Shown: positions 1-64,000 of the stretch, one piece after another
Numbering within the stretch: position 1 is the stretch's first letter
How the letters are laid out: the number at the start of each line of letters is the position of its first letter
Translations under genes and position numbers: made by a program
The notes under the pieces: model-generated
Told to the model about the DNA's origin: nothing
Database searches by the model: none
The model's input: the letters and a program-made list of their open reading frames with translations, nothing else
Sequence record: LR756500.1
Direction: 5' to 3' (one strand)
Length of the DNA stretch: 64,000 nucleotides

Positions 1-460
1 CCAAGTCTTTAGATGTACTAGCGTCAATTATTTTTCTTTCTAAATATAATCTTATTTGATTATCCATTAATACACTATCTAAAGCTACTAATAATTGTTG
101 CCTACTTCTTTCAGGCCCTATATCATCAAATCTTTGAAGCAATCTCATACTAGTTACTTTTTCTTTGAAAGGTCTTATTTGTTTTGTATAATATAACAAA
201 GTAACTTCTAATTTATTTTCATCTTTGTTTCCTTCTTTTTCTTTTGCTTTTCTTAAAACTTCATCAAATTCTTTTTGCGATGCAGTTCCTTTAACAGTAT
301 TAGGAGTTCTAAATGAGTTACTTGATTTTGATTTATTTTTATCATTAGAAGTGTTTTTAAACTTATTCGCATATTCGGGTGGAATATAACGTCCACTATA
401 TCTTATTTTTTCATCATCTGCTTCTAATAAAAATTCTTCGTATTCTAAAATGTATTTCAT
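1..460 (-). CDS. Hypothetical protein with N-terminal capsid-targeting-like tag (partial, runs off window start)
   Basis: Manual translation from ATG at 460: MKYILEYEEFLLEADDEKIRYSGRYIPPEYANKF..., open to the window edge; not in the ORF track. Confidence 0.75.
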   Translation of the reverse strand, partial: MKYILEYEEFLLEADDEKIRYSGRYIPPEYANKFKNTSNDKNKSKSSNSFRTPNTVKGTASQKEFDEVLRKAKEKEGNKDENKLEVTLLYYTKQIRPFKEKVTSMRLLQRFDDIGPERSRQQLLVALDSVLMDNQIRLYLERKIIDASTSKDL

Positions 461-515
461 ATGCTTACTCTATTTTAATTATATATTTTGAATATATAAT
501 TAAAAATAGAAGGTT

Positions 516-1517
516 ATGAAGTTTATATTAGAGTATGAAGAATTTTTGTTTGAGAATACTAGATATGTAGATGCTGAAAAAGACTTTTTAAAAACTAAAA
601 GAATAGATAAAAAGACTTGGGATTATTTAATAACAAATATAAGTAATAAATATGTTTATTGGGCTGTAAGAGAGTATGTTTTAAATAAAGAAAATAATAG
701 AATTGGTAATAAATTAGAAGATTATGTTAATATATCACGAATGTATGATATCAAAGGAAATACATTTGCTAAAAATGAAAGAGATTTATATAATTTTTCA
801 GATTTTAATAAAAATAACGATTATACATTTAATAAAGTAAAAGATTTATATAATATTAATAACAGTTTAAAAATCAAACCAAAAGATATATTTAAAACTA
901 GAACAGATTTAGTTGAAATAGGAAGTAATATTTTATATGAAGATAAAGAAGGTAATATTGTAGTTGAAGCATTAAATAGAGCTGCTGATTTATATTGGGG
1001 AAGTTGGTATAAAAAAAGAGAAGGTGCATTAGTTATAGATAACTGTATGACAAGTGAACCTTCATCTGATATAAAATATTTAAAAGATGTTCCAGAGGGT
1101 GGTAGACTTTATATTATATTACCTAAAGAACCGATAATTATATTAAGAAGATTATTTATAATGGAATATGAAGATGCATGGGGATTCGTAGGTCATCAAG
1201 ATTTTTCGATTGAAGAAACTAGTTATAAAAATATGTTAATTAAAAAATATCATGCTTTATATAAAGAATTAAATAAAAAATTAAATTATAAAAATGAAGA
1301 ATTATATAATATAATTAAAAGACTTTTTGAGTTAGATAGTAAACATGTAATCTATGATTACATTTATAATGGTTATAATGAATTAGATATTAATATAGAA
1401 TTTAATGAATTTATTAAACAATTAAACAATAATTTTAATCATATACCATCATATATGTCAGAGTATTTTATAGAATTATATAATTATTATCATGGATTAA
1501 CTAATAAAATAGTTTAA
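516..1517 (+). CDS. Hypothetical protein with CTS-like N-terminal tag
   Basis: 333 aa ORF starting MKFILEYEEFLFE; ATATATA motif upstream at about 490. Confidence 0.7.
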   Translation: MKFILEYEEFLFENTRYVDAEKDFLKTKRIDKKTWDYLITNISNKYVYWAVREYVLNKENNRIGNKLEDYVNISRMYDIKGNTFAKNERDLYNFSDFNKNNDYTFNKVKDLYNINNSLKIKPKDIFKTRTDLVEIGSNILYEDKEGNIVVEALNRAADLYWGSWYKKREGALVIDNCMTSEPSSDIKYLKDVPEGGRLYIILPKEPIIILRRLFIMEYEDAWGFVGHQDFSIEETSYKNMLIKKYHALYKELNKKLNYKNEELYNIIKRLFELDSKHVIYDYIYNGYNELDINIEFNEFIKQLNNNFNHIPSYMSEYFIELYNYYHGLTNKIV

Positions 1518-1616
1518 AAATTAATTGAACATAAGTAATAAAAATAGAAAATGATATAAAAAAGTATTTACTTAAAGGTTATAATAAAATATATTTTAAA
1601 TTATAACATTTAAAAA

Positions 1617-2633
1617 TTATTTTCTTTGTTTGTATTTATTTTTTATATAATCATTAATATCTTCTTCACTCATACCTTTACGTCTTAAAATATTTTTCAT
1701 AACATGTGTACGTTTTTCTTCTTTACTCATATTTTTTAAATTTACTGTTGGTGCTGGACCAGATTTAATTTGTTTATATTTAAATTTAATATAGTCGTTA
1801 ATCTCTTCATCACTTGCGCCTTTACGTCTTAAATGAGTTTTAATAGTAGATATATTGAAATTTGATCTTTCTTCATCATTAAGAGATGAAGAAAGATTAT
1901 TAAATTTACTCATAGTGTATTCATTATATTTTTTAACGACTTCTTTAGCCATATTTAATGTCGGTTCATTAGCTAACCAAACATATAAATTATGTTTGGT
2001 TTTAGAAAATTCATGCTTATCTATAACTTTAGAACTAAAATATTGTTCTACTTCTTTTAATGTTTTAGGATCTTTAGATAAAGAATATGAATCATAAAGC
2101 TTTAATATTTTAGTACATATAATATTAAATTTAGGACTTAAATTAAAAAATACACGGCTTGGATATGCATTACCATTGTTTTGTTCTATTTCTCTGTATA
2201 TAGTTTGGAGTGCAAGAAGTACCGCTTCTTCTTGCGATAATCCATCATATTTAGGAGATGTATCTTTAAGTATATTACGTCTATCTATAAAATCGCTAGA
2301 AAGTTCATTTAGTATTTTTTCAGTTAATTCTTTAGTAGGGGCTTCATTTGTTTTTAAAGAATATAATGGTTTATTAGGCACTAAATCGCTATTTAAAAAA
2401 TATTTAAATATTAAACGTAATATTGCAGCATAATTTTTAATATTTTCTTTTTTAAGAAACTCTATAGGTTTAAACTCTTCGTTACTTAAATAAATTTTAT
2501 TTGATTTTTTAAAAAGTTCATATATTTTGGTTAAACTTTTGTATAAATCATTTATATTTTGTTGTTTATTTTTTTCTTTACGACCTGTATTAGCTTCTAA
2601 TAAAAATTCTTCGTATTCTAAAATGTATTTCAT
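1617..2633 (-). CDS. Hypothetical protein with CTS-like tag and duplicated C-terminal motif
   Basis: Starts MKYILEYEEFLLE; C-terminus has two copies of LRRKGxSxExINDYIKxKYKQ. Confidence 0.7.
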   Translation of the reverse strand: MKYILEYEEFLLEANTGRKEKNKQQNINDLYKSLTKIYELFKKSNKIYLSNEEFKPIEFLKKENIKNYAAILRLIFKYFLNSDLVPNKPLYSLKTNEAPTKELTEKILNELSSDFIDRRNILKDTSPKYDGLSQEEAVLLALQTIYREIEQNNGNAYPSRVFFNLSPKFNIICTKILKLYDSYSLSKDPKTLKEVEQYFSSKVIDKHEFSKTKHNLYVWLANEPTLNMAKEVVKKYNEYTMSKFNNLSSSLNDEERSNFNISTIKTHLRRKGASDEEINDYIKFKYKQIKSGPAPTVNLKNMSKEEKRTHVMKNILRRKGMSEEDINDYIKNKYKQRK

Positions 2634-3013
2634 TTATTTAATTCATTTAAGTTAAAGTATCTAAACCCTCTAAATCCTTTCATAGGAATTGGCTCTATTT
2701 CATTAAATTGTCCTGATCTTTCTATAAATTTACCACTCCAATTTTTTCCTGTAGTAGAACATGTAAAAGATTTTTCCTTTATTCCTGTTATTTTCATCCA
2801 TCCCACAACATTACCATTATAATTTAGGTAACATTTATTTCCTACTATATCTTTTTTAGGAAGAAATGGAACTTTAAAATTTAAATTATTAGATCCATTT
2901 TTAACAGAATCTAATTCTTTTCTATATTCATTCCAATCTATATTAGAAGGTATAGTTATTATTATATCACTCTTATCAGTAACAACTTCTTCATATTCTT
3001 TTATATACTTCAT
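2630..3013 (-). CDS. Hypothetical protein with CTS-like tag (possibly ASCH/PUA-like beta fold)
   Basis: Starts MKYIKEYEE; motifs GNVVGWMKITG and PIPMKGFRGFRY; 4-nt overlap with the next gene; fold call tentative. Confidence 0.5.
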   Translation of the reverse strand: MKYIKEYEEVVTDKSDIIITIPSNIDWNEYRKELDSVKNGSNNLNFKVPFLPKKDIVGNKCYLNYNGNVVGWMKITGIKEKSFTCSTTGKNWSGKFIERSGQFNEIEPIPMKGFRGFRYFNLNELNK

Positions 3014-3027
3014 TACTTAAATTATTT

Positions 3028-3660
3028 TTAGATAAATTTTATGTTTAAATATCTCAGTTCTGCTGCTTTAGCAAAATCTCTATCTGTTGATTTATCACCT
3101 ATTATTCTTGAATTAGCTTTATCTATTTTTCCATATTTTTCTATAGTTTTAGTAATAGCTCCTATATTAGGTTTTCTCATAGGATCGGTTCTTTTAGTTG
3201 TTATACTATAGAAATAATCTAATAATGGAATTCCTTTTGCTGCTAATGATTTTTTAATTTTATTCATTTTATATTTAAAATCATCTTCATTAACATATCC
3301 TGATTCAATTCCTCCCTGATTAGTTACAATAATTATTTTATAATTTTTTTTAACCATTATTTTTAAATATGCAATACAATTACTTTTTAATATCCAATCA
3401 TTTTTATCCTCTGAAAATGTTCCTCCTGATGCAGGTTCAATTAATGTATGATCTAAATCTACAAAAATATATTTATTACCAAAAATTTCAGTTCTTATAT
3501 CATCTTTATTTTCAGTATCATATGTTATTTCCTTTTGAATATCTAGAGTTTTTTCCTCTGCATCTTTCTTTATAATTTTTTTCTTTTTCTTTCTTCTAAA
3601 AAGTCTTTGAAAAAAATTATCTTCATTCAAAAAATCATCATATGTTTGTATATATTTCAT
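3028..3660 (-). CDS. HAD-family (subfamily IIIA) phosphatase, polynucleotide 3'-phosphatase/GmhB-like, with CTS-like tag
   Basis: HAD motifs FVDLDHTL, IVTNQGGI, RKPNIG, IGDKSTDRDFA; N-terminus MKYIQTYDDFLNE. Confidence 0.85.
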   Translation of the reverse strand: MKYIQTYDDFLNEDNFFQRLFRRKKKKKIIKKDAEEKTLDIQKEITYDTENKDDIRTEIFGNKYIFVDLDHTLIEPASGGTFSEDKNDWILKSNCIAYLKIMVKKNYKIIIVTNQGGIESGYVNEDDFKYKMNKIKKSLAAKGIPLLDYFYSITTKRTDPMRKPNIGAITKTIEKYGKIDKANSRIIGDKSTDRDFAKAAELRYLNIKFI

Positions 3661-3671
3661 ATTTTTATAAT

Positions 3672-3995
3672 TTAAGTTAATCCACTATGAATTTTATCAT
3701 ATATAGGTTTTTGTAAAATTTTCCAATTAATATCTGGATTCTTTTCTTTGATTTTATTTAAAATTTTATCTATTCTTTTATTTAATTCATTAGAAGGTTC
3801 ATCATTTTTCCAATAATCATCATTTAAAGAAACATTATATATTTTATCTGCTTGCATTTCATCTTCTTTAGTAACTACTATATTTTCATAATCTGGTATT
3901 AACTCTTTAGCATATTTTATAAATTTATCATTTTGTTCATTTAGTTCTTCGGAACTACATGCTATATACTCTTCATACTCTTTTATATACTTCAT
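3672..3995 (-). CDS. Hypothetical protein with CTS-like tag
   Basis: Starts MKYIKEYEEY. Confidence 0.65.
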   Translation of the reverse strand: MKYIKEYEEYIACSSEELNEQNDKFIKYAKELIPDYENIVVTKEDEMQADKIYNVSLNDDYWKNDEPSNELNKRIDKILNKIKEKNPDINWKILQKPIYDKIHSGLT

Positions 3996-3998
3996 TAT

Positions 3999-5204
3999 CT
4001 ATAATTTTATTATATCAAATTCAAAATTCAATCCAGCATCTAAACAAGCTTTTCTTTTCAATTCATTAACTTCTTTATTCTTATTATACGTATATACACT
4101 CTTTACTTCAATTATCTTATTCTCACTAACTATATAAATATCTGGATAATAACGATGCTCTTTACCATCAATTGTAATATATATTACTTTCCCTATATAT
4201 CTTTCAATATCTTTATTCTCAATCATTATATCACTCTCATCATATCCCATCTCAAACAATTTATCCAATGCTTGTGGTTCATAGCCCTGCACTCTAGTTA
4301 TTTTACCAGAAGGCAATTCGTAACCTTTAAATCTAAATGCATTCATCATTGCTCTTTCAAATATAACTAAATCTTTCATTTGATGATCTACTCCATATCT
4401 TTCAATTAATGTTTCTTTAATTTTTTCACGAATAATTGATGATTTAAATATCTGATCTACACCATATCTTTCAATTAATGTATTTTTTATTTTTTCTTTT
4501 ATTTCATCAATATTTAATTTTAATGAACAATCTACATTATATCTTTTCATTAGTGTTTCTTTTATTTTTTTAGTTATACCTTCCTTTTTATGTCCATAAA
4601 TTTTATCTTTAGTTTCATTACATTTATTTATAACTTCTTTTACTTTCCAATTATGATCAACTCCATGCTTTTCTAAATAATTTTTTTTATATACTTCTCT
4701 AACAGTATTTGATTCAAATGGAGTTTTAAAACCATATTTTTTAATATTTGTATTTTCAATTTTTTTTCGAAATTCAGGATGTTGAATTGGTGCCTCAACT
4801 CCATATTTTTCTAACATAGTTTTTTTATACTTTTTTGCCCTTTTAATATAATGATTAGGATCATTCTTTTTTGTATTAACTATCTCATTGTACATATTAC
4901 TATTAATTTTACAAATTTTACTACAATACTTTTGATATCCTAAAGCTCTTCCTTTAAATCCTAATTCATTTTCTTTACATATAGGACAAATTGAAATATT
5001 TTGTACNNNNNNNNNNNNNNNNNNNNNNNNTTGAGAAAATTTAAAATCTTTATCTTTAAAATACTTATTATGATATTCTAATATTATTTTGAACTCTTTA
5101 TTAAGATTTATTTCAAACCAGCTTTCAGCAGTATTAGCAGCTTTAGTTGCTTTTGAATAATAATATGACATTTTTTCTTCATCTAAAATTATTATACTTT
5201 CCAT
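3999..5204 (-). CDS. Putative free-standing homing endonuclease (CxxC zinc motif, KYGV repeats, C-terminal PD-(D/E)XK-like domain)
   Basis: CPIC...CSKIC, repeated KYGV(E/D) units, YYPDIYIVSENKIIEVKS; paralogous to 43257-44270; spans the N gap at 5007-5030. Confidence 0.7.
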   Translation of the reverse strand: MESIIILDEEKMSYYYSKATKAANTAESWFEINLNKEFKIILEYHNKYFKDKDFKFSQXXXXXXXXVQNISICPICKENELGFKGRALGYQKYCSKICKINSNMYNEIVNTKKNDPNHYIKRAKKYKKTMLEKYGVEAPIQHPEFRKKIENTNIKKYGFKTPFESNTVREVYKKNYLEKHGVDHNWKVKEVINKCNETKDKIYGHKKEGITKKIKETLMKRYNVDCSLKLNIDEIKEKIKNTLIERYGVDQIFKSSIIREKIKETLIERYGVDHQMKDLVIFERAMMNAFRFKGYELPSGKITRVQGYEPQALDKLFEMGYDESDIMIENKDIERYIGKVIYITIDGKEHRYYPDIYIVSENKIIEVKSVYTYNKNKEVNELKRKACLDAGLNFEFDIIKL

Positions 5205-5304
5205 ATATTTATTAATTTAAATATTTTTACTTGATTTATTTTCTAGAAAATAAATCCTATATCTAATTTTATATGATATTTTAATTAAAAGTTTAGAAAT
5301 AAAA

Positions 5305-5332
5305 AAGTCAATACTTTTAAAAATATTGACTT
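5305..5332 (-). terminator. Rho-independent terminator after the neck gene
   Basis: 9-bp stem aagtcaata/tattgactt followed by a T-run on the minus strand. Confidence 0.6.
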
Positions 5333-5372
5333 AAATTATCTGTTTATATAAAATATTATAACATATTGATTA

Positions 5373-6131
5373 TTAACTCGCAAAAAACCAATCGGTTCCT
5401 TCTTCTGATTTTAGCTGTTCACGTATGGATTCAATTTCTTCTTTACCTTCATCACGAATTAAATCATAATTTAAAGTTATAGATCCGGGTAATTCAAAAT
5501 TGAACGTTCCTAGTACTCTTGATATTTGGACTTTGCATTGGGCTACTACATATCTGTAGAATATTTCATCACTGAAAAGGCTACAGTCATCTATGTATTG
5601 GTATATTCTTAGAACTACGTGTCTTTTAGGTTGATCACCCATAAATCTTAGATTATGAGTTAGTCTATTAAAATCATAGCTAATTTTATTTACTAGAATT
5701 CTTCTAGATAGATCATAAAAACTTTCATTAACAACATAATACATTAAGCTTTCAGATTGAAGTCCAGGCTGATACATATTGCCATAAATAAATTTATCTA
5801 AAGAGAAATCTTTATCCATTGAATTCCATCCATTATTACCGAAATTTTCTTTTCCTAGTTCATATAATCCATGAACTGAAAAAATATTTTCTGGTAATTT
5901 TACGCTTCTTGTTTCTTTGTATTCTGGTCTAGACCACATTTCATCAAGTATAACAAAATATTTTTCTTCAACGGCCGTTTCGTAATGCTTCCAAAACCAC
6001 TGTTTAGCATATTTAATAATACGAGTTATTTCTTTTGTAGGTATATTAATAGGTAGTTGACAAGCAACTGTAAGTTCTTGTTTGACTTCTTTTATTAATA
6101 AATCTAGGCATTGTAATTGTTCATTAGCCAT
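5373..6131 (-). CDS. Neck / head-tail adaptor protein, T4 gp13-like
   Basis: C-terminal FNFELPGSITLNYDLIRDEGKEEIESIREQL resembles the gp13 family; W/Y-rich N-terminal KQWFWKHY. Confidence 0.65.
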   Translation of the reverse strand: MANEQLQCLDLLIKEVKQELTVACQLPINIPTKEITRIIKYAKQWFWKHYETAVEEKYFVILDEMWSRPEYKETRSVKLPENIFSVHGLYELGKENFGNNGWNSMDKDFSLDKFIYGNMYQPGLQSESLMYYVVNESFYDLSRRILVNKISYDFNRLTHNLRFMGDQPKRHVVLRIYQYIDDCSLFSDEIFYRYVVAQCKVQISRVLGTFNFELPGSITLNYDLIRDEGKEEIESIREQLKSEEGTDWFFAS

Positions 6132-6138
6132 AATAAAA

Positions 6139-6666
6139 TTAATTTAATATATTGTATAAGTTTTTAATTTTTGTTATTAATTCATTATTTGATTCTTCTA
6201 TTTTAAAATTTTCATTATAATGAGTTAATAAATCATATTTAATATCAAAATCAAAAGATTCATCATAAGATGCTTCTTTTTTTCTTTTCTTGGCCAGAGC
6301 GGCTATAGCAGCAGTACCTCCAACAACAGCAGCTCCAACACCTAATTTTTTCTTTAAACTCCAAGGTCTTTTAATATTTTTACCACTTTGTTTAACTAAA
6401 TTTTTAACTGCAGCTTTAGATTTCATTTTTCTATATTGTGCATTAGTCATTTTTTTACCATCAACATTGATCAATTCTTTACTTTGTTTTTTAATTTTAG
6501 TATTATCAAATAAACCTTCTTCTATAGTAGCATCTAAAAGTTTTTCAAATTCTACTTTATCTTCTGATTCATTATAAATATTAAATAATGAGTTAACAAA
6601 TAATTCTTCATCAACTATAATAGAATCTATTTCATTATAGTCATTTAAATCTAATAAGTATTTCAT
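6139..6666 (-). CDS. Hypothetical protein with CTS-like start and one Gly/Ala-rich hydrophobic segment
   Basis: Starts MKYLLDLNDYNE; LGVGAAVVGGTAAIAALA flanked by Lys clusters. Confidence 0.6.
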   Translation of the reverse strand: MKYLLDLNDYNEIDSIIVDEELFVNSLFNIYNESEDKVEFEKLLDATIEEGLFDNTKIKKQSKELINVDGKKMTNAQYRKMKSKAAVKNLVKQSGKNIKRPWSLKKKLGVGAAVVGGTAAIAALAKKRKKEASYDESFDFDIKYDLLTHYNENFKIEESNNELITKIKNLYNILN

Positions 6667-6667
6667 A

Positions 6668-6973
6668 TTATTGTATCGTTTGTTTTATTTTATCTATTGT
6701 TTTTTGTCCATTAGCTTTTATAAATTCTGCATTTTGTAATGCTTTTTCTTTTTCTTTTTGAGCTAATATATCAGCCTTTGCTTTAATTGCTAAAGCTTTT
6801 TCATTTCCTCTTTCTTTAGCTCTTGTTACTTTATCGTCTATAACTTGTTTAATTTTTTCGATATCTTGTTCATTTAGATTTTCTTCTTTAGAAAAAAATT
6901 CATCTATTTCCATATTTGATGTAATAAATTTTTCGTATATTACATGTTGTTCATAAGTTAAAAGTATTTTCAT
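6668..6973 (-). CDS. Hypothetical coiled-coil protein with CTS-like start
   Basis: Starts MKILLTYEQHVIYE. Confidence 0.55.
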   Translation of the reverse strand: MKILLTYEQHVIYEKFITSNMEIDEFFSKEENLNEQDIEKIKQVIDDKVTRAKERGNEKALAIKAKADILAQKEKEKALQNAEFIKANGQKTIDKIKQTIQ

Positions 6974-6975
6974 AA

Positions 6976-8283
6976 TTATATTTTTTTAAATTCTATTACA
7001 TCTGTTTCTGGTGATATTATAGCAAAGTTTCCAACAAAACCTTCTCTAAATATACCACCTTTCATTTCACCATTAAAGGTTCCTTTTTTACCATATACAT
7101 AAATATTATTAGCAGTACAGGTTTTTCCAAAATAACAATTATTAATTTTTGAATTTTTAATATCTGTTTCCATATAAAGTTTACAATCATCTAAAATTGA
7201 ATTATCTACTTTGCAATGGAATAATTCACAATTTGAAAGATTTCCTTCTATTGTACATTCAATTAAATCAACATTACTTATTTCGTGACAATTTGTTAAA
7301 TTTGCATTTCTTATTTGTATTTTTCCTTTATCAGAATCATAATTTATTTCACCTTGTTTTAATTGTGCTTCACATAATATTTTAAATATTCTATCTCTAA
7401 CATTTAAGTAATAAAGATTTGTTATTTTTGGATCATCCTGCATATCACAATAGAATTTAATTTTAGGAAATTCTGTAAATAAACCGTTTAAATCTTTATA
7501 TGCTCTAATTAATTTTAGATGTTTGTTAAAAATCATTTTTAATTCTTCTTTATTATCAGCAGAATATTCTTTGTTATTAACAGATCTAAATAATGATATT
7601 AAAGATTCATCTACAACTTTAATAATATCATCATATTTTTCATGATAATTTTTACCTCCTAAATATCTAAATTCTAAATAGCCTTTAATTAACTTAGTGA
7701 AATTAACTCCATAGTATTTAGTATGAGGCATTATAAAATTTTTAGGAGATATATTGTTAAAATCATAATCAGATTCTAAGAAATATTTATTTTGAGGTAT
7801 TATAAATTTTATAGACTTAGCATATACATTGCTTCTTCTTTTAGGAAATATTTCGTATACATATTCTTCATCAAATTCTAAAATGAATTTTAAAACATCC
7901 ATATGAGATAGAAAACCTTCTCCATACTTTTTAGAATCGAAAGAAACATTGTAATGAATACCACATCTATTAGTTGTATTTGCATTATCTTTAATATAGT
8001 CAAACGCTTTTCCTAATATTAATTTAGCTTCTATATATTTCATTGGGCCTGTAATTAATTCTAGAGTTTTTTCACCTCCAGAATAGTCAGGTTCCATTTT
8101 AAATGTTTTATCGTCAGGTTTAAAATCACTATGAGCTTTATCAAAATATTGAATTTTTTTACCTAAAATTTTCTGTAAAGTTTTTCTAGTTTCTTCAACA
8201 GATTGTTTAGGTATAAATTCAATCTCCCATCCAACTTTAGCTGAATGTAAAATATCATGGCTTGTTAAATCATCTAATTTCAT
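6976..8283 (-). CDS. Putative amidoligase (COOH-NH2 ligase type) with C-terminal beta-repeat region
   Basis: GWEIEF, EPDYSG, LELITGP, CGIHYNVSF, KYYGVNF, YLEFRYLGG motifs; Cys/Asn/Ile-periodic C-terminus. Confidence 0.75.
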   Translation of the reverse strand: MKLDDLTSHDILHSAKVGWEIEFIPKQSVEETRKTLQKILGKKIQYFDKAHSDFKPDDKTFKMEPDYSGGEKTLELITGPMKYIEAKLILGKAFDYIKDNANTTNRCGIHYNVSFDSKKYGEGFLSHMDVLKFILEFDEEYVYEIFPKRRSNVYAKSIKFIIPQNKYFLESDYDFNNISPKNFIMPHTKYYGVNFTKLIKGYLEFRYLGGKNYHEKYDDIIKVVDESLISLFRSVNNKEYSADNKEELKMIFNKHLKLIRAYKDLNGLFTEFPKIKFYCDMQDDPKITNLYYLNVRDRIFKILCEAQLKQGEINYDSDKGKIQIRNANLTNCHEISNVDLIECTIEGNLSNCELFHCKVDNSILDDCKLYMETDIKNSKINNCYFGKTCTANNIYVYGKKGTFNGEMKGGIFREGFVGNFAIISPETDVIEFKKI

Positions 8284-8330
8284 ATTATAGATTATAATTT
8301 AAATATATATTAAAAGGTCATAAATTTTTT

Positions 8331-8936
8331 ATGAAATATATTAAAGACTATAACNNNNNNNNNNNNNNNNNNNNNTTACCTGATGTAAATTTAAATCCAT
8401 TATATTTAGAAGCTAAAGAAAGTAAAAGATATAAAGAGTTAATTGAATTAGAAGTAAAAGATATATCTACATTACAACAATAAAAGAATGGTTCATTTCA
8501 ATTTTCTCCATTATTTAGAATCAAAGAAGTTCAAACATTAAAAGATAATCCTTTGGTTAAAAAGCAACCTAAAGAAAAAATTTTAGATTATGATTTAATT
8601 TTAAATAATGAATTTAATAAATTTGAAATTTTTCAATGTCGTAAAAAAAGTGTTAGATTAAAACATGGATCTGGAACATATGCAGGTTTAAATATTGGAA
8701 AAATTGGAAAAAAATATACTAACTATAATGATGCTTTGGAATTTATAATAAATACTATAAAAAAAGATAAAAAGAATGTTGAAGATATTGTAAAATATTG
8801 GAAACAAGAAATAAAAAATAATATGTCAGTTATTAGTATAGTTAGAAAAATATTTGAACTTGAATTTATTAAAAAATATTTTAATATACCAGATCATTTA
8901 ATTAATGCTGATGATTTTGGATTCTTAGATAATTAA
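8331..8936 (+). pseudogene. CTS-tagged hypothetical gene with one in-frame TAA (8481-8483); pseudogene or consensus error
   Basis: ATG 8331 (MKYIKDYN) is in frame through the 21-nt N gap with track ORF 8553-8936; a single TAA interrupts; ends NADDFGFLDN. Confidence 0.55.
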
Positions 8937-8951
8937 AAATAAAATATTGAT

Positions 8952-9335
8952 ATGAAATACATAAAAGAGTATAGTGAATTTGTTAATGAATCAGTCGGAA
9001 CTCCATTGACATTATATACAGCAAGAGCTTCTAGTTATTTATCTCAACAATTAAAAATAGTTAAGGCTATTGAAGATAAAAAAACTCTTATGAATAAACC
9101 TAATACGGATAACGAAACACGAAAAACATTACAGGAGCATATAGCAGTCTTAAAAGAAAAGGAGGAAAAGATTAAACTGAATCTTGATAAGGCTATAGAA
9201 AAAGCTAGTGAAAAAGTTAAAAAATTACCACAAGCTAAAAGAAATGCTTTAATGAAAATGGGAGAATCTGAAAAAGAAAAGGTTGATAAAATTAAAGAAC
9301 AAATAATAGAGCTAAAACAAATAAAGAGGAATTAA
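8952..9335 (+). CDS. Hypothetical coiled-coil protein with CTS-like tag
   Basis: Starts MKYIKEYSEFVNES. Confidence 0.7.
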   Translation: MKYIKEYSEFVNESVGTPLTLYTARASSYLSQQLKIVKAIEDKKTLMNKPNTDNETRKTLQEHIAVLKEKEEKIKLNLDKAIEKASEKVKKLPQAKRNALMKMGESEKEKVDKIKEQIIELKQIKRN

Positions 9336-9349
9336 TTCCTCTTTATTTT

Positions 9350-9547
9350 TTAATTTTGTGACTCATCTTTAAATACAGGCCATTGAGCTCCATCTATTCG
9401 CATTTTTAAATAAGTAATATGTTCCTTTAACATTTGATTAATTAATTCTAATTCTTGAAATTTATTACTTAAATGTTCATAGCCTTTTTCAACAACTAAT
9501 AAACGCATTTCTAATCCTTTAATATGTTTAATATCCATTTCACTCAT
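9350..9547 (-). CDS. Small hypothetical coiled-coil protein
   Basis: 65 aa ORF tightly packed after S1. Confidence 0.55.
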   Translation of the reverse strand: MSEMDIKHIKGLEMRLLVVEKGYEHLSNKFQELELINQMLKEHITYLKMRIDGAQWPVFKDESQN

Positions 9548-9549
9548 AA

Positions 9550-10719
9550 TTAAACTTTTTTAAATTCTATTTTTTTATTATCTATATCTATTTTAGAAAT
9601 AATTACTTCTATTTCTTCATTTTCTTTTAATTCAATACCTTCAAATTCTGATATATGAAGTAAACCTACAATGCTTTTTTCTAATTCGATAAATGCACCA
9701 TAGTTTTTAATTGATGTTATTCTACCTTTTGCTTTGCTTAAAGGTGGATATTTTTTATCTATATCTACCCATAAATCTTTTTGTAATTGAGTTAAAATTA
9801 TTTTATTTTCATTTATAATATCTTTAACTAAAAATTTAACTTTATCTCCAGCTTTAATACTTCTATTATTGAATTTATTTAACCATTCATCATTTAATTC
9901 ATTCATAGGAATTAAACCAGTTAAACAACCAAATTGCGCAAATATTCCAAATTTTGTAGTTCCAGTAATAAATCCTTCATATTCATCATTAATATTATCT
10001 CTAATTTTATCTAAATTATTTCCAACTTGTGTTTTTAGATATTCTCTATGAGATACTACTATAGTACCTTTTTCTTTAGAATAATTTATAGGCATTACAA
10101 TTAATTCTTTTCCTATAAGAGAATTAAAATCAATTAATTTATTCATTCCACCTAAAGATCCTGGCATAAATACTTCTATACTGTCAATTTTTAAAAGATA
10201 ACCACCGTGAATTAATTCTTTTACTATTGCTTTATATGCAACAGGTTTTCCTACTGAATCTAAAATTTCTTGGAATTTATTATCTTTAATAGCATCTGAA
10301 AATGATGCTCTAAAATCATTACTATTATTTTTTGAAATTTTTACTTTAATTTCATTACCTACTTGTAAAAGATCAGAATATTTTTTATCTTCTTTTTTAA
10401 GGTTTAACGTTACTGTATGTTTACTGTCTACTTCTAAGCAAGCATCTTCTTTATTAATTGAAACTATCTTTGCTGTTATCGTACTTCCATTTTGCAATTC
10501 AGTATATTCAAAGTCATTATTAGGACCATTTGTATATAACTCATATGCTTCTTTTACATAAGATTCATCACTAAAGATTTTTGTTTTTCTTGGGATTTCT
10601 AATTCTACGAATTCTTCTTCGAATGGATTGTGTACGTTAGTTTTAATTTTTACTTTTGTTAACATTTTAAAAATAATTAAGGGTTGATAATGGATTAATC
10701 TAGGTGCATTTGGATGCAT
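9550..10719 (-). CDS. rpsA: Ribosomal protein S1-like protein (about 4 S1/OB domains); true start probably MLTKVK near 10665
   Basis: S1 repeats: GSTITAKIVSI, IEVFMPGS, EGFITGTTKFGIFAQF, KGRITSIKNYGAFIELEKSIVGLLHISE. Confidence 0.85.
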   Translation of the reverse strand: MHPNAPRLIHYQPLIIFKMLTKVKIKTNVHNPFEEEFVELEIPRKTKIFSDESYVKEAYELYTNGPNNDFEYTELQNGSTITAKIVSINKEDACLEVDSKHTVTLNLKKEDKKYSDLLQVGNEIKVKISKNNSNDFRASFSDAIKDNKFQEILDSVGKPVAYKAIVKELIHGGYLLKIDSIEVFMPGSLGGMNKLIDFNSLIGKELIVMPINYSKEKGTIVVSHREYLKTQVGNNLDKIRDNINDEYEGFITGTTKFGIFAQFGCLTGLIPMNELNDEWLNKFNNRSIKAGDKVKFLVKDIINENKIILTQLQKDLWVDIDKKYPPLSKAKGRITSIKNYGAFIELEKSIVGLLHISEFEGIELKENEEIEVIISKIDIDNKKIEFKKV

Positions 10720-10862
10720 CCTATTAAATCTAATTTATTAATATAATAGGTACTATTATTTGCAATATGCGTTAAATAAGAGTGTACGTTTAATTTCGTT
10801 GTAACATTCATTAATGTTTAAATTAAAGGATTAAAAAATATATATCATAGGGACTTTTAAAA

Positions 10863-12137
10863 TTATTTAGCTTCACCTTCTCCAGTTTCATCGTCAGTAC
10901 CATTAGATGGATCAGTTTTAAGTATTATAGTATCTCCAGAAGCAGATAATATTTCAGCTGTTAATTTTGTTCCTAAATCAGCATGAAAAAATTCTATTTG
11001 ATTTCCAACTTTAAATGCCTTAGAAGGATCTGCTTTTTCATTATCTAATTTTAATGCTTTACTAGATGCTACATATCCTAAAACTTTAAATGGTGGTTGA
11101 GATGGAACACCAGCTGGAAAAAATAAACCTAAAATAGTTTCAGGTTTCAATAATCCAATCATCCATTTTATTATACATTGAACTAACAATAAAAAAGATA
11201 TTATTTTATCAAATCCTGGATATGATACTGCCATATCCATTAATTCATCTATTGTTAATTTAGGTGCTCCTATTTTAAATATTCTATCAAAAAATGCTTG
11301 AACACCTGCTGCTATACCACTTATATCTACAACAGGAGGTGCAAATGATTTAGCTATTTCAGCTATAACGGGACCTAATATATCACCAATCATTCCTAAT
11401 ACAAATCCAACAGGGTCAGATGCAATTTCAGTTAATTTATTTACTGCTGCTATAATATCAGTAGTTAAATCTTTTACAATATCTACTACAGCTTTAATAA
11501 GTCCTATTGCAAATTTAATAGGTAAAAATATTATTCCAATTATCTTAACATAAGGTATAAGATCAGTTAATAATTTACCAAATCCATCTATAGGAATATT
11601 CAATAATTGCATTACTTGATCAATAATTTCTTGACCTAATGCTTGCAATGTATCTGGTATTAAAAGCTTAGCCTCATCTAACCATTTTTTCCAATCTATA
11701 TCTGTTAATGTTAATGTATTTACTATTATATCTATTATAGCATCACCACTTGGAATAGGAACCATTAAAAAATCAAAAGGTTTTAATAATTTTGAAATTA
11801 TAAATTCAACAACACTCATTGGTAAATTTGCTAATAAATCACTAATAGCACTTACAAGAGCAGCTACTTTACCGGCAAATTCAGCAGGAGCTTCTATACC
11901 AGCTTTTAATGCTTCTGTTACAGCAGAAACTAAACCTATTAAAGGTTCATACGGAGTAGTAATACCTTTTTCAAAACTTCTTATTATAGTTTTTACTAAA
12001 GCACCCATACCTGGCTTTTCTGTATTCATATCTATTTCTAAACCTGAATCTTTTAAACAACTACCCAAGTCATCTATCATTTGTTGTAATTGTGAATCTT
12101 GTATCAATACTGGGTTTAAACCAAAATCTGCTGCCAT
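10863..12137 (-). CDS. Hypothetical amphipathic helical protein downstream of the spike gene
   Basis: 424 aa, long Ile/Leu/Pro-rich amphipathic helices; 3-nt gap to the gp5-like gene. Confidence 0.6.
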   Translation of the reverse strand: MAADFGLNPVLIQDSQLQQMIDDLGSCLKDSGLEIDMNTEKPGMGALVKTIIRSFEKGITTPYEPLIGLVSAVTEALKAGIEAPAEFAGKVAALVSAISDLLANLPMSVVEFIISKLLKPFDFLMVPIPSGDAIIDIIVNTLTLTDIDWKKWLDEAKLLIPDTLQALGQEIIDQVMQLLNIPIDGFGKLLTDLIPYVKIIGIIFLPIKFAIGLIKAVVDIVKDLTTDIIAAVNKLTEIASDPVGFVLGMIGDILGPVIAEIAKSFAPPVVDISGIAAGVQAFFDRIFKIGAPKLTIDELMDMAVSYPGFDKIISFLLLVQCIIKWMIGLLKPETILGLFFPAGVPSQPPFKVLGYVASSKALKLDNEKADPSKAFKVGNQIEFFHADLGTKLTAEILSASGDTIILKTDPSNGTDDETGEGEAK

Positions 12138-12140
12138 AAT

Positions 12141-12923
12141 TTATTCTGTAAAAGATTTAGTACTTAATGGTGTTTCAAAGCCCATAGATATAGGGGTACC
12201 TGTGGGCGAACCTAAATTTCCGATGTGACAGTGCCCGTCAAATATAGGTTTAAAGCTCGTTCCTTGTACAAGAGCTTCTGCTGCAGCTGCCCCTAATTTT
12301 ATTTTAGTTGCTTCTACTTCAGCTGTTCCAGATACTGTTAATGTTGCATCACCAGAACATTCACCTACTATGTTAACGCATTTAACGTTTATGTCAGCAG
12401 CTACTTCTAAGTTAACTGTGCCATCTGCTAATATTTCAAATAAATCTCCATTAGGATTTGTAATATGAAAGTTATTGTCAGGATCTAAATTAATTATAGT
12501 TTCTTTATAATCTATACTTAATCCTTTTCCTTGTGTAAAATAAATTTTTAAAGCTTCATCTGTATCAAATATTAAAGAATGAAAATTTATAGGATCTGTT
12601 TTAATTTCTTCTTTTAATTCATCAGAAATTCTTTGATGAAAAAAGTATTCAGGATGATAAATATTACCATTATCAAATTTAATTGATACTATAGATCCAA
12701 CTCTTGGAACTGAATAATAACCACCACCTGTTATTGATCCAGCTGTAGTATTATTAGCAGGATAAGCCCATGGAATATGTTCATTCGATAAATTATCAAA
12801 TTTACCATATACTTTTACTTTTATTCTTCCTTCATATTGAGGATCTTCATTAACAACTACTTCACCTAACCAAGTAGATGTTGTTAAATTGTCACTATAA
12901 TATTCTTCTTGTGTTAGTCTCAT
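12141..12923 (-). CDS. Baseplate central spike, gp5/gpV/Gp138-like
   Basis: N-terminal OB motif WLGEVVVNEDPQYEGRIKVKVYG...IPWA, beta-helix region, C-terminal metal-binding HxH (GHCHIGNLGSPT). Confidence 0.85.
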   Translation of the reverse strand: MRLTQEEYYSDNLTTSTWLGEVVVNEDPQYEGRIKVKVYGKFDNLSNEHIPWAYPANNTTAGSITGGGYYSVPRVGSIVSIKFDNGNIYHPEYFFHQRISDELKEEIKTDPINFHSLIFDTDEALKIYFTQGKGLSIDYKETIINLDPDNNFHITNPNGDLFEILADGTVNLEVAADINVKCVNIVGECSGDATLTVSGTAEVEATKIKLGAAAAEALVQGTSFKPIFDGHCHIGNLGSPTGTPISMGFETPLSTKSFTE

Positions 12924-12925
12924 AA

Positions 12926-14605
12926 TTAATTGTATACATTTTCATTATTAATTGAACCATGATTTAATGTTCCATCTGGAAATATAACTATTTTGTTTAT
13001 AATTAAATCTTTATTTAAAGTATTATCGGGCAAAATATCTATATTTCCTAAATTTAAAGAAATAGGTCTATGTTGAAAAATATTCATAGGGTTAAAATTA
13101 TCATTGGTAGCTAAATGTTTACCTGAAAATATATTATCAGTATCTGCAGGTTTATAACTTTCAGTTCCATCTGGTAAAATAGATAATTTAAATGGCCTAT
13201 TTGTATTAATACTATTAGGAAAAATATTATCTTTATCTACAGCATTATAGCTTTTAGTTCCAACTGGTAATAAAGGTTCTGTATTAGATTTAATATAACT
13301 AGCAGTTCCATCTTTAAGTATAGGTTCTTCATTTAAATCAAATGTTCCGTGTGTTATATTTTGATATATTTTAACTTGGTTCATTTTAAATTTAGACACA
13401 TCTATACCATGAAGTCCTTTATAAATATTATCACTCATTCCAAATAAACCTTTAGCAAATTTAGTAACTCCACTTTCAATTGCACCACTTACTTTATCAA
13501 TAGCTCCATTAATAACAGCCATTCCTTTTCTTAAATATTTATTACTAGGCATATGAATGCCTGAATCCATTTGTATAAATCTTTTTCTTTTAGATTTATC
13601 TATAGTACCTTCTATTTTATCTTTAGGTGTACCATTTTTAAGCATAGGATGATCTGTAATAATACTAGAATACCAAAGTGGAGCAGAATCTATTTCAAGT
13701 ACTTGATATTCAAAAACTAATTGTTGTTTAGTAGGTTCTGGTCTAACATTAGTAATATTTTCCCAGAATGCAGTACTCTCCATAGTATTGAATTCGCATT
13801 TTTTCGCAATAATAACATATTGAGTTAAATTTTTCATTAATCTTCTAGCTGGATTATCACTATTATCACTACCTACATTATGACTTCTTGGTGCTAAATC
13901 TAAACCACTTAAAAGAGGAGTTGTATTATCAGCTTTCTTTTCTTTTATAAAATCTGTTTTACTATGAAATGGTCTAATATCTTGTATAAGAATTGTTACA
14001 TTAAATTTTACAAGATTAGCAGGTATTATTTCCCTAACGAATTTAGAATCATAAGTAGCTGCTCTATATAAATCAAGTAATCCTGTTATAGCAAAATCCA
14101 TAGATTCTAAACAATCAATAGATATTTTAGCATCATCACCTCCAGCAAAAGTAGAAAAATGATTATTATAAGTTTGCCATAATCTATCTAATCCAGTAAT
14201 TCCTTGCCAATACCAAGGTTGATTTTGATTAATATATTGTAATCTGTTATAAAATTCTTGTAAATATTCTAATCTTATAGTTTCATTTTGTCTATATAAA
14301 TATCCAGCTGCGCTATCTGCTGGATATGAAGGCTGTCCACTGCCTCCACTTCCACCCTGAAGACCTTTAAATAATGGGCTATCATACCAATCAAATAATA
14401 ATTTAAATCCAAGATATGTAGGTTCACTGTATCTGCTATAGTCATGTGCAGTTCCTTTTTTAAATGCATTAACATCTGCAGACCAAAAAGTAGTACCTTT
14501 ATTATCTATATCAGCATGATACATGATAGTTTTAGGATAATTACCTTTCAATAATCCTCCAACTGCGCCTTTTGCGGCATTCATTCCATCTTCTACTAAT
14601 CCCAT
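12926..14605 (-). CDS. Putative tail/baseplate structural protein (tube-like fold possible)
   Basis: Lies between hub and spike genes; EPTYLGFKLLFDW and WYWQGITGL motifs; fold is inference. Confidence 0.45.
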   Translation of the reverse strand: MGLVEDGMNAAKGAVGGLLKGNYPKTIMYHADIDNKGTTFWSADVNAFKKGTAHDYSRYSEPTYLGFKLLFDWYDSPLFKGLQGGSGGSGQPSYPADSAAGYLYRQNETIRLEYLQEFYNRLQYINQNQPWYWQGITGLDRLWQTYNNHFSTFAGGDDAKISIDCLESMDFAITGLLDLYRAATYDSKFVREIIPANLVKFNVTILIQDIRPFHSKTDFIKEKKADNTTPLLSGLDLAPRSHNVGSDNSDNPARRLMKNLTQYVIIAKKCEFNTMESTAFWENITNVRPEPTKQQLVFEYQVLEIDSAPLWYSSIITDHPMLKNGTPKDKIEGTIDKSKRKRFIQMDSGIHMPSNKYLRKGMAVINGAIDKVSGAIESGVTKFAKGLFGMSDNIYKGLHGIDVSKFKMNQVKIYQNITHGTFDLNEEPILKDGTASYIKSNTEPLLPVGTKSYNAVDKDNIFPNSINTNRPFKLSILPDGTESYKPADTDNIFSGKHLATNDNFNPMNIFQHRPISLNLGNIDILPDNTLNKDLIINKIVIFPDGTLNHGSINNENVYN

Positions 14606-14615
14606 TTTCTATATT

Positions 14616-15821
14616 TTATTTTGATGCGATGTAGTTTAATTTAAAATTAGAGGGACCACATACTCCTCTATGTAAAATATTCACTGCTGCATTATAATCT
14701 GCATCAATCTCTATTTTACAGCTTGAACATAAATAAACTTCACCTTTACGACTCTCTTTATCTATATTCGCGCATTTTGAACAAGTCTGGCTAGTATACG
14801 CTGGATTCACCTGCTTAATAAAGAAACCTTCTTCCTCGGCCAATAAATTTAATCTAGCATACACCTTTGGATAACTCCATCGCTGTATCTTATTCATTAT
14901 TTTGTTATTTATATATTTGTTTGAATTATATTTAACATTTTTTAATTCTTCAATAATCAATTGATCGGGACTTTCATTTCTTATAAACTCTTTAACAGTT
15001 ACATTAATTAACTCATCTCTTTCAATCAATGCTCTTTTAAATGATTTACTACCTTGCTCTTTTCTAGCTATCTTATAATAAATATTAAATAATTCTTTTC
15101 CATAATGTTCTCCTGAACTAGAAGATATTAATTTTTTATATCCTGTATCTATTCCTATAGACTTAATTATTTCTTTCTTTTTAGGTTCTTTCTTTTCCCA
15201 TATTAAATCTATAAAAAATTTATCATCTTTTTTTCTTAATATTATTGTATTCTTTCTGTTCCAATTTTCGTTTATAAACCTATTACTTTGTCTATAATGC
15301 TTAATAGGAATATTAATTTTAACTGATAAATGTTTATTATCTTGAAAATAAGGAGTTTTAATTCTAATAAATTCATCAAATATATTTCCTTTTTTAATAT
15401 CAAATAATCTATTATCAATATACAATGAAACATTTTTAATTTGAATTTTTGGAATTCTTTTGATATAATTTATGTTTAATTCACTAAATCTTTTAGATGT
15501 AAAGTTTTGATGAATATTATTTTTTATACATTTAGAATAAAGATATTTATATTTTTTATAAACTTTATTTTTAGATTTTTCTGTAGTACTTTTAATTATT
15601 TCAATTGCTTGTTTATATATAATATGTTTCCATTGAGAGTGTTTAAAAATATAATTTGGTAAAATTTTAGATGATATAAATTTTTCAAAAGGTAAAGTTT
15701 TGTTTAAAATTAGATCGATATAATATTGAAGCATTAGTTTATAATCATTATAGAATTGATCTATAATATTTAATTTTTCTTTATTTGAAAAACTTAAAAC
15801 ATGCTTACTCGTTCTTATCAT
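14616..15821 (-). mobile_element. tnpB: TnpB RNA-guided endonuclease (IS200/IS605-type), copy 1, no tnpA
   Basis: RuvC-I GIDTG, RuvC-II IIEEL, VNPAYTSQTCSKC...CSSC zinc finger, RuvC-III DADYNAAVNI all intact. Confidence 0.92.
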
Positions 15822-15871
15822 AATATATTTTCTTTAATAAATAAAAATTTTAATCAAATTGATGCGATGTA
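14621..15871. repeat. Exact 13-bp direct repeat TTGATGCGATGTA at 14621-14633 and 15859-15871 flanking tnpB copy 1
   Basis: Read directly; encodes YIAS in both the hub gene C-terminus (EYIASI) and the TnpB C-terminus (NYIASK). Confidence 0.9.
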
Positions 15872-17260
15872 CTCTCTTTTAAGAAGAGTTAATCTTTGTT
15901 TAATTGGTCCTGGAAAATTATAAAAATATGTTATATCCGCAATAACATAATCACCACTTAAAAAATCATTTTTTAAAGGTGTTTTATCTAATGAATTTAC
16001 TGTCTCTTCTTTCTGTATACTTTTAGCAGTTTCTTCATAATTAAAAATAAATATAGGAACACTCTGAAATTTAGTTAATGTCATATCTGCAGATTCTAAA
16101 ACTATATTCATTCCCATTTTAAATATTTCAGTTTTGTTTTGAAAGTTTAATACTTCAGAATATTTAAAATTTTCATGAACATTACCATCTGTTCTAGAAT
16201 CTTGTTTTCCTAAATATTTATATTTAACATGAGTATCAGAAACACCTTCAGGTACAAAATTATCCCCTTGTTTAATTAATCTTCCTTTTAAATGAACCAT
16301 ATTTTCAGAACCTTCAGTTGTTAATGGATCAACAAATTCACTTACATATTGATCTCCATCTACTTCAAAAAATTGCGCGTATCTTTTATATCCATTCATA
16401 AGAAATATTGTTCCACTATTATTAAACATTTGATAATCAGTAATATATTTAGAAGTCCCTTCGAATGTAACATGATTAGTTAACATTAAAGGAGCTTTTT
16501 GAATATCTTTTTTTAATTCATCAGGTGATACAGTATATCTAGCATCATTAACTCTATAAATTTCTGATTCAGTTATTTCAGAATCAATAGAAAATTGTTT
16601 ATTAATATTTATAAAACATAAATTATAATACGAGTCAATATATGATGTAAAAAAACTCGTATCATCTTTATATACATTTGATAAAGAATCCTTTAAAAAC
16701 TTTATTGTTGTATCTAATGGATTAATCCATTTCATTTTATCATTAGTATTTTCTTCATTAGTGGCAAATCCTAATTCTAATTTTTGAGAAATTTCTAAAA
16801 ATAAATCATAACTACTCATGTCATAAGATTCACAAAATTCAGTTAATAGATTTGGTACTTTCATTTGACCATAAATAGTAAATAATGTAGGTAACTTAGA
16901 AGATTTATCTCTAAATTGTGGACTAACGGATAAAATATCAAAATCTATTCTTATTTGTTTAAATACTTCTTCATTATTAGATCTTATTAAAAAGTTAATA
17001 ACATCACCATCTCTTGGAAAAAATCTGGACATAAAGTTCATACTTTTATCTTGAACATTAACTCTAATTGTTGGTAAAAATGATGTTAAATTTAATTCAA
17101 ATGAACCTAATTCTTTTATATCAAATTCATAACCATTTATTTTAATTAATGGGAGATGTATACCTCCAAAATCTGAAGCATCACTTTCAGGAATAGCCAT
17201 TTCATCAATAGTTATGGTTTTTTCAGTTATATTTAATATTGTATTTTCTAAATTTGCCAT
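15854..17260 (-). CDS. Baseplate hub protein, gp27/late-control-D-like
   Basis: LPTIRVNVQD near the N-terminus; C-terminal GDYVIADITYFY...QRLTLLKRE typical of hub proteins; synteny. Confidence 0.6.
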   Translation of the reverse strand: MANLENTILNITEKTITIDEMAIPESDASDFGGIHLPLIKINGYEFDIKELGSFELNLTSFLPTIRVNVQDKSMNFMSRFFPRDGDVINFLIRSNNEEVFKQIRIDFDILSVSPQFRDKSSKLPTLFTIYGQMKVPNLLTEFCESYDMSSYDLFLEISQKLELGFATNEENTNDKMKWINPLDTTIKFLKDSLSNVYKDDTSFFTSYIDSYYNLCFININKQFSIDSEITESEIYRVNDARYTVSPDELKKDIQKAPLMLTNHVTFEGTSKYITDYQMFNNSGTIFLMNGYKRYAQFFEVDGDQYVSEFVDPLTTEGSENMVHLKGRLIKQGDNFVPEGVSDTHVKYKYLGKQDSRTDGNVHENFKYSEVLNFQNKTEIFKMGMNIVLESADMTLTKFQSVPIFIFNYEETAKSIQKEETVNSLDKTPLKNDFLSGDYVIADITYFYNFPGPIKQRLTLLKREYIASI

Positions 17261-17263
17261 TTA

Positions 17264-17869
17264 TTATTGTTTAATAGTTTTAAAATTTGCATCAAATGTT
17301 ATTTTACCGTTTTTTATAATAGTTCCTTTTTCTCCAGGTTGTAAATAATTAGTTGGTAATACTTCTTTAACAGCTCCTTTTTTTCCTTTAGCTTTTTCTT
17401 TTAATCTATCTATTCTATTCTGATCTTTTTCTGTTAATCTATCTATATCAACATATTGAGATCTTAAATCTTTTGCAACAGGTTCACCTGGAGTTTCATA
17501 TACATCAGAAGCATTATCTACTTTTGGTATAACTAAAATATCTCCAACATTAATACTAAATGGATTATAAATCGCATTAGCTTTACAAATCAAATCAATA
17601 TATTCAGTACTACCATAATATGTTAATGCTATTAAATCCATTCTCATAGCAGTCTCTTCAGTAACATAATAAATAGCCATGGTTTTAAGATCAATATCAT
17701 GCTTAATTGATTGAGATGATAAATCTAAATATTTATCTCCATCTTCATCAGTAAGAGTTTTTTTATTTTGTAAAGATTTAATATTCATATTTATTTTATT
17801 TTTTAAATCCAAAAAATCCAAAATCATCTGCATTATACAAAAGATCATACTTCTTTCTAACCCAATCAC
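17264..17869 (-). CDS. Baseplate wedge gp53-like / LysM-like protein; true start probably MNIKSL at 17788
   Basis: RMDLIALTYYGSTEYIDLICKANAIYNPFSINVGDILVIP. Confidence 0.75.
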   Translation of the reverse strand: MIGLERSMIFCIMQMILDFLDLKNKINMNIKSLQNKKTLTDEDGDKYLDLSSQSIKHDIDLKTMAIYYVTEETAMRMDLIALTYYGSTEYIDLICKANAIYNPFSINVGDILVIPKVDNASDVYETPGEPVAKDLRSQYVDIDRLTEKDQNRIDRLKEKAKGKKGAVKEVLPTNYLQPGEKGTIIKNGKITFDANFKTIKQ

Positions 17870-18485
17870 TCACCTTTAACTTTCTTATTAACTCATACTT
17901 TATATATAAACTAGAATCTTGACTTAACCAATTATCAACTATATAATCTATATTATTTATATTTAATATTTTTAAATTTAAATCTAATAATTCTATAGGT
18001 AATATTGATGATTCATTATTTTTAAAATTAATTGATATATCTAATATATTTAAATTTTTTAATTTTAGCAATATAGTTGGAAAAGTAATAAAATTATTTT
18101 TAGATAAATATAAACCTCCTAAATTTTTTAAATTACCTATTTCCTTCGGCAACTCAGTTAATTGATTATCATGCAAATATAAATCTTTTAATTTTTCTAA
18201 TTTTCCTATTTCTTTAGGTAACTCCTTTAAATTATTATTAAATGCAGTTAATATTTTTAAATTTTTTAAATTACCTATCTCTTTTGGTAATTGTGTTAAT
18301 TTATTGTTATATAAAAATAAACGTTCTAAATTTTTCAATTTACCTATTTCTTTAGGTAAGTCATTTATATTTTTATCATTTAATCCTAAATCTTTTATAT
18401 TTAAATCTTTTAATATTAAATTTAAAATTTTTTCACTTTGCTTTGATTCATTTAAAAAATCCTTATATTTTTTAATATATTTCAT
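17796..18485 (-). CDS. Leucine-rich-repeat protein with CTS-like tag
   Basis: Tandem 23-aa LRRs LxxLxLxxNxLxxLPKEIGxL; starts MKYIKKYKDFLNE; ends NADDFGFFGFKK. Confidence 0.9.
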   Translation of the reverse strand: MKYIKKYKDFLNESKQSEKILNLILKDLNIKDLGLNDKNINDLPKEIGKLKNLERLFLYNNKLTQLPKEIGNLKNLKILTAFNNNLKELPKEIGKLEKLKDLYLHDNQLTELPKEIGNLKNLGGLYLSKNNFITFPTILLKLKNLNILDISINFKNNESSILPIELLDLNLKILNINNIDYIVDNWLSQDSSLYIKYELIRKLKVSDWVRKKYDLLYNADDFGFFGFKK

Positions 18486-18493
18486 AGTTAATT

Positions 18494-20317
18494 TTATGTA
18501 TGTATCATTCCTTCATTTGATAAAATTAAATTTTTAACTTTATTTGTTGTCCACTTTGTAAAATGAACAGAATTTTGAGCTGCTTTTTCTTGATTTTCTT
18601 GACTTATACCTATATCAGTTGCTCCATATCTTAATGCAGTTTCTGCATCTCCAGGTGTAAGTATACTACCATCTTGCCCAGAACCTTTACTGCCAGATGC
18701 AGTATGACCGCCTTTACCTTGTATTGCACCATATACTTCAATATCTTTTCCTTCTAAATTTAATATATCTGGAAAACTATCAGCTGATGCATATAATCTA
18801 CCCATACCGGCGTTAAAAGCACTTTCAAAATCTGATTTATCTCTAGGTCTTGCATGACTTAAATTACATTTTAATTGTATAATACTAGGAAAATCATCAT
18901 ATCCTAAAGGACCTTTAAAAGATATATTAGAATCTTTTAATATTAAATTACCAAACATTGCAATTGGATTCATAGGATTACCAACAGTTAAATGCCAGTT
19001 ACCAGTAGGTTCACCAGTTATTAAAGCTTTAACTGCTTGATATGCTGGTGCAGCACCAATTTGAGAATTTAAAAATCCCCCTAACATATTTCCTAGAAAT
19101 GTTCCTCCGACTTTTTCTAATCCATCTAAAACAGAATCGAATGTAAATGTACCTCCAGCTGTTCCAAATGTATTTTTAAAACCTCCTGATAAATCTGTAA
19201 CAACACTACCTAAATATCCTTTAAAATCTCCACTTATTAATTTTTGTATATCTCCGAACTGACTAGCAATATATCCATTTCCTCCATAAAATCTATTAGC
19301 ACCCCCCCAGAAATTAGCATTACTATAAGTAAGCACTAATAAATTAGCAAATATATCTAACATTGCAATTCTAGGATTTAAATCACTATATGCTCTTAAT
19401 TCATATTCAAAGTTAACTTCAATATCATGAGTAAAATTTAAACCTATATCTCTGGTCTGCATTTTATTTATAACATTAACTGGACCAATAACAAAATTTT
19501 CATATGTTTCCATTAATGGATCATGACCAGCCATTCTTTCTCTTCTATATTTTTCCCCTGGACTAATACCTTTCATAGTATCAAATACTGCTCTACTTAT
19601 ATTACCAAGTTTAGAATAAAATGGTTGTGCAGTATATCCTTCATTTTGTGATTGATACGTATTTGTTTCGCCAGTTTGTTCTTTCCAATTATATCCATAC
19701 CCAAATGATAATATATCTGTTAAATCATTACCTGTGATATCACTCATCCATGTTAAAGCTCTAGCTAAGTCAGGAACAGTTACATTTTGTATATCTCCTA
19801 GTTGATTTTCATTTTTAGAAGTTGTTCTTCTAACGTCATAAATATTATCTTCACATGGCATAGCAAATCTTCTTAATGTTAGCATATAGTTATTTGCTAT
19901 TTTATCATTATATTTAGCCCATAAAAAATCAGACCAAGCATATTCTATACCTCCATATCTTTCATTAAAAAATTCTATTATATTTTGTGGAGTAGGATCT
20001 CTAGAAAAAGCAGGAGCTGTTAATGGATTATAACTATTATTAACATCATCTCTATAATATTTATATACTTCACCTTTCGGCATTCCATGTAAACCAAACC
20101 ATGTAAATAAAGAATATCTATTAGCTAAAGATAATGGAGCAGTATCAGATAAACTGGTAGCTCTTAATGTTTTTTGAGCTACTGTATATGCATAATTTAA
20201 ATAAGCTACTTTATCAGTAGGATCAATTGTCATTAATTTTCTAACTTGTTCATAATCTGCTTGATTGAAATCTTGCTGAACAGGGACATTTAATCCAGTT
20301 GTAGTTTTATCTCCCAT
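18494..20317 (-). CDS. Putative baseplate / tail-tube initiator protein (gp48/gp54-like)
   Basis: First gene of the baseplate cluster; FTHDIEVNFEYELR and GPLGYDDFPSIIQLKCNLSHARPRD motifs; assignment by synteny. Confidence 0.45.
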   Translation of the reverse strand: MGDKTTTGLNVPVQQDFNQADYEQVRKLMTIDPTDKVAYLNYAYTVAQKTLRATSLSDTAPLSLANRYSLFTWFGLHGMPKGEVYKYYRDDVNNSYNPLTAPAFSRDPTPQNIIEFFNERYGGIEYAWSDFLWAKYNDKIANNYMLTLRRFAMPCEDNIYDVRRTTSKNENQLGDIQNVTVPDLARALTWMSDITGNDLTDILSFGYGYNWKEQTGETNTYQSQNEGYTAQPFYSKLGNISRAVFDTMKGISPGEKYRRERMAGHDPLMETYENFVIGPVNVINKMQTRDIGLNFTHDIEVNFEYELRAYSDLNPRIAMLDIFANLLVLTYSNANFWGGANRFYGGNGYIASQFGDIQKLISGDFKGYLGSVVTDLSGGFKNTFGTAGGTFTFDSVLDGLEKVGGTFLGNMLGGFLNSQIGAAPAYQAVKALITGEPTGNWHLTVGNPMNPIAMFGNLILKDSNISFKGPLGYDDFPSIIQLKCNLSHARPRDKSDFESAFNAGMGRLYASADSFPDILNLEGKDIEVYGAIQGKGGHTASGSKGSGQDGSILTPGDAETALRYGATDIGISQENQEKAAQNSVHFTKWTTNKVKNLILSNEGMIHT

Positions 20318-20332
20318 AAATTATATTACTTT

Positions 20333-20340
20333 TATTTATA
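20333..20340 (-). promoter_or_regulatory. T4-type late promoter TATAAATA
   Basis: Exact TATAAATA 15 nt upstream of the ATG at 20317. Confidence 0.5.
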
Positions 20341-20350
20341 TAGTTATTTT

Positions 20351-21529
20351 TTAATTAGAGGGACCATATACTCCTCTATGTAAAATATTCACTGCTGCAT
20401 TATAATCTGCATCAATCTCTATTTTACAACTTGAACATAAATAAACTTCACCTTTACGACTCTCTTTATCTATATTCCCGCATTCTGAACAAGTCTGGCT
20501 AGTATACGCTGGATTCACCTGCTTAATAAAGAAACCTTCTTCCTCGGCCAATAAATTTAATCTAGCATACACCTTTGGATAACTCCATCGCTGTATCTTG
20601 CTCATTATTTTGTTATTTATATATTTGTTTGATTTATGCTTAACATTTTTTAATTCCTCAATAATCAACTGATCAGGACTTTCATTTTTTATAAACTCTT
20701 TAACAGTTACATTAATTAATTCATCTCTTTCAATCAATGCTCTTTTAAATGATTTACTACCTTGCTCTTTTCTAGCTATCTTAGCATAAATTTCAAATAA
20801 ATTTCTTCCATAATACTCTCCTGAACTAGAAGATATTAATTTTTTATATCCTGCATCTATTCCTACCGATTTAATTATTTCTTTCTTTTTAGGTTCTTTC
20901 TTTTCCCATATTAAATCTATAAAAAATTTATTATCTTTTTTTCTTAATATTATTGTATTCTTTCTTTTCCAGTTTTCGTTTATAAACCTATTACTATACA
21001 TATGATATTTAATTGGAATATTAATTTTAACTGATCTATATTTATTATCTTGAAAATATGGAGTATATAATTTTATAAATTCATCAAATTTATATCCTTT
21101 TTCAATATTAAATAATCTATTATCAATATGCAATGAAATATTTTTAATCTGAATTTTTGGAATTCTTTTTATATAATTAATATTTAATTCATTAAATCTT
21201 TTAGATGTAAAATTTTGATGAATATTGTTTTTTATGCATTTAGAATAAAGATATTTATATTTTTTATAAACTTTATTTTTAGATTTTTCTGTAGTACTTT
21301 TAATTATTTCAATTGCCTGTTTATATACTATTTGTTTCCATACAGAATGATTAAAAATATAATTTGGAAGTTCTTTAGATGACAGAAATTTTTCAAAAGA
21401 TAAAGTTTTGTTTAAAATTAGATCGATATAATATTGAAGCATTAGTTTATAATCATTATAGAATTGATCTATAATATTTAATTTTTCTTTATTTGAAAAA
21501 CTTAAAACATGCTTACTTGTTCTTATCAT
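20351..21529 (-). mobile_element. tnpB: TnpB copy 2, close paralogue of 14616-15821, no tnpA
   Basis: First 43 aa identical to copy 1; GIDAG, IIEEL, CSEC/CSSC, DADYNAAVNI intact. Confidence 0.92.
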
Positions 21530-21579
21530 ATAATATATATTTGAAATTAAAAGGTTTATAATTTATCCCTTTAAACATA

Positions 21580-22161
21580 TCAGAAGGTTTTTATAAATTG
21601 ATTATAATCTTCTTTATATAAATCAAATTTATCTCCAATATATTTATGAAATCTTTTCTTAAATTCTAATTCAGAATCTAATCTAAATAAACCTTTATAG
21701 AATCCTCGTGTAGATAATTCTTGAAGCTCAGCTATTTTTCTTACTATTAAAAAGTATTGTATATTATTAAATAATATTTGAAGATCAGCCTTTGTTTTTG
21801 TAGCCATAATAGAATCAATAATTAGATAAAATCTTGATTCATCTTCTTGATTTAATCTTTTTTCTAGATCATTTACATTTTTAATAATTTCTGATTTTAG
21901 GCTTATTTTTCTAGCAAGACCATCATAAGTGTTACAAAAATTCATGTCAAAAAAATATTTTTTTAAAAAATTTATTTGATCATAAAATTTTAATATCTTA
22001 ATTTTATATAAGGGATTAATAGGATCCCATTTAGTTTCTTTAATAAGACACTTTATAGGTATCAATATATTAGGATGATTAAACGAGGAAAGGAGAGCAT
22101 GACACTGTTCTCCCTTTGAAAAAATTCTATGCTTAGTAGAACCATATTTTTTATTTGTCAT
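21580..22161 (-). CDS. Hypothetical protein
   Basis: 193 aa ORF in a tightly packed operon. Confidence 0.6.
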   Translation of the reverse strand: MTNKKYGSTKHRIFSKGEQCHALLSSFNHPNILIPIKCLIKETKWDPINPLYKIKILKFYDQINFLKKYFFDMNFCNTYDGLARKISLKSEIIKNVNDLEKRLNQEDESRFYLIIDSIMATKTKADLQILFNNIQYFLIVRKIAELQELSTRGFYKGLFRLDSELEFKKRFHKYIGDKFDLYKEDYNQFIKTF

Positions 22162-22164
22162 ATC

Positions 22165-22542
22165 TTATATTAATTCAAAAACTTCATCAAATATAGAATG
22201 TACTTCATTATAACATTCTTTTTCTTTTATAATAGCATTAAATTTAAAATTATTCAACGATAATTTTTTAACGTATTTTTTAATATTATTTATTATAACA
22301 GGATCTAAACAACTAAGTACATAATAAATATTTACATTTTCTTTATCAACTATAGATTTTTCTAAATATTTTATTATATAGGAACCTATAATTACATCAG
22401 ATGGTTCTTTAGAATATATATCATTCTTTGTAAGCTTATTAGCTATATCCATATAATTTATAACATCATCATTATCAATATCCTTTAGATATTTTTTAAC
22501 AACTAATGCTTCTTTTGCAAAAATACAATAAAAATTTACCAT
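22165..22542 (-). CDS. Hypothetical protein
   Basis: 125 aa ORF with 3-nt spacing to its neighbours. Confidence 0.55.
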   Translation of the reverse strand: MVNFYCIFAKEALVVKKYLKDIDNDDVINYMDIANKLTKNDIYSKEPSDVIIGSYIIKYLEKSIVDKENVNIYYVLSCLDPVIINNIKKYVKKLSLNNFKFNAIIKEKECYNEVHSIFDEVFELI

Positions 22543-22545
22543 GAT

Positions 22546-22881
22546 TTATTTAATGTCGTCTAATAATTCTTCTAATATAATTAATTCATCTTTTAGGGAA
22601 TTTATTTTATTTTCGATATCATCTTTAGTCGGTTTAAAACTTATTCCCCAATCAGTTGAAATTTGTAAATTAATTTTAGAAAATTTATTACCAGTATATA
22701 CTCCTAAATCTTTTAGAACATCTTTAACAAAATTAATAGTATTTTTAAATTCGTTAATTTCATCATCTTCTAAAATATATGCTGTTTTTAATTCATATTT
22801 ATCACCAGCGCCATTTGCATTATTATCTAAAATTTTTTTAACAATACCGTTTGATACACATTCTAATTCAATACTTACCAT
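22546..22881 (-). CDS. Hypothetical protein
   Basis: 111 aa ORF, packed. Confidence 0.55.
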   Translation of the reverse strand: MVSIELECVSNGIVKKILDNNANGAGDKYELKTAYILEDDEINEFKNTINFVKDVLKDLGVYTGNKFSKINLQISTDWGISFKPTKDDIENKINSLKDELIILEELLDDIK

Positions 22882-22883
22882 AA

Positions 22884-23276
22884 TTAAAGAACTTTATCAT
22901 ACCAATTTTCAATTAAATCATTGATATATTTATCATCTTTACCTATTTTCTTAAATGTATCTCTTATATTTTTTTCTTTCCAATGAAAGAAATTTTCAGT
23001 ATTTGTTCTCCATATTCTTTCATTATTAGTATGTAATTCTTTACCTTTTTCAATATTATCAGCAACTACATCTAGCCACGCAGGTAAAGATCTATTCATT
23101 AATGATCTTTTTTGTTTATGATATTTGTGTCTATTTAAATGAGATCTTCTTTCTCTTCTATTAAATATTTTATCATTTGATCTATTAGAAAATTCATTAT
23201 TGGTTATTGTTGTTGCTTCATTATTTATTTCTTTATTCTCTGCTGCTTCTGCCGAATTTTTTAAAATGTCTTCCAT
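22884..23276 (-). CDS. Hypothetical basic protein
   Basis: Contains RRERRSHLNRHKYHKQKR. Confidence 0.6.
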   Translation of the reverse strand: MEDILKNSAEAAENKEINNEATTITNNEFSNRSNDKIFNRRERRSHLNRHKYHKQKRSLMNRSLPAWLDVVADNIEKGKELHTNNERIWRTNTENFFHWKEKNIRDTFKKIGKDDKYINDLIENWYDKVL

Positions 23277-23298
23277 GTTATTTAAATTTAAATTGTAA

Positions 23299-23853
23299 TT
23301 ATTCTGCGTAATATTTTTTAATAGAATCTTTAATTGATTCTTCTAAATTCTTCTTGTCTATCGATTCTTCTAATACCATAGATATTAGTTCATCTTCTAA
23401 TTCATCGGGAAATGAATCCTTTAATATATTAAATATTTCTTTTTTAGGTAATTCAACTATTATTCCAACTGATATAGCTTCTTTGGAATTAATTGATTGT
23501 TTTTCTAATAATATTCTAATAGGAGATTTTTGTTTTTTTATAGTTTTATTTGAATTATTCTCATTAATTTGAGAATTTTGCTTAGTACTAATATCATCTT
23601 TGATATTTAAAATATCAGAATCATCATAAATTCTGTATAAAAATTCGTTTAATAAATCTTTATTAACTCTATTTCCACTTTTAAAATAAATCCAATGTAC
23701 TCCATTGATATCTTCTGTATGATCTACTATCTCAACATTTCCTGCTTTTTCACCTTTAATCCATTGATATTGTTCGATAGGACTATTAGTAGAATCAGTA
23801 GTAGTTTTTTCTTCTATAATTACTTCTTTTTCTTCTACTTTTTTATTTTTCAT
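23299..23853 (-). CDS. Hypothetical protein
   Basis: 184 aa ORF with YQWIKGE and WIYFKSG motifs. Confidence 0.6.
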   Translation of the reverse strand: MKNKKVEEKEVIIEEKTTTDSTNSPIEQYQWIKGEKAGNVEIVDHTEDINGVHWIYFKSGNRVNKDLLNEFLYRIYDDSDILNIKDDISTKQNSQINENNSNKTIKKQKSPIRILLEKQSINSKEAISVGIIVELPKKEIFNILKDSFPDELEDELISMVLEESIDKKNLEESIKDSIKKYYAE

Positions 23854-23923
23854 TTTTGTATTGTTTAAAAATTGTATACAAACTTAAACATTGTTTTATG
23901 TTATATGTAAATAAAAAAAAATG

Positions 23924-24619
23924 TTACGATTCTTTCTCAAAAATTTTATCAAGAGCTCCATTAAACGATTTAAAAGTCTTTTCAACAGATAACAAAGTTG
24001 CATCAAGTGCTGATTGATGTGTATTTAATATAGCCCATAATTTTTCAACATTATTATCATAAATAGAACTATTACAAATAGATTGAATTAAACTTTGTGA
24101 ATATGTAATTGTTTGAATATGCCATTGATTAAATCCTTTTTCTCCATCTATTACATATTCATAAATATCTTTAGAAAATTCTTCTTTAAAAGATTTATTA
24201 TATAATCTTATCATAGTAGAAAGATTATTCATAACATAGGATTCAAATTCTTGCATTGACATTTTTTCTAAATCTTCTTTAGAAACTAAATCAATTGTTT
24301 TTTCTTTAATAATATCAAATTTTATTGCAAGCATTTTTCTAAATAATGCATTTCTTCTAACGTCACCGAATTGTAAACTATATATTTTGGTTGTATTCCA
24401 ATATTCAAATCTTGAAAATATTTGATGATTTTTTAATTGTTCTTTTTTATTTAAAGAATTTTTATTTTTCTTTTCCAATAAGTGTTTAATTAGAGGCCAA
24501 CCATATTTAACAGCTATAGATAATAAAATTAATACTAGTGCACCTTCTATAAAATATCTTGCCCATACATCAAATTGTGACCATAATTCTTTAATTATCT
24601 CAAATAGGGTCTTCTCCAT
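23924..24619 (-). CDS. Membrane-anchored protein, possible holin (single N-terminal TM plus large soluble domain)
   Basis: YFIEGALVLILLSIAVKYGW TM segment; topology like T4 holin T; function inferred only. Confidence 0.4.
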   Translation of the reverse strand: MEKTLFEIIKELWSQFDVWARYFIEGALVLILLSIAVKYGWPLIKHLLEKKNKNSLNKKEQLKNHQIFSRFEYWNTTKIYSLQFGDVRRNALFRKMLAIKFDIIKEKTIDLVSKEDLEKMSMQEFESYVMNNLSTMIRLYNKSFKEEFSKDIYEYVIDGEKGFNQWHIQTITYSQSLIQSICNSSIYDNNVEKLWAILNTHQSALDATLLSVEKTFKSFNGALDKIFEKES

Positions 24620-24698
24620 ATTAATACTTTTTTATATTTTATTATATATTTGTATCGTTTATAAAACAGAGGTATCTAATAACTTTTTTATAAAAAAT

Positions 24699-24729
24699 AA
24701 AGCACAAACATTATTAAAAGTTGTGCTTT
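24699..24729 (-). terminator. Rho-independent terminator after the fibre operon
   Basis: aaagcacaa/ttgtgcttt stem, T-rich tail on the minus strand. Confidence 0.55.
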
Positions 24730-24757
24730 GTTTTAAATTTATTTATATTTAAATGAA

Positions 24758-25087
24758 TTAAGCTTCTATAATTAGATTAGCTTCTAACCAAGTTGGTTGT
24801 AGTTCTAATAATTTAGCTACTAATGAATCGGAAATCTTTTGAAAAAGATCACCTTGATTAAAATCAGCAGTAAAATTAATATTCATTCCGCTAGGAATTT
24901 CATCAATTGTAATAGTCCATCCTTCATTTAAATCATGTTTAGCTTTACTTTCATAAATATTTACAGCATAAAATGCTTGTAAATTAGAAATTTGATCTAC
25001 TGCTACTCTTGTTATTTTTAAATAACAACTAGCTAAAGTTGAACCTTGAAAGGTAACTGATTCATTAATTTGTACGTTTTTATACAT
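24758..25087 (-). CDS. Hypothetical protein at the end of the fibre operon (possible fibre chaperone)
   Basis: 109 aa ORF; function from position only. Confidence 0.5.
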   Translation of the reverse strand: MYKNVQINESVTFQGSTLASCYLKITRVAVDQISNLQAFYAVNIYESKAKHDLNEGWTITIDEIPSGMNINFTADFNQGDLFQKISDSLVAKLLELQPTWLEANLIIEA

Positions 25088-25144
25088 AATATTCTTTTTA
25101 TTTTATTTATTTATTTTTCTATGAGAAATTATGAAATAGTTTCA

Positions 25145-26299
25145 TTAAATTCCTCCTGCATCATTTATTGTCCAATTTTTAGTTCCTATTAAATATGTTC
25201 TTGATGCTTCAGCATCACCTCCTAATGTATATGTTTTTCCATTAGCTCCTAATGTAACATTTGATTGAACTAATTTAGTAGGAGATCCTCCACTCCATCC
25301 TGTCCATCCTATTAATAATGCATCATAATTTGTAGTATTTATTCCAGAACTTACAAACATATTTATCATAGTAGTAACTAAAGATATATCCCAATTTCCT
25401 ATATTTTGGTTGAATGCAACACAATTTTCAAACATATAATCCATATTAATAACAGATGATGTATCCCATGCTCCAATAGGTTGATTAAACGAAGTATTAT
25501 TTTTAAACATATAATCCATATTAATAACAGATGAAGTATCCCATATACTTATATTCTGATTAAAAGAAGTATTATAAAACATACTACGCATATCATTAAC
25601 ATTTAAAGTATTCCATATACTTATGTTCTGATTAAATAATGTAGCTCCATAAAACATATTTTGCATACTAATAACACTTGAAGTATCCCATAAACTTATA
25701 TCTTGATTAAAAGAAGAAGCATTATAAAATAATTGTGACATAGTAGTAACATTTGAAGTATCCCATAAACTTATATCTTGATTAAAAGAAGAAGCTTCTC
25801 TAAACATTGCACTTATATTTGTAATATTTGAAATATTCCATAAACTTATATCTCCATTAAAAGAAGAAGCTCCCAAAAACATATTTGCTAAAATAGTAAC
25901 ACTTTCTAAATTTGGATTATCTGTAAAATTACCTGTTAAATTACTACAACCATTAAAAGCAGATAAAAATGTTTTCCATTTAATGCTACCCCATTGTTCA
26001 ATAGTTAATATTTTTAATCTATCGCCAGTATTATTAAAATATATAGATTCACATATTCCAGTTATTTTAATAGTATATGTTCCTATACTAGAATATGTGT
26101 GAGTAGTTTCTGCTTGATTATAAGCAGTAATTTTATTTCTAATACCATCACCCCAATCAACAATACATGAATAAATATATCCAGATATAAATGGTAATTT
26201 AAATTGATTATTTGATGAAGAACCCGTACTTAAATTATCAGTTTTAACTGTTATAATAAAAGGACTTCCTTTTTTTATTAATTTATAATAATAACTCAT
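25145..26299 (-). CDS. BspA-family / DUF285 surface-repeat protein with N-terminal PKD-like domain
   Basis: VDWGDG (PKD), then about 25-aa repeats FNQ(D/N)ISxWDTSxVxxMxxMF. Confidence 0.85.
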   Translation of the reverse strand: MSYYYKLIKKGSPFIITVKTDNLSTGSSSNNQFKLPFISGYIYSCIVDWGDGIRNKITAYNQAETTHTYSSIGTYTIKITGICESIYFNNTGDRLKILTIEQWGSIKWKTFLSAFNGCSNLTGNFTDNPNLESVTILANMFLGASSFNGDISLWNISNITNISAMFREASSFNQDISLWDTSNVTTMSQLFYNASSFNQDISLWDTSSVISMQNMFYGATLFNQNISIWNTLNVNDMRSMFYNTSFNQNISIWDTSSVINMDYMFKNNTSFNQPIGAWDTSSVINMDYMFENCVAFNQNIGNWDISLVTTMINMFVSSGINTTNYDALLIGWTGWSGGSPTKLVQSNVTLGANGKTYTLGGDAEASRTYLIGTKNWTINDAGGI

Positions 26300-26310
26300 T
26301 TAATTAAATT

Positions 26311-29196
26311 TTATTGTTCTTGTACTATCCAATATTCTACTCTTGTTCCAGATGTCCATTCTGCATAAATTATATTCAATACATTTATAACATAAACACC
26401 AGTTCCTAATAATACCCAGCCTGCTGGAACTGTAGGAGTACTTGAATCATTATGATATATTTTTTGTACAACACCTAATTTAGCACTCATTAAATTGTCT
26501 ATGATATTTCCAGTAGCTGGAGATGTATCCGTATTAAATATTTGTCTAGATACAAAATTTACAACAGTTCCAGTATTAGGAGTAACTTTATCTAATTCAT
26601 TTATACTAATAGGTACCCACATTGGATCAGTTGCTCCATTATAATAAAGAACATCACCTTCTTGTAATCCAGTTAAATCTACGTCTAATATATCTCCTAT
26701 ACTATTTACTGTTGAAGAATCCGATCCCCATATTAAATCTCCACTAGCATCAACCTTAAGAATCTGATTAAGTGTTCCAGTAGTTGATGGAAAAGCGTAT
26801 CCTGTTCCGCTTGGAATTCCTATTTGGAATGTTCCGTTTATTCTTAATATTGAATTATCAAACTCGCCATAAATTAATGGATTTGCTGTACTAGAATTAG
26901 AAATATAGAGTTTATTAGAACTTGTTTCGTTGTAACCTGCTTCATATCCTATGCATACATTAGATGAACCAATTAAATTTAAGAATCCTGCTCTAGCACC
27001 ACAATATGTATTATAATTGACTGTTGTACTAGTAACACCTGCTTGTGAGCCAACAAAGGTATTATATTCACCAGTTGTTTTAGATAATCCTGCATTAGTA
27101 CCTAAAGCCACATTCCAGTCACCATTACTATTTGCTAATGAACCTGTCCCAACAGCTGTATTATAAAAACCTCCTATATTATTATATAAAGAACCCGAAC
27201 CTATTGCTGTATTCTGGTTTCCTGTATTTAGTCTTAACGTGTTATTTCCAATTGCAGTATTATATTCGCCTGAGATATTAGAATATAATGATTCAGAACC
27301 AATAGCAGTATTATAACCACCTGTTGTATTTGAATAGGCTGCCATATATCCTATTGCTATAATTTTATTAGCTGTAGTTAAATTATATCCTGCCTGATAA
27401 CCTACTAAGAAATTATCTGTTCCTGTAGTTAAATTATAACCTGTTCTATAACCTAAACCAATATTATGATTTCCTGTTAAACCTAAAACATTATGACCTT
27501 TTAATGCATCTTCTCCAATTGCAATTGAATTTGATGCTGTTGATATATATTGCGCAGAATTTTTACCTATAAGAACATTATTTTGTCCTGTAGTTAAATT
27601 ATATCCTGCCTGATAACCAATACCAACATTATAACTAATATCTGTTGTTGATGCATCACCATTTAAACAAGCATATCCTAATGCAACATTATATGAACCA
27701 GCCAATGATTGACCCATAGGTTGTCTACCAATTGCAACATTTCTTGTACCTGAAACATGTAAACCCATTGAGAAATAACCTAATATTACATTATCGTTAC
27801 TTGAAATTAATGACTTACCTGCTTCTCTACCTAAAATAACATTTGAAGTACCATCAGTTAAAGCATATCCAGATTGATAACCTTGTAAAATATTATAAAC
27901 GCCTGTTGTTAAATTAAATCCAGCCAAATTTCCAATACCAATATTCTGACTACCTGTTAAACCTAAAACATTATGACCTTTTAATGCTTCTTCACCAATT
28001 GCAATTGAATTTGATGCTGTAGTTAAATTACCACCCGCTTGATAACCTGCCACATAATTATTAGAACCAGTAGTAATATTAGAACCAGCTTGATAACCAA
28101 AAATACTGTTGTAATTACCTGATGATAAACTATAACCAGCAGCAAAACCTATTAAAGCATTTCCTGTGCCATTTGTTAAACTAAAACCCGCACTATTACC
28201 TATACCTATGTTATTATTAGCAGTTAAAGAATTACTTCCTAAGGCATAATAACCTAATCCTATATTATAAGAACCTGTTGTCACTGTATATCCCGCAAAA
28301 TGGCCATTAAAAGTGTTACCCACACCACTACTAATACTATTACCCGCATAATAACCTATTGAGTTATTAAAAGTTGTTTGACTTGCGTTTATTAATATAG
28401 CAGTAATATTACCATTGTCATAAATTTTAAATATAGATTGTGATGTTGAACTTTGTAAATCAAGTGTAGTAGTAGCACCAGCAAAACCATCACCTTTAAT
28501 AGACACTTTACCAGTTCTGATAGTGTTTATCCCTATTAATACTTCACCATTACCTTCTACCTTAAATACTTGTTGATAAGCTGGTGTTGATAAAGTTTGA
28601 GTGTAAATGCTAAAAGCATTGTTATCTGAATTTTGATAACCTGTATATAAATAAAGTCCTTTACCATCAATATCAAAAATTAATTTTTGTTTTTTCTGTG
28701 TTGAATAATCTAATTCCCAACTAGAGTATAATCCTAAATTACCTGTTTTTGCTACTAATGATACATTTTGGTCAAGTGAATGACCTAATGACCAACCTCT
28801 AAATACTCTAGTATAATCTAAGTAAGTTTCGGGGTCATCTCCTACAATTTTTAATATACCATTAGGATTAGCTATAGAAATAGTTTTACTTGTATTATTC
28901 CAAGTAAAATTAGCATTTCCAGTAATCGCTGAACTTGAATTACCAAAAGCAACTTGTGTATCTGCTATTGAACCAGCAATTCCTTCAATATCATTTTGCC
29001 AAGTAACATTACCGCTTCCATCAGTTTTAAGAATTTGATTAATTGTACCTCTTGTATTAGGCAAAATATATCCAGTTAATATTGATCCTATATTTATAAT
29101 TCCATTTATATAAATATCATTAATATTAATTAAATTTTGACTATTAATATCGAAATTTTCACTAACTTCTATTTGTTTATTCTGAATTTTTGACAT
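26311..29196 (-). CDS. Long tail fibre/adhesin with trimeric-autotransporter-like NxAIGxxAL repeats
   Basis: Many 14-aa NxAIGYxAG repeats; collar motifs GTxNQILKxDxSG; DNA-level duplications at 27478-27540 and 27958-28020. Confidence 0.75.
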   Translation of the reverse strand: MSKIQNKQIEVSENFDINSQNLININDIYINGIINIGSILTGYILPNTRGTINQILKTDGSGNVTWQNDIEGIAGSIADTQVAFGNSSSAITGNANFTWNNTSKTISIANPNGILKIVGDDPETYLDYTRVFRGWSLGHSLDQNVSLVAKTGNLGLYSSWELDYSTQKKQKLIFDIDGKGLYLYTGYQNSDNNAFSIYTQTLSTPAYQQVFKVEGNGEVLIGINTIRTGKVSIKGDGFAGATTTLDLQSSTSQSIFKIYDNGNITAILINASQTTFNNSIGYYAGNSISSGVGNTFNGHFAGYTVTTGSYNIGLGYYALGSNSLTANNNIGIGNSAGFSLTNGTGNALIGFAAGYSLSSGNYNSIFGYQAGSNITTGSNNYVAGYQAGGNLTTASNSIAIGEEALKGHNVLGLTGSQNIGIGNLAGFNLTTGVYNILQGYQSGYALTDGTSNVILGREAGKSLISSNDNVILGYFSMGLHVSGTRNVAIGRQPMGQSLAGSYNVALGYACLNGDASTTDISYNVGIGYQAGYNLTTGQNNVLIGKNSAQYISTASNSIAIGEDALKGHNVLGLTGNHNIGLGYRTGYNLTTGTDNFLVGYQAGYNLTTANKIIAIGYMAAYSNTTGGYNTAIGSESLYSNISGEYNTAIGNNTLRLNTGNQNTAIGSGSLYNNIGGFYNTAVGTGSLANSNGDWNVALGTNAGLSKTTGEYNTFVGSQAGVTSTTVNYNTYCGARAGFLNLIGSSNVCIGYEAGYNETSSNKLYISNSSTANPLIYGEFDNSILRINGTFQIGIPSGTGYAFPSTTGTLNQILKVDASGDLIWGSDSSTVNSIGDILDVDLTGLQEGDVLYYNGATDPMWVPISINELDKVTPNTGTVVNFVSRQIFNTDTSPATGNIIDNLMSAKLGVVQKIYHNDSSTPTVPAGWVLLGTGVYVINVLNIIYAEWTSGTRVEYWIVQEQ

Positions 29197-29246
29197 TATT
29201 AACTATTTTTAAATATATATCACGAACTGAATTAATTATAAAAATA

Positions 29247-29271
29247 AAGGTCTAATTTTTAGTTAGACCTT
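29247..29271 (-). terminator. Rho-independent terminator
   Basis: aaggtctaa/ttagacctt stem followed by tttattttt on the minus strand. Confidence 0.6.
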
Positions 29272-29293
29272 CAATATTAAAATTTTTAATTTT

Positions 29294-30184
29294 TTATGTT
29301 GTTAGATATTCAAAATCTAATCTATCATCAGTTTCTAATTGATATCCAGCAACTGAACCATTCCAATGTAAAGTATCTCCTTGTTGTTCATCGCCAGAAG
29401 TTCTTTCGTTAAAAGGAGTAGATCCATTTTTGAATACGCATTCTTTTCCAGGTCCTACATCTACTTCAACTCCATTTAAAATTACTTTTACTCTAGAATC
29501 TTGTACTGTAGCATCTGTTATAGTTTGATTAGTAGCTAAATCACCGTCTAATACTGTTACTAAAGCGGTTAATTCTGTATCAGCTAATGATATTTTACCA
29601 GAAGCAGCTTCTAATTCAGTAATAGTATCTGTTAAATATTTACCAATATAAACATATAAAATTATACTAGCTGGGGTAGATCCTAATGCAGTTTCTTGTC
29701 TAAAATATACTCCAGGTTGATATTGATATATCCATAAAGACGTATCACCAGGAGCAATTAAACTACCCGTACCACCAGCACCTGTATATGGTTTACTTTC
29801 AAATCCTGCACCATATGCTGAAGATATAGAATTTCTAACTCTATCACCAGCAACTATTCCAACTAATGATCCAGCTCCATAAGCAAAAGCTGCTAATGTT
29901 TGTGGATCAGTTCCTGTTGGCGGAGTTACTGGCCATTCTGCGAAGTATGCGTGACTGTTTGATGTATTATCTAATGTCATATCAGCTATTACTTGAACAG
30001 CAACTCCATCACTTACAGCAGTAACAGGATTTGAATTTATAGATTCCGTAAAAATTGTAGTTTTATCGACATTAAAAAATGAACCTTCTGCTTCATTACC
30101 TAATTCTTTAAGACTATCTGTCATCGCTTTATTAAGAAGATTCTTAAAAGCGGTTATTGCTTTATTATCTGTACTAAATGCCAT
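29294..30184 (-). CDS. Putative virion structural/fibre-associated protein
   Basis: C-terminal domain similar to 32153-33154 and 33188-34411 (VxxNG...GDxLxxN...YxLxxDDxxxxxY). Confidence 0.6.
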   Translation of the reverse strand: MAFSTDNKAITAFKNLLNKAMTDSLKELGNEAEGSFFNVDKTTIFTESINSNPVTAVSDGVAVQVIADMTLDNTSNSHAYFAEWPVTPPTGTDPQTLAAFAYGAGSLVGIVAGDRVRNSISSAYGAGFESKPYTGAGGTGSLIAPGDTSLWIYQYQPGVYFRQETALGSTPASIILYVYIGKYLTDTITELEAASGKISLADTELTALVTVLDGDLATNQTITDATVQDSRVKVILNGVEVDVGPGKECVFKNGSTPFNERTSGDEQQGDTLHWNGSVAGYQLETDDRLDFEYLTT

Positions 30185-30210
30185 TGTTTATTTTTATTTT
30201 TATTTATCTA

Positions 30211-32133
30211 TTATCCAAAACTAAATGTTATTCCTGTAAGTATACCGGCAAATGAATCACCTACACTAACTCTTACTAAAATATATCCATTAGTATTAGC
30301 AGTACTTTTTGTACCTATAGTTAATCCCCATGCTGTACCAAAGGCTCTACCTACACCGCCTGCTGCATTTCTAGCTCCATCTCCATCAGCCCATTGTCCT
30401 GTTGCAAAATCTTGATATGCATCCATCCAACCTGTTTCAGCTGCTGCTAAACCAGGAGCTTTAATATGAACATGAATATTATTACCTGTTAATGCAGTAA
30501 GATCTGATACAAATGTTCCAGTTGATCCTGCTATGTTTAATACAAAGTTTCCAACTGTTGGAGCAACTTGTCTAAACCATCTATAGTAGTATCTAGTACC
30601 TGTACAGTTAGCTCCTGAATAATCTGGATTACCTCCAGGTCCATTTGTTATACCAGCAAAGTTTGCAGGATAAGCAGTATTACCAGGATAAACTAATTCA
30701 CTACCTATTACTTGTAAGCCATCATTATAACCAGCAGATCCTGCATCTGCTATTGTATTTGTAGATGTCCACATTCCAGTACCTAAAGATCCATAAGTAT
30801 TATATGAACTATTAGAAGGCATTCTATATGTTTCTGCATGATTAAAATCTTCAAATACTAATGATGAAGCTGTACCTACATCATCCATCAAAATATTAGC
30901 AATACTACTAGATGAGCTAGTTTGAGTTCCTTGTAATGTTCTAAGTACTCTAGTGTTAACTGTTATTGATTCATCCAATAATCTAATGCCACTTGTTATT
31001 GTTGCAGTCTTAAGACCTAATTGAGAAGCTGTATATTGAATACTGCTTGTATAATCTACTAAAGATGCATGAGATCCTATTGCTGGAATACTAACTGAAG
31101 GTATTGCACAGTTAGAAGCACCTGGATGACTAATTGCAGAACCAGAAGAACTATAAGTATTTAAATAAGCATTATTAATTGTTATTTGATATTTAGCAGT
31201 TCCTCCTGTATAGTATTGAACTCCTGAAAGATATTTAGATCCAGTCATTGCTAAAGTATCTAAAACTGGAGCAGTAAATGTAGTTATTGTTGTATCATGA
31301 TCTACTATAAATTGAAATCTAGCTAAAGTAGTATCAACTGCATTTAAAGTTCTAATTGCATGTACCCAGTTATATCCTCTTTGTATATTAGTATCATCAT
31401 ATTTTACTAACCAAGTTCCTGTTCTATGTTTAAATACATCTAAAGGAGTTAAATCTGGAAAATGAGCATCATCTGCTGCACTTAAAATAAAACCACTTAC
31501 AGTATTTCCTGATGTATTATCAATAGCAGCAGTTGTTGATGATAATGTTACAGTAGATACTAATGTTCCATTAACATATAGTCTAATAGTTCCTTCAGTT
31601 GCATTACCAAATGAGTTTGCTGGATAATTTACACCATCTGCAACTACATCATCGTTTAAAACACCTGTAATATCATTAGTTGCGGCTTCTGCTATAATAC
31701 CAAAGCCCATAGCAATACCATTTACTCCTATTCCGGGATTATAACCACCTTGAGATACATCGGCTAATGCATATCCTCCTATTGTATATCCAGTACCAAA
31801 ACTTAATTTACCAGCAGTTGCTGATAATGCACCAGTCCATTGATCTAATAAAGGAGCTGGTCCAGGAGCTAAAGCTTTTAATATTTCATTAAATCTATCA
31901 ATTGCTGTTCCTGTTGGAGTTAAAGGATTAAAGTCTGTAAATAATCCATCAACATAACCTGCAGTATCTTCTGCAGCTCCAATTACACCACCAGTTGTAG
32001 ATATTTGACTATCAACATAAATTTTTGTGGCTGCGTCCTGATCATCAATTGGATCATTAACATTTATTAAATTTTGACTATTTATATCAAAATTCTCGCT
32101 AACTTCTATTTGTTTATTTTGAATTCTTGGCAT
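30211..32133 (-). CDS. Putative fibre/structural protein
   Basis: N-terminus MPRIQNKQIEVSENFD shared with 26311-29196; QDAATKIYVD fibre motif; Thr/Gly-rich beta content. Confidence 0.65.
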   Translation of the reverse strand: MPRIQNKQIEVSENFDINSQNLINVNDPIDDQDAATKIYVDSQISTTGGVIGAAEDTAGYVDGLFTDFNPLTPTGTAIDRFNEILKALAPGPAPLLDQWTGALSATAGKLSFGTGYTIGGYALADVSQGGYNPGIGVNGIAMGFGIIAEAATNDITGVLNDDVVADGVNYPANSFGNATEGTIRLYVNGTLVSTVTLSSTTAAIDNTSGNTVSGFILSAADDAHFPDLTPLDVFKHRTGTWLVKYDDTNIQRGYNWVHAIRTLNAVDTTLARFQFIVDHDTTITTFTAPVLDTLAMTGSKYLSGVQYYTGGTAKYQITINNAYLNTYSSSGSAISHPGASNCAIPSVSIPAIGSHASLVDYTSSIQYTASQLGLKTATITSGIRLLDESITVNTRVLRTLQGTQTSSSSSIANILMDDVGTASSLVFEDFNHAETYRMPSNSSYNTYGSLGTGMWTSTNTIADAGSAGYNDGLQVIGSELVYPGNTAYPANFAGITNGPGGNPDYSGANCTGTRYYYRWFRQVAPTVGNFVLNIAGSTGTFVSDLTALTGNNIHVHIKAPGLAAAETGWMDAYQDFATGQWADGDGARNAAGGVGRAFGTAWGLTIGTKSTANTNGYILVRVSVGDSFAGILTGITFSFG

Positions 32134-32152
32134 AATTTATATTTTTATATTT

Positions 32153-33154
32153 TTATTTTATCGTTGAATATGTTAAACTTATAACATCAGTTAATCCTAA
32201 ATTAAATTGTGCTATAGAATAATTAAATATTAATTCACTTCCTGCAACTAAAGAAGCTCTTGATAAAACAGTAGCACCACTATCTGCACTAAAGTAAAAT
32301 ACTGATTCACTTATTGATGTATATGAAATAGAATAAGATATACCATTTATATAAACTTCAATATCACTATCTCCAGCTGGAGTAAATGCTAATGTTATTC
32401 CAGTAGGTTCATTATCAATTGATATAGTAAATGCTGTATTAATATTTTCATTCATTTGTCTATATAATGTAGATGCTTTTAATCCTGATGCAGATACACT
32501 TACAGAATCACCATCTGGTAAAATTGTAACTGAATCATTATCTATTGTCATTCCAAATCCTGGAATAACATCTAATATATTACCGTCTTTATCTAATCCA
32601 TCACCTGCAATAACTTGTCCTGCTCCAGAAAATTGAGCCCAATCTAAAGAAGTTGTTCCTAATACTATAGTACCATTAGTTGTTAAAACCCAACCACTAT
32701 CACTAAATAATGTTCCTTCTTGTATAAATGTAAAATCTCCTCCTTTTACTTCACCATTAGGATTACCATCAAAATCTAAAGGTCTAATAAATTCATCTAC
32801 ACCTGCATCATATAACCAAAGTCCATTTCCAGGTTTGTCTAGGACATCAGCATCTGTAAATAAAACTCTTTCTTGATCTAATAATGTAACTCCATCAAAA
32901 ATTGGATTTGGAGAAGTAGCAATACCTATCCATTTATCATTACCACTATCATATGAATAATCAAGTAACTCTATAAGACCATTAGTTTTAGCTCTACATG
33001 CATCTTTAACTATTAAACCTTCTCTATTATCATCAACATATTTTTTAGTAGCAACATCTTGAGGATTTTGAGGATCTACAACATTTATAATTTTATGCGT
33101 ATTCATGTCAAAATTACTTGTGACAATAATTTGTTTATTTTTTATTCTTGGCAT
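32153..33154 (-). CDS. Putative fibre/head-decoration protein
   Basis: MPRIKNKQI start; QDVATKKYVD; VKDACRAKT...RVLFTD...NGLW domain common in phage fibre proteins. Confidence 0.65.
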   Translation of the reverse strand: MPRIKNKQIIVTSNFDMNTHKIINVVDPQNPQDVATKKYVDDNREGLIVKDACRAKTNGLIELLDYSYDSGNDKWIGIATSPNPIFDGVTLLDQERVLFTDADVLDKPGNGLWLYDAGVDEFIRPLDFDGNPNGEVKGGDFTFIQEGTLFSDSGWVLTTNGTIVLGTTSLDWAQFSGAGQVIAGDGLDKDGNILDVIPGFGMTIDNDSVTILPDGDSVSVSASGLKASTLYRQMNENINTAFTISIDNEPTGITLAFTPAGDSDIEVYINGISYSISYTSISESVFYFSADSGATVLSRASLVAGSELIFNYSIAQFNLGLTDVISLTYSTIK

Positions 33155-33187
33155 AATTTATTTTTATTTTTCTTTTATTTTATTTAT

Positions 33188-34411
33188 TTAGGAAAAGTAC
33201 TGAAACTTTGTATATATTAATGAAATTGAATCATCTACAGATAAATTATATTCTGCTGTAATAGAATTAAAAAATAATTCATCACCTGCAACTATATCTG
33301 CCTTCATTCTAGATGTTAATCCTCCATCATTACTAAAGAAAAATACTCCATCAGTTGTTCCATAAGAAACTCCTTCTATTTTTCCATTAACATAAATTAT
33401 AATATGAGTATCTGCTAAAGGATTTGTTCCTATAAATATTCCAGTAGAATATATTGATCCTGTTTCAGGATTTGGAGTTAAATTTTGTTCATCATATAAT
33501 ATACCACCACCATCTTGTCCATTTGCAGTGAATTTAACCCATACAATATTATTTACTCCTACTATTCTTACTCCATCTCCAACTATAACCCATCCAGTAC
33601 CTGCATTTTCTATTCCTTGTTCTATAAATGTAATATTACCTCCTGATATTTCAGAAGTAGGATTTCCATTATGATCAACAGCTCTACTCCATACTCCATT
33701 TAATCCAGTACCTACAAAATTAACATAATATATTCCATTTTCTCTAGGATCAATTTGATCTTTTACTAATATTCTACTATGATATGTTACAGCAGTTGCA
33801 TCAACATAATTAGGAGCATTAGTAAAATTAATATTTTGTCCAGTAGTAGCTAATCTACAAGATTCTTTATAATCACCACCGCCTGCTACTCTATCAACAT
33901 ATTCTTTATTAGTAACATCACTGTTTAATGTAGGTTCTCCGGCATTTCTAATAACAAAACCATCCATTGAAATATCTGCTTCAGCAGGAGCAAATTCACT
34001 AATACTTATATTTAAAGGTTCAACTTTTAATCCAGAAGTACTTTTTACTAAACTATCTCCATCTAATACAAGAGTAAATTCATTACTAGTAGTAATTGTT
34101 AAACCTTCATTATCAGCAGTATATTCAATACCATCATCTAAATTAACCCATACAAAACCATCGTAACCTTGAAAATGAGTTCCATTCCATTGTATTGTAC
34201 CTGCATCTAAATCTAATGTTGCTTCTCCTAATCTTATTGCACCATCTACTTCTAATCTTTGCTTTAATCCGGAAAAAACGCCAATACCAGTATTTAATGA
34301 ATCAATGAATAATTCATTTAATTGTATACCGACATCATTTTGTATTTTGTAAACGGACATTATTATAATTCTTTTTTTTATATATTTGTGCAATATAGAA
34401 CATTTAATCAT
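33188..34411 (-). CDS. Putative fibre/head-decoration protein; true start probably MSVYKIQ at 34360
   Basis: YKESCRLATT...RILVKDQIDPRENGIY domain paralogous to 32153-33154. Confidence 0.65.
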   Translation of the reverse strand: MIKCSILHKYIKKRIIIMSVYKIQNDVGIQLNELFIDSLNTGIGVFSGLKQRLEVDGAIRLGEATLDLDAGTIQWNGTHFQGYDGFVWVNLDDGIEYTADNEGLTITTSNEFTLVLDGDSLVKSTSGLKVEPLNISISEFAPAEADISMDGFVIRNAGEPTLNSDVTNKEYVDRVAGGGDYKESCRLATTGQNINFTNAPNYVDATAVTYHSRILVKDQIDPRENGIYYVNFVGTGLNGVWSRAVDHNGNPTSEISGGNITFIEQGIENAGTGWVIVGDGVRIVGVNNIVWVKFTANGQDGGGILYDEQNLTPNPETGSIYSTGIFIGTNPLADTHIIIYVNGKIEGVSYGTTDGVFFFSNDGGLTSRMKADIVAGDELFFNSITAEYNLSVDDSISLIYTKFQYFS

Positions 34412-34460
34412 TTTCAGGAAGTTTAGATGATATATAATTTATATAAAAAAATAATATAAA

Positions 34461-35672
34461 ATTAAAACACTTAAACTTAAAATAAAAAACCTTTCTAAAC
34501 CTAACTATTCTAAACTTCTAGAACAATGCAACCATTCGAGAGCCCTTTATAATTCGGCTCTCTATATAGCAAATGAACATTACAAACAAACTCTTTCCTA
34601 TATCGGCTACAACGACCTCTATAAAGAACTTAAAGACAACATCCATTACAACTCACTCAACAAACCAACAGCTCAACAAATCATCAAGCTTGTAGACAAG
34701 AACTTTAAATCATTTTTCGCTCTACTTAAAAAGAAAAAATCCAACATTTCTCTAGGCCAAATTAATTCACCTCAATATAAAAAGTCCGATTCATTATTTA
34801 ATTTGATTAAGCCAATTCAGAAAGAGAGTAATTCAATAAGAAAGGGATTTTTAAATATTTATAATTGGCTTAAGATACCATATACGCATGAAATAGACGG
34901 AAGCATTAAGCAATTTACAATCAAACCTATAAACAATGGTCAGTTTTTTTATTTGTATATTGTTTATGAAGAAAATAAAAAAGAAGAAGTAAAAATAAGT
35001 AAAAATAAGTATTTAAGTATAGATTTAGGCATTAATAATTTGATGGCTACATTCGATTCAACTGGACGTTCAATAATAATAAACGGTAAACCTCTTAAAG
35101 CATATAACAGTTGGTTCAATATAAAGAAATCAAGTATTCAATCCGAGCTAGAAATAAAAAATAAGAAGAAATGGAGTAAAAGATTACAGAATTTAAATGA
35201 AGATAGAAAGAATTTTATAAATAATTATTTTAATCAGTCAGTAAATAAAATAATTAAGCATTGTATCGTTAATGATATTGGAACAGTAATTGTTGGATAT
35301 AATAAGAAATGGAAACAGGATACCAAAGAGTTAGGTAAAAAATTTAATCGTAAATTCCAACAAATTCCACATTTTATATTGAAAGAGAAGTTGAGTAATA
35401 AATGTAGTGATTATGGGATAGATTTAGTATTTCATGAAGAGAGTTATACTAGTAAGTGCGATGCATTAGCGATAGAGAAATTAAAGAAACAGGATGTTTA
35501 TTTAGGTAAGAGAATTAAGAGAGGATTGTTTCAGTCAAGTGTAGGAAAGTTGATAAATGCTGATATAAATGGAGCGATGAATATAATGAGAAAAGTAGTC
35601 AGTGATTCTCTTTTTAAAGGGATAATTGATAACAGGTTAATAGTACAACCTTTAATGATTAACATCTTATAA
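34461..35672 (+). mobile_element. tnpB: TnpB copy 3 (rearranged RuvC-II type); frame open from 34455/34461 but lacking a canonical ATG
   Basis: In-frame extension IKTLKLKIK...ALYNSALY...FKSFFALLKK precedes the track ORF 34803-35672; SIDLG, IVGYN, EESYTSK, NADINGAMNI. Confidence 0.85.
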
Positions 35673-35691
35673 ATGTACTATATTTGCGGTT

Positions 35692-38103
35692 TTAAAAGTT
35701 AAATCTTACGGTTGTAAGTTCAATAAGTGCTCCCCATCTTATTTGTGTATCAGGAACACCTTGAACTTCTATTTTAATTTTATCATTTACATTATCTGCA
35801 CTAATAAATGCATTCCATAATAATGTATCAGTATCTCTTGCTATAGATATTTCAGTAACTTCAGTTCCCACTAATGAAGTAGTATTAGCAACATTCTTCA
35901 TTGCACCTACAAATTCTTTTACCCAAGAATCTCCAACTACTCCTGTAATACTATCTCCTCCAACTCTTATTCCAGTTATTTTTATTCTAAATGAAACAAC
36001 ACTATCTTCAGGAACATATACTTCCTCAGTATTTCCATCTGGTCTAATTTCTACAATATCTCCATTTGAAGTGTATGCTATTCCACTTAACATTTCAACT
36101 TGAAAATCTCCAGGTGTTCCAAAATTAGCTTCATTTAAAATTATTTTATCAGTATCAAATTCACCTCTTAAATGAAGTTTATTTTTAATCATAGTTTCTT
36201 CAAATACAAATGTACTATTTGTATCTAACATTCCTGATCCATTTGAAAATATAACTTCCCCAACATTACCTGGTACTTCTATCATTTCACAAGGTTCCCA
36301 TACTCCTTGAGATGTATATTGTAATACTTGTCCAACAGAAGCTCCTCCTGTTGGTATTTCTATTCCATCTATATCTTCTATACTTAAATATAAAGTATCA
36401 CCTAAAGCTATTTGATGTCCATTTAAATTTATCCAATCAAATTCTAAATTAGAATTTAATATTGTTCCAATACTTAATTGATTAGATATATTTTCTACTA
36501 TTGTAATATCATCTATTTTAATTGCAACTCCATTTGTATTAACACTTATAGATTTAGCTAAATTTAAACCTCCTACTATATCAGGCTGTACTCCTACTGT
36601 ATGTGTTACATCTATACTACCATTAAATAATGTTGTATAATTACCAACACTTATTCCGTTAGTACCTAATATTTCATGAGAAAATGGAACTTTTATAACT
36701 TCTAATTCATCACCTAATCCTCCATTATTTTTAATAGTAATATTATCAGCTTTCGCTGTAATAGTTGTATCAGCACTTTCACCAGTACCATTAGCTATTA
36801 AAATTCCATTACCTCCAGTAATTGATTGTATATAATCTCCTGTTGTATTGGTACCTAAAGTTATAGATAATGAACTAGCAGATACATTTAATTGATAATT
36901 ACTTGATGTCCAATCTATAGTAACTGAACCTGTTAAATCTCCAATTAATTCTAAGTCAAATGAATCGACAATAAAATTTAATTTTCCATTCATATCTGTA
37001 TATGAAACAGATATACCAGTTTGAGTACTTAATCCTTGAACCATTTCACCTACAAAATCTTCAACTACTTCTTGACTTACTATAGCAGTTGTTAAAGAAA
37101 CCCAACCTGAAGACATTCTACCTTCAAAATCAGTTCCTGACCATCTAATAGAACCTATAGTATTATTATGAGCTGATCCTAATTTAATTGCACCATTAAC
37201 AGTTAATAATTCTGAAAGTGTAGTTGTTCCAATACCTATTTTATTAGAATCTTGATATATTATAGAATCATTTAATGAACTTGAATCATTCCATTTTGAA
37301 ATGTATTTAGCAGTTCCAGATCCATATATCATTGATTGTGTAGTATTCCAAATTCCTATATTAGCTTCTCTTTTATCAATATAACCACTAGGATCTGTTA
37401 TTAATATAAAATTTGTATTTAATGTGTTATTTAATGTTTCTATTACTAAATCTCCATTTATATGAAGTTTAGCACTAGGCGAGTTTGTTCCTATACCAAC
37501 ATTTTTAGAAAGATCTGCTGCATATAAATCGGTAGTATTTTCTTCCCAGTAACCTCCGACTAATGGACTTAAATCGACTATTTCATTTCCTAATGATAAT
37601 TCAAATGATGATATACTTAATGTTGGATTTAACAAGGTACTAAATTTAATTAAATTTTTAGAAACATCATGTTCTATTTGTATACCACTACCTTTAGCTA
37701 TTTCAAATATATCTTCTCCAATTGCATTTATAATTGTATTTGATGTTGTACTAAATGTTCCTATAGAAGTACTATTAACTAAAATTTTGTCAAATGCATT
37801 TGATATTAAACCAGAAGTACTTATAGTTGCTCCTGTTCCAAATATTTCCCATTCATTATCAATAAATATTCCTTTTGTTGTAAATGTTTTTGCAATGAAC
37901 CAAAATACACCAGTGGTACCACCAGTAATAAAACCATTAGTATCTATTGCCTCTGTTTCATTATAAACTATTTCTCCCTTTCTATATGTTCTATTTGGTG
38001 ACCAGGGATTAGCAACAAACTTAAAATTATCATCAACTTCTTTATTTAAAAGTTCTCTATTAAGTTCAGTTCTAAATTTTATTTGTTCTGTAAAATTTAT
38101 CAT
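35692..38103 (-). CDS. Tail fibre / structural protein
   Basis: N-terminal LxxxEVDDNF and WSPNRTYRKGE motifs; NVGIGTNSPSAKLHING repeats. Confidence 0.7.
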   Translation of the reverse strand: MINFTEQIKFRTELNRELLNKEVDDNFKFVANPWSPNRTYRKGEIVYNETEAIDTNGFITGGTTGVFWFIAKTFTTKGIFIDNEWEIFGTGATISTSGLISNAFDKILVNSTSIGTFSTTSNTIINAIGEDIFEIAKGSGIQIEHDVSKNLIKFSTLLNPTLSISSFELSLGNEIVDLSPLVGGYWEENTTDLYAADLSKNVGIGTNSPSAKLHINGDLVIETLNNTLNTNFILITDPSGYIDKREANIGIWNTTQSMIYGSGTAKYISKWNDSSSLNDSIIYQDSNKIGIGTTTLSELLTVNGAIKLGSAHNNTIGSIRWSGTDFEGRMSSGWVSLTTAIVSQEVVEDFVGEMVQGLSTQTGISVSYTDMNGKLNFIVDSFDLELIGDLTGSVTIDWTSSNYQLNVSASSLSITLGTNTTGDYIQSITGGNGILIANGTGESADTTITAKADNITIKNNGGLGDELEVIKVPFSHEILGTNGISVGNYTTLFNGSIDVTHTVGVQPDIVGGLNLAKSISVNTNGVAIKIDDITIVENISNQLSIGTILNSNLEFDWINLNGHQIALGDTLYLSIEDIDGIEIPTGGASVGQVLQYTSQGVWEPCEMIEVPGNVGEVIFSNGSGMLDTNSTFVFEETMIKNKLHLRGEFDTDKIILNEANFGTPGDFQVEMLSGIAYTSNGDIVEIRPDGNTEEVYVPEDSVVSFRIKITGIRVGGDSITGVVGDSWVKEFVGAMKNVANTTSLVGTEVTEISIARDTDTLLWNAFISADNVNDKIKIEVQGVPDTQIRWGALIELTTVRFNF

Positions 38104-38109
38104 ATATCA

Positions 38110-38652
38110 TTATAATTTTATGGTAAAGGTTTTGTCAGTGTTATAAAATGTATTTCTTAATTCTGCTAATCGTCCTGTTCCCTCACTCCATCCATTTTCT
38201 GCGTAACAAGGTGAGTATACTCCTGTCGTAAAAATACCTCTTATTTCTGTTTGATAAGTACAATATTGACTTAATAGATCTGTTAATGTATTTTTTAATC
38301 TATTTTTTAAAGACTCTCTTAATAAATTTCTTTCATTATCATAGTCTTTACCTTCTCTAATTTGAGTATTCACACAAGTATTTGTAATCATAAAATTGAT
38401 TCTAAAATTGTGTAAATTACTTTCTGTCGTGAATGAAGATATACCTATAAAATTTCCAATTTTGCATGATTGAAAAATTTTATATTTTGTATTAAAATAC
38501 GTTTCTAAGTCTTCGAATGTATTATAAATGGTAAATGCATATCTTTTACCATTAAATTCTCCAATTTTTATTTTAGTAGGCTCAATCTTAAATTTTCTTA
38601 ATACTTTAAAGAATTCAACTGCTAATTTAAATGTTATAGATTCTATTAACAA
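38110..38652 (-). CDS. Hypothetical protein
   Basis: 180 aa ORF with TTG start, GATATATA motif upstream. Confidence 0.55.
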   Translation of the reverse strand: MLIESITFKLAVEFFKVLRKFKIEPTKIKIGEFNGKRYAFTIYNTFEDLETYFNTKYKIFQSCKIGNFIGISSFTTESNLHNFRINFMITNTCVNTQIREGKDYDNERNLLRESLKNRLKNTLTDLLSQYCTYQTEIRGIFTTGVYSPCYAENGWSEGTGRLAELRNTFYNTDKTFTIKL

Positions 38653-38826
38653 AACTTATACTTATTTTGTTATATATCCATATTACGGAATTAGTTTAAA
38701 TGATTTTAATTTCCGATTTAGACCGCCTTAATTTACTTAAATACCATTTCAACGGCCCTTAACTGTAAATTTTATATTGGATTTACAGTGTAAAGTTTCG
38801 ATTTCAACTGATTATTTTTAAAATAT

Positions 38827-39021
38827 TTACTTAATAGTTTTTTTAAATTTTTCTAGTAATATAATACTTTTTTCATCAGAACTCTTTTTAAAGCTTTGTA
38901 ATACTTCATGAGACATATTATCTTCAACATGAAATTTTTTAGATGTAATTGTTTTTTTTAATTCAATAAAACCAACTTCTTCGTAAAGTCTTATTATTTT
39001 ATAGATAGTTAAATAATCCAT
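38827..39021 (-). CDS. Small hypothetical protein
   Basis: 64 aa ORF directly downstream of the 83-bp conserved element. Confidence 0.5.
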   Translation of the reverse strand: MDYLTIYKIIRLYEEVGFIELKKTITSKKFHVEDNMSHEVLQSFKKSSDEKSIILLEKFKKTIK

Positions 39022-39022
39022 A

Positions 39023-39105
39023 GATTTATTCGGTTAATTATTTTAATAGCTGTCACATAATAATATGGTATAATATATATTGAGGTTGCTATTAACAAGA
39101 TTCAC
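39023..39105. repeat. 83-bp intergenic element, copy A (copy B at 61731-61813)
   Basis: Ungapped manual alignment 63/83 identical. Confidence 0.8.
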
Positions 39106-39193
39106 GGATTATTAATCTCGGATCACGGATATAATATCCTAAATAAATATTTTTATTAGCCTGACAGCAAACAAAAATTTTTTAATTGTACAA

Positions 39194-39709
39194 TTAAAAG
39201 GTTGAATATTTATCATTTAAATACTTTCTAAGATTTTTTCGCCAAGAATGATCCCATAAAAATTGTTTAGGAATTTTACAACTAAATTCTTTGGATTTAC
39301 CTTTATCTAAATGCTTAGTAGATAAAATTATATGACTTTTAGTTGTACCTATATTTATATGTTCAGGATCATATATACTCATATCATATTGTTCAATATC
39401 ATATTGAGATATTATTTTAGACATTTTTTGAGATAATACAATTAATTTTCTATGATTATCTAATATATTTAATATTTCATCTTTCTTTAGATCTTTAAAC
39501 AAAATTGTTCTAATTTTAAAGGTAACATTTTTTATGTTATCTTTCCAAACACTTAATCTATTATGTTTATCGTCTTTAAAGAAAAAATGAGTTTCTGTTT
39601 CTGCTATTACTATGAAATTTTGTGTATGAGAAGTTTTAAATGTTGTTGCTTCTCCTGCTTTAGATATTTCAGTATTTTTTTCTACTGTTATGATTTTTTG
39701 ATTATCCAT
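39194..39709 (-). CDS. Hypothetical protein
   Basis: 171 aa ORF. Confidence 0.55.
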   Translation of the reverse strand: MDNQKIITVEKNTEISKAGEATTFKTSHTQNFIVIAETETHFFFKDDKHNRLSVWKDNIKNVTFKIRTILFKDLKKDEILNILDNHRKLIVLSQKMSKIISQYDIEQYDMSIYDPEHINIGTTKSHIILSTKHLDKGKSKEFSCKIPKQFLWDHSWRKNLRKYLNDKYSTF

Positions 39710-39714
39710 GTATT

Positions 39715-40005
39715 TTAAACACCTAAAAATGTTAATGCTTTATAAGGACTCATTCCATTTTCCCAGCATTCATGAAAATGAGTTAAATTTGAATTAATTT
39801 CTTCGTCTGTATATAAAAATTCAATGTCTACATCAGATTTGAAATCTCTTCGTTCAAAAATGGCTTTCATATATTCATTAAATGATGTTACATTAATTGT
39901 AAAATCAGTAATTTTAAATCCATGTTCTAACATGATATCACATAATTGATTATATGTTTTATCTTTATTATCCGTTTTTATAATTATTCTTAATTTATTT
40001 GTCAT
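39715..40005 (-). CDS. Hypothetical protein
   Basis: 96 aa ORF ending CWENGMSPYKALTFL. Confidence 0.55.
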   Translation of the reverse strand: MTNKLRIIIKTDNKDKTYNQLCDIMLEHGFKITDFTINVTSFNEYMKAIFERRDFKSDVDIEFLYTDEEINSNLTHFHECWENGMSPYKALTFLGV

Positions 40006-40254
40006 TTAATTTAATTTAAAAAAGATTGGGATTATTTAAATCCCAATGCTTTCATACGTCTTATAAGTTCTTCTGAAATTTTTTGTATTATATTATCCTT
40101 TGTTTTTTGTCTTTTTTGTACGAGAGAATCTATTTGTACTTGAGAATTTATTTCTAGATCTTTATATATTGTTACTGGATCTTTAAAAACTCCTTCAATT
40201 GATGTATATGGTTCATATTGTGGTAATCTATGTGAACCATAAGTACCAAAATTA

Positions 40255-40276
40255 GAAGGGGCCCGAAAGCCCCTTC
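40255..40276 (-). terminator. GC-rich terminator hairpin after the AAA ATPase
   Basis: gaaggggc/gccccttc 8-bp stem, followed by taatttt on the minus strand. Confidence 0.65.
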
Positions 40277-40294
40277 CAATAGATTCTCTCTTAA

Positions 40295-41773
40295 TTACAA
40301 ATTTTTGACCTTATGTAAAATTTCTTCAACTTTTTCTGGTCCAAATAATGTTATAAAGGTTTCTCCAGTTATTTCAGCTTTAGATTTCTCTTTTTTGCCT
40401 TCAGTTAAAGCAATATGTTGCTTAAATGATTCTGCTGCTACTTCAATATCCTCAGGGGTAAGTTTTGAACTTTTTCCTCCTTCACGATACATAGCATACA
40501 TTTTAGCTTTGTTAATTACTTCTGTTGCAAAAGCTGGAACAATACCTGATAATGATTTTGCAGCTATTGAATAATCTTTATCTTGATAGATGATTGATTT
40601 ACCTTCAGCATTTCTTGCGAATTTTTTAATAAATTCTAAAGCTGTATCTTCATCAAGTGCACCCATTAAAATTAAACTGTCGATACGACCGGCACGTAAA
40701 AATGCTTTATTGATATTCTCAAGATGATTTGTTGTAAGAATAGTAATGATTGGTTTATCTTTAGTATCCATTCCATCAAGTGTATTAAGAATGTCATTGA
40801 TAGCTGCTGTTCTTGTTCCTTCTGTTGCTTTATCGATATCTTCGGCAAATATTACAGCAGGAGCGTACATTTCAGCAAGTCTTAATGCATTTTTTAATTG
40901 AGAGCATTGTTCTAAATAAATAAAAGTCCAATTATTTTCAACTGCAATTTTTGATGTTCCTCTTGCTAAGAAAGTTTTTCCGGTACCATAAGGTCCTGCA
41001 AGAAGACAACCATGTTTTAATGGAATTTTATTTTTGATACATTCGTCAGTTCTTTGAATTCTCAATAATACAGATGAAAAATCTTTTCTTGCTGTTTTAG
41101 TTAAAAGAATATCTTCCCATTTAACTTTAGATACATCAATAAAATTTGGATTTGGTGGAAAAACATTTGTATTCTCCATAAAACTTAAATCAACTTTAAA
41201 AGCTTTTCCTTTATAGATACTTTCTTCAGCTAAAATTCTTTGAGTTTCGTCAGCAATTTTTTGAGTAACTTCTTCGAATTTTCTTTTAATTTTTCCGGAA
41301 ATTTTAAATTCCATTGTTGCATTATTGTATTTAGTTTCAAGATATGAATCGCTATCCATACCAGGAAATTGCATACGTCCCCAAGGAACTTTAATATGTG
41401 AACCATCAGGAAGTTTAATGTCAATCATTTCAGGTGGTTCAGCTCCTGAAGGACCATTAACTGAAGTTAAATCGGCAAATCCAAATAAGTTAGTAATTGC
41501 TTTGTACATAGCATACGCTCCATCAAATGGATATGCTTTCATAGAAGCATTAAAATTAACTTGCTGTTCTTCTGATTCTTCTTTTCTTTTCAACCATTTA
41601 CGAGCATCGTCATATCCCATGCCTTCTGGAAGAATAATTTTAGTACCAGAGCGAACAATGTCAACGGATTTAAACTCTACTTTTTTGCTTCCGCCTTTTC
41701 CTAAAATTTCATCATAAAGTTCTTGATGAACTCCAAAAGGTTTTTCTTTTGTTTTTTCGAGTGTGTCATTCAT
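40295..41773 (-). CDS. AAA+ ATPase (classical AAA clade, no protease domain)
   Basis: Walker A GPYGTGKT, Walker B IFAEDID, SRH TTNHLENINKAFLRAGRID. Confidence 0.9.
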   Translation of the reverse strand: MNDTLEKTKEKPFGVHQELYDEILGKGGSKKVEFKSVDIVRSGTKIILPEGMGYDDARKWLKRKEESEEQQVNFNASMKAYPFDGAYAMYKAITNLFGFADLTSVNGPSGAEPPEMIDIKLPDGSHIKVPWGRMQFPGMDSDSYLETKYNNATMEFKISGKIKRKFEEVTQKIADETQRILAEESIYKGKAFKVDLSFMENTNVFPPNPNFIDVSKVKWEDILLTKTARKDFSSVLLRIQRTDECIKNKIPLKHGCLLAGPYGTGKTFLARGTSKIAVENNWTFIYLEQCSQLKNALRLAEMYAPAVIFAEDIDKATEGTRTAAINDILNTLDGMDTKDKPIITILTTNHLENINKAFLRAGRIDSLILMGALDEDTALEFIKKFARNAEGKSIIYQDKDYSIAAKSLSGIVPAFATEVINKAKMYAMYREGGKSSKLTPEDIEVAAESFKQHIALTEGKKEKSKAEITGETFITLFGPEKVEEILHKVKNL

Positions 41774-41784
41774 AAAAATAAAAA

Positions 41785-42063
41785 TTAAGTGTTTAATAAA
41801 ATACTACATTGTGTTATAATTTGTTTTAATTCTTGTTCTGTTCCTTCTAAACATGCTATTTTAATTGTATTATTAATAGAATTAAGTATTTCGCATTTAT
41901 CGCTTTGTTTTATTCCAAAATAATATGTACAATAATTACCTTTGTCTTTATCTATCCAAGATTTAGCTTGTGAATATGTACCAATAACATTTTTGCAATG
42001 TATTAATACATCATTTTGTATTTTTCGTAATTCAATAGGATATCCAGCAAATGTTAAATTCAT
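41785..42063 (-). CDS. Hypothetical protein
   Basis: 92 aa ORF packed between ligA-C and the ATPase. Confidence 0.55.
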   Translation of the reverse strand: MNLTFAGYPIELRKIQNDVLIHCKNVIGTYSQAKSWIDKDKGNYCTYYFGIKQSDKCEILNSINNTIKIACLEGTEQELKQIITQCSILLNT

Positions 42064-42064
42064 A

Positions 42065-43255
42065 TTAAAATAAACTTACTTGGTTATACTTAGTATTTGA
42101 TTTTTCTTGCTGCTTAGTATTAGATTGTTTTGTATTTGATTCATTATTAGAACCTCCCATTAATTTAATTAATGATGGATCTTTAATAACATTTTTTAGA
42201 AAATCTTCATATGTCATTACCTGAATTTTACTTCCTTTCTTTTTAAGAGATTCAGCTTTAACCATTTTCGTTGAACCAGAATCCATAGATGCAGTTAATA
42301 AATATGCACTATTTTCATCTAATTTATCTTGTACATATCCATAACTTTTTAAGTAATCAAACCAATCGTTTTTATGCTTTAAATGTCCAATAACGGGAGG
42401 TGTTCCAGTCATTTCAATTGCAATAAGTGATCCATCTACTTCTTGCGGATATTCTACAGTAATGAAATTATCCTTTAATAAAGATAAAAATCTCATTACA
42501 CGTTGATATTGATTTGAATTTTTATCAGTTAATTGTGAAATAGCTTCTTTATTTAAATGATTAAAATCATATTCTATACCTGCAATATAATTAGCTAATT
42601 GTTCCGAAACAGAAGAACCGGTATCCTTAAACTTTAGTGATTCAATCACTTGTTTAAGGGATACCGTATCGACTGAATTGACACCATCGATTATTACTTC
42701 TAATGCTCTTCCGTTTACGAATTTTCCACTTCTTACTAATGATATTTTATTAAATTTCTTTTTATCGAAATAATCTTCAACTGTTTTAATTCCAGCTGCA
42801 TATAAATCTTTAACAGCTGACATTCCAACATCTTTAAAACCGAATATTTTAACAGCAGCTTCTATTTTCTTCAACACTTGTGCAGGACATTCAGGATTAA
42901 TACACCATAAATGTTTATCATCTTCTGTCAATAATTCTCCGCATGATGGACAATTTGTGGGTAGGTTTGTTTTTAAAGTCGATTTAATTACAACTTTATA
43001 AATTTGAGGAATAATATCTCCAGCTTTAGCTACTAACACTTGAGCTCCAGGCCATGCTCCCATTTTATCTATTCTGTCTTTATTAAATAAAGTTGCTCTC
43101 TGAACAGTTGTACCATCTAATTCAATAGGTTTCATTATTGCTGTAGGTACAACTTCACCAGTAGTTCCAGTATTCCATTCTATATCTATAATTGTTGTTA
43201 TAGCATCTTTTGGGGGAAACTTTATTGCAATTGCCCAGAGTGCTGTTTTTTTCAT
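42065..43255 (-). CDS. ligA: NAD-dependent DNA ligase, C-terminal part (motif V, OB fold, Zn finger, HhH, BRCT-like)
   Basis: WAIAIKFP, TGEVVPTAIMKPIELDGTTVQRATL, GDIIPQI, CPSC...CINPEC, BRCT-like EMTG... Confidence 0.9.
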   Translation of the reverse strand: MKKTALWAIAIKFPPKDAITTIIDIEWNTGTTGEVVPTAIMKPIELDGTTVQRATLFNKDRIDKMGAWPGAQVLVAKAGDIIPQIYKVVIKSTLKTNLPTNCPSCGELLTEDDKHLWCINPECPAQVLKKIEAAVKIFGFKDVGMSAVKDLYAAGIKTVEDYFDKKKFNKISLVRSGKFVNGRALEVIIDGVNSVDTVSLKQVIESLKFKDTGSSVSEQLANYIAGIEYDFNHLNKEAISQLTDKNSNQYQRVMRFLSLLKDNFITVEYPQEVDGSLIAIEMTGTPPVIGHLKHKNDWFDYLKSYGYVQDKLDENSAYLLTASMDSGSTKMVKAESLKKKGSKIQVMTYEDFLKNVIKDPSLIKLMGGSNNESNTKQSNTKQQEKSNTKYNQVSLF

Positions 43256-43256
43256 A

Positions 43257-44270
43257 TTAAAATATTAAAAATTCAAAATTTAAACCTTGTTTAATACATG
43301 CATCTCTTTTTAAATAAATAACATCAGCATGTAATTTAATACTCCAATTAGATTTAACTTCTACTATTTTATTTTCAGATTTAATATAAATATCTGGAAA
43401 ATAGCGATGTTTAGAACCATCTAATTTATAATAATAAATTCTTCCTATTTCATTTTCTATATCTATTGCTTTTATACATATATCAGATTCTATATAACCA
43501 TCTTTAAATAATTTATCTAAAGCTTTATTTTCATAACCTTGAATTTTAATAATACTTCCAGATGGTAAAGTATATGATTTATATTGTAGTGTTTTATTCA
43601 TTACTTTCATATATTGATCACTATTTTGCATTGGATGGTCTGTTCCATATTTTTCTTTCCATTTTTTAAGTATTTTAATTCTTACTTCTGGAATCCACAT
43701 ACCATTATTTACACCATATCTATTTAATAAAGTATTTTTAATTTTATTTTGTACTTCTGGTATTTGACTTGCATTTTCAACTCCATATAGTTTTAAATAT
43801 GTATTTTTAATTTTGTCTCTAATTTCCTTTGATTTCCATTGATGATCTACATTATATAATTTTAAACATGTTTTACGTGATGATTCTAAAATTTTATTTT
43901 GTACAACTTTACTTTTTCTAGGATTATCAACTCCAAATTTTTTAATACAAGTATTTCTAACTGTTTCTCTAAATTCATATGAACTACTTGAACATTTTCT
44001 TGAACAAAATTTTCTATAATTTCTATTTTTTAAACAAAAACTATTAACTGGTTTTTTACATTCTTTACATATAGGAATATCATAAATATTATTGATTATA
44101 TGCCATACTCTATGATAAATACTTATTCTTTTAAATTTATCATTTAAAAAATTAGTTTCATTTAAAATAGAATTATACATATTTTTATATTTATTTTGTT
44201 TAGTTACTTTATCTAAAATATTAGAATTAAACAATTCCATTATAATTATTAAATCTTCTTGTGTTATCAT
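43257..44270 (-). CDS. Putative homing endonuclease inserted in ligA
   Basis: CKEC...CSRKC, KYGV repeats, YFPDIYIKSENKIVEVKS; paralogue of 3999-5204. Confidence 0.75.
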   Translation of the reverse strand: MITQEDLIIIMELFNSNILDKVTKQNKYKNMYNSILNETNFLNDKFKRISIYHRVWHIINNIYDIPICKECKKPVNSFCLKNRNYRKFCSRKCSSSSYEFRETVRNTCIKKFGVDNPRKSKVVQNKILESSRKTCLKLYNVDHQWKSKEIRDKIKNTYLKLYGVENASQIPEVQNKIKNTLLNRYGVNNGMWIPEVRIKILKKWKEKYGTDHPMQNSDQYMKVMNKTLQYKSYTLPSGSIIKIQGYENKALDKLFKDGYIESDICIKAIDIENEIGRIYYYKLDGSKHRYFPDIYIKSENKIVEVKSNWSIKLHADVIYLKRDACIKQGLNFEFLIF

Positions 44271-44296
44271 GATATATTTTTATTTTATATATCATG
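44268..44296 (-). promoter_or_regulatory. Perfect 10-bp hairpin covering the endonuclease start codon
   Basis: catgatatat (44268-44277) pairs with atatatcatg (44287-44296); the ATG is at 44270-44268. Confidence 0.7.
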
Positions 44297-44328
44297 AAAA
44301 TTTTATAGTAATTACCCATACCAATAAT

Positions 44329-45177
44329 TTATCTAAATCCTATAGTATTTCTATACTTTTCATCTCCTTTTATTACCATTCCATCTAATTGAAATGGTGA
44401 ATATTTTTCTCTATATTCTTCAAATTCATCATAAATTTTCTTAAATTCTTTAATATCGTTAAAATATTTGACATAAATAGGATATTCTTTATTAAAACCT
44501 AAATTTGTTAAAATATCTATAGTTTTATTTTTTAGTGGAAATTCAAAACTATTACCTTTATGAATTCTTAATTCGTAAGCAACAAAAACTAAATCTTTTA
44601 TAATATCTTTATTAATTTCATCTCTAGATAATATTCCAGCTACAAAATTTCTAGCATTTTTAAATTTTTTAGCATATTTTTTATCAAATATTTTTATAGG
44701 TATAACTACTTCTCCTCTAACTTCAATTTTTTCTTGAATTGAAATTTTGTTAGGAACTATAAAAAGCATTTTACTTTTTTGATCAAATCCATTTTCACCG
44801 TCTCCTCTTGTTAAAGCATTTTCTAAAATTCCGTATTCATATACAAGATTCATAGAATTTCCATCAAATTTAGGAGTTACTTCAAATTCATAAACTCCTT
44901 TTGATTTAATATTTAATGACCAGTTATCAAATTCAGATATTACTTTTTGCATGTCATTACTATCATAAACACTTAATTTACCTAAAGTTCCCATTGGAGA
45001 TGGATGAAGAAATTTTCCAGCTTTAACTGATCCAACAATAAAAGGAACAGTTGAACCGGCTTCTTTTAATTTTTCTTCTAAAATATCAAACTCTGCATCA
45101 GTCATTATAGGATTACCTGCATAGTAAGTATCTTTAGCTTTTAAATATAATGTTTCTTTATCTTTTAAATTAAGCAT
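44329..45177 (-). CDS. ligA: NAD-dependent DNA ligase, N-terminal adenylation part
   Basis: YYAGNPIMTDAEFD, motif I PKFDG, ALTRGDG, EVRGEV, RNFVAG, motif IV LDGMVIK; stops at IGFR. Confidence 0.9.
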   Translation of the reverse strand: MLNLKDKETLYLKAKDTYYAGNPIMTDAEFDILEEKLKEAGSTVPFIVGSVKAGKFLHPSPMGTLGKLSVYDSNDMQKVISEFDNWSLNIKSKGVYEFEVTPKFDGNSMNLVYEYGILENALTRGDGENGFDQKSKMLFIVPNKISIQEKIEVRGEVVIPIKIFDKKYAKKFKNARNFVAGILSRDEINKDIIKDLVFVAYELRIHKGNSFEFPLKNKTIDILTNLGFNKEYPIYVKYFNDIKEFKKIYDEFEEYREKYSPFQLDGMVIKGDEKYRNTIGFR

Positions 45178-45185
45178 ATTCTAAA

Positions 45186-45680
45186 TTATTGTTTAAACAT
45201 TTTTATAATACTATCTGTAGGCATATTATAGATTAAATTTATTAAATAATCTTTTCTTGATTTTAAATCTTCAAAAATAAAATCTCCAAAATAAATTTGT
45301 ATAAGTGTTATATCTTCGTTACGATTTAAATCAATTAAAGAATTATTTTTAAATATTTCCATTTTAGAAGAGTTCAAATAATCTTTTAAATAAAAATTTG
45401 ATTTATATGCATTTGAGTATAATGATTCTTTAATAATCAATACAACATCATTTCCTGAATACAAAAAAGTATTATATTTTTTAATTGTATAAACAGCTTC
45501 AAATGGAATTTTTATTGTTGATGCATCTTTACTTTTAATATTTAAAGTATCACTTATAATACCAAACATATAAATATTTTCTATTCTATTATTTACTGTT
45601 GTTTCATGCGAATATTCATATATAAGTACTCCAACTATTATAAGAACTAATAAAATACATAAATATAAAAGATATTTCAT
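45186..45680 (-). CDS. Hypothetical membrane-anchored protein
   Basis: N-terminal hydrophobic helix LLYLCILLVLIIVGVLIY. Confidence 0.55.
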   Translation of the reverse strand: MKYLLYLCILLVLIIVGVLIYEYSHETTVNNRIENIYMFGIISDTLNIKSKDASTIKIPFEAVYTIKKYNTFLYSGNDVVLIIKESLYSNAYKSNFYLKDYLNSSKMEIFKNNSLIDLNRNEDITLIQIYFGDFIFEDLKSRKDYLINLIYNMPTDSIIKMFKQ

Positions 45681-45697
45681 TTAATTAAAATTTATAT

Positions 45698-45715
45698 GTA
45701 AATATAATAATAAAG
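45698..45715 (-). promoter_or_regulatory. Candidate early promoter CTTTATTATTATATTTAC (identical at 59388-59405, 17/18 at 52963-52980)
   Basis: Repeated 18-mer 17-26 nt upstream of minus-strand ATGs; TATATTTA resembles the Bacteroidota -7 element TAnnTTTG. Confidence 0.55.
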
Positions 45716-45750
45716 GACCTAAAATAAAACTATATAAACATTTATTTATG

Positions 45751-46188
45751 TTAGACATTATTTTCTATTAATTCATCTAATTTTTTACAATAATTATCAT
45801 ACCAAATCTTAACATCTTCTCTATGTTTGTTTACTAATTCATTATAAGCCTCTCTGCAATCATATTCACTCTTAAATAATTTAAGATCATATTCTGTTCT
45901 ATGATTAAATGTTAATTGTTTACTAACTATTTTCCCTCTTTTACCAATTGCATTTAAATTTGAATTTTGACGTAATGCATGAAAATTATTAATAGATTTA
46001 AATCTAGCAAGATTAGTTTGCCAACTATCATTTTTAATTTTTATAATAACTTCAGTCGGTTTTATATGTGTATCTGCTGAAGATTTTTGTTGTCGTTTTG
46101 AATATTCGCAAATCCAACAAATAAATTGACCATCAATATCGTTATTAAAAAAATCTTTAATTTCGTCAAAAGTAATTAATCCATTCAT
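45751..46188 (-). CDS. Hypothetical protein
   Basis: 145 aa ORF. Confidence 0.55.
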   Translation of the reverse strand: MNGLITFDEIKDFFNNDIDGQFICWICEYSKRQQKSSADTHIKPTEVIIKIKNDSWQTNLARFKSINNFHALRQNSNLNAIGKRGKIVSKQLTFNHRTEYDLKLFKSEYDCREAYNELVNKHREDVKIWYDNYCKKLDELIENNV

Positions 46189-46192
46189 ATTT

Positions 46193-46759
46193 TTAAATTT
46201 TATTTTTTAATCTTTTTTCTTCTCCTTTTAAAACATTTACAACTGATTCAAAATCATTAGTTCTTCTAATCTGAGTCTCTAATTTATTTTTAGCTAAGAT
46301 AGTATCAACAGATAATGAGTCTGCAAGTCTTAAATAAGAATCTAACTGTTTAAATATTATAGATGGATTTTTTATAACTATGTTAGTTATATTAAAATCA
46401 TATGTTTGTTTAAGTTCTTCAGATGATGATTTAATAAAATTATCAATAAAAGTTTTAAATGTTTCATCTGAAATTAAATCATTATATTTTAAGAATGATC
46501 CATAATAAATTAATCTATCAGAAAAAACTTTTTTAACTTTAATTATAGATAATGAATCTGAATCATAAGTAATATTTATGGAAATATTTTTAAATAATAA
46601 TGAATCTCTAGTTACAAATCCTAAACTATCAATTAATAATGTTTTAGATTTATTTAATTCAATGTTTTTACTAGTATTATCATTCTTAAAAAAATATAAG
46701 TAAATAAGAAAAACCTGTAGAATTATAACAATAACTAATAATATTTTTATAGTTTTCAT
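46193..46759 (-). CDS. Hypothetical membrane-anchored protein
   Basis: N-terminal TM ILLVIVIILQVFLIYLYFF. Confidence 0.55.
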   Translation of the reverse strand: MKTIKILLVIVIILQVFLIYLYFFKNDNTSKNIELNKSKTLLIDSLGFVTRDSLLFKNISINITYDSDSLSIIKVKKVFSDRLIYYGSFLKYNDLISDETFKTFIDNFIKSSSEELKQTYDFNITNIVIKNPSIIFKQLDSYLRLADSLSVDTILAKNKLETQIRRTNDFESVVNVLKGEEKRLKNKI

Positions 46760-47003
46760 ATTTTTTCTCTTTCTAATTTTTCATTTATGGCTTCAGCAAT
46801 CCAATTACCTACTTCATCTTGATATTTAGCAGCTGCATCCATATCAATATTTCCTTTTTTATCTTTAAACATATTTTGAATATGTCCCAACCTCTCATTT
46901 CAGCAAGCATCTGACTACCACCTTTAGGCTCATTTATCCAAAAATATTGTCCACCATATTTATCATAAGTAACTTTTCCGTTAATTAAATCTTTTATTTG
47001 CAT
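46756..47003 (-). pseudogene. Small gene with a one-base frameshift at a G run (about 46886-46888)
   Basis: Adding one G after RGW gives GHIQNMFKDKKGNIDMDAAAKYQDEVGNWIAEAINEKLEREKI, ending in an ATGA overlap with the next start. Confidence 0.6.
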
Positions 47004-47029
47004 ATTATCTAACAGTAATTTATTGTAAT

Positions 47030-47485
47030 TTATACTATTTCTGTTTCATGTTCTATACCATATTCATCTATGTAAAATAAATCAACGCCTTCAAATACTA
47101 AAAATGAATATTCAGTTTCTGCTTGTACACCTTCATAAAATTCATTTGCAAAATCTATATTATTTTTTCCTAGATATTCTTCTTTATCTTCATATTCAGA
47201 TTCTTCAAACATTAGTATAGATAAAAATTTACAATCATCCTCTGTTATTTGTTTAGCATCAATATGTTTTTTTATTCTATATTTTTCAAGACTTACTCCC
47301 CAATGTCCTGGAGTAGGTTGTAATTTATTCAATAATAAACAATATCGTTCTAAATAAGGATTATCTAAAGATACTATCACTTCTTTTGATGTATTACCAT
47401 TAGAATCGCCAATCATATAATTATATACTAACATATAATATGGATCATTTTTCTTTTTCTTATTTTTCTCTTTAATTTTTATCAT
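47030..47485 (-). CDS. Hypothetical protein
   Basis: 151 aa ORF. Confidence 0.55.
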   Translation of the reverse strand: MIKIKEKNKKKKNDPYYMLVYNYMIGDSNGNTSKEVIVSLDNPYLERYCLLLNKLQPTPGHWGVSLEKYRIKKHIDAKQITEDDCKFLSILMFEESEYEDKEEYLGKNNIDFANEFYEGVQAETEYSFLVFEGVDLFYIDEYGIEHETEIV

Positions 47486-47486
47486 T

Positions 47487-47804
47487 TTATTTTGTGTTTT
47501 TTAATAGTTGTGATAATTTTATTATTTCATTTTTAGTTTTTATAATTAGTAATTTTTTATTTTCAATTAAAGTTAAAATATCATTCTGATTATTCCATTC
47601 TTTAATTGCTGCTATTTTACAAGCATTAATTTTTACTTTATTATCGCATTGTTTATTTTTACATTGTGCACTTGATATAAAACCATATTTATCTGCATAT
47701 TCATAAATATGAATATCATCATTTCCACATTTAATACATTTTGCTACATAATGTTCAACTATTTCTTCAGTCGATGGTATTAGTACATTTTGTTTGTATA
47801 TCAT
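47487..47804 (-). CDS. Small zinc-ribbon protein (Lar-like CxxC...CxxxxC, AIKEWN)
   Basis: CIKCGN...CKNKQC...AAIKEWN. Confidence 0.5.
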   Translation of the reverse strand: MIYKQNVLIPSTEEIVEHYVAKCIKCGNDDIHIYEYADKYGFISSAQCKNKQCDNKVKINACKIAAIKEWNNQNDILTLIENKKLLIIKTKNEIIKLSQLLKNTK

Positions 47805-47817
47805 AACTCATTTTTAT

Positions 47818-48714
47818 TTAATTTTCACTAATTTCTATAAATATTTCGTTAACTTGTGGAAAATCTTCTTTAATATGTAATTTGATGTGATCAACTGTAT
47901 CTTCTATTTTGTATCCTCTTGTAAAATCTCCCACACTTATAGATAATAATAATAAATATTGATTTTTTCCCATAGTCATCGTTTTAATTCTATTAATACG
48001 ATGAACCTCAACATTATCGTTAATTATTTCTTTAATTTTATTTCTATCTTCTCTTGGCATACTTTCACCTATTATTAGTTTTCTGAGTTCATTAGTTAGT
48101 GAAATAGCAACATAAGCTAAAATAAGTCCAATTATAATACTACCAATTGCATCAAATATAGGATTAAACAATGAAAGAATTGTACATATTAAAGCAACTA
48201 TTAAACCAGTCAATGCTGCAGCATCTTCTAATAATATAACAATTAAATTTATATCTATTGATTTTTTAATTTCTTTAAATAAATTTCCCTTTGAAGTTTT
48301 TCTAAATTGATTATATGCAACTAAAAAAGTTTTAGATTCAATAATAACTGAAATTCCTAATACTCCAATAGCCCACCAAAAAAATTCAATTGGTTGTGGA
48401 TTAGCTAATTTATGAAATCCTTCATATACTGAAAATGTTGCTCCTACGAAGAATAACAAAATAGCTACCATAAAGGCCCAAAAATATTCTTCTCGACCAT
48501 AACCAAAGGGATGTTGTTCATCACTAGGCTTTTTTGATCTTTTACTTCCTATAAGAAGAAATATTTGATTTAAACAATCTGCAGTTGAATGTATTGCTTC
48601 GGCCAACATTGATGCACTTTTTGTAAAAAATGCTGCTACAAATTTGCATATTGCTATTGTTGTATTTCCGACAAGTGCAGTAATTACTGCTTTTGTTGAA
48701 TTATCATGACTCAT
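47818..48714 (-). CDS. Cation diffusion facilitator (CDF) family transporter
   Basis: SASMLAEAIHSTAD, HPFGYGREEY, six TM helices, LLEDAAA, cytoplasmic C-terminal domain. Confidence 0.92.
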   Translation of the reverse strand: MSHDNSTKAVITALVGNTTIAICKFVAAFFTKSASMLAEAIHSTADCLNQIFLLIGSKRSKKPSDEQHPFGYGREEYFWAFMVAILLFFVGATFSVYEGFHKLANPQPIEFFWWAIGVLGISVIIESKTFLVAYNQFRKTSKGNLFKEIKKSIDINLIVILLEDAAALTGLIVALICTILSLFNPIFDAIGSIIIGLILAYVAISLTNELRKLIIGESMPREDRNKIKEIINDNVEVHRINRIKTMTMGKNQYLLLLSISVGDFTRGYKIEDTVDHIKLHIKEDFPQVNEIFIEISEN

Positions 48715-48724
48715 TTTTATTTAA

Positions 48725-50074
48725 TTAAGAATTAGCATCATATTCAGGATTAATATATTTAACAGAAATAGTATTTTCATATTTACTACGAATTACAATA
48801 CCTTCTATAATTTGATTCGTATTCTCTTTTATTTCTTTAAAATAATTATTACATTTTGCAATTAAAGTATCATAATCAAAAATACCTTCAAATAATTCTG
48901 ATGTATATTCAAAATTATATTTTTCACAAAAGTCTTTTAAATTATGAGATTGTCCGTAATGAATTCTAGTTGAATGTCCAGATGATAAATCATCTATACC
49001 AAAGAAAATAACTTTAGATTCCGATAATTTTGCATCAATATTTAATTTATTTCCAGATCCTTTATTTCCAGCACCTATTAATTCTCCTCTAAGTGCTAAT
49101 TGAACATTATTTTCTTTACAATATTCTAAAAGTTTATCTAAATATCCATATTTTTTTGTTGTATCTACCCATGAATCTCTAACTTCTGTTAATATAGATT
49201 CAAATTTAATTGAAGCTTCATCATTTGTAAAAAATTCATTTGTAATATCATTCATCCAACCTTTTGTAAATTTTTCTTTATCAAAGTGCTGTCTTAGTAT
49301 AACTCCATCTTCTGTTTTATATCCAGTAACTATTTCTTGATCAAGTTTCTTTTCTTGATTTCTAGTGCATATACCTACTAAATATTCTTCCGGATTTATT
49401 GGATTTTTTCTACAATATAAAGTAATAGAAGATCCATCTCGTTTAATGGTTCCACTAACTATAACAGATTTTTCAAAGGATTTGTTAATATGTTCTTTTA
49501 ACATTTCTAATCTTGATTCATCAGTTTTATACATAAAAGAAGGAAAATCTCCCTTCTGCAATCCGCTATTTTGTGAACCTTCTAATGAATCATCAGCAAC
49601 ATATTTTGTTATATTTAGTTCTGTTTGTAAATCAAAATTTTCAGGTAATTCATTAATTAAATTAACTGGTAATACAATATGAATTGGTAAAATTATACCA
49701 TTACTATATATCGGATCAGTATTATTTTCAAATCTAAAATTGAATTTTAATGCTCTTATACGACCCTTTTTACCTAGACGAGATTTTTTTAAATCTCCAC
49801 CTGGTCTCCAATATTCTTTAAATATATCGGTATCAGGAATACAATAATCAGGTTGAATATAAACAACTTTTTCACCTATTTCATAAAGTCCTTTTCCAAC
49901 AATAATATTAAATTCACAACTATTGCCGTCAGTATCTTTAACTCTAGCAACTTGTATCATATTTGCTTCAATTCCTTCTTTAAATATAGGAATTAATTTT
50001 TCAATAATAACAAAATCTACAGGTTTCATAACATTTAAAATAAAAAATAGTAAATAAGAATAGGTATAATACAA
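48725..50074 (-). CDS. ATP-dependent RNA ligase (DRB0094-like, N-terminal OB-like module); true start probably MKPVDF
   Basis: Motif I TIKRDGSS, LRGELIG, EGIVIR, VKYIN. Confidence 0.8.
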   Translation of the reverse strand: MYYTYSYLLFFILNVMKPVDFVIIEKLIPIFKEGIEANMIQVARVKDTDGNSCEFNIIVGKGLYEIGEKVVYIQPDYCIPDTDIFKEYWRPGGDLKKSRLGKKGRIRALKFNFRFENNTDPIYSNGIILPIHIVLPVNLINELPENFDLQTELNITKYVADDSLEGSQNSGLQKGDFPSFMYKTDESRLEMLKEHINKSFEKSVIVSGTIKRDGSSITLYCRKNPINPEEYLVGICTRNQEKKLDQEIVTGYKTEDGVILRQHFDKEKFTKGWMNDITNEFFTNDEASIKFESILTEVRDSWVDTTKKYGYLDKLLEYCKENNVQLALRGELIGAGNKGSGNKLNIDAKLSESKVIFFGIDDLSSGHSTRIHYGQSHNLKDFCEKYNFEYTSELFEGIFDYDTLIAKCNNYFKEIKENTNQIIEGIVIRSKYENTISVKYINPEYDANS

Positions 50075-50370
50075 CCAACAGTAACTCCAACTACTTCTAC
50101 CATTAAATGAGTACTTGGTTTAACTGAAAAACATTTTTCAAAAAGTAATGCTACAAATATTCCAGCAAAAGCTCCAATAATATCTGAAAATGTATTTCCA
50201 ATCATACTAGATAATAATGGATTATCTTCAGGCTTAAGAAAAGGATTAATATCCATTCCTATAGCTAAAAATCCATTATCTATTATTCCAAAAACTGTCA
50301 TAAATAACATTCCTGCTATAAAACTTACAACTTTATCTTTTGTAGTTAATCTTATTGTTTTTCTAGTCAT
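50035..50370 (-). CDS. TMEM65-like membrane protein (start probably MTRK at 50370)
   Basis: FGIIDNG, GNTFSDIIG and GVTVGCII match the recalled TMEM65 pattern FGFxDN...GNxxSD...GxxxGC. Confidence 0.65.
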   Translation of the reverse strand: MTRKTIRLTTKDKVVSFIAGMLFMTVFGIIDNGFLAIGMDINPFLKPEDNPLLSSMIGNTFSDIIGAFAGIFVALLFEKCFSVKPSTHLMVEVVGVTVGCIIPILIYYFLF

Positions 50371-50384
50371 ATTTTTAAAATAAA

Positions 50385-50414
50385 TAAATGAGCACAAATA
50401 TTTGTGCTCATTTA
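50385..50414. terminator. Perfect 30-bp palindrome, probable terminator
   Basis: taaatgagcacaaat/atttgtgctcattta. Confidence 0.7.
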
Positions 50415-50422
50415 AATTTTGT

Positions 50423-50794
50423 TTATTTTCTCAATTTTTCAAGATCTTCAATTGACATCTCTTCAAGCTTTTTATCTTTTTTACTTGCAATTAAAGCATC
50501 AATTTTTTGATTATGAATTTTAGCTTCTGCTGCATCTCTTGATTCATCTGATTCTTTCTTTTTAGAAAGATAAACGTCTTTTAAAATATCAAAACGAAGT
50601 TGATTTTCAACATCTACAACTTTTGCATCTTCTAAGAATGATAATTCATCATCATCAGTCTTCTTTAATACTTTTTTAACTGCTTTAATTGAATTTGATA
50701 ATTCAGTCTGATTTAAATGCCATAATTGCTCAACACTTAATAGACCTTTACTTGTTTGGAATCTTAATCCTAATTTACTCGCTTGTTTGTACAT
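50423..50794 (-). CDS. Hypothetical protein coupled to the 707-aa gene
   Basis: ASKLGLRFQTSKGLLSVEQLWHL then coiled coil. Confidence 0.6.
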   Translation of the reverse strand: MYKQASKLGLRFQTSKGLLSVEQLWHLNQTELSNSIKAVKKVLKKTDDDELSFLEDAKVVDVENQLRFDILKDVYLSKKKESDESRDAAEAKIHNQKIDALIASKKDKKLEEMSIEDLEKLRK

Positions 50795-50813
50795 AAAATT
50801 AATTATTAATCGT

Positions 50814-52937
50814 TTAAAACTTTATTTTAATTACTCTTTTAAATGAGCCTTGTAATCTTACAATAAGTTCATCTCGAACTGTTGCATTAAAACCTAAGCC
50901 TGATAATTGTTTTTCAGATGGTTCAATCATTGTTGTATTTCCTAATACTTCAAGAACTTTTCGATGATTTGCTAATTCTGGAATTAAATTTTCTGTATGA
51001 AAACTTCTAATAGATGTAGGAGATTTACAACCATCTAACATGAAAAAGAAATGTTTATTTCCAACTTCATTACCGTCCCAGTGATTAGGACTTAAACATA
51101 CTAAATTTACTTTATGGAATTCATTTGTTTGTAAACCATATAGTTCTTTAGATACAGAATTACCTTCTATTACAGGTAATAAATGTTTAATAGTAAAATA
51201 TCCATTCTTTAAAGTTACTTCGGCAATTTGAATTTTTCCTTGAGCGTTTCCTTTATACTCATAAATATAAGATTCTCCTTCAAATTCTATTTCAGCTTTA
51301 AATCCTGTATTCTTTCCGGCATTAAAATTATGATTAAAGAATTTATAAACACCGTCTTTCATTTTAAATTTATCTATCCATGTAATATTTTCAACTCCTA
51401 ATGTACGTGGACTGATCATATCGATATCTAATTCACCAGACATGGTGGTTAAACCTCCACGTCCTTTTCTATATGAACCATAATATATTTCAGTTCCATT
51501 TGGTTCAATAGCATGAACATCAAAATCACAAATACTCCTGCCATCTTCATTCCAAGATATAGAACATCTTAATACGGCATCAATTCGACCTCCAGCATCT
51601 TTAACAGCTTCTTTAATCATAGATTTACCGGCTAAATTTCCATTAAATGTCCAACTATAATTATTTGACCATTTAAATATTGGTTTACTTTCTTTAATAT
51701 TTGCTGTTGTAAGTGAAGACATATTTCCATTATGATCATTTGATAAATATGCTTCAACTGAAGTACAATTTGGAAGTATATCTTGCATAAATTTATCAAT
51801 AGATACTTCTTCAATTCCATCAAATTCACTTCTTTTATGTCTTGTGGAAGTTGATTTAACAGTATCAAATATAGATACTGCTTTTAATTTTCCATCTCCA
51901 ACATTAATATGTTTGATTTCAGAAGCTTTAATATCATCGATATTAGCAAATCTTCTATCAAAAGATTCAGTATATCCATTTTCTTCAACAAAAATACGAG
52001 CTTCTTCAATTTGTTTTTTTGTAATTGGAGCCGTTGTTTTCATGTAATTAACTGGATCAACTCTTTTATTCCATGCTTGACATGCGTCATTTAATTCTTT
52101 GCCTTCTGCTAATTCGGAACATAATACACCAATAAGCTCATTTTTAAATTTAGCAAATGGTAATTTATAAGAAGCTGTCCAACACCAATTATTTCTTTTC
52201 CCTGAAGGTAATTCATCATATTGTTTTTTCAATGGAATGAATTGTTCAATTTTGTATAAATGTGTTTGTCCATCAAGCAAGCTTCCTTGAATGATAAGAT
52301 CTTTTACCAAATTTAATGTATCAATGGAAATTTCTTCCATAGCACGTTGAAATACGTTTTTTGAATCTCGATATTCACCCATAATAGATTCAATAGATTT
52401 ACTACCCATATCAACAAACTGCTTAGGTAAAAATAAATGAAAATGATTAAAGGTTCTTATTTCATTTTGTTTAACGACACCATATTTTTCTGCTTCTTCT
52501 TTGGTATATCGTTTTACGTTTTTATCAATACCTAATTTAAATAAAGTATTAGTTTTAGATATACTTTCGTAAGGAAGAGAATTTAATTCATTAAATGTTT
52601 CAAAAAATACTTCTGCAACATTAGCATTTTTAAGTGCATCTGATATTGCTTTAGCTGATGCAGAATATTCTTCTGAAGCTTCAACATCAAACATTGTAAT
52701 AATATTATAATCTTCATCGATAGATACAATATTACCGTATCTACGAATAAAATTATTACATAAAGTACAATTATGATAAGTACTTTGAGGGTCTCTAAAA
52801 ATTGGATTATGTTCTTTTGGGAATGCATTAATATATAAATCCCATACTTGTTGTCCAGATAAAGAACTTCTAAACAACTTTCCAGTAGAACACATTTTTT
52901 CAAATTGCTCCTGTATTAATTTTTTAAATTCTATCAT
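50814..52937 (-). CDS. Large hypothetical protein with a YfaP/TerD-like beta-sandwich domain
   Basis: LRCSISWNE...DFDVHAIEPNGTEIYY...ELDIDM...VENITW. Confidence 0.6.
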   Translation of the reverse strand: MIEFKKLIQEQFEKMCSTGKLFRSSLSGQQVWDLYINAFPKEHNPIFRDPQSTYHNCTLCNNFIRRYGNIVSIDEDYNIITMFDVEASEEYSASAKAISDALKNANVAEVFFETFNELNSLPYESISKTNTLFKLGIDKNVKRYTKEEAEKYGVVKQNEIRTFNHFHLFLPKQFVDMGSKSIESIMGEYRDSKNVFQRAMEEISIDTLNLVKDLIIQGSLLDGQTHLYKIEQFIPLKKQYDELPSGKRNNWCWTASYKLPFAKFKNELIGVLCSELAEGKELNDACQAWNKRVDPVNYMKTTAPITKKQIEEARIFVEENGYTESFDRRFANIDDIKASEIKHINVGDGKLKAVSIFDTVKSTSTRHKRSEFDGIEEVSIDKFMQDILPNCTSVEAYLSNDHNGNMSSLTTANIKESKPIFKWSNNYSWTFNGNLAGKSMIKEAVKDAGGRIDAVLRCSISWNEDGRSICDFDVHAIEPNGTEIYYGSYRKGRGGLTTMSGELDIDMISPRTLGVENITWIDKFKMKDGVYKFFNHNFNAGKNTGFKAEIEFEGESYIYEYKGNAQGKIQIAEVTLKNGYFTIKHLLPVIEGNSVSKELYGLQTNEFHKVNLVCLSPNHWDGNEVGNKHFFFMLDGCKSPTSIRSFHTENLIPELANHRKVLEVLGNTTMIEPSEKQLSGLGFNATVRDELIVRLQGSFKRVIKIKF

Positions 52938-53325
52938 TTTTACTATATTTAATTAATTAAAGGTAAATATAATAAAAAAGTTTTAATTATTATAATTTTT
53001 CGAAACATTTTAAAATAATAGAACATTTTTCATATTCTTCTATTTCAATATAATAGTTCTTTAGTTCTTCCAAAATTATATTCCAATTATTTCTATGACA
53101 TTTTATTTGCATAAGTTTAGATCCTTTTAATTCTAAATAAAAAATAGGCATTAATAAAATATCATTATTTATTCCATAGATAATAGCGTTATATCTAACT
53201 ATAATTTATTATAATTTATAAAATTTAATAATTAAAAATAATAATAAAGTTTTAAAAATATTACTAAATTTTATATAAAAATATAAAGGCTTGATGATAT
53301 ATAAAATAAATTAATATTTTAAAGA

Positions 53326-53490
53326 ATGGAAGATTTTAAGTTATTAAAACTGTCGAAGGTGTGTAAAGAATTTAATGTAACTAGACAAACATTATATAAT
53401 TGGAAGGAGAAAGGCGTATTGAATTTTATAAAAATTGGCGGTTTGAATTTTATAAAAGATAAAGATATTAAAGCATTAATAAATAAGTAA
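53326..53490 (+). CDS. Stand-alone MerR/excisionase-type HTH (IS607 TnpA N-terminal-like) mini-gene
   Basis: Manual translation MEDFKLLKLSKVCKEFNVTRQTLYNWKEKGVLNFIKIGGLNFIKDKDIKALINK; the stop abuts the tnpB start. Confidence 0.75.
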   Translation: MEDFKLLKLSKVCKEFNVTRQTLYNWKEKGVLNFIKIGGLNFIKDKDIKALINK

Positions 53491-54813
53491 TTGAAGACAA
53501 TTAAATTACCATATAAAACTGATGAAGATTTAACATCTATATTTAAACAGTACTCTAGTGTTGTAAGATATAGTTATAATAGATTCATAGATGGTATGAA
53601 TGAGAAAGAGATTAGGTTAATGATTAAAGAGTTGAGTAATATTGATTTACTTAATTCATGGTTGATTCAGTGTGCGATATTGGATGGTAAAGCGATGCAG
53701 AAGCGGTTTGAAGATAAAAAGGTTGTATTTGGCGGAAAGTTTAATTTTATAAATAGATTAAAAGGTAAAATCTCTAAAAATGAGTTTGATTTGAAACGAT
53801 TAAGCCCCTTAAATATTCAGGGTGAAGTATTAAAGAAGGGAAATAGGAGTTTTGAGTTAGATATAATAGAGAATAATAAAATAGTATTTAAGTTAAATAA
53901 AGCTAAGCATATAGAACTCTATCTTCCTAAATTAAGGAGTAATATAAAAAAGGAGTTGTATAGGATTCAGCAGTTGAATGAAGTAAAATATAATGAACAA
54001 GGTTATACGTTTTCTGTTAGATTTGATATGAAATATGTTTATATAAGTTTTGAAGAGTTTAAGAATGAAGAAGTTAAGCAGTTGAATGAGAATAGGTATT
54101 TAGGTATAGATTTGAATCCAGATACAATAGGAATATCCGTTTTAGAAAATAATCAAGTAATTTATGCTCAAGAGTTTAGTTTAAAATTAATTTTTGATAG
54201 AATTTTAAATAAAAATTTAAGTTCGGATTCTGTTAAGATGAAGTATTATCAGAATAAGTTAGGTTTTGAAACGATCGAGATTGCTAAATCTGTATCGTTG
54301 ATTGCTAGACGGTTTGGTTGTAAGACGGTTTATGTTGAGGATTTGAAGTTTAATCAAAAGTTGAGTAAGGAGCAAAAACATAATCATTTAGGAAATAGGA
54401 AGTGTAGAAATTTATGGAAGAGAGATAAATTTATTTCTAATTTGACTAAGCGATTGAATGTATTGGGTATTGGTTTATATGAAGTTAATCCAGCATATTC
54501 TAGTTTTATAGGAAATTTAATGTATGAATATACTGATGCGGTAAATGCATCAATAGAGATTGCTAGACGAGGGTTTGAGTATAGAATAAAGAAAAGCAAG
54601 ATAGGGTTTTATCCAGTTTTTGATGTGAAACACCGATGGAAGGAAATGGTTGCATCGTTTAAAGATTGGAAGGAATTTTATATTGAGGTGGTAAAAAATT
54701 CGAGATTGAAATATCGAGTTTCATTGGATGAGTGTAAGTATTTGTTTGATGTTTTTAAGCAAAATTCGCATAAAAGTATGGTATTAAATTATGTCTTTAG
54801 GGACAAAATATAA
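53491..54813 (+). mobile_element. tnpB: TnpB copy 4 (IS607-like, no zinc finger)
   Basis: VVRYSYNR, LGIDLNPD, VYVEDL, VNPAYSS, DAVNASIEIARRG. Confidence 0.85.
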
Positions 54814-54982
54814 AATATTTATGTCTTTATAGACAAATGTAATTTTATAGAAGCTTTTTATAATTAATTATTTGATTTATTGAATTTTGTATTTTATATA
54901 ACAAATCTTTATTAGCAGTTAATTGGTCAAAGGCTTCATTAACTGTATTGCAGTTCATAAGTTTAAAAGTAGATAATTGCAT

Positions 54983-55825
54983 TTATTTTTTTATTTTTTG
55001 TAGCTTTTCAAATAAAATTCTTTCTTCTTTAGATATAGATTCTGGAATTATTATTTGTACATTTATTATTAAGTCTCCTGTTTGTAAAGGATTTTCCATT
55101 AATGGCATTCCTTTACCATGAATTCTAAATTTTTTATTATTTGGAGTACAAGATGGTATTTTAATTTTTAATTTATTTTCGAATGTTTCTATTTCAACAT
55201 GGCCCCCTAGTATTGCAGTATATAAATCTACCTCTAAATTATAATAAAGATCTAAATTATTAACATTAAAATTTTTATCACTTATAACATGAACTATTAC
55301 AATTAAATCTCCATTATTAGGTGTTCCTTTTCCACCATATCCTTTAAATCTCAATTTGGTATTATCTCTAACACCTTTCTTAATATTAACGGAGTGTTGT
55401 TCACCTCCTGCATATACATTTTTATATATACCATTAAAAGCTTCTTTAAGTGTTAAATATACATCTACATGATAATCTTGTCCCTGCCCATTCCAAGCAC
55501 TAGCAAAAATACTATCAAAAATATCAGATGCATTAATATTATCCCATGACTCACGATTATAGAAATCTTTCATGAAATCATCATAAACATAATATCTATT
55601 AGCACCTTCAAGATCATATTTATTTCTTTTATCTGCATCACTTAATATAGAATATGCTGAAGTAATTTCTTTAAATTTATCTTCAGCTTCTTTATCTTTA
55701 TTTTTATCGGGATGCCATTTAAGAGCTAATTTTCTGTAAGCTTTTTTTATTTCATCTTGGGTTGCATTTTTATCTATCTCTAATATGTCATATAAACTTT
55801 TATCCACCCTTCCTTTATTTTTCAT
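54983..55825 (-). CDS. dnaJ: DnaJ/CbpA-type co-chaperone (J domain plus C-terminal domain, no Zn finger)
   Basis: LYDILEI...[17 protein letters not shown]; GDLIVIVHV; GKGMP. Confidence 0.92.
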
Positions 55826-56093
55826 CGAAATAACATAAAAAATTGTTTCTTACATATACATACTGTATAAAACCTTCTAAATCACTAGCTATAATAAATA
55901 TAGATTCTTCTATTTCTCCGTTTGATTTTTCTTCGGCAACATTCATAAACCATTTATCAGAATTTTCCCACCACAAATGAACAGTATTTCTACCTTTATC
56001 TTTTTTGAGATATCCTTTTTTAGATTTATTGCCTATATTATTTATGAATTCTCGTTGAGTTCCATTAAACTTTTTCAGATTCGTTAATTTCAT
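55815..56093 (-). CDS. Hypothetical protein
   Basis: 92 aa ORF overlapping its neighbours. Confidence 0.5.
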
Positions 56094-56415
56094 CTTTTAT
56101 TTCAGTTAGTTCGTTAATAGGTATAACTTGATTAATAAATTTACTTATTTCTTCTATATGATTTTTAACTTCTTGAATATCAACAAAAGTATATTTACCA
56201 CTTTTAATATGACTTTGAATTTCAGATATATTCATTCCTTCTTTTTTCATTTTTCTGAATTCTAATATATCCTTTTTCTTTTGTGATGTAACATCTTTTT
56301 CTTTAAATGCAATATCTTTTTCTAATGCACTAGCTATTCTTTCTAATGCTGTTACTGCTCTAGGGAAATCTGTGTTAAAAAACTTTTCTCCCATTCGTGT
56401 TTTGTGAAATTCCAT
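56065..56415 (-). CDS. Hypothetical protein
   Basis: MEFHKTRMGEKFF...ALERIASALEK. Confidence 0.55.
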   Translation of the reverse strand: MEFHKTRMGEKFFNTDFPRAVTALERIASALEKDIAFKEKDVTSQKKKDILEFRKMKKEGMNISEIQSHIKSGKYTFVDIQEVKNHIEEISKFINQVIPINELTEIKDEINESEKV

Positions 56416-56559
56416 ATTTTAGATATTTAAAATAAATATAATAATAATGTTTTTAAAAAATTAATTTTTATATATATCACGGCGAAACTATTTCTGTTTT
56501 TCTAATATAAAATTTACAGCTTAAGAGTTGGAGTAATGTATATTTAAAGCGGATCTGTT

Positions 56560-57132
56560 ATGGCAATATTAACAAAATCGGAAATATTTAGACTAGGTTT
56601 TAAATCTGTTGGAGAGAATGTTTATATCTCAGACAAAGCTAGTTTTTACGGAACACGAAATATAGAACTAGGTAATAATGTAAGAATTGACGATTTCGTC
56701 GTTATCTCAGCTGGAGAAAAAGGAATTCAAATCGGTAATTATATTCATATAGGTGTTCAATCTTCTTTAATAGGACAAGAACATATTCTATTAAATGATT
56801 TTTCTAATATATCTTCTAAAGTAGCAATTTATAGTTCTAATGACGATTATAGTGGCCAGACTATGAGCAATCCTATGATACCGAACGAATATAAAAATGT
56901 TTATCATGCTGGAGTTTATATTGGAAAACATGTAATAATTGGATGTGGAAGTGTTATATTGCCAGGTTCATATATTGGCGATTCATCAGTTATTGGAGCA
57001 TTATCTATAGTTAAAGTAAATAGTAGTATTCCTGATTTAGAAATATGGGCAGGTATTCCAGTTAAATATATTAAGCCTAGAGATAAAAATCATTTATTAT
57101 TAGAAGAAAAATTTATGACTTCTAATATATAA
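56560..57132 (+). CDS. Hexapeptide-repeat (left-handed beta-helix) O/N-acetyltransferase
   Basis: IELGNNVRIDD, IGNYIHIG, IGKHVIIGCGSVILPG, IWAGIPVK. Confidence 0.88.
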   Translation: MAILTKSEIFRLGFKSVGENVYISDKASFYGTRNIELGNNVRIDDFVVISAGEKGIQIGNYIHIGVQSSLIGQEHILLNDFSNISSKVAIYSSNDDYSGQTMSNPMIPNEYKNVYHAGVYIGKHVIIGCGSVILPGSYIGDSSVIGALSIVKVNSSIPDLEIWAGIPVKYIKPRDKNHLLLEEKFMTSNI

Positions 57133-57145
57133 ATAAAATGTTACA

Positions 57146-57562
57146 GTGAAACATATAAAGGAATATGAAGATTTTGTTTATGAATTTAGATCAACTAGAT
57201 TAATAAGAAATACAGGATCTAAATTTATAAACAAATTTAAAAATAATGTACCAAGTATTAGAGATTTTAATGGAATATCACTTGTTAAAAATCTTATTGA
57301 TAATTATGAAACACGAAATAAAATAACTAAAGTTTTATTAAAAACAGAAGATAAAGATAAAATAAAAGATTTAAAAGACGATTTAAATGATAATAAAGAT
57401 GAACATACTAAAATATCTGATAAAATTAAAACTAATACTGAAAAATTATCTTCATCTAATAAAAAAGTATCCGATAAGGATAAAGATAAAATTACAGAAA
57501 TGAAAAAGAAAATTCAAAAAATACAAGATGAATTTAAAAACATAAAATCTAAAAATAAATAA
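57146..57562 (+). CDS. Hypothetical protein with CTS-like tag
   Basis: Starts (GTG) MKHIKEYEDFVYE; TATAAATA at 57128-57135. Confidence 0.65.
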   Translation: MKHIKEYEDFVYEFRSTRLIRNTGSKFINKFKNNVPSIRDFNGISLVKNLIDNYETRNKITKVLLKTEDKDKIKDLKDDLNDNKDEHTKISDKIKTNTEKLSSSNKKVSDKDKDKITEMKKKIQKIQDEFKNIKSKNK

Positions 57563-57565
57563 TAT

Positions 57566-58057
57566 ATGAAATACTTAACAGAGTTTTTTGATTTCATTAA
57601 TAACGATATTAATGAAAATGATATGTTATCTGAATATTTAAAGGAAGAATATTTAAATGAAGATTTTAGTTCTGAGTTTTATAATTTAGAAAATATAAAT
57701 GAATCTAAAAAATTATATGATACTGCTTTATGGAAAGAATATAGAAAAATAAAACCTTTACTAAAAGAAGGAAAACAATATAAAAAAGATACTAAAAGAT
57801 ATTTTGAATTACAAAAGGAATATATGTCAAAAGTATTAGAAGAAGATAAAGTTAATATTAAATATATGTCTGATCTTTTAATTGAAAAACTTAATTTATT
57901 AAATGAAGGAAGTAGAGATTATACTCTAAATGAAATGAGAAATAATAAAATTAAATTAATAGATAATTATAAGAAAAAACTTAATAGACAAATTAATAAA
58001 GACTTAAAAGAAATGGAAGCGTTTTTTGATAGTAATCCTAAAATTTTATTGGTTTAA
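57566..58057 (+). CDS. Hypothetical protein with CTS-like tag
   Basis: Starts MKYLTEFFDFIN; further LNE motifs. Confidence 0.6.
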   Translation: MKYLTEFFDFINNDINENDMLSEYLKEEYLNEDFSSEFYNLENINESKKLYDTALWKEYRKIKPLLKEGKQYKKDTKRYFELQKEYMSKVLEEDKVNIKYMSDLLIEKLNLLNEGSRDYTLNEMRNNKIKLIDNYKKKLNRQINKDLKEMEAFFDSNPKILLV

Positions 58058-58384
58058 TTTCCATTTTATATAACTTTCACTATAATTTTTAGCAAGATCA
58101 AGAGCAAGATTTTCTATTATTTTTAATTCTTTTAATGAAAGATGTCTCATAAAGAAATCAATATTATTTTTAATTTTTATTTCTTGTGATTTTTCAAAGG
58201 TTAATATTTCTGCTTTCATTCTAATTTAGATAATTTACATTCAGCCTCATATAATAAGTCACGAAGCATTTTATTTTATTTTTCTATTTCAATTAATTCT
58301 AATTCGACAAGCCCAAATGTTCCCATACAAACTTCATCGTGAATAAGCTCCTTAATTTTTATCGTTTTTGCATTCATATTAATT

Positions 58385-58624
58385 TTATTCAGTTATTAAT
58401 CCTTGTTGAATTGCCAGTTTCTTAGCTTCATATAATGGTTTAGATCTATTTTCAGTAGCAAACATTAATCCAGACATATAATCTGGACCATTACTACTAT
58501 ATCTTGCTATTACAGTAGGTTCATTTTCACAAAAATATAAATCGTATTCTTCATACATACCTAAATATTTACAGATATCACAATCATGTTTAAATCTTGG
58601 AGTGTTCATTTTATATTTATTCAT
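58385..58624 (-). CDS. Small hypothetical protein
   Basis: PRFKHDCDICKYLG...DLYFC...ARY. Confidence 0.6.
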   Translation of the reverse strand: MNKYKMNTPRFKHDCDICKYLGMYEEYDLYFCENEPTVIARYSSNGPDYMSGLMFATENRSKPLYEAKKLAIQQGLITE

Positions 58625-59371
58625 TTATTCAATATCATTTAAGTTATATCCTGAAAATAAACTAATATATTGAAGAACTGTTGTTCCATTTGCATCGCCA
58701 GATCCAGCTTCAGTTCCTTTTGAATCAAAAAAACAAATAGCGTCATCAGGCTTAAGATGAAATGCCATTAATATTCCGGATTCCGAAATATATTTTCCAT
58801 TAATAGTTGTATTATTATATTCATCAATATATTTTTTATAAGCCTTTCTATTTTCTCTTAATAATTGTTTGAATGCACCTATTTGTAATTCTTTATTTTT
58901 TAAAAAATCTTCTTTTGATACTGTTATACCAATTAATTTTAATGTAGATGGAGAAAATTGAAAATAACCCATCATTGTACCATTAGTAATAGTCCATTTA
59001 TTACCAGATTCCATTTTACCTACATCTAATATAAATTGATCAAAAGTTTTTAATTTTACTTTTTTGATATCAATATAAACAGTATCTTTAATTTGAACTT
59101 TTTGAACACTAATAATAGGTTCAACTAATTTTGTGCTTAAAACATAAAGTAATATTACAACAGTTAAAATATAAAATACTTTAAGTAAAAATTTTTTATA
59201 ACCATATTTAACAAATCTTTTAAATTTACCACTAACAATATCTTTTAATAAAGGATATGCAGCCTGAAGTATAAAATTGAATTGTTCTATTTTATTATCT
59301 AAATATCTGTTTGTTGGATAATTGCTATCCTCGGTTTTCTTAAGAGTAGGAATTTTAGTAAATATATTCAT
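58625..59371 (-). CDS. Membrane-anchored lysozyme-like (lytic transglycosylase-type) protein
   Basis: TM helix, then MESGNKW, GYFQF, ISESGILMAFHL, DANGTTVLQYISLFSGY. Confidence 0.6.
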   Translation of the reverse strand: MNIFTKIPTLKKTEDSNYPTNRYLDNKIEQFNFILQAAYPLLKDIVSGKFKRFVKYGYKKFLLKVFYILTVVILLYVLSTKLVEPIISVQKVQIKDTVYIDIKKVKLKTFDQFILDVGKMESGNKWTITNGTMMGYFQFSPSTLKLIGITVSKEDFLKNKELQIGAFKQLLRENRKAYKKYIDEYNNTTINGKYISESGILMAFHLKPDDAICFFDSKGTEAGSGDANGTTVLQYISLFSGYNLNDIE

Positions 59372-59423
59372 TTAAAATATAATTTAAGTAAATATAATAA
59401 TAAAGTTTTTATAAAAATAATAT

Positions 59424-59609
59424 TTAAAAATGAAACATTCTAGCTAACTCTTCATGACCTATTGCTTCAAATCTAACTGCTGATACGCAATGACTATGGA
59501 CGCTTGCCATTCCGGCTATTCCAAGTTTCAAATAACCTTTACTATTCTCTTTAAGACATAGATGTTTGCCTAATTTTATTTGAAGATTTTTTACTAACTT
59601 TTTATTCAT
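59424..59609 (-). CDS. Small hypothetical protein
   Basis: 61 aa ORF overlapping the upstream gene end. Confidence 0.4.
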   Translation of the reverse strand: MNKKLVKNLQIKLGKHLCLKENSKGYLKLGIAGMASVHSHCVSAVRFEAIGHEELARMFHF

Positions 59610-60198
59610 AATTCATCTTTATAATAATTTTATTTAAATCAATTACATTAGTAGTAGCTGCCTGTTCACAAGCATTAGCAGCAAGAGTAGCACTAGAGTA
59701 AGAATTATTAACAGCAGCAAGAGTAGCAAAATGAGCAGCAGAACTATAATGTTTGATATTAAAAACAACATTACGAATAGCATAATGAGCACTTTCTATT
59801 ATTCGATCTTCGCCATTCAACCAATTATCTGCCCATTCATTCCAACGTTCATCTTTGTAAACTTCTTTAACACATAATATACCAAATGTAATTTTTTTTA
59901 TTAAAGATATTTCAGGTAACTTTAATTCTTTGATTATTGTCATTATAGTACAACCACCTTTTAAACCATGGTCATCAAGATGAGTTCCTTCTGCTTTAAC
60001 TTCAAATAGTTTAGGCATATTAAACCCAGCATGTATTGGATTTAGTAATACTGCAAGTTCAGGACTATGATAATAATGTAAATATCCTTGACTACAAAGT
60101 TGATTTGGCAAACCTGATACAGTTTTCTTTATGCCTAGTTCCCACTGAAAACCCTTATGAGTTTGAAGATTTTGGTTAGTTAATTTATACTTTTTCAT
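59602..60198 (-). CDS. Hypothetical phage protein
   Basis: LCSQGYLHYYHSPELAVLLNPIHA motif. Confidence 0.6.
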   Translation of the reverse strand: MKKYKLTNQNLQTHKGFQWELGIKKTVSGLPNQLCSQGYLHYYHSPELAVLLNPIHAGFNMPKLFEVKAEGTHLDDHGLKGGCTIMTIIKELKLPEISLIKKITFGILCVKEVYKDERWNEWADNWLNGEDRIIESAHYAIRNVVFNIKHYSSAAHFATLAAVNNSYSSATLAANACEQAATTNVIDLNKIIIKMNYE

Positions 60199-60202
60199 TA
60201 TT

Positions 60203-60676
60203 TTATAATTCGTTTTTATATTTAGGAACCTTTATAATATCATTATACCATTTTAAATTATCTAAATCTTCATTTTTAAAATTATTTAGCATAATTTCAT
60301 ATTCCAGTCCCGATTCATAATAATTTTGCATAAACCATAAAACACGATCTTCATATGATAATTCTTCTCTTATAAATATAGGATCTTCATGCCTTAATGT
60401 GGTAATTAATGGAATTTGATTCTTTAACTTTTTAAATTCTTCTGATAAATATTTACCAAATTCTCTAATCATATTAATCTTTGTAAGAATATGTAAAATA
60501 GAATTAATATTAAAATCTTTTGTTAAAATATTCCAAGCAGTTCCTTTTGTTATACATTTATTTACTTTACTTATTTCTTTCCAATCAGTAATATTATTTT
60601 GTGCGTTAATTAACATTTCTAATAATTCTTTATTAGTTATTTTTTCTGCAATTTTTTTAGCTAAAATTTTGTTCAT
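60203..60676 (-). CDS. Hypothetical protein
   Basis: 157 aa ORF. Confidence 0.55.
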   Translation of the reverse strand: MNKILAKKIAEKITNKELLEMLINAQNNITDWKEISKVNKCITKGTAWNILTKDFNINSILHILTKINMIREFGKYLSEEFKKLKNQIPLITTLRHEDPIFIREELSYEDRVLWFMQNYYESGLEYEIMLNNFKNEDLDNLKWYNDIIKVPKYKNEL

Positions 60677-60681
60677 AATAA

Positions 60682-61122
60682 TTATACTAAAGGTGATGAT
60701 ACTAATTTGGGAGAATAATCATTTATAAATTCAGATTTAGAAAAATATATTCCAAATAAATCGATAAGTTTATATTGATATTCAATTCCTTTCAATAAAT
60801 TTTCACTATACATAACCTTTGTAAAAGCAGTAGGCATGGGTAAATCTGTTTCAGATAAAGGTTTTCCTTTTAATAAACAATAGCATCTTGTTAATAATTC
60901 CAATAAAATAAAATCTTTATCTAAACTCCAATAATCGCAATATAAACATATCTTCTGTTTCCAAACAGAAGATAAAATTATTTTAAAATCTTCAAATTCA
61001 ATACAATGTTTATTTATCATACCTATATGTTGTTCAATATACATTTTAGGTATAGATATTATTTCATTATTTTTCTTTTTTATAAGTGCTTGTAAATTTT
61101 TTAAAAAATCATTTTCATTCAT
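60682..61122 (-). CDS. Hypothetical protein
   Basis: 146 aa ORF. Confidence 0.5.
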   Translation of the reverse strand: MNENDFLKNLQALIKKKNNEIISIPKMYIEQHIGMINKHCIEFEDFKIILSSVWKQKICLYCDYWSLDKDFILLELLTRCYCLLKGKPLSETDLPMPTAFTKVMYSENLLKGIEYQYKLIDLFGIYFSKSEFINDYSPKLVSSPLV

Positions 61123-61342
61123 AAATATAAGGAATGTAATTAAGTAATTTTGTAACTATTCTATTTTTGTATTCTATAGCTTTATTTTTAGATATCACTC
61201 TTTCCGCTTCTGTTAAATCCCAATCTGAATCTATTTTAGATATGATAGCATTCATTTTATTTTTTAGAGTTTTTAATCGTTTTTCTGATAATTTATTTAA
61301 TAAGTTATCAGATAATTCCGTATAGTTTAAATTTGTTTTCAT
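61115..61342 (-). CDS. Small hypothetical protein
   Basis: 75 aa ORF with overlaps on both sides. Confidence 0.5.
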   Translation of the reverse strand: MKTNLNYTELSDNLLNKLSEKRLKTLKNKMNAIISKIDSDWDLTEAERVISKNKAIEYKNRIVTKLLNYIPYIYE

Positions 61343-61722
61343 ATAAATTTGTACATATAGTTAATACCTTCCCAATAGTGTTCATATCCTTCTTTAACAT
61401 AAATATCAATAAGTGTTTGTTGTCCTATTTCAGAATATGGATCAGGATTTAAAATTATCGTATCTGCCCCCTTTTCTTTCATTATATTTTGAGCTTTATT
61501 TATCAAAAGTTTAAAAATTCCTTTTCTTCTAAATTCAGGATTAACATATAAATTACAAATTATCCATGTATATTTTGTAAGATCATTAAATCCTAAATCT
61601 AAATTAGATATTATAGTAGAATCAATAAGTCCAATTCTATTATTTAAATAGTTAGCTTTTAAAAAAATTCCTGTATTTGTGTTATATACATATTCTATTT
61701 TAACATCTAAAACATTAAACAT
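61339..61722 (-). CDS. GNAT-family N-acetyltransferase
   Basis: ICNLYVNPEFRRKGIFKLLI acetyl-CoA motif; LIDIYVKEGY. Confidence 0.85.
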   Translation of the reverse strand: MFNVLDVKIEYVYNTNTGIFLKANYLNNRIGLIDSTIISNLDLGFNDLTKYTWIICNLYVNPEFRRKGIFKLLINKAQNIMKEKGADTIILNPDPYSEIGQQTLIDIYVKEGYEHYWEGINYMYKFI

Positions 61723-61730
61723 ATTTAAAA

Positions 61731-61813
61731 GATTTATACGGTTATTTATTTTAATAGCTAAATTTTAATAATATGGTACAATATAAAAATTAACCGCTAA
61801 TACCAAGATTCAC
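61731..61813. repeat. 83-bp intergenic element, copy B
   Basis: 63/83 ungapped identity to 39023-39105. Confidence 0.8.
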
Positions 61814-61833
61814 AGTTTATAATAAATAAGGAC

Positions 61834-62043
61834 TTAAGTGTTTAAAAATACCATGAAATTATATATTTTTTTATCGTCATAAAAGGGATCATTTTCAGTA
61901 TTAGTTATTATGTCATATATCTCTGGTATCATATCATGTAATGCTAACATATAACTTTGACCTAAACGTAATTCAGTATGAGCATATTCTATAGTTTTTT
62001 CTGTTAATTCTATCCACTCTGGATCTGTTAATTTTCCTTTCAT
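61834..62043 (-). CDS. Small hypothetical protein
   Basis: LRLGQSYM...DPFYDD motif. Confidence 0.55.
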   Translation of the reverse strand: MKGKLTDPEWIELTEKTIEYAHTELRLGQSYMLALHDMIPEIYDIITNTENDPFYDDKKIYNFMVFLNT

Positions 62044-62047
62044 TTAA

Positions 62048-62872
62048 CTAAGATTTTAGCATAACTTCCTTTAATTCATCTATTAAATTTAAATGTCTAG
62101 TATCAAATGGTTGCCATGCTAATCCCATTTCTTTAAGATCAAAATGTTTAACAATTGTACTATAATCTTTTACACCTTCAGGATGTCCTATTACATAAAT
62201 GCTATCAGCTAATTCAACTGCTAATTTAAGGTCATGTGTTGAAAAAATAACAGTATTTAATTCATTACTATTTTTAATTAAATTAAAAGATTCTTTAACA
62301 TTCTCAATATTACCAACGTCTAATCCAGAAAAAGGTTCATCAAAAATCATAAAATATTTTGATGTTAATAATTGTTCAATAATTGCTGTACGCTGACGTT
62401 GACCTCCAGATAATTCACAAGGATATTTATCTTTATGATCTATAAGACCCCATTTAGATAATTGTTCATTAATAATTTTAATTTTTTCTTGTTTAGTAGA
62501 TTTATTTTTCTTTAATGCATATATCATTATTTGCATTACTGTTTTATGTCTAAATAATGTATATTTTTGATCTACAAATCCTACATCTCCTTCTTCTACT
62601 TCTTTAGCATCTTCGACATTTTCTGTACTATTATTGGAAATTAATACCTGACCACTAATAGGTTTAACTAACCGTGTTAAAACTTTAAATAAAGTCGATT
62701 TTCCTCTGCCTGATCTACCGACTACTGCAATAGTTTGGCCTGTAGCAATATATCCTTCTCTAACAACATCTTTTTCACATAATGTAATATCTTTAAGAAT
62801 AACTTTATCACCATAACCTGCACTAACTTTATCAATATATAATAGTGTTTGTTTTAATTCGTATTTGTTCAT
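62048..62872 (-). CDS. ABC transporter ATP-binding subunit (NitT/TauT-like)
   Basis: Walker A GRSGRGKST, signature LSGGQRQR, Walker B DEPFSGLD, H-loop STHD. Confidence 0.92.
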   Translation of the reverse strand: MNKYELKQTLLYIDKVSAGYGDKVILKDITLCEKDVVREGYIATGQTIAVVGRSGRGKSTLFKVLTRLVKPISGQVLISNNSTENVEDAKEVEEGDVGFVDQKYTLFRHKTVMQIMIYALKKNKSTKQEKIKIINEQLSKWGLIDHKDKYPCELSGGQRQRTAIIEQLLTSKYFMIFDEPFSGLDVGNIENVKESFNLIKNSNELNTVIFSTHDLKLAVELADSIYVIGHPEGVKDYSTIVKHFDLKEMGLAWQPFDTRHLNLIDELKEVMLKS

Positions 62873-62890
62873 AATTAAGGTGTTTAAAGA

Positions 62891-63661
62891 TTAAAATTTA
62901 GAATATCTGAATAACAATTTACGACTTTTAGTTAATAAAAAGTCTATACATAAACCTATAAGTATAATTATAATTTGTACTGCAACTACTCGGCCCTGAT
63001 TTCCAAGTTTATCAGAATTTTTTATAAGTACACCTAGACCACCACTTGCAATTAAAATACTTTCAACTGTAACTATAGATACCCATGCGATTGCTAAATT
63101 AGTTCGTATTGCTTCTATAATATAATCAAATCTTCCTTTAATAATAACTTCCCATAAAATCTCCCATCGTGTACAACCTAACGTTCTAGCATGATCAAAT
63201 TCTTCACCTGGAATATCTTTTAAAATTCCTAAAATTGAAGTTATAAGAAAAGTAGAAACAAAAACTATTAATACATTAATTTGTATAGCTCTTGCATCAC
63301 TAACTAATATAGCCATATAAAAAGCTATTCCAGTAAGAGGTAAATATCTAAATTTAGAAATAGTATTAGCTATAGGAGATAATAACGGCAAAGGAGATAA
63401 ATAACATATTGTTAACGAAATAATAATTGAAAAGAAAATAGATTGTCCAAATAAAGACAATGTACTAAATATATGAACCATTAATCCTTCTCTCCATAAA
63501 TCAGATACTCCAACTAATACTTGCGATGGAGTAGGAAAAAGATGTGTAGTACTTAATATTGAACTTAATATCCAAACAATAAATATAACAGCTATCCAAC
63601 CAAATTGTATAATACTTTTTTTGATATTTGTAATCTCTTCAAAGGGTCTTATAATTTTCAT
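62891..63661 (-). CDS. ABC transporter permease (NitT/TauT-like)
   Basis: FPTPSQV, RYLPLTG, EAA-loop HARTLGCTRWEILWEVII, GGLGVLI; six TM helices. Confidence 0.88.
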   Translation of the reverse strand: MKIIRPFEEITNIKKSIIQFGWIAVIFIVWILSSILSTTHLFPTPSQVLVGVSDLWREGLMVHIFSTLSLFGQSIFFSIIISLTICYLSPLPLLSPIANTISKFRYLPLTGIAFYMAILVSDARAIQINVLIVFVSTFLITSILGILKDIPGEEFDHARTLGCTRWEILWEVIIKGRFDYIIEAIRTNLAIAWVSIVTVESILIASGGLGVLIKNSDKLGNQGRVVAVQIIIILIGLCIDFLLTKSRKLLFRYSKF

Positions 63662-63671
63662 AATATAAATT

Positions 63672-63947
63672 CTATTTTTTAATTTCTTCTAAATCATTTT
63701 TATCAGCATAAAATTTAACGAATGGATCCATTTTAAATGATTTTACAAAATCAAATTGGTCTTTTTTAGGAATTTCATCTAAAATATTTCTTATTTGAGA
63801 AGTATCATTAATTATAAAACCACCAGTCATAAATTTTTTTCCATCTTTTTCAATTAGAATTAAATTATTTGTTTTATCTATTGCATTTGATATTAATATT
63901 GCTTCTTCGTAGCCGTTTGTTGATGGAGTTATATGTAAAATTTTCAT
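63672..63947 (-). CDS. Hypothetical protein
   Basis: 91 aa ORF upstream of the permease. Confidence 0.55.
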   Translation of the reverse strand: MKILHITPSTNGYEEAILISNAIDKTNNLILIEKDGKKFMTGGFIINDTSQIRNILDEIPKKDQFDFVKSFKMDPFVKFYADKNDLEEIKK

Positions 63948-63971
63948 ACGAATATATTTAAAGTTAATTTG

Positions 63972-64000
63972 TAAAAGTGTCCTAAATTAGGACACTTTTA
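63972..64000. terminator. 14-bp perfect hairpin at the window end
   Basis: taaaagtgtcctaa/ttaggacactttta. Confidence 0.6.

What the first reader, a model, noticed from the sequence alone, without database searches (positions are those of the whole stretch)
1..58057. About 13 unrelated proteins share an N-terminal tag resembling the T4 capsid-targeting sequence: a candidate injected-protein payload
Seen: ORFs starting at 460, 516, 2633, 3013, 3660, 3995, 6666, 6973, 8331, 8952, 18485, 57146 and 57566 begin with variants of M-K-(Y/F/H)-(I/L)-x-(E/D/T/K)-(Y/F)-x-(E/D)-F-(L/V)-x-E, while their bodies are unrelated (HAD phosphatase, LRR, coiled coils). Non-structural genes such as ligA, dnaJ and the transporters lack it. 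Established: T4 internal proteins are packaged via a 10-aa leader (MKTYQEFIAE) that prohead protease gp21 removes after (I/L)-x-E. Inference: this phage tags a large, diverse cargo set for head packaging and injection, so these are candidate anti-defence or host-takeover effectors.
Basis: partly seen in the sequence, partly recalled or inferred. Interest (0 to 1): 0.8.

Follow-up and report, generated by a model that had tools for sequence, protein, structure and literature searches.

The report
Capsid-targeting leader on many phage proteins
A 462-kb uncultured phage puts the same 13-residue leader, a longer version of the phage T4 capsid-targeting sequence, on about 5% of its otherwise unrelated proteins, which probably marks them for loading into the phage head and delivery into the host.

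Summary
The window is part of LR756500.1, an unannotated 462,018-bp "uncultured phage". In the window, 10 ORFs clearly begin M-K-[YFH]-I-x-x-Y-x-x-F-[LIV]-x-E, two are weak, and one is cut by an N gap. Genome-wide, 31 of about 684 ORFs carry the leader strongly and about 6 weakly, where 0.06 are expected by chance.

- **Level of conservation:** it acts on the peptide, because synonymous codons vary freely.
- **Bodies:** most are unrelated, including a phosphatase, LRR proteins, an ATP-grasp enzyme and a metallopeptidase.
- **Head genes:** the phage has a T4 gp23-type capsid protein and a gp21-type (Peptidase_S77) protease with the catalytic His and Ser.
- **Link to T4:** a profile of the leaders, run over the whole T4 genome, hits only the starts of ipII and ipIII, the known capsid-targeting sequences.
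- **Spread:** the leader occurs in more than 119 IMG/VR stretches but only 4 places in 596 Gb of prokaryote genomes. It co-occurs with gp23/S77 genes there.
- **Cultured relative:** Sphingomonas phage PAU has its own variant. Two of its tagged proteins are deposited as "internal capsid protein" and one as "scaffolding".

Packaging, cleavage after E13 and injection remain inferred. I rate this a new, greatly expanded variant of a known mechanism.

The parts
2..460 (-). Tagged ORF. The N-terminal 153 aa lie in the window; the full ORF is 203 aa in the record. Starts MKYILEYEEFLLE|A.
   Evidence: 36.2 bits. No Pfam match.
516..1517 (+). Tagged ORF of 333 aa. Starts MKFILEYEEFLFE|N. Orphan body.
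   Evidence: 32.6 bits. ATATATAA lies 24 nt upstream. No Pfam or Atlas lead.
1617..2633 (-). Tagged ORF of 338 aa. Starts MKYILEYEEFLLE|A. Orphan body.
   Evidence: 36.2 bits.
2630..3013 (-). Tagged ORF of 127 aa. Starts MKYIKEYEEVVTD. Core of the leader only, with no [LIV]-x-E in the first 30 residues.
   Evidence: (24.9 bits).
3028..3660 (-). Tagged ORF of 210 aa. Starts MKYIQTYDDFLNE|D, followed by a lysine-rich linker and a PNK3P/HAD phosphatase domain at residues 65-192.
   Evidence: PF08645, E 2.4e-21. Homologues of the body start directly at the HAD motif, without the leader or the 64-aa extension.
3672..3995 (-). Tagged ORF of 107 aa. Starts MKYIKEYEEYIAC. The first [LIV]-x-E (L-N-E) ends at residue 20.
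   Evidence: (30.1 bits).
6139..6666 (-). Weak, degenerate leader (MKYLLDLNDYNEID), 175 aa.
   Evidence: 10.2 bits.
6668..6973 (-). Doubtful member (MKILLTYEQHVIYE), 101 aa.
   Evidence: 2.1 bits, at the edge of the noise.
8331..8483 (+). Probable tagged ORF. Only MKYIKDYN is readable before the N gap at 8355-8375. Ends at a TAA at 8481-8483.
   Evidence: ATATATA lies 28 nt upstream.
8553..8936 (+). ORF in the same frame as 8331-8483. It ends in the C-terminal motif ..INADDFGFLDN. It is probably the rest of one tagged gene split by the TAA, or a separate gene.
8952..9335 (+). Tagged ORF of 127 aa. Starts MKYIKEYSEFVNE|S.
   Evidence: 33.4 bits; no Pfam match.
17796..18485 (-). Tagged leucine-rich-repeat protein of 229 aa. 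Starts MKYIKKYKDFLNE|S and carries the C-terminal NADDFGFF motif. It lies among baseplate and tail genes.
   Evidence: LRR_14, E 8e-25. In the AF2 model the leader lies outside the LRR core.
57146..57562 (+). Tagged ORF of 138 aa with a GTG start. Starts MKHIKEYEDFVYE|F.
   Evidence: 29.4 bits. ATATATAA lies 21 nt upstream. No Pfam match.
57566..58057 (+). Tagged ORF of 163 aa. Starts MKYLTEFFDFINN. The first [LIV]-x-E (I-N-E) ends at residue 17.
   Evidence: (20.5 bits).

Best explanation
The 13-residue leader M-K-[YF]-I-x-x-Y-E-x-F-[LIV]-x-E is a capsid-targeting propeptide of the T4 type.

Proposed mechanism:
1. The tagged genes are expressed with the head genes.
2. The leader forms a short amphipathic helix that binds the scaffolding core of the assembling prohead. 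In this phage the scaffold is the C-terminal part of a 632-aa protease-scaffold fusion.
3. Any protein carrying the leader is therefore enclosed when the gp23-type shell closes.
4. The gp21-type (Peptidase_S77) prohead protease then cuts after the glutamate of [LIV]-x-E, usually E13, and releases the leader.
5. The mature cargo stays in the head with the DNA and enters the host at infection. The cargo includes LRR proteins, a polynucleotide 3'-phosphatase-like HAD enzyme, an ATP-grasp enzyme, a metallopeptidase-VWA protein and many orphans.

Shown here:
- the tag exists, is modular and is conserved at the peptide level;
- it specifically resembles the T4 capsid-targeting sequence (CTS);
- the phage has T4-type head genes with an intact catalytic His and Ser;
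- the tag is virus-specific and co-occurs with those head genes;
- a variant sits on annotated internal capsid and scaffold proteins in phage PAU.

Inferred: binding to the scaffold, cleavage at E13, retention in the head, injection, and what the cargo does in the host.
For: 1. **Non-random and N-terminal only.** 31 strong and about 6 weak ORFs of about 684 carry the tag, against 0.06 expected. It is never internal. An unbiased BLOSUM clustering of all ORF N-termini gives one dominant cluster: 36 in this genome, 22 in the complete relative G012, 19 in PAU.
2. **Peptide-level conservation.**
   - Codon pairs in this genome: AAA/AAG 20/11, TAT/TAC 15/8, ATA/ATT 17/10.
   - Codon pairs in relatives: CAC/CAT 82/66, TTT/TTC 128/70, AAT/AAC 123/54, GAA/GAG 160/41.
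3. **Modular.** 235 tagged proteins fall into 160 BLAST clusters. Pfam domains start after the tag. Homologues of the phosphatase body lack the tag. In 40 otherwise unalignable cargo proteins only M1, F10 and E13 are invariant.
4. **T4 link.** The profile of 30 leaders (A1) searched over all of T4 gives exactly two matches at E<=10. They are the starts of ipIII (E 0.004) and ipII (E 0.007). Both proteins begin MKTYQEFIAE|A, which is the published CTS (PMC8442874; PMC3012670).
5. **Cleavage-type ending.** E13 occurs in 201 of 205 relatives, and the next residue is A, S or G in 132 of 205. [LIV]-x-E ends within residues 11-30 in 31 of 36 tagged ORFs against 235 of 647 others, p=3e-9. T4-type and giant-phage prohead proteases all cut after Glu (PMC5694885).
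6. **Head genes.** Peptidase_S77 scores 44.8 bits inside a 632-aa ORF, and its GELDHP and ISSRAAGS stretches align with the T4 gp21 His and Ser regions. Gp23 scores 116 bits. The gene order is portal, protease-scaffold, capsid protein.
7. **Distribution.** The pattern hits more than 119 IMG/VR stretches, up to 8 in tandem, against 4 places in 596 Gb of prokaryote genomes. 17 of 20 tag-bearing contigs over 100 kb carry Gp23 and/or S77, including both complete ones.
8. **PAU.**
   - The leader is MKT[LI][ST][KQ]L[YF]E.KLNE|[AS].
   - Tagged gp142 and gp154 are deposited as 'internal capsid protein' and tagged gp152 as 'scaffolding'.
   - Tagged gp149 and gp150 lie between the portal and protease genes.
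9. **Helix.** The helical hydrophobic moment is 0.53 against 0.29 for other N-termini, p=2.5e-12; the T4 CTS gives 0.45.
10. **Promoters.** ATATATA/TATATAA precedes the capsid, portal, protease and tail-spike genes and 12 of 37 tagged genes, against 108 of 647 others (p=0.024). None of the tagged genes has the second promoter class, TTATTATATTTAC, which is likely early and precedes 33 other genes.
Against: - No virion proteomics or N-terminal data exist for this phage or for any phage carrying exactly this leader.
- The five cultured relatives I tested lack this exact leader.
- The basis of PAU's 'internal capsid protein' label is not documented in the papers I could read.
- The match to the T4 CTS is short, E about 0.004-0.007 per genome.
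- The cargo is not basic, unlike the T4 internal proteins.
- Five of 36 tagged proteins have no [LIV]-x-E in the first 30 residues.
- In the 642-kb relative LR756502.1 many leaders keep only the first roughly 10 residues. Cleavage may therefore be optional, or the conserved core may serve another purpose.
- The promoter link is modest (p=0.024).
- Thirty-seven cargo species is far more than T4 packs.
- A single-sequence AF2 model left the leader at low confidence.
Confidence: 0.7

Rival explanations
1. The leader is an address or docking helix for some destination other than the head interior. Candidates are another virion part, a phage-made intracellular structure, or a shared chaperone or adaptor. 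On this reading there is no obligatory proteolytic removal.
For: - The first roughly 10 residues are the best conserved part. In LR756502.1 and in most PAU members the [LIV]-N-E ending is missing.
- Five members in this genome lack any nearby [LIV]-x-E.
- The LRR member lies among baseplate and tail genes.
- The phage encodes its own DnaJ.
Against: - The profile picks out only the T4 CTS-bearing genes in T4.
- E13 is present in 201 of 205 relatives.
- Tagged PAU genes lie inside the head module and are labelled internal capsid or scaffold.
- The tag co-occurs with S77 and Gp23 genes.
Confidence: 0.13
2. The shared start is the remnant of one fast-evolving paralogous family. Alternatively it is a recombination cassette that spreads with its promoter. 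In either case it has no targeting function of its own.
For: - 12 of 37 tagged proteins are related to each other, through LRR repeats and/or a C-terminal motif.
- Many tagged genes sit in tandem arrays.
- T-even internal-protein loci are known to be highly variable with only the CTS conserved (PMC3012670).
Against: - There are 160 body clusters, with unrelated Pfam folds: HAD, LRR, ATP-grasp, metallopeptidase-VWA, ferritin-like and cytidylyltransferase.
- The 13 residues stay nearly invariant across genomes of 23-40% GC while everything after them is unalignable. That indicates direct selection on the leader.
Confidence: 0.08
3. The conservation acts on the mRNA. The shared sequence would be a translation-initiation or regulatory element at the 5' end of short-leader late transcripts, and the peptide would be incidental.
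For: - In LR756502.1 the AATATATA promoter-like motif ends only about 5-10 nt before the ATG of tagged genes. The start of the coding region would then be the 5' end of the mRNA.
- The sequence is A/U-rich.
Against: - Synonymous codons vary freely at every conserved residue.
- Replacements are conservative for the protein (I/L/V at position 11, Y/F at position 7) but not for the RNA.
- The spacing between the promoter motif and the ATG is not conserved in this genome.
Confidence: 0.03
4. The leader is a degradation or timing tag recognised by a phage or host protease, used to control the lifetime of these proteins rather than to package them.
For: - It ends in a protease-type site.
- A second small S77-like ORF exists in this genome, at record 154951-155127 (18.6 bits), and in some relatives.
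Against: - The T4 and PAU parallels point to the head.
- A single cut at residue 13 removes only the tag.
- There is no evidence of further sites in the cargo bodies.
Confidence: 0.04

Closest known systems
Capsid-targeting sequence (CTS) of phage T4 internal proteins IPII and IPIII (MKTYQEFIAE|A) and IPI (MKTFKEF...ITE|A). Mullaney & Black 1996, as cited in PMC8442874 and PMC5694885.
   Same: - It sits at the extreme N-terminus of otherwise unrelated proteins.
- The shared core is K..Y.EF[IL].E followed by a small residue.
- The genome has a gp21-type protease that cuts after Glu, a gp23-type shell and a scaffold.
- The leader profile finds only ipII and ipIII in T4.
   Different: - The leader is 13 residues rather than 10, with three extra residues after MK.
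- It is carried by about 37 proteins (5% of the genes) rather than 3-4.
- The cargo includes enzymes and LRR proteins and is not basic.
- The scaffold is fused to the protease.
- Function is untested.
Sphingomonas phage PAU gp142 and gp154 ('internal capsid protein') and gp152 ('scaffolding'), GenBank JQ362498.
   Same: - It is a cultured jumbo phage whose capsid protein is 32% identical to this phage's.
- 16-19 ORFs share the leader MKT[LI][ST][KQ]L[YF]E, and seven continue with KLNE|[AS].
- The tagged genes cluster in the head module.
   Different: - The leader has a different sequence register (14 residues) and is not found by the exact pattern or the profile.
- The protease and scaffold are separate genes.
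- I could not trace the basis of the depositors' labels.
Propeptides of inner-body and ejection proteins in phiKZ, 201phi2-1 and SPN3US.
   Same: - Many head-internal proteins are loaded and then trimmed after Glu by a gp21-related protease.
- The paralogues SPN3US gp53 and gp54 share an identical 15-residue N-terminus (PMC5694885).
   Different: - Those propeptides are mostly 100 or more residues long and have no common leader.
- The cleavage motif there is A/S/G-x-E, not [LIV]-x-E.
Encapsulin cargo-loading peptides and bacterial-microcompartment encapsulation peptides.
   Same: - They work alike: a short amphipathic tag on unrelated cargo directs it into a protein shell.
- One relative's tagged protein is ferritin-like, which is a classic encapsulin cargo type (my own knowledge).
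   Different: - The shell context is different, and encapsulin tags are usually C-terminal.
- There is no proteolytic removal and no sequence similarity.
- This is not a membership claim.

Membership tests
T4-type capsid-targeting sequence (CTS) | A short leader at the extreme N-terminus, shared by proteins whose bodies are unrelated | tested here: met
T4-type capsid-targeting sequence (CTS) | Sequence resemblance to the T4 CTS (MKTYQEFIAE) | tested here: met
   The leader profile A1 searched over the whole T4 genome gives only the ipIII (E 0.004) and ipII (E 0.007) starts. The match is short, so it counts as specific but weak.
T4-type capsid-targeting sequence (CTS) | The leader ends in a prohead-protease site, (L/I)-x-E followed by a small residue | tested here: met
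   The site ends exactly at residue 13 in 22 of 36 tagged ORFs here, and within 30 residues in 31 of 36. In relatives E13 occurs in 201 of 205, and the next residue is A, S or G in 132 of 205.
T4-type capsid-targeting sequence (CTS) | The genome encodes a gp21-family (Peptidase_S77) prohead protease with the catalytic His and Ser, a scaffold and a gp23-family capsid protein | tested here: met
T4-type capsid-targeting sequence (CTS) | The leader is necessary and sufficient for incorporation into the prohead core | not testable with these tools
   This needs a packaging assay.
T4-type capsid-targeting sequence (CTS) | The leader is removed in mature virions and the cargo is ejected with the DNA | not testable with these tools
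   There is no culture and no proteome. The only indirect support is the depositors' labels in PAU.
T4 internal proteins (IPI-III) as a protein class | Small, highly basic, DNA-associated proteins | tested here: not met
   The median pI of the mature parts is 8.1 against 6.8 for other proteins (p=0.14) in this genome. It is 5.5 against 6.0 in G012. Sizes range from 81 to 491 aa.
phiKZ-type inner-body or ejection-protein propeptides | Long propeptides (about 100 aa) cut at A/S/G-x-E | tested here: not met
   The leader is 13 aa and the third residue before the cut is L, I or V. Compare PMC5694885.
Sec/Tat or lipoprotein signal peptides | A hydrophobic core of 10 or more residues, and a lipobox Cys for lipoproteins | tested here: not met
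   The leader is acidic and amphipathic, with no hydrophobic run and no Cys. True lipoprotein-like N-termini form a separate small cluster.

The most novel reading that the evidence does not exclude
The leader may be one half of a two-part address.

- **N-terminal half:** in a large, mostly uncultured clade of T4-related jumbo and huge phages, the tag loads more than 160 different cargo families into the head. If so, the injected proteome can be read straight from sequence.
- **C-terminal half:** in this phage, 13 of the tagged proteins also carry an invariant tail, NADDFGF[FL]DN-COOH. That tail would direct them to a host hub after injection. It is an acidic-aromatic tail of the kind used by SSB and by ribosomal-stalk proteins (my own knowledge, untested).
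Probability: 0.15. Interest if true: 0.85.

Novelty: new variant of a known kind. Interest (0 to 1): 0.72.

Why it matters
- **Reading the injected proteome from sequence.** If the leader is a packaging signal, the proteins that huge uncultured phages carry into the cell can be listed from sequence alone. That is about 37 in this phage, 22 in a 256-kb relative, and more than 160 body families across the clade. Almost all are orphans, so this is a focused list of candidates for first-minute host takeover and counter-defence.
- **Scale.** The T4 capsid-targeting mechanism would be shown to grow from 3-4 cargo proteins to about 5% of a proteome.
- **Generality.** Related leaders in T4, PAU, this clade and the Mahaphages suggest the signal is old and evolvable.
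- **Engineering.** It offers natural variants of a tag already used to load foreign proteins into T4 heads.

Tried and rejected
- **Complex prediction.** I did not try it any other way.
- **AF2 model.** A single-sequence model of the LRR cargo gave mean pLDDT 63.6, with the leader at low confidence. It says nothing about whether the leader forms a helix.
- **ESM Atlas.** Searches of two orphan cargo bodies gave no usable lead.
- **Exact consensus pattern.** The DNA pattern for MKYIKEYEEF found nothing in IMG/VR. Looser patterns did.
- **Relative's cargo against cultured phages.** tblastn found no match.
- **Cultured relatives.** PTm1, pT24, PAU, MA9V-2 and MaF61 lack this exact leader by both pattern and profile. 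PAU's own variant was found only by de novo clustering, and PTm1 has none.
- **Basic cargo.** The idea that the cargo is basic, like the T4 internal proteins, was rejected.
- **Apparent upstream motif.** GATAATTAAAAATA turned out to be partly the coding end (..FDN*) of the preceding tandem gene.
- **Alternative genetic code.** Not indicated. Stop-codon use is TAA 552, TGA 93, TAG 39, and the head genes are intact under table 11.
- **Literature.** I found the T4 and giant-phage background but no description of this leader. The library is incomplete.
- **Masked letters.** This call ran the leader profile over the whole public record, which includes the place masked in the window. I did not read those letters and do not use that row as evidence.

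Full report
**Source and gaps.** The window matches LR756500.1 at 100% identity. This is an unannotated 462,018-bp "uncultured phage" record of 24% GC, and window base 1 is record base 314,061. I fetched the rest of the record but deliberately not the window's own stretch, so the two N gaps were never looked up.

- Gap 8355-8375 lies inside the ORF that starts at 8331. Only the same nominal frame is open on both sides, and only MKYIKDYN is readable, so this member is "probable".
- The same frame continues to 8936 apart from one TAA at 8481-8483, and it ends in a C-terminal motif found on other tagged proteins.
- Gap 5007-5030 lies in an untagged ORF.

**The observation.** All 13 claimed ORF starts exist.

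| Class | ORF starts |
|---|---|
| Strong (20-36 bits) | ten of the 13 |
| Weak (10 bits) | 6666(-) |
| Doubtful (2 bits) | 6973(-) |
| Masked by gap | 8331(+) |

- Genome-wide, scores of ORF N-termini are bimodal. 31 ORFs score above 20 bits, about 6 score 2-14, and all other ORFs (about 684 in total) score below 0.
- A loose regular expression is expected to match 0.06 N-termini by composition. In six-frame translation it matches only at ORF starts, never inside long ORFs.
- The consensus is M-K-[YF]-I-[KL]-E-Y-E-[ED]-F-[LIV]-[NL]-E.
- Synonymous codons vary freely at the conserved residues, so selection acts on the peptide.
- Body comparison gives 25 singletons and one linked group of 12, joined by LRR repeats and/or a shared C-terminal motif.
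- Pfam finds these domains in tagged proteins, in every case beginning after the leader:
  - PNK3P/HAD phosphatase;
  - LRR;
  - DUF2201 metallopeptidase plus VWA;
  - an R2K-type ATP-grasp;
  - a weak GNAT match.
- The closest homologues of the phosphatase body start directly at the HAD motif, with neither the leader nor the 64-residue extension.
- The ligase, DnaJ, the cation-efflux protein and the tail and baseplate genes are untagged.

**Head machinery.** The genome has a T4-type head module in the order portal, protease-scaffold, capsid protein.

- The protease-scaffold is a 632-aa ORF whose first roughly 145 residues match Peptidase_S77, the T4 gp21 family. It aligns with gp21 through the GEL(N/D)HP and (V/I)SSR(G/A) stretches that hold the catalytic His and Ser.
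- The capsid protein matches Gp23 at 116 bits and keeps the W-x-P-[IL]-[IL]-E-G N-terminal region.
- [LIV]-x-E is 2.4-fold denser in the scaffold part than in the proteome. This could simply reflect composition.

**Link to T4.**
- T4 IPII and IPIII begin MKTYQEFIAE|A, and IPI begins MKTFKEF. This is the published CTS. It is cut once by gp21, and it can carry foreign proteins into the head (PMC8442874; PMC3012670; PMC5694885).
- T4-type and giant-phage prohead proteases all cut after Glu.
- A profile of 30 leaders (A1), run over the entire T4 genome in six frames, returned exactly two matches at E<=10. They are the starts of ipIII (E 0.004) and ipII (E 0.007).
- The alignment pairs Y7-E-x-F10-[LIV]-x-E13|[AS] of the leader with Y4-Q-E-F-I-A-E10|A of T4.
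- The same profile gave a single weak match (E 0.08) in 1.06 Mb of five other cultured phages.

**Distribution.**
It hit only 4 places in 596 Gb of bacterial and archaeal genomes: two short ORFs, one internal site and one 1.9-kb MAG contig.
- In those viral loci, 205 distinct tagged ORFs give the consensus MKHIK[LT]FE.F[VIL]NE. E13 is present in 201 of 205, and A, S or G follows in 132. Synonymous variation is abundant.
- Together with this genome, 235 tagged proteins fall into 160 BLAST clusters.
- Forty of the longest cannot be aligned beyond the leader, with M1, F10 and E13 invariant. They include cytidylyltransferase-like and ferritin-like bodies.
- Of 20 tag-bearing contigs over 100 kb, 17 carry Gp23 and/or S77, including both complete genomes. 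The protease is mostly the N-terminus of a 577-747-aa ORF.
- The complete 256-kb relative G012 has 22 tagged ORFs of 346, again with bimodal scores and 16 of them in one tandem array. A small acidic ORF with a leader-like start sits between its portal and protease genes, the position of T4 genes 67 and 68.
- By capsid protein, the nearest phages are the 540-735-kb Lak phages and Mahaphages (the other very large uncultured records, LR7565xx) and jumbo phages of Bacteroidota, plus Sphingomonas phage PAU.
- The 642-kb LR756502.1 has at least 21 related leaders. Many keep only the first roughly 10 residues.

**A cultured parallel.**
- Unbiased clustering of all ORF N-termini finds one dominant cluster in this genome (36), in G012 (22) and in PAU (19), and none in Tenacibaculum phage PTm1.
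- PAU's leader is MKT[LI][ST][KQ]L[YF]E, and seven members continue with KLNE|[AS].
- In PAU's GenBank record, tagged gp142 and gp154 are called "internal capsid protein" and tagged gp152 "scaffolding".
- Tagged gp149 and gp150 lie between the portal and the protease, and gp153 lies between the scaffold and the capsid protein.
- I could not find the experimental basis for these labels.

**Other support.**
- [LIV]-x-E ends within residues 11-30 in 31 of 36 tagged ORFs against 36% of other ORFs (p=3e-9), and exactly at residue 13 in 22.
- The leader has a high helical hydrophobic moment: 0.53 against 0.29 for other N-termini, and 0.45 for the T4 CTS.
- The genome has two promoter-like classes.
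  - ATATATA/TATATAA precedes the capsid, portal, protease-scaffold and tail-spike genes and 12 of 37 tagged genes (p=0.024).
  - A long motif ending TTATTATATTTAC precedes 33 other genes and no tagged gene. From my own knowledge it resembles the Bacteroidota sigma-A -7 element.

**Evidence against, and limits.**
- There is no proteome.
- The cargo is not basic.
- Five members lack a nearby [LIV]-x-E site, and some lineages keep only the core of the leader.
- The T4 match is short.
- The promoter link is modest.

**Verdict.** The best explanation is a T4-type capsid-targeting propeptide that docks cargo on the scaffold core and is removed after E13 by the S77 protease, leaving a large and diverse payload in the head for injection (confidence 0.7). 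The rivals are weaker:

| Rival | Confidence |
|---|---|
| Address to another destination | 0.13 |
| Remnant of a paralogous family or recombination cassette | 0.08 |
| Degradation or timing tag | 0.04 |
| mRNA-level element | 0.03 |

The mechanism is known from T4. Three things appear to be undescribed in the literature I could search: the 13-residue form, its expansion to about 5% of a proteome, and its spread across an uncultured clade of jumbo and huge phages. I therefore rate it a new variant of a known kind.

Noticed in passing
window 17796-18485(-) and 8553-8936(+); also 11 genes elsewhere in the record (e.g. record 12631-15077, 180972-181730, 197835-199531): A second shared module: an invariant motif at the very C-terminus..[YE][ED]HLxNADDFGF[FL]DN-COOH. 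It is found on 13 proteins, all of which also carry the N-terminal leader. It is absent from 205 tagged proteins of relatives and from G012. Its function is unknown. It is an acidic-aromatic tail reminiscent of partner-binding tails such as the SSB C-terminus (my own knowledge, untested).
   Followed up: partly
window 8331-8936 (+): One reading frame carries the leader at its start and the C-terminal motif at its end, but is interrupted by a single TAA at 8481-8483. It also holds the N gap at 8355-8375. This is either a nonsense-split gene or two genes.
   Followed up: partly
window 45186-45680, 50814-52937 and 58625-59371 (upstream regions); about 25 copies genome-wide: A long conserved promoter-like motif, TTTAnnTnnAAACTTTnTTATTATATTTAC, lies 15-35 nt before non-structural genes. 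It resembles the Bacteroidota sigma-A -33/-7 consensus (my own knowledge), which suggests early genes read by the host polymerase and a Bacteroidota host.
   Followed up: partly
window 14616-15821(-), 20351-21529(-), 34803-35672(+): Three TnpB / Cas12f1-like (OrfB_IS605) genes lie inside the tail and baseplate region. Two have near-identical N-termini, and the third has a copy at record 222077-222946, next to the head module.
   Followed up: partly
window 42065-45177 (-): The NAD-dependent DNA ligase is split. The adenylation domain is at 44329-45177 and the rest at 42065-43255, with a DUF7487 gene (43257-44270) between them. That gene is preceded by its own ATATATAA motif and may be a mobile insertion.
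   Followed up: no
window 26311-29196, 30211-32133, 32153-33154 (-): Three tail-fibre or spike-like ORFs share a different N-terminus, M[SP][KR]I[QK]NKQI.V..NFD.N. It is presumably a common baseplate-attachment module, a second example of a shared N-terminal address in this genome.
   Followed up: no
G012 (IMG/VR contig of 256,444 bp) 53445-53837 (-), i.e. L155: A small acidic ORF between the portal and the protease-scaffold, in the position of T4 genes 67 and 68, has a leader-like MKKLIKTFEQFIFE|A starting at its sixth residue.
   Followed up: no
window 9550-10719(-), 25145-26299(-), 47818-48714(-), 54983-55825(-): The phage encodes an S1-domain protein, a DUF285 repeat protein, a cation-efflux transporter and a full DnaJ with both J and C-terminal domains.
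   Followed up: no

What the first reader, a model, noticed from the sequence alone, without database searches (positions are those of the whole stretch)
14616..15871. Transposase-free TnpB whose probable guide matches its own insertion site: candidate RNA-guided homing element
Seen: on the coding strand TACATCGCATCAA (13 bp, GC-rich for this genome) occurs at the 3' end of the upstream hub gene and again just after the sequence shared by tnpB copies 1 and 2 (...GGTCCCTCTAATT...AAC). Collapsing the repeat restores a clean allele, hub ...EYIASK-stop then AATATAGAAAATG of the next gene. Copies 1 and 2 share no real left-end sequence upstream of the ATG and no tnpA is in the window. Established: the TnpB omega-RNA overlaps the gene 3' end and uses right-flank sequence as guide; IS200/605 insertion does not duplicate the target. 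Inference: the guide TACATCGCATCAAAATAAAA fully matches only the empty allele, while the occupied allele keeps 13 nt. TnpB would then cut tnpB-less co-infecting phage at an essential baseplate gene and spread by homologous repair, like a homing endonuclease.
Basis: partly seen in the sequence, partly recalled or inferred. Interest (0 to 1): 0.85.

Follow-up and report, generated by a model that had tools for sequence, protein, structure and literature searches.

The report
Transposase-less phage TnpB with target repeat
A 460-kb groundwater phage carries an RNA-guided nuclease gene (tnpB, IS607 type) that has lost its transposase, sits between two tail-baseplate genes and is flanked by a real 13-bp duplication of its insertion site; this fits spread by RNA-guided homing, which is already known for TnpB, but does not prove it.

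Summary
TACATCGCATCAA occurs exactly twice in the window, at both junctions of a 1,238-bp tnpB insertion. Collapsing the repeat restores the upstream gene's ancestral 3' end, as seen in tnpB-free relatives.

The interpretation needs correcting.
- The element is IS607-derived, not IS200/605. Its 60%-identical relatives carry a serine-recombinase tnpA. The phage itself has no Y1 or resolvase domain.
- Across the family, a covarying hairpin and a 5-bp pseudoknot mark where the guide-RNA scaffold ends. In copy 1 this is window position 14631.
The repeat is a 3-nt core (TAC) plus 10 nt of guide-proximal target.
- Copy 1 differs from copy 2 by a compensatory A-U to G-C change in this pseudoknot, at the cost of a conserved Tyr. 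With dN/dS 0.35 and a slowly evolving 3' block, both protein and RNA look selected.

Homing into tnpB-less co-infecting phages is the best reading but remains untested. No empty allele exists in the collections, which hold no close relative. The concept is already published for IS605/IS607 elements and plasmids.

The repeat is not explained by IS607 chemistry. A second, independent case (L062) suggests a repair or recombination scar.

The parts
15854..17260 (-). Upstream tail/baseplate-module gene (468 aa). Its last codon and stop were changed by the insertion (...YIASI-TGA instead of the ancestral ...YIASK-TAA).
   Evidence: ORF. C-termini of 77 homologues. tnpB-free gene order in relatives. 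No family or PDB match.
15859..15871 (-). Left copy (R1) of the 13-bp direct repeat. It consists of TAC (core, TAM-like end of the left flank) plus ATCGCATCAA (a copy of the first 10 nt of the inferred guide target).
   Evidence: The left junction is bridged by a Logan contig from a second sample.
15822..15858 (-). 37-nt leader between R1 and the tnpB ATG. It has no canonical IS607-type left end and no room for tnpA or a group I intron. Only the last ~10 nt are shared with copy 2.
   Evidence: The canonical LE motif is found in relatives but not next to copies 1 and 2. The alignment is uninformative.
14616..15821 (-). tnpB copy 1 (401 aa). RuvC D225/E291/D375 and the zinc-ribbon cysteines are present. 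The ORF reads through the right end into the ancestral last codons and stop of the upstream gene. It carries the unique substitution Y388C (codon at 14660-14658).
   Evidence: dN/dS against copy 2 is 0.35.
14631..14930 (-). Inferred guide-RNA (omega RNA) scaffold, comprising the slowly evolving last ~285 nt of the ORF plus the right end. It includes the covarying hairpin at 14670-14648. The loop GTGGT (14659-14655) pairs with the terminal ACTAC (14635-14631) as a pseudoknot.
   Evidence: 8 differences in 285 nt against 71 in 891 nt between copies. Hairpin covariation. Pseudoknot: 130 of 130 cells paired, with both-sided changes in 4 of 5 pairs. The copy-3 remnant keeps just this part.
14611..14630 (-). 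Inferred guide/target segment of copy 1 (ATCGCATCAAAATAAAATAT). It covers the ancestral last four codons and stop of the upstream gene plus intergenic bases. Its length is assumed from other TnpBs.
   Evidence: The flanks of family members diverge immediately after the terminal 5-mer. The sequence is unique in the phage genome. The 16-22 nt cleavage distance and 10-nt native guide of an IS607 TnpB come from PMC11061315.
14621..14633 (-). Right copy (R2) of the 13-bp repeat. Its first 3 nt are the last 3 nt of the element's right end, and its last 10 nt are the start of the guide.
   Evidence: The right junction is bridged by a 10.4-kb Logan contig.
12926..14605 (-). Downstream gene (559 aa) of the baseplate module. 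In relatives it directly follows the upstream gene.
20340..21529 (-). tnpB copy 2 (392 aa, ORF 20351-21529) with its right end finishing at 20340 (...ATAACTAT). Its inferred guide is ATAAATAAAAGTAATA..., the leader of the next baseplate gene. It has no flanking repeat beyond chance.
   Evidence: Relatives lack tnpB at this position.

Best explanation
The insert is a transposase-less derivative of an IS607-family element: a tnpB gene whose last ~285 nt plus about 20 nt of right end encode its own guide RNA.

The RNA scaffold ends at window position 14631. The guide is transcribed from the adjacent flank (ATCGCATCAAAATAAA...). That flank is the ancestral 3' end of the upstream baseplate-module gene.

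The 13-bp repeat has two parts:
- A 3-nt core (TAC). In IS607-type elements the core is shared by the end of the left flank and the end of the element.
- A 10-nt copy of the guide-proximal target.

Both the protein and the RNA are under selection. The phage encodes no transposase. The most likely way the unit persists and spreads is therefore RNA-guided cutting of unoccupied alleles in co-infecting related phages, followed by recombinational repair from the occupied genome (homing).

The carrier genome would be spared for two reasons:
- At R2 the full match is preceded by element sequence instead of the flank motif.
- At R1 the flank motif is followed by only 10 matching nt.

The duplication is not a product of known IS607 or IS605 transposition. 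It is most simply a scar of recombination or break repair between an occupied and an empty allele, an event that also removed the left end and tnpA.

Shown: the anatomy, the ancestry of the site, family membership of the nuclease, the RNA covariation, purifying selection and the absence of a transposase.

Inferred: guide length, TAM, cleavage, homing and the origin of the repeat.
For: - Repeat and ancestral allele.
- Independent assemblies and contigs.
- IS607 lineage: the closest homologues (59-62% identity) have an overlapping Resolvase-domain tnpA directly upstream.
- Element ends: the core TAT occurs at both ends of canonical relatives, with an A-rich left flank.
- No Y1 or resolvase domain in the 96%-complete near-identical record; only HTH remnants.
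- Hairpin with compensatory changes in 5 of 7 pairs.
- Loop-to-terminus pseudoknot: 130 of 130 cells paired, 0 of 2000 shuffles reach this, and shifted registers fail.
- Copy 1 against copy 2: an A-U to G-C double change in the pseudoknot that forces Y388C. Tyr is kept in at least 90% of 30 aligned homologues.
- dN/dS of 0.35, and a 3' block with 2.8% divergence against 8.0% elsewhere.
- Catalytic and zinc residues are intact.
- Published mechanism: IS607 TnpA excises scarlessly through a circle with a core dinucleotide at both junctions. Mismatched cores give non-matching junction dinucleotides. IS607 TnpB cuts the empty donor joint and drives homing (PMC10690162).
- TnpA-independent spread has been shown in plasmids (PMC11870625, as summarised in PMC13565253).
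Against: - No empty allele was found. The junction-specific 20- and 28-mers are absent from viral and metagenome collections, and the Logan contigs show no skipping joint. This is weak evidence, because those collections hold only this phage and contigs drop rare variants.
- There are no RNA data. No known guide-RNA family matches, RAGATH-18 included.
- The site GAG|TAC fits poorly with the family's usual left flank AAA|TAT, so efficient cutting of the empty allele is uncertain.
- The TAM-like core at the target and the end of the element differ by only one base within the last five (AGTAC against ACTAC). Self/non-self discrimination therefore rests on an untested position.
- Y388C could impair the protein.
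- The repeat is not predicted by the homing model.
Confidence: 0.5

Rival explanations
1. Stranded remnant. The unit is a dead-end fragment of an IS607 insertion, left after deletion of its left end and tnpA. It has no current role, and the repeat is a by-product of one illegitimate recombination.
For: - No transposase in the genome.
- A third copy is clearly decaying.
- Related phages are full of internally deleted and frameshifted copies.
- The L062 tnpB is broken.
- No empty allele is known.
Against: - dN/dS of 0.35 between copies 1 and 2, with catalytic residues intact.
- Synonymous-site conservation of the 3' RNA block.
- A compensatory double change that keeps the pseudoknot in copy 1.
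- Two intact copies at different sites share an ATG-to-right-end unit.
Confidence: 0.2
2. Domesticated weapon or regulator rather than a selfish homing element.

One version: the RNP cuts competing related phages at the baseplate-gene end without being copied (exclusion).

The other version: it binds the TAM-plus-10-nt half-site R1, without cutting, to regulate read-through into tnpB or the neighbouring genes, as short-guide TldR proteins do.
For: - R1 keeps the flank motif plus exactly the guide-proximal 10 nt.
- A second element (L062) has the same arrangement with 11 nt.
- An IS607 TnpB carried a native guide of only 10 nt (PMC11061315).
- Phage TldRs use short guides (recalled from PMC10705468; not checked here).
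- Homing endonucleases can also kill diverged competitors (PMC13565253).
Against: - The RuvC residues are intact, unlike TldR.
- There are no expression data.
- The guide has no other near-cognate site in the phage genome above control level.
- Exclusion and homing are not mutually exclusive.
Confidence: 0.15
3. True target-site duplication. The ATG-to-right-end unit is moved by an unidentified enzyme, from the host or another phage, that makes cuts staggered by 13-14 bp.
For: - There are two independent elements with 13- and 14-bp flanking repeats. Repeats of 13 nt or more were almost absent from the control offsets, where only one locus exceeded 12.
- Both repeats end in CAA and are followed by AATA.
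Against: - The first 3 nt of the right copy belong to the conserved, base-paired end of the element in all family members, including those without repeats.
- About 45 other loci, including copy 2, show no such repeat.
- No candidate enzyme lies in the insert.
- IS607 and IS605 make no duplications (PMC13565253).
Confidence: 0.1
4. Assembly artefact or chance repeat.
For: Two 93%-identical tnpB copies fragment the Logan assemblies.
Against: - Two independent long assemblies agree.
- Contigs bridge both junctions.
- The chance of this 13-mer recurring at the junction is about 1e-6.
- The right copy continues into the homologous gene end seen in relatives.
Confidence: 0.02

Closest known systems
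IS607-family tnpA(serine recombinase)-tnpB elements, such as the Clostridium botulinum IStron and ISFba1 (PMC10690162, PMC11061315)
   Same: - The nearest TnpB homologues sit in such elements.
- The guide RNA overlaps the 3' end of the gene and takes its guide from the right flank.
- A short core is shared by the left-flank end and the element end.
- The best PDB sequence hit is a chain named 'Transposase' (8hr5), matched over the RuvC/zinc-ribbon part only.
   Different: - No tnpA and no canonical left end.
- The core is TAT/TAC instead of GG.
- The left flank is A-rich instead of the TGGG/AGGAG-type TAM.
- No RAGATH-18 match.
- There is a 13-bp flanking duplication, which the family does not make.
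TnpB-driven homing of IS200/IS605 elements and the plasmid 'gene drive' (bioRxiv 10.1101/2023.03.14.532601; PMC11870625)
   Same: The proposed logic is the same. The guide matches the joint that exists only when the element is absent, a cut is made, and repair copies the element from the occupied allele. The plasmid case works without TnpA.
   Different: - The transposase lineage is different.
- The setting is a lytic-type huge phage and its co-infecting relatives.
- Nothing has been tested here.
- The extra half-target is kept on the left.
Free-standing homing endonuclease genes of T4-like phages (Seg and Mob; intronless homing)
   Same: A nuclease gene wedged between conserved phage genes, with no transposase. 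Its expected spread is through co-infection and recombination. The same window also carries a protein-guided homing-endonuclease-like gene (3999-5204).
   Different: Recognition here would be by RNA guide plus a short motif, and self-protection would come from splitting the target rather than from sequence polymorphism.
TldR, nuclease-dead TnpB-derived RNA-guided repressors of phages
   Same: Phage-borne, transposase-less TnpB relatives with short effective guides. The 10-nt half-site upstream of tnpB invites the comparison.
   Different: The catalytic RuvC residues are intact here, and no regulated target has been identified.

Membership tests
TnpB (RuvC nuclease of the IS200/IS605-IS607 superfamily) | Cas12f1-like TNB/zinc-ribbon domain and a split RuvC with D-E-D | tested here: met
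   PF07282 at E 4.5e-17. D225, E291, D375, C347, C350 and C368 are invariant in a 30-sequence alignment that includes copy 1. The PDB hits are TnpB, Cas12f and CasPhi.
TnpB (RuvC nuclease of the IS200/IS605-IS607 superfamily) | Guide RNA encoded over the 3' end of the gene, with the guide taken from the flank | tested here: inconclusive
   Strong indirect support comes from the covarying hairpin and pseudoknot, the conserved 3' block, and flanks that diverge right after the terminal 5-mer. There are no RNA data and no Rfam match.
IS607 family element | Serine-recombinase TnpA encoded next to tnpB | tested here: not met
   Absent at copies 1 and 2, and absent as a catalytic domain from the whole near-identical record. 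Present in the closest relatives. The unit is therefore a derivative, not an autonomous member.
IS607 family element | No target-site duplication; the same short core at the left-flank end and the element end | tested here: not met
   The core identity is met (TAC at both). However, an extra 10 nt are duplicated, which the family does not produce (PMC13565253).
IS607 family element | Terminates in GG and inserts after GG; G-rich TAM | tested here: not met
   This clade ends in TAT (TAC in copy 1) and sits after A-rich flanks.
IS200/IS605 family element | Y1 (HUH) TnpA | tested here: not met
   No PF01797 match in the phage record, while the control genomes do match. None was seen next to any relative examined.
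IStron (IS607/IS605 fused to a group I intron) | Group I intron at the 5' side that splices the element out of the host transcript | tested here: not met
   Only 37 nt separate the left repeat from the ATG. No intron family matches at E up to 10.
Homing endonuclease (functional class) | Cuts the allele lacking its own gene and is copied into it; empty and occupied alleles coexist | not testable with these tools
   Searches for the empty junction found nothing. The collections contain only this phage, and the next relative is at 54% protein identity.
TldR-type RNA-guided repressor | Inactivated RuvC site | tested here: not met
   The catalytic residues are conserved.

The most novel reading that the evidence does not exclude
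The flanking repeat consists of the element core plus the first 10-11 nt of the guide-matched target. It is seen independently in this phage and in L062. On this reading it is the footprint of TnpB-triggered break repair: an empty allele was cut, its TAM-proximal stub was kept, and copying from an occupied allele stopped before the left end and tnpA.

This would turn a full IS607 into a transposase-free 'homing cassette'. It would also leave a TAM-plus-10-nt half-target that the RNP can bind but not cut, usable for self-immunity or autoregulation.
Probability: 0.15. Interest if true: 0.8.

Novelty: new variant of a known kind. Interest (0 to 1): 0.55.

Why it matters
TnpB homing has been shown in bacteria and plasmids and has only been theorised for phages. 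This locus offers a concrete, testable phage case. It has an intact nuclease, a defined guide/scaffold boundary, a reconstructed empty target inside a structural-gene module, and no transposase to confound the assay.

The family-wide pseudoknot rule fixes where guides start in hundreds of phage-borne relatives. Many of those are reduced to guide-RNA-only remnants.

The unexplained 13-14-bp duplication could also be informative. If it proves to be a repair scar, it would be sequence-level evidence of past RNA-guided cutting, and a route by which insertion sequences become free-standing homing cassettes.

Tried and rejected
- **Empty allele.** Junction-specific patterns were absent from viral contigs and metagenome contigs. 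A pattern common to both alleles found only this phage's own contig. No skipping joint appeared in Logan contigs of four runs. This is uninformative, because no close relative is on record.
- **Known RNA families.** No Rfam hit around either copy or in eight related loci, RAGATH-18 included.
- **Flanking repeats as a general family feature.** They appear only in copy 1 and L062. The 17-nt match in L018 is element-derived sequence. The 11-nt match in L056 lies about 600 nt away. The 6-8-nt match at copy 2 is at control level.
- **T4-type late promoter (TATAAATA).** I considered this as an explanation for the recurrent TATATAAATAA motifs. It is not enriched: 31 hits against 40 expected.
- **Homology of the 37-nt leader to the canonical left end or to the tnpA 3' end.** Similarities seen by eye were not borne out by alignment.
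- **Identity of the upstream gene as a hub.** No Pfam or functional PHROG hit, and no PDB hit with a 33-sequence profile.
- **Other targets of the guides in the phage genome.** Near-matches are at control level.
- **IStron reading.** Rejected.
- **Reverse-transcription models for the duplication.** Considered and dropped. No suitable 3'-OH/RNA pairing exists, and no reverse transcriptase is present.

Full report
**Source and setting**

The window is part of LR756500.1, an uncultured 462-kb phage. It comes from groundwater metagenomes. A near-identical 429-kb IMG record (G001) is also held.

Genes in the region run on the minus strand. They form a tail/baseplate module:
- 17264-17869 hits baseplate-wedge and sheath PHROGs.
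- 12141-12923 hits gp5-like hub/lysozyme PHROGs.

The 468-aa gene upstream of the insert has 77 homologues but no named family. Calling it a 'hub' is therefore unverified.

**The observation**

TACATCGCATCAA occurs at 15871-15859 and 14633-14621 on the minus strand. It occurs nowhere else in the window, even with two mismatches. The two copies bracket 1,238 bp that hold only tnpB (14616-15821).

The upstream gene now ends ...REYIASI-TGA. Removing one repeat copy and the insert gives ...REYIASK-TAA, then 10 nt, then the ATG at 14605.

Three independent facts show that this collapsed allele is ancestral:
- The closest homologues end in K after a similar tail.
- In tnpB-free relatives L096/L097 and L098 the homologous gene is followed directly by the next gene.
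- Their DNA ends GCACCAAAATAA, against GCATCAAAATAA at R2 plus 6 nt in the window.

Both junctions are present in a second assembly and in Logan contigs from two samples.

**What the element is**

Copy 1 (401 aa) and copy 2 (20351-21529, 392 aa) are 90% identical. A third, decaying copy outside the window keeps only the last ~285 nt.

More than 500 homologues exist. Those at 59-62% identity typically have a Resolvase-domain gene overlapping the tnpB start by 8 nt. That is the IS607 arrangement.

Other relatives are solo, or carry a small Arc-like ORF, or are internally deleted. At least 310 viral contigs carry the family, several with two or three copies.

The phage record has no Y1 and no resolvase catalytic domain. 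It holds only HTH-only remnants of IS607-type TnpA, one of them in the window at 53326-53490.

**Right end and guide boundary**

Across the family, the codons for R-G-x-Y-S-P-S form a hairpin whose stem covaries (for example AGAGGAG/CCCTCT against TTGGGAA/TCCCAA). RNAalifold finds it, with both-sided changes in 5 of 7 pairs.

After a variable linker, the element ends in a conserved ...AGTAACTAT. The flanks of independent insertions diverge immediately afterwards.

The last five nucleotides are complementary to five loop nucleotides of the hairpin, and the two sets covary:

| Loop | Terminal 5-mer | Where |
|---|---|---|
| ATAGT | ACTAT | commonest combination |
| ACAGT | ACTGT | |
| ATAAT | ATTAT | |
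| ATTGT | ACAAT | |
| ATGGT | ATTAT or ACTAT | |
| GTGGT | ACTAC | copy 1 only |

In 26 aligned sequences, 130 of 130 cells pair. No shuffle in 2000 reaches this, and shifted registers fall to about 25-58%. A pseudoknot next to the guide is in line with what I recall of solved TnpB guide RNAs. I did not check that here.

This places the end of the copy-1 scaffold at 14631 and the first guide base at 14630.

**Evidence of selection**

Copies 1 and 2 differ in this pseudoknot by a double change, A-U to G-C. The loop change turns the otherwise conserved Tyr388 codon TAT into TGT.

The last 285 nt of the gene differ at 8 positions (2.8%), against 71 of 891 (8.0%) upstream. Almost none of the 3' changes are synonymous. 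dN/dS between the copies is 0.35. The catalytic and zinc-binding residues are intact.

Both protein and RNA therefore look functional.

**Re-reading the repeat**

In canonical relatives the left end begins TATAATAT... after an A-rich flank, and the right end finishes ...TAT. This matches the IS607 rule that the same short core stands at both junctions. It also matches the published finding that a mismatched core yields non-matching junction dinucleotides (PMC10690162).

In copy 1 the core is TAC on both sides. This accounts for the first 3 nt of the repeat, and for the T-to-C change that the loop then compensated.

The remaining 10 nt (ATCGCATCAA) are a left-side copy of the start of the guide target. 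Neither IS607 nor IS605 chemistry produces this (PMC13565253). Copy 1 also lacks the canonical left end.

A scan of about 50 distinct family loci found one more case. In L062, TATATAAATAACAA lies at 2443-2456, across the stop codon of the upstream gene. It lies again at 3692-3705, as the last 3 nt of the right end plus 11 nt of flank. L062 also has no canonical left end, and its tnpB is frameshifted.

Only one locus exceeded 12 nt at any control offset.

I cannot decide how the duplication arises. There are three candidates:
- A scar of break repair or illegitimate recombination between an empty and an occupied allele.
- Re-entry of an aberrantly excised circle through the 13-bp homology.
- An unknown staggered-cut insertion.

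**How it most likely works**

The guide is ATCGCATCAAAATAAA... A full target preceded by flank sequence (GAG-TAC) exists only in the collapsed allele. At R2 the match is preceded by element sequence (AAC-TAC). At R1 only 10 nt match.

This is the standard TnpB logic. It has been shown experimentally for IS605 and IS607 elements (10.1101/2023.03.14.532601; PMC10690162), and without TnpA in plasmids (PMC11870625, as discussed in PMC13565253). Homing into tnpB-less co-infecting relatives is therefore the best-supported mechanism.

It is inference, for these reasons:
- No empty allele is on record, and the collections hold no close relative.
- There are no RNA data.
- The TAM is unknown. The site fits poorly with the family's usual AAA|TAT flank.

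An IS607 TnpB cuts 16 and 22 nt from the TAM and carried only 10 nt of native guide (PMC11061315). The 10-11-nt length of the duplicated part may or may not be related to that.

**Verdict**

The element is a new variant of a known kind: an IS607-derived, transposase-free tnpB/guide-RNA cassette in a huge phage. It has an unexplained target duplication and clear signs of selection on its guide RNA.

The homing idea is plausible and directly testable, but it is not conceptually new.

Noticed in passing
window 53326-54813 (+): A 54-aa HTH-only remnant of an IS607-type TnpA is followed at once by a 440-aa protein with no Pfam or PHROG hit. That protein aligns to the TnpB RuvC region (hhalign probability 84%, E 7e-6) but lacks the zinc-ribbon insertion. 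It is possibly a divergent TnpB-like nuclease.
   Followed up: partly
L003 1500-1788 (G001 233522-233802, outside the window): The third tnpB copy is reduced to the last ~285 nt plus the right end. That is the inferred guide-RNA gene with a guide of its own (AATAAATACAAA...). The frame is broken and there is a 12-nt deletion.
   Followed up: partly
L108, L110, L111, L113-L117: Related phages carry many internal-deletion derivatives of tnpB. These keep the 5' start and the 3' RNA end.
   Followed up: partly
window 14658-14660 (-): Tyr388 is replaced by Cys in copy 1 only. The substitution coincides with the RNA-level compensatory change. Part of the apparent protein conservation at this codon may really be an RNA constraint.
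   Followed up: yes
window 3999-5204 (-): A 401-aa DUF7487/TnsA-like protein hits PHROG 'homing endonuclease' families. A homologue lies directly beside a solo tnpB in L008 and L100.
   Followed up: no
L099 1326-1508; L105 1337-1501: In two close relatives a 54-60-aa ORF replaces tnpA directly upstream of tnpB. It looks Arc/ribbon-helix-helix-like by eye only; I ran no domain search. L099 shares its right flank with the full IS607 copy in L107.
   Followed up: no
L062 2441-2460 plus 3706-3711; window about 14903-14922 (-): There is a 20-nt identity (AATATATAAATAACAAAATA) between the reconstructed empty site of L062 and codons ~298-305 of the window's tnpB copies, at the start of the conserved RNA block. 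It is unexplained. A late-promoter explanation was not supported.
   Followed up: partly
window 18022-18435 and 25355-25866: There are tandem repeats inside ORFs. One is five 69-nt units in the 229-aa ORF next to the wedge-like gene. The other is six ~75-nt units in a DUF285 protein.
   Followed up: no
window 420-481 / 2593-2654; 2988-3050 / 3970-4032; 32108-32159 / 33129-33180; 47788-47823 / 48691-48726: Pairs of 36-63-nt blocks, 76-87% identical, sit at the starts of different minus-strand genes. They may be shared leader or promoter modules.
   Followed up: no
window 20320-20339 (-): The inferred guide of copy 2 targets the leader just upstream of the 607-aa baseplate gene. Both intact copies therefore sit in the same structural module, 5.7 kb apart. 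Relatives have neither insertion.
   Followed up: partly

What the first reader, a model, noticed from the sequence alone, without database searches (positions are those of the whole stretch)
39023..61813. Ungapped 83-bp intergenic element repeated 22.7 kb apart: shared regulatory site or sRNA family
Seen: 39023-39105 and 61731-61813 align without gaps (63/83). Conserved blocks GATTTATWCGGTTAWTTATTTTAATAGCT, TAATAATATGGTAYAATATA and GCTAWTAMCAAGATTCAC are separated by fixed-length variable spacers. Both copies sit 1-8 nt upstream of a minus-strand ATG. The middle block is an extended -10 (TGGTAYAAT) pointing along the plus strand, antisense to the operon. Copy A is also enclosed by gctgtca/tgacagc (39049-39055, 39162-39168) with internal hairpins. 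Inference: either a multi-site operator/promoter for an unknown regulator, or promoters for a family of antisense small RNAs.
Basis: partly seen in the sequence, partly recalled or inferred. Interest (0 to 1): 0.65.

Follow-up and report, generated by a model that had tools for sequence, protein, structure and literature searches.

The report
Shared promoter-leader module in huge phage
An 83-bp intergenic module, present three times in one uncultivated ~460-kb phage and always just upstream of an unrelated accessory gene, is most likely a small promoter-plus-leader class of that phage: real and under selection, but an ordinary kind of phage regulatory repeat.

Summary
Window 39023-39105 and 61731-61813 align without gaps at 63/83. 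The genome-wide background for such windows is 26±4, and the best chance match is 48. Fifteen of the 20 mismatches fall in two spacers, and the flanks are not homologous, so this is not a decaying segmental duplication.

The window is part of an uncultivated huge phage (LR756500, 462 kb, about 25% GC). Its genes lack Shine-Dalgarno sites, and it encodes four sigma-70-family factors.

A third, more diverged copy lies outside the window, in the same 83-nt register, upstream of a GT29-like glycosyltransferase. There are exactly three copies, all oriented with the downstream gene. Copies A and C sit directly behind terminator hairpins.

Read on the gene (minus) strand, all three copies keep this frame: TTGnTn, 17 nt, TAnTnT, ACCATATTA, 10 nt, GCTATTA, 7 nt, TWACCRWATRAAT. 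The start codon lies inside this last block (copy C) or 1 to 8 nt after it (copies A and B). No RNA structure is supported on either strand.

Best reading: a minor promoter class plus a conserved unstructured leader or operator, driving three accessory transcription units. The antisense-sRNA family idea has no positive support. No relatives exist in any database searched, and no RNA data could be obtained.

The parts
39023..39105 (-). Copy A of the 83-bp module, read on the gene strand
   Evidence: Ungapped 63/83 to copy B and 49/83 to copy C, the best hits in the genome.
61731..61813 (-). Copy B of the 83-bp module
   Evidence: Same calls. It scores 53/83 to copy C in the same register.
39093..39098 (-). 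-35-like hexamer TTGTTA in copy A. The matching site in B is TTGGTA at 61801-61806.
   Evidence: TTG is invariant in all three copies. The promoter scan lists TTGTTA-17-TATTAT.
39070..39075 (-). -10-like hexamer TATTAT in copy A. B has TATTGT at 61778-61783 and C has TAATTT.
   Evidence: TAnTnT is kept in three of three copies, 17 nt from the TTGnTn hexamer.
39061..39069 (-). Invariant ACCATATTA in copy A (B: 61769-61777). The predicted start region is about 39062-39063 in A and 61770-61771 in B.
   Evidence: Identical in A, B and C. The start position is inferred from the hexamer spacing and has not been observed.
39044..39050 (-). Invariant GCTATTA in the predicted leader of copy A (B: 61752-61758)
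   Evidence: Kept in all three copies, exactly 10 nt after ACCATATTA.
39024..39036 (-). Distal leader block TWACCRWATRAAT in copy A (B: 61732-61744). It lies in the ribosome landing zone.
   Evidence: Kept in three copies at fixed spacing. In copy C it contains the start codon.
38827..39021 (-). Gene downstream of copy A: a 64-aa protein with no known relatives (P0001)
   Evidence: No Pfam or PHROG family and no homologues. The AlphaFold model is helical but of low confidence.
61339..61722 (-). Gene downstream of copy B: a 127-aa GNAT acetyltransferase (P0002), the first of a run of small genes
   Evidence: PF00583 at E=1.2e-8. No close homologues.
39168..39199 (-). Terminator-like hairpin plus U-tract that ends the upstream gene, directly 5' of copy A
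   Evidence: -8.4 kcal/mol, z -2.05, followed by AAUUUUUGUUUG. Copy C has an analogous but non-homologous hairpin with z -4.0.
39066..39074 (+).
   Evidence: Present in all three copies because it overlaps the gene-strand -10. This is the rival reading.

Best explanation
The element is a minor, phage-specific promoter-plus-leader module read on the gene (minus) strand.

Upstream half. Conserved blocks carry a -35-like TTGnTn and, 17 nt on, a -10-like TAnTnT followed by the invariant ACCATATTA. RNA polymerase would start there, probably host core enzyme carrying one of the phage's own sigma-70-family factors.

Downstream half. GCTATTA and TWACCRWATRAAT at fixed spacing would be transcribed as a short, A/U-rich, unstructured 5' leader. 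This leader reaches to, or overlaps, the start codon. It most likely serves as a common operator or translation-initiation region.

Outcome. Three otherwise unrelated accessory units would be switched together: a 64-aa gene without relatives, a GNAT acetyltransferase gene cluster, and a GT29-like glycosyltransferase.

What is shown: the conservation pattern, rigid spacing, position, orientation and lack of RNA structure. What is inferred: promoter activity, strand, the sigma factor used and the role of the leader.
For: 1. Selection, not decay. Identity is about 93% in the blocks against 1/16 in the spacers, a clustering that 0 of 20,000 permutations reach. The flanks show no blastn or tblastx similarity.
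2. Three copies in one ungapped 83-nt frame. The window's own 462-kb genome has exactly three matches, all on the gene strand, and the reversed-pattern control has 0.
3. Orientation. Every copy points into a gene whose ATG lies inside the module's last block or within 8 nt after it.
4. Need for a promoter. Copies A and C sit immediately behind terminator-like hairpins (z -2.05 and -4.0). The downstream genes therefore need their own promoter, and those intergenic regions contain neither of the phage's two abundant promoter motifs.
5. Spacing. TTG at a canonical 17 nt from TAnTnT is kept in all three copies.
6. Sigma factors. The phage encodes two RpoD/RpoS-like and two ECF-like sigma factors. 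No RNA polymerase beta subunit (PF00562) was detected; PF00940 also gave no hit, but its control search found nothing anywhere. Several promoter classes are therefore expected.
7. Leaders. The predicted leaders are no more structured than shuffled sequence, or less so (z +0.7 and +2.1). This fits a genome whose start sites lack Shine-Dalgarno sequences and are A-rich at -13 to -10.
Against: - No transcript data.
- The hexamers match the consensus only moderately (8-9 of 12). Matches of that quality are no more frequent in these regions than in shuffles of this AT-rich DNA.
- The plus-strand extended -10 (TGGTAnAnT) is conserved in the same three copies, so sequence alone cannot fix the strand.
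- The host may use Bacteroidota-type promoters, which these hexamers do not match.
- A plain promoter does not explain why about 40 nt downstream of the start are conserved. The leader or operator role is a guess.
- No relatives exist to test conservation across phages.
Confidence: 0.55

Rival explanations
1. Plus-strand promoters (extended -10 TGGTAnAnT) make short non-coding RNAs antisense to the 3' end of the upstream gene.
For: TG plus a TAnAnT hexamer is kept in all three copies. An extended -10 needs no -35. Block 3 (CAAGAT...) would lie at about +14 to +23 of such an RNA.
Against: - Only about 18 nt of the would-be RNA are conserved.
- The downstream segments share no sequence or structure (z -1.45 and +1.85).
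- There is no Rfam hit.
- The nearby hairpins have their U-tracts on the other strand.
- The three antisense targets are unrelated: a 171-aa protein, a 69-aa protein and HSP20.
- The largest conserved block would lie 30-60 nt upstream of the start, with no role.
- This reading does not explain why every copy abuts a gene start.
Confidence: 0.12
2. The module is mainly a multi-site DNA operator for an unidentified phage or host regulator. The protein would contact four blocks at fixed spacing, including the direct repeat ACC(R)(W)AT 35 bp apart. The actual promoter would lie elsewhere or be incidental.
For: Rigid spacing over 83 bp in three copies, with conserved blocks well outside the hexamers. 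The paired ACC-motifs 35 bp apart occur only at these three sites in the genome.
Against: There is no dyad symmetry. The TAATAGC/GCTATTA inverted repeat is perfect only in copy A. The single ACC motif is not enriched genome-wide (10 observed against 8 expected). No candidate regulator was found next to the sites, and P0001 has no detectable DNA-binding fold. This reading largely overlaps the main explanation rather than replacing it.
Confidence: 0.18
3. A neutral remnant of duplication or recombination, as in the promoter-terminator cassettes that shuffle genes in T4-type phages, with no present function.
For: The copies precede non-core accessory genes. Copies A and C show a terminator-then-promoter layout, as in PeSLs.
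Against: The divergence is extremely uneven: blocks about 93% identical, spacers 1/16. Neutral decay does not produce this. The flanks are not homologous. The only indel between the two near-identical genomes is not at a copy.
Confidence: 0.05
4. A structured cis-regulatory RNA in the 5' leader, such as a riboswitch or thermosensor.
For: A 29-nt near-identical stretch lies directly before the start codon in A and B.
Against: The leaders fold no better than shuffles (z +0.72 and +2.07). The substitutions break the only plausible helix without compensation. There is no Rfam match.
Confidence: 0.03

Closest known systems
Phage promoter classes read by phage-encoded sigma factors on host RNA polymerase (for example the SPO1 and SPbeta-type sigma cascades; own knowledge)
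   Same: A small set of near-identical -35/-10-type sites with fixed spacing sits in front of functionally unrelated phage genes. The genome carries its own sigma-70-family genes.
   Different: No transcription data are available. No sigma factor has been assigned. There are only three sites. An unusually long conserved stretch lies downstream of the start.
PeSL composite promoter-terminator cassettes of T4-type phages (PMC2839356, PMC4122927)
   Same: An intergenic regulatory repeat in front of accessory genes. Copies A and C have a stem-loop terminator immediately followed by the promoter-like module.
   Different: The stem-loops are not part of the repeat and are not homologous to each other, and copy B has none. 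There are three copies rather than dozens. There is no sign that the copies bound indels. The spacers are fully diverged, so the copies offer little homology for recombination.
Translational operators of phage RNA-binding repressors (T4 RegA type; own knowledge)
   Same: A conserved, unstructured A/U-rich stretch lies within the ribosome-binding window of several unrelated mRNAs.
   Different: The position relative to the AUG shifts by up to 15 nt among the copies. No RegA homologue was detected, although that search had no positive control. RNA binding is untested.
The two abundant promoter-like motifs of this same phage: class 1 (cTTTgTTATTATATTTAc) and class 2 (GATATATAA)
   Same: Intergenic and gene-oriented, lying 20-50 nt from start codons.
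   Different: The 83-bp module scores below the genome's 99.9th percentile for the class 1 matrix. For class 2, only copy C's -10 region exceeds the 99.9th percentile (score 5.1 against 3.6). It is far longer and far rarer.

Membership tests
Sigma-70-family-dependent promoter | -35-like and -10-like hexamers 16-18 nt apart | tested here: met
   TTGTTA/TTGGTA/TTGATG, then 17 nt, then TATTAT/TATTGT/TAATTT in copies A, B and C.
Sigma-70-family-dependent promoter | Hexamer matches rise above what the base composition gives | tested here: inconclusive
   The consensus scan finds no more sites than shuffles in either region. The support comes from three-copy conservation, not from hexamer quality.
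Sigma-70-family-dependent promoter | Lies upstream of a gene and is oriented with it | tested here: met
   Three of three copies.
Sigma-70-family-dependent promoter | Transcripts start a few nt downstream of the -10 | not testable with these tools
PeSL promoter-terminator cassette | Stem-loop terminator and early promoter conserved together as one repeat unit | tested here: not met
   The hairpins before A and C are unrelated in sequence, and B has none.
PeSL promoter-terminator cassette | Many copies, which bound indels between close relatives | tested here: not met
   There are three copies. The only indel between the window and the 99.9%-identical sister genome is at 53195-54890, not at a copy.
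cis-antisense or small RNA family | Transcribed region conserved in sequence or structure | tested here: not met
   Only 18 nt are conserved beyond the putative start. Fold z-scores are -1.45 and +1.85. No Rfam family matches.
cis-antisense or small RNA family | A promoter on the opposite strand | tested here: inconclusive
   TGGTAnAnT is present in three copies, but it overlaps the gene-strand -10.
Riboswitch or structured leader | Conserved secondary structure with compensatory changes | tested here: not met
   Leader z-scores are +0.72 and +2.07. The changes in copy B break the TAATAGC/GCTATTA helix.
RegA-type translational operator | A cognate RNA-binding repressor encoded by the phage | tested here: inconclusive
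   PF01818 was not found in the sister genome, but the control search also found nothing anywhere.

The most novel reading that the evidence does not exclude
The 83-bp module is the complete recognition unit of a three-promoter mini-regulon. One of the phage's four own sigma factors, together with a repressor or RNA-binding protein acting on the conserved leader, would co-ordinately switch on accessory genes for acetylation and glycosylation (GNAT, GT29-like transferase, a 64-aa protein without relatives). That would be a dedicated host-surface or anti-defence programme in an uncultivated huge phage.
Probability: 0.2. Interest if true: 0.45.

Novelty: new member of a known kind. Interest (0 to 1): 0.25.

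Why it matters
Almost nothing is known about how uncultivated huge phages time their gene expression. This genome offers a readable promoter vocabulary: two abundant motif classes, two rare repeat classes and four phage sigma factors. The 83-bp module is a clean three-member class with an unusually long conserved leader. If it is assigned to a sigma factor, it would mark out a co-regulated set of accessory genes and give a handle for reporter or pull-down work. It does not challenge any current concept.

Tried and rejected
More copies or relatives:
- Exact or degenerate block patterns in viral contigs gave none, or one chance hit in a giant-virus contig.
- A 22-base spaced pattern in metagenome contigs found only the phage itself and two chance hits inside coding DNA.
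- blastn against phage records found only the window's own genome.
- Flanking proteins P0002 and P0003 have no related loci.
- P0001 and P0002 have no homologues in the word-indexed protein search.
- The other contigs carrying P0001 are identical to the window.
- The distant 595-kb relative LR756511 has no site above its control.

Other negative or weak results:
- Profile searches of the sister genome gave weak extra hits. One, at G001 about 243.6 kb, keeps the distal blocks but lacks the -35 block and has no gene behind it; I regard it as a possible relic only. The hits at 254.2 kb, 269.4 kb and 6.5 kb were rejected on inspection.
- Segmental duplication was rejected.
- The module is not a variant of the phage's class 1 or class 2 motifs.
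- RNA structure is not supported on either strand.
- P0001 as a DNA-binding autoregulator has no support from Pfam, PHROGs, the Atlas search or a low-confidence AlphaFold model.
- Host assignment from DnaJ relatives was ambiguous: Bacteroidetes MAG contigs are best, followed by Patescibacteria and Gammaproteobacteria.

Full report
**What the window is.** The 64-kb window is 100% identical to part of LR756500.1, an unannotated 462-kb 'uncultured phage' record. It is 99.9% identical to a 429-kb IMG/VR record, G001. GC content is about 25%, and genes are densely packed, mostly on the minus strand. Start codons have no Shine-Dalgarno signal; instead they show A-enrichment at -13 to -10. The sister genome encodes two RpoD/RpoS-like and two ECF-like sigma factors. 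No RNA polymerase beta subunit (PF00562) was detected; PF00940 (single-subunit polymerase) also gave no hit, but its control search found nothing anywhere. Huge phages that carry their own sigma-70 are on record (PMC7162821). The host is unknown. The missing SD signal and the 'Sig70_bacteroi1' best hits of the ECF-like factors fit Bacteroidota, but DnaJ relatives are ambiguous.

**The observation.** The two 83-mers share 63 positions without a gap. Every other 83-mer in the genome scores 26±4 against them, and the best chance match scores 45-48. The 20 mismatches are not spread evenly. Fifteen lie in one 6-nt and one 10-nt spacer, which share only 1 of 16 positions, and 0 of 20,000 permutations reach that clustering. 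Three kb on either side show no nucleotide or translated similarity. The neighbouring proteins are unrelated: a 64-aa protein without relatives against a GNAT acetyltransferase downstream, and a 171-aa protein against a 69-aa protein upstream. The blocks are under constraint.

**A third copy.** Scanning the sister genome found a more diverged copy outside the window, at G001 about 402,056-402,138 on the minus strand. It is the best non-self hit for both A (49/83) and B (53/83), in the same ungapped register. In the window's own 462-kb genome, the spaced pattern ATCTTG-N26-ACCATATTA-N10-GCTATTA, with up to three mismatches allowed, hits exactly these three places. All three are on the same strand, and the reversed-pattern control gives zero. 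Copy C precedes a 206-aa GT29-like glycosyltransferase and follows an HSP20 gene. One further weak match, at G001 about 243.6 kb, keeps only the distal blocks and has no gene behind it; I count it as a possible relic at most.

**Anatomy on the gene strand.** The three-way alignment has four invariant groups at fixed spacing:
- TG.ATCTTG.T....GC
- A.ATAT.T.ACCATATTA.T
- GCTATTA
- T.ACC..AT.AAT

The first group contains TTGnTn. Exactly 17 nt later comes TAnTnT, followed at once by the invariant ACCATATTA. The last two groups lie at about +13 to +40 from the inferred start. The start codon follows 1 nt after the module in A and 8 nt after it in B, and lies inside the last block in C. The module is therefore not locked to the start codon, but its distal block always falls within the ribosome's landing zone.

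Terminator-like hairpins with a U-tract on the gene strand lie immediately upstream of copies A and C (z -2.05 and -4.0). Copy B sits 20 nt after the stop codon of the preceding gene, with no hairpin.

**Other promoter-like motifs of the phage.** K-mer enrichment in intergenic DNA reveals two abundant, gene-oriented motifs. Class 1 (cTTTgTTATTATATTTAc) has about 49 intergenic sites. Class 2 (GATATATAA) has 23 sites, 19-36 nt from start codons in most cases. The 83-bp module does not score as class 1; for class 2, only copy C's -10 region passes the genome's 99.9th percentile, copy A lies just below it and copy B scores far lower. The genes behind the terminators in A and C therefore have no other recognisable promoter.

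**RNA structure.** None of the segments tested folds better than shuffled sequence; the best z-score is -1.45. The segments were the whole module on each strand, the gene-strand leaders and the putative plus-strand RNAs. The gene-strand leaders are, if anything, less structured than expected (z +0.72 and +2.07). The one appealing helix, TAATAGC/GCTATTA flanking the central block, is perfect in A but broken without compensation in B and C. Rfam finds nothing in the window, and there are no tRNAs.

**Interpretation.** The most economical reading is a minor promoter class read on the gene strand, fused to a conserved, unstructured leader. It would drive three accessory transcription units. With four phage sigma factors, several promoter classes are expected; which factor reads this one is unknown. 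The conserved 40 nt downstream of the start are not needed for a plain promoter. I infer a shared operator or translation-initiation region, but this is the weakest step.

Because the two -10 readings overlap almost base for base, TGGTAnAnT is conserved in the same three copies. Three things speak against it as the main function: very little of the would-be RNA is conserved, the three antisense targets have nothing in common, and the module always abuts a gene start. Without transcript data the strand remains an inference.

**Comparison with known systems.** The module works like a phage sigma-dependent promoter class. In copies A and C it resembles the terminator-promoter junctions (PeSLs) of T4-type phages (PMC2839356, PMC4122927). 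It fails the PeSL membership features: the stem-loops are not part of the repeat, there are only three copies, and no indels are bounded by them. It is not a member of any Rfam family. A RegA-like translational operator is a functional analogy only.

**Verdict.** This is a real, selected, three-copy regulatory module, specific to this phage lineage as far as current databases show. It is of an ordinary kind. The N runs at 5007-5030 and 8355-8375 were left untouched.

Noticed in passing
window 38700-38810 (-); also G001 83.5 kb (+), 269.4 kb (-), 333.2 kb (-): A second intergenic repeat family, directly downstream of the 64-aa gene. It has an invariant TCGAAACTTT, then about 13 nt, then CC.ATATAAAATTTA followed by GGGCCGGTGAAAATG-like sequence. 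There are four copies (nhmmer E from 2e-6 to 2e-3) and no consensus RNA structure. It could be another rare promoter class, with an ECF-like GAAAC -35.
   Followed up: partly
window 45681-45750, 52938-52989, 56416-56559, 59372-59423 and about 45 more sites in the genome: Abundant gene-oriented motif cTTTgTTATTATATTTAc, 25-50 nt before most of the start codons it precedes. It is probably the main promoter class of the phage. A block of plus-strand genes at G001 236-273 kb carries it together with long conserved upstream extensions.
   Followed up: partly
window 10720-10862, 29197-29293, 44271-44328, 56416-56559, 38660-38690: A second abundant motif, (G/T)GATATATAA, with 23 intergenic sites in the genome, 19-36 nt upstream of start codons in most cases. 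It looks like a distinct promoter class.
   Followed up: partly
window 34406-35683: A TnpB/OrfB_IS605-like gene on the plus strand (35043-35672; PF01385 and PF07282), preceded by 630 nt without a long ORF. A 94.6% identical second copy lies elsewhere in the genome (G001 24178-25454). It appears to be an IS200/605-type element inside the phage.
   Followed up: partly
window 53195-54890: A 1.7-kb segment carrying a 405-aa plus-strand ORF with no Pfam family. It is absent from the otherwise 99.9%-identical sister genome and has an 88% copy elsewhere in that genome (G001 229220-230862). It is likely a mobile insertion that varies within the population.
   Followed up: partly
window 14629-15831 and 20338-21542: Two genes of about 1.2 kb (401 and 392 aa) are 93% identical at the DNA level and lie 5.7 kb apart. 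Internal repeats also occur at 25345-25871 and 27376-28020.
   Followed up: no
window 54983-55825, 56560-57132, 62048-63661; G001 401442-402558: Accessory genes unusual for a phage: a full DnaJ, a hexapeptide acyltransferase, an ABC transporter ATPase with its permease, an HSP20 and a GT29 (sialyltransferase-family) protein. Together with the GNAT, they hint at a glycan-modification or export module.
   Followed up: no
G001 241729-242562, 281055-281600, 338272-339108, 408174-408935 (outside the window): Four sigma-70-family genes: two RpoD/RpoS-like and two ECF-like. The best family hit of the 181-aa ECF-like factor, and the second-best of the 253-aa one, is a Bacteroidetes-type ECF model.
   Followed up: partly
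   Followed up: no

What the first reader, a model, noticed from the sequence alone, without database searches (positions are those of the whole stretch)
42065..45177. NAD-dependent DNA ligase split into two genes by a homing endonuclease, with no room for an intron
Seen: ligA stops after motif IV (DGMVIK...IGFR-stop) and resumes as a new ORF with its own ATG (MKKTALWAIAIKFP, motif V). Between them are only 58 nt, the endonuclease ORF and 1 nt, too little for a group I/II intron core, and there is no intein. Both halves keep all recognisable motifs. Established: Aeromonas phage Aeh1 nrdA is split by mobE and works as a two-chain enzyme. Inference: a naturally split, two-subunit LigA in which catalytic motif V is supplied in trans.
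Basis: partly seen in the sequence, partly recalled or inferred. Interest (0 to 1): 0.8.

Follow-up and report, generated by a model that had tools for sequence, protein, structure and literature searches.

The report
Phage DNA ligase gene split by endonuclease
In an uncultured 462-kb groundwater phage, a mobile endonuclease gene sits inside the catalytic domain of the only DNA ligase gene, leaving two intact genes that most likely make a two-chain ligase, a new example of a known kind of gene splitting.

Summary
On the minus strand lie LigA-N (45177..44329, 282 aa, ends after motif IV), a 58-nt spacer, a 337-aa endonuclease gene (44270..43257), one base, then LigA-C (43255..42065, 396 aa, starts just before motif V). 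The three ORFs use three different frames.

No intron RNA family matches even at E<=10, and there is no room for an intein. All close relatives are continuous across this point, so the endonuclease gene is an insertion.

The endonuclease is a DUF7487 protein with a PD-(D/E)xK nuclease domain. Its start codon lies in a hairpin that recurs at two other endonuclease genes of this phage.

The ligase halves show no decay: 110 of 116 family-conserved positions are kept and the branch is short. This is the only DNA ligase found in the phage. A complex prediction puts the motif V strand of LigA-C beside the motif IV strand and active-site lysine of LigA-N (score 0.81, best control 0.00).

Function as a two-chain enzyme is inferred, not shown. 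A recently broken gene remains possible.

Precedents exist: Aeh1 nrdA/mobE, T4 39/60, and T5 ligA/ligB, which is split at another site. I file this as a new member of a known kind, with moderate interest.

The parts
44329..45177 (-). LigA-N, 282 aa: domain Ia plus nucleotidyltransferase motifs I to IV. Ia motif YYAGNPIMTDAEFD at 18-31; KFDGNS with K103; TRGDG at 123-127; EVRGEV at 152-157; NARNFVAG; DGMVIK at 265-270. Ends IGFR-TAA.
44271..44328 (-). 58-nt spacer between the LigA-N stop and the endonuclease start; 15.5% G+C.
44264..44300 (-). Hairpin with 11 perfect pairs and a 9-nt loop. Its 3' arm contains the endonuclease start codon (44270-44268). The same palindrome recurs at the start codons of two other endonuclease genes elsewhere in the phage.
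43257..44270 (-). Free-standing endonuclease gene, 337 aa, Pfam DUF7487. It has a Cys4 zinc ribbon (C68, C71, C89, C93), repeated helical KYGV modules, and a C-terminal PD-(D/E)xK nuclease domain (E247, D293, E304, K306).
42065..43255 (-). LigA-C, 396 aa, with its own ATG one base after the endonuclease stop. It holds the motif V strand (AIAIKFP at 8-14, K12), the OB fold, the Cys4 zinc finger (C102, C105, C118, C123), the HhH region and a BRCT-like end.

Best explanation
A free-standing homing-type endonuclease gene (DUF7487 with a PD-(D/E)xK nuclease) inserted into the phage's only NAD-dependent DNA ligase gene. The insertion lies in the variable loop between the motif IV and motif V strands of the nucleotidyltransferase domain. 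It replaced about seven loop codons with FR-stop on one side and ATG-KKTAL on the other.

All three genes sit in one tightly packed minus-strand operon. LigA-N terminates at TAA. The endonuclease start codon lies in a hairpin that probably limits its translation. LigA-C starts at its own ATG, by independent initiation without a Shine-Dalgarno sequence (as in every other gene here) or by coupling to the endonuclease stop.

The two chains then assemble without covalent joining. The N-terminal strand of LigA-C (motif V, K12) pairs with the motif IV strand of LigA-N and completes the active site around K103. The OB, Zn, HhH and BRCT parts ride on LigA-C.

Shown: the anatomy, the insertion, the absence of intron and intein, and the intactness of both halves. 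Inferred: expression, assembly, activity, and homing by the endonuclease.
For: - Anatomy.
- Insertion: the sister P0183 (667 aa), P0002, L021-L023 and 70 further IMG/VR loci are continuous at this point.
- No intron family at E<=10. The 3' two thirds of the insert shows no excess RNA structure, z about 0.
- No decay: 110 of 116 columns that are >=90% conserved are kept. The window has 6 departures, against a median of 2 and a maximum of 25 in intact relatives.
- Branch length: root-to-tip 1.005 against a median of 1.16; terminal branch 0.35 against 0.79 for the intact sister.
- Four of the six departures lie at the predicted interface around the cut (Fisher p = 0.012).
- Sole ligase: no second LigA piece and no ATP-dependent DNA ligase (TIGR00574) in the 462-kb record. 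The nearby nucleotidyltransferase is an RNA ligase.
- Start context is ordinary: 0 of 63 genes have a Shine-Dalgarno sequence, and 1-5 nt gaps between genes are common.
- Complex prediction of LigA-N with LigA-C 1-100: ipSAE 0.81, best of 3 controls 0.00. That mark was reached by 51 of 78 solved complexes and 2 of 108 mismatched pairs. Runs agree in at least 58% of contacts; partner pLDDT is at least 72. C residues 2-15 touch N 264-271 and K103.
- Endonuclease fold: TnsA Z 8.5, Vsr 5.9, I-Bth0305I 5.2, with invariant E, D, E-x-K residues.
- Precedents of working HEG-split enzymes.
Against: - There are no RNA or protein data. The only runs that hold the sequence are DNA metagenomes from one study.
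- The split at this site was found only in this phage lineage, and no sequence variants exist: each 90% cluster has one member. Persistence under selection after the insertion therefore cannot be measured, and intactness may only mean the insertion is recent.
- The complex score may reflect the model's memory of intact LigA structures.
- Two residues that are nearly invariant in the family just before motif V (H and P) are lost, and the invariant Ser of the MLSL motif is Thr.
- An in-frame start within the nine open codons before the conserved Trp has a chance probability of roughly 15-30% in DNA of this composition (my estimate).
- Host LigA could cover the phage's needs.
Confidence: 0.6

Rival explanations
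1. Recently inactivated gene. The endonuclease insertion killed the ligase, the two ORFs are still intact only because too little time has passed, and the phage relies on the host's LigA.
For: The split is unique to one lineage and has no variants. The family-conserved H and P before motif V are lost, and the invariant Ser64 position is changed. There are no expression data.
Against: The branch is shorter than that of the intact sister, and the number of lost conserved sites is within the range of intact relatives. The cut falls exactly in a variable surface loop with no residues missing. A usable start codon lies in an ordinary context. There is no other DNA ligase in a 462-kb genome. Comparable splits are known to work.
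Confidence: 0.25
2. A cryptic self-splicing intron. The endonuclease ORF lies in a group I or group II intron whose core overlaps the ORF, and splicing restores one LigA reading frame.
For: Formally, a U (end of GGA TTT) and a G (of the ATG) sit where an in-frame join IGF-KKTALW could be made (read). The 5' end of the insert shows some excess predicted structure, z -2 to -3.8.
Against: No intron family matches at E<=10 over 41500-45800, and none at gathering score in the whole window. Only 58 nt and 1 nt lie outside the ORF. The 3' 700 nt of the insert has z about 0. The 5' structure is explained by a hairpin shared with other endonuclease genes that are not inside genes. The stop and start codons sit exactly at the borders of homology.
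Confidence: 0.05
3. Protein-level or translational repair: a split intein, or ribosomal bypass of the insert.
For: None found.
Against: The three ORFs are in three frames, with stops. All residues of both halves align to LigA, leaving no intein blocks. The insert is 1.07 kb, whereas the T4 gene 60 bypass gap cited in the abstract listed is 50 nt.
Confidence: 0.02
4. Assembly artefact that joins unrelated pieces.
For: The sequence comes from a metagenome.
Against: The stretch is identical in LR756500.1, in a 429-kb IMG/VR record and in a 17.5-kb Logan contig. Fragments from a second sample cross the endonuclease/LigA-C joint without a mismatch. The exact LigA-N protein is on six contigs.
Confidence: 0.01

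Closest known systems
Aeromonas phage Aeh1 nrdA-a / mobE / nrdA-b (Friedrich 2007; Crona 2011, PMC3045599)
   Same: A free-standing endonuclease gene is inserted in a functionally critical part of an enzyme gene. No intron or intein is present. Two polypeptides reassemble a fragmented active site, and new terminal residues were created by the insertion. A hairpin at the endonuclease start is reported for Aeh1 mobE.
   Different: The enzyme is an NAD-dependent ligase, not a ribonucleotide reductase. The endonuclease is DUF7487 with a PD-(D/E)xK nuclease, not HNH. The new termini here are only 2 and 6 residues. Activity has been shown for Aeh1 and not here.
Phage T5 NAD-dependent DNA ligase subunits A and B (T5.116 ligA 323 aa, T5.117 ligB 259 aa)
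   Same: A phage LigA encoded by two adjacent genes. The same type is seen in metagenomic relatives and in locus L024, where small ORFs lie between the halves.
   Different: T5 is cut between domains (after the OB fold, before Zn/HhH/BRCT), so the whole catalytic core is on one chain. T5 has no endonuclease gene in its 200-nt gap, which carries promoters. Here the cut is inside the nucleotidyltransferase domain, and motif V is on the other chain.
T4 topoisomerase genes 39/60 with mobA, and phage 25 DNA polymerase 43A/43B with a seg-like gene
   Same: Replication enzymes split into two genes at a homing-endonuclease insertion; the polymerase halves co-purify and are active.
   Different: Different enzymes and different endonuclease families. 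In phage 25, the origin of the split by the endonuclease is uncertain.
Intron-encoded homing endonucleases of T4 (td/I-TevI and others)
   Same: An endonuclease gene lies inside a conserved gene next to sequence coding for a catalytic motif, with translational control by a hairpin over the start region.
   Different: No ribozyme is detectable here. The flanking pieces have their own stop and start codons.

Membership tests
NAD-dependent DNA ligase LigA (TIGR00575) | Domain Ia and nucleotidyltransferase motifs I, III, IIIa, IV and V, with the active-site Lys in KxDG | tested here: met
   All motifs are present but divided: Ia and motifs I-IV (K103) on LigA-N, motif V (K12) on LigA-C.
NAD-dependent DNA ligase LigA (TIGR00575) | OB fold, Cys4 zinc finger, HhH and BRCT in order after the catalytic domain | tested here: met
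   LigA-C matches profile positions 292-553 and phrog_3869 positions 295-654 of 656. Four Cys lie at 102, 105, 118 and 123.
NAD-dependent DNA ligase LigA (TIGR00575) | One polypeptide scoring above the curated cut-off (444.45 bits) | tested here: not met
   The two pieces score 128.8 and 167.6 bits, each below the cut-off, and so is their sum. By this rule it is a fragmented member, not an equivalog.
Free-standing homing endonuclease | A nuclease domain of a known homing-endonuclease fold, with catalytic residues | tested here: met
   AF2 model pLDDT 93. Residues 217-337 match TnsA (Z 8.5), Vsr (5.9) and I-Bth0305I (5.2). E247, D293, E304 and K306 are invariant in 35 homologues. The Foldseek PDB search alone was not significant.
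Free-standing homing endonuclease | Present in some and absent from other alleles of the same conserved site | tested here: met
   Every relative examined is continuous at this site. Homologues sit free-standing beside conserved phage genes.
Free-standing homing endonuclease | Cleaves the endonuclease-less allele near the insertion site and spreads by gene conversion | not testable with these tools
   This needs a cleavage assay on an intact allele and co-infection crosses.
Group I / group II intron | Conserved ribozyme core flanking or overlapping the ORF | tested here: not met
   No Rfam intron match at E<=10. Only 58 nt and 1 nt lie outside the ORF. There is no excess structure in the 3' 700 nt.
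Intein | In-frame insertion with splicing blocks and no stops | tested here: not met
   Three frames, a TAA after LigA-N, and a TAA before the LigA-C ATG.
HEG-split two-chain enzyme (Aeh1 NrdA type) | Both fragments are intact ORFs with their own stop and start, and no decay | tested here: met
HEG-split two-chain enzyme (Aeh1 NrdA type) | The fragments bind each other | tested here: inconclusive
   The prediction passes (0.81 against 0.00) but may reflect likeness to solved intact LigA.
HEG-split two-chain enzyme (Aeh1 NrdA type) | Enzymatic activity requires both fragments | not testable with these tools
   Biochemistry or complementation is needed.

The most novel reading that the evidence does not exclude
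This is a working two-chain NAD-dependent DNA ligase whose nucleotidyltransferase domain is completed in trans by strand complementation, with the motif V lysine on one chain and the adenylated lysine plus motifs I-IV on the other. That would be the first natural ligase split inside its catalytic domain. The local changes at the interface (MLSL to MGTL, new termini) would be adaptations to the split. The shared hairpin would be a common control element of several unrelated endonuclease genes in this phage.
Probability: 0.5. Interest if true: 0.6.

Novelty: new member of a known kind. Interest (0 to 1): 0.45.

Why it matters
If the two chains work together, the case adds a covalent nucleotidyltransferase to the short list of enzymes known to survive fragmentation by a mobile endonuclease. 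It would show that the LigA catalytic domain tolerates a break between motifs IV and V, which is useful for split-ligase design and for understanding domain assembly. It would also tie the uncharacterised DUF7487 family to homing-type behaviour. If the gene is simply broken, it is an ordinary snapshot of an endonuclease invasion.

Tried and rejected
- **Intron:** cmscan at E<=10 over the locus, cmscan at gathering score over the window, and a sliding-window fold scan. Nothing found.
- **Intein or bypass:** rejected on the reading frames and the size of the insert.
- **Alternative genetic code:** rejected. Stops in 63 genes are TAA 56, TGA 5, TAG 2, and the LigA-N stop is TAA.
- **Search for an endonuclease-less allele or RNA:** the four runs that hold the stretch are all groundwater DNA from one study. 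No bridging contig without the insert was found. The two listed joints have sides of only 21 and 31 letters and look like repeats.
- **Same split elsewhere:** hits of LigA-N size are contig-end truncations or NTase+OB proteins. Hits of LigA-C size are truncations (P0242, P0264) or a chimera (P0280). Of 80 IMG/VR loci, only a T5-type split (L024) turned up.
- **dN/dS after the split:** not possible, because no variants within 90% identity exist.
- **Literature:** no paper mentions DUF7487 or LR756500, and none describes a ligase gene split by a homing endonuclease.
- **Foldseek against the PDB for the endonuclease:** only weak hits to PA-type endonucleases. The VIA search was clearer.
- **15-nt direct repeat** (43507-43521 and 44323-44337): judged compatible with chance in AT-rich DNA.
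Full report
**What is there.** The window is part of GenBank LR756500.1, an unannotated 462,018-bp uncultured phage genome. It comes from groundwater metagenomes. Window position equals record position minus 314,060.

All features lie on the minus strand:

| Feature | Coordinates | Size | Notes |
|---|---|---|---|
| LigA-N | 45177..44329 | 282 aa | ends ...DGMVIK...IGFR-TAA |
| Spacer | 44328..44271 | 58 nt | 15.5% G+C |
| Endonuclease ORF | 44270..43257 | 337 aa | ends TAA |
| Single base | 43256 | 1 nt | |
| LigA-C | 43255..42065 | 396 aa | starts MKKTALWAIAIKFPP |

LigA-N matches the LigA model TIGR00575 over positions 6-288 (E 2e-37). LigA-C matches positions 292-553 (E 4e-49). The phage ligase family phrog_3869 is covered over 8-292 and 295-654 of 656 positions. 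The three ORFs are in three different frames, and a TAA lies four codons upstream of the LigA-C ATG.

**It is an insertion into a formerly continuous gene.**
- The nearest relatives are continuous across the point. P0002 reads ...SIGNTDHHPKWAIAIKYPP, and the 667-aa sister P0183 reads ...MGVTGHHPKWALAIKFPP. The IMG/VR loci L021-L023 are continuous too.
- In the alignment the window has one extra residue at the cut and none missing.
- By the PDB alignments, the cut corresponds to about residues 302/303 of E. coli LigA. That is a dozen residues before the end of the nucleotidyltransferase domain.
- At the DNA level, homology stops after ATA GGA and resumes at TGG GC. About seven loop codons were replaced by TTT AGA TAA on one side and ATG AAA AAA ACA GCA CTC on the other.
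- The 42 nt after the cut, which code for motif V, are 83% identical to P0002 by my count. Overall protein identity between the two is about 54-62%. The insert therefore sits beside the best-conserved DNA of the gene, as homing endonuclease genes typically do (general knowledge).

**No RNA or protein splicing.**
- Rfam finds no group I or II intron in 41500-45800 even at E<=10, and nothing at gathering score in the whole window.
- Only 58 nt and 1 nt lie outside the ORF.
- In a sliding fold scan, the 3' 700 nt of the insert shows no excess structure (z about 0). The excess at its 5' end (z -2 to -3.8) is explained by a hairpin described below.
- An intein or translational bypass is excluded by the frames, the stops and the 1.07-kb size.
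- The genetic code is standard: stops are TAA 56, TGA 5, TAG 2 in 63 genes.

**The inserted gene.**
- It carries Pfam DUF7487, a large, unnamed metagenomic family: 224 hits at E<=1e-5.
- An alignment of 35 members shows four conserved Cys, repeated KYGV modules, and invariant Q244-G-Y-E247, D293 and E304-x-K306.
- The AlphaFold model (pLDDT 93) places residues 217-337 in the restriction-endonuclease fold. Matches are TnsA (Z 8.5, 120 residues aligned), Vsr (5.9), VRR-NUC, FAN1, and the homing endonuclease I-Bth0305I (5.2). Foldseek alone was not significant.
- The phage holds about ten paralogues. One is free-standing at window 5204..3999.
- A homologue in another huge phage sits between the terminase gene, a TnpB gene and the sheath gene.
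- This is the behaviour of a free-standing homing endonuclease. Cleavage and homing themselves are untested.

**A shared hairpin.**
- The endonuclease start codon lies in the 3' arm of a perfect 11-bp hairpin at 44264-44300. This pattern is not expected by chance in the window: 0 of 100 shuffles contain it.
- The same palindrome occurs twice more in the genome. Each copy is at the start of another endonuclease gene, and both genes lie in a tRNA cluster. One gene is a GIY-YIG type (phrog_314, E 1e-36). The other is a 232-aa PD-(D/E)xK-like protein (phrog_15427 and phrog_15137).
- In T4 and Aeh1, hairpins over the start region restrict translation of I-TevI to I-TevIII, SegB and MobE. I infer the same role here. 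This is an inference.

**Is the split ligase alive?**

Evidence for:
1. Both ORFs are intact in a 25% G+C genome.
2. Of 116 alignment columns that are at least 90% conserved in 76 intact relatives, the window keeps 110. Intact relatives themselves miss a median of 2 and up to 25.
3. In a maximum-likelihood tree, the split copy has one of the shortest root-to-tip distances (1.005; rank 10 of 77; median 1.16). Its terminal branch (0.35) is shorter than that of its intact sister (0.79; clade support 0.99).
4. All catalytic motifs, the zinc-finger cysteines and the domain Ia motif are present.
5. It is the only DNA ligase in the record. There is no other LigA piece and no hit to TIGR00574 at E<=1. 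The neighbouring nucleotidyltransferase at 50074..48725 is an RNA ligase.
6. The LigA-C start looks like every other start here. None of 63 genes has a Shine-Dalgarno sequence, and gaps of 1-5 nt between genes are common.
7. The complex test of LigA-N with LigA-C 1-100 gave a score of 0.81, with the best of three controls at 0.00. That mark was reached by 51 of 78 solved complexes and 2 of 108 mismatched pairs. The runs agree in at least 58% of contacts, and partner pLDDT is at least 72. Residues 2-15 of LigA-C lie against 264-271 (the motif IV strand) and K103 of LigA-N. This reproduces the geometry of intact LigA and may come from the model's memory of it. It shows that the pieces fit, not that they bind.
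8. Four of the six lost conserved residues lie at this predicted interface (Fisher p = 0.012). Two of the four are the replaced loop residues, and without them the excess is not significant.

Evidence against:
- There are no RNA or protein data.
- The split at this site was found in no other lineage, and no close variants exist. Selection after the insertion therefore cannot be measured.
- A start codon in the nine open codons before the conserved Trp is not very improbable by chance (my estimate, 15-30%).

I put the working two-chain enzyme at about 0.6, a recently broken gene at about 0.25, and an undetected intron at about 0.05.

**Comparison with what is known.**
- Gene fragmentation by free-standing homing endonucleases with reassembly of two polypeptides is established for Aeh1 NrdA (mobE). 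It has been described for T4 gp39/gp60 (mobA) and phage 25 gp43A/B.
- Two-gene NAD-dependent ligases are already annotated in T5. There, ligA (323 aa) and ligB (259 aa) are separated by 200 nt carrying promoters. PHROGs has separate families for the two T5-type pieces.
- Many metagenomic relatives of this very ligase consist of NTase+OB only. Locus L024 has small ORFs between T5-type halves.
- All of those cuts lie between domains. What is different here is the position inside the catalytic domain, which puts the motif V lysine on a different chain from the adenylated lysine. The endonuclease family also differs.
- I therefore file it as a new member of a known kind, of moderate interest.

The masked N run inside the paralogous endonuclease gene (window about 5000) was left untouched.

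Noticed in passing
window 42600-42720 (- strand), inside LigA-C: A very stable predicted RNA structure lies inside the coding sequence of LigA-C (residues about 179-219): -44.2 kcal/mol, z = -7.2, 0 of 200 shuffles as stable. The homologous stretch of the intact sister gene (L117) is unstructured at -12.3 kcal/mol, z = +1.05. It is lineage-specific and its function is unknown.
   Followed up: partly
window 44264-44300; L044 2420-2445 and 3377-3401 (G001 348919 and 349876): The same 25-27-nt palindrome (ATGATATAT, A/T loop, ATATATCAT) sits at the start codons of three unrelated endonuclease genes: DUF7487, GIY-YIG and a 232-aa PD-(D/E)xK-like protein. It may be a common control element for mobile endonuclease genes in this phage.
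   Followed up: partly
window 1-9400, both strands: At least nine otherwise unrelated ORFs begin with nearly the same N-terminal motif, MKYI(L/K)EYEEF.. Examples are 460..2, 516..1517, 2633..1617, 3013..2630, 3660..3028, 3995..3672 and 8952..9335. This may be a shared targeting or packaging tag.
   Followed up: no
LR756500.1 about 183-193 kb, 224 kb, 232 kb, 251 kb, 262 kb (loci L004-L011): About eight further ORFs of 538-656 aa share the DUF7487 repeat region but not the C-terminal nuclease of the ligase-borne gene. Four are clustered within 10 kb. It is not known whether they are endonucleases or split other genes.
   Followed up: no
L044 1443-3514 (G001 about 347.9-350.0 kb): Two endonuclease genes lie between tRNA-Asn and tRNA-Asp, as segB does in the T4 tRNA cluster. 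Between them is a tRNA-like 3' half (23.7 bits, below threshold) that seems to follow a long insertion.
   Followed up: partly
window 1-64000: None of 63 long ORFs has a Shine-Dalgarno-like motif upstream, and 56 of 63 stops are TAA. This suggests a host with initiation that does not use a Shine-Dalgarno sequence.
   Followed up: no
window 43507-43521 and 44323-44337: An exact 15-nt direct repeat. One copy is inside the endonuclease ORF and the other lies over the LigA-N stop codon. It is probably chance in AT-rich DNA, but it could be a trace of the insertion event.
   Followed up: no
L120 (GCA_902730705.1, 55.4-62.3 kb): In another huge phage, a DUF7487 endonuclease homologue lies next to a TnpB/IS605 OrfB gene, between the terminase and sheath genes. 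This looks like a hot spot for mobile elements.
   Followed up: no
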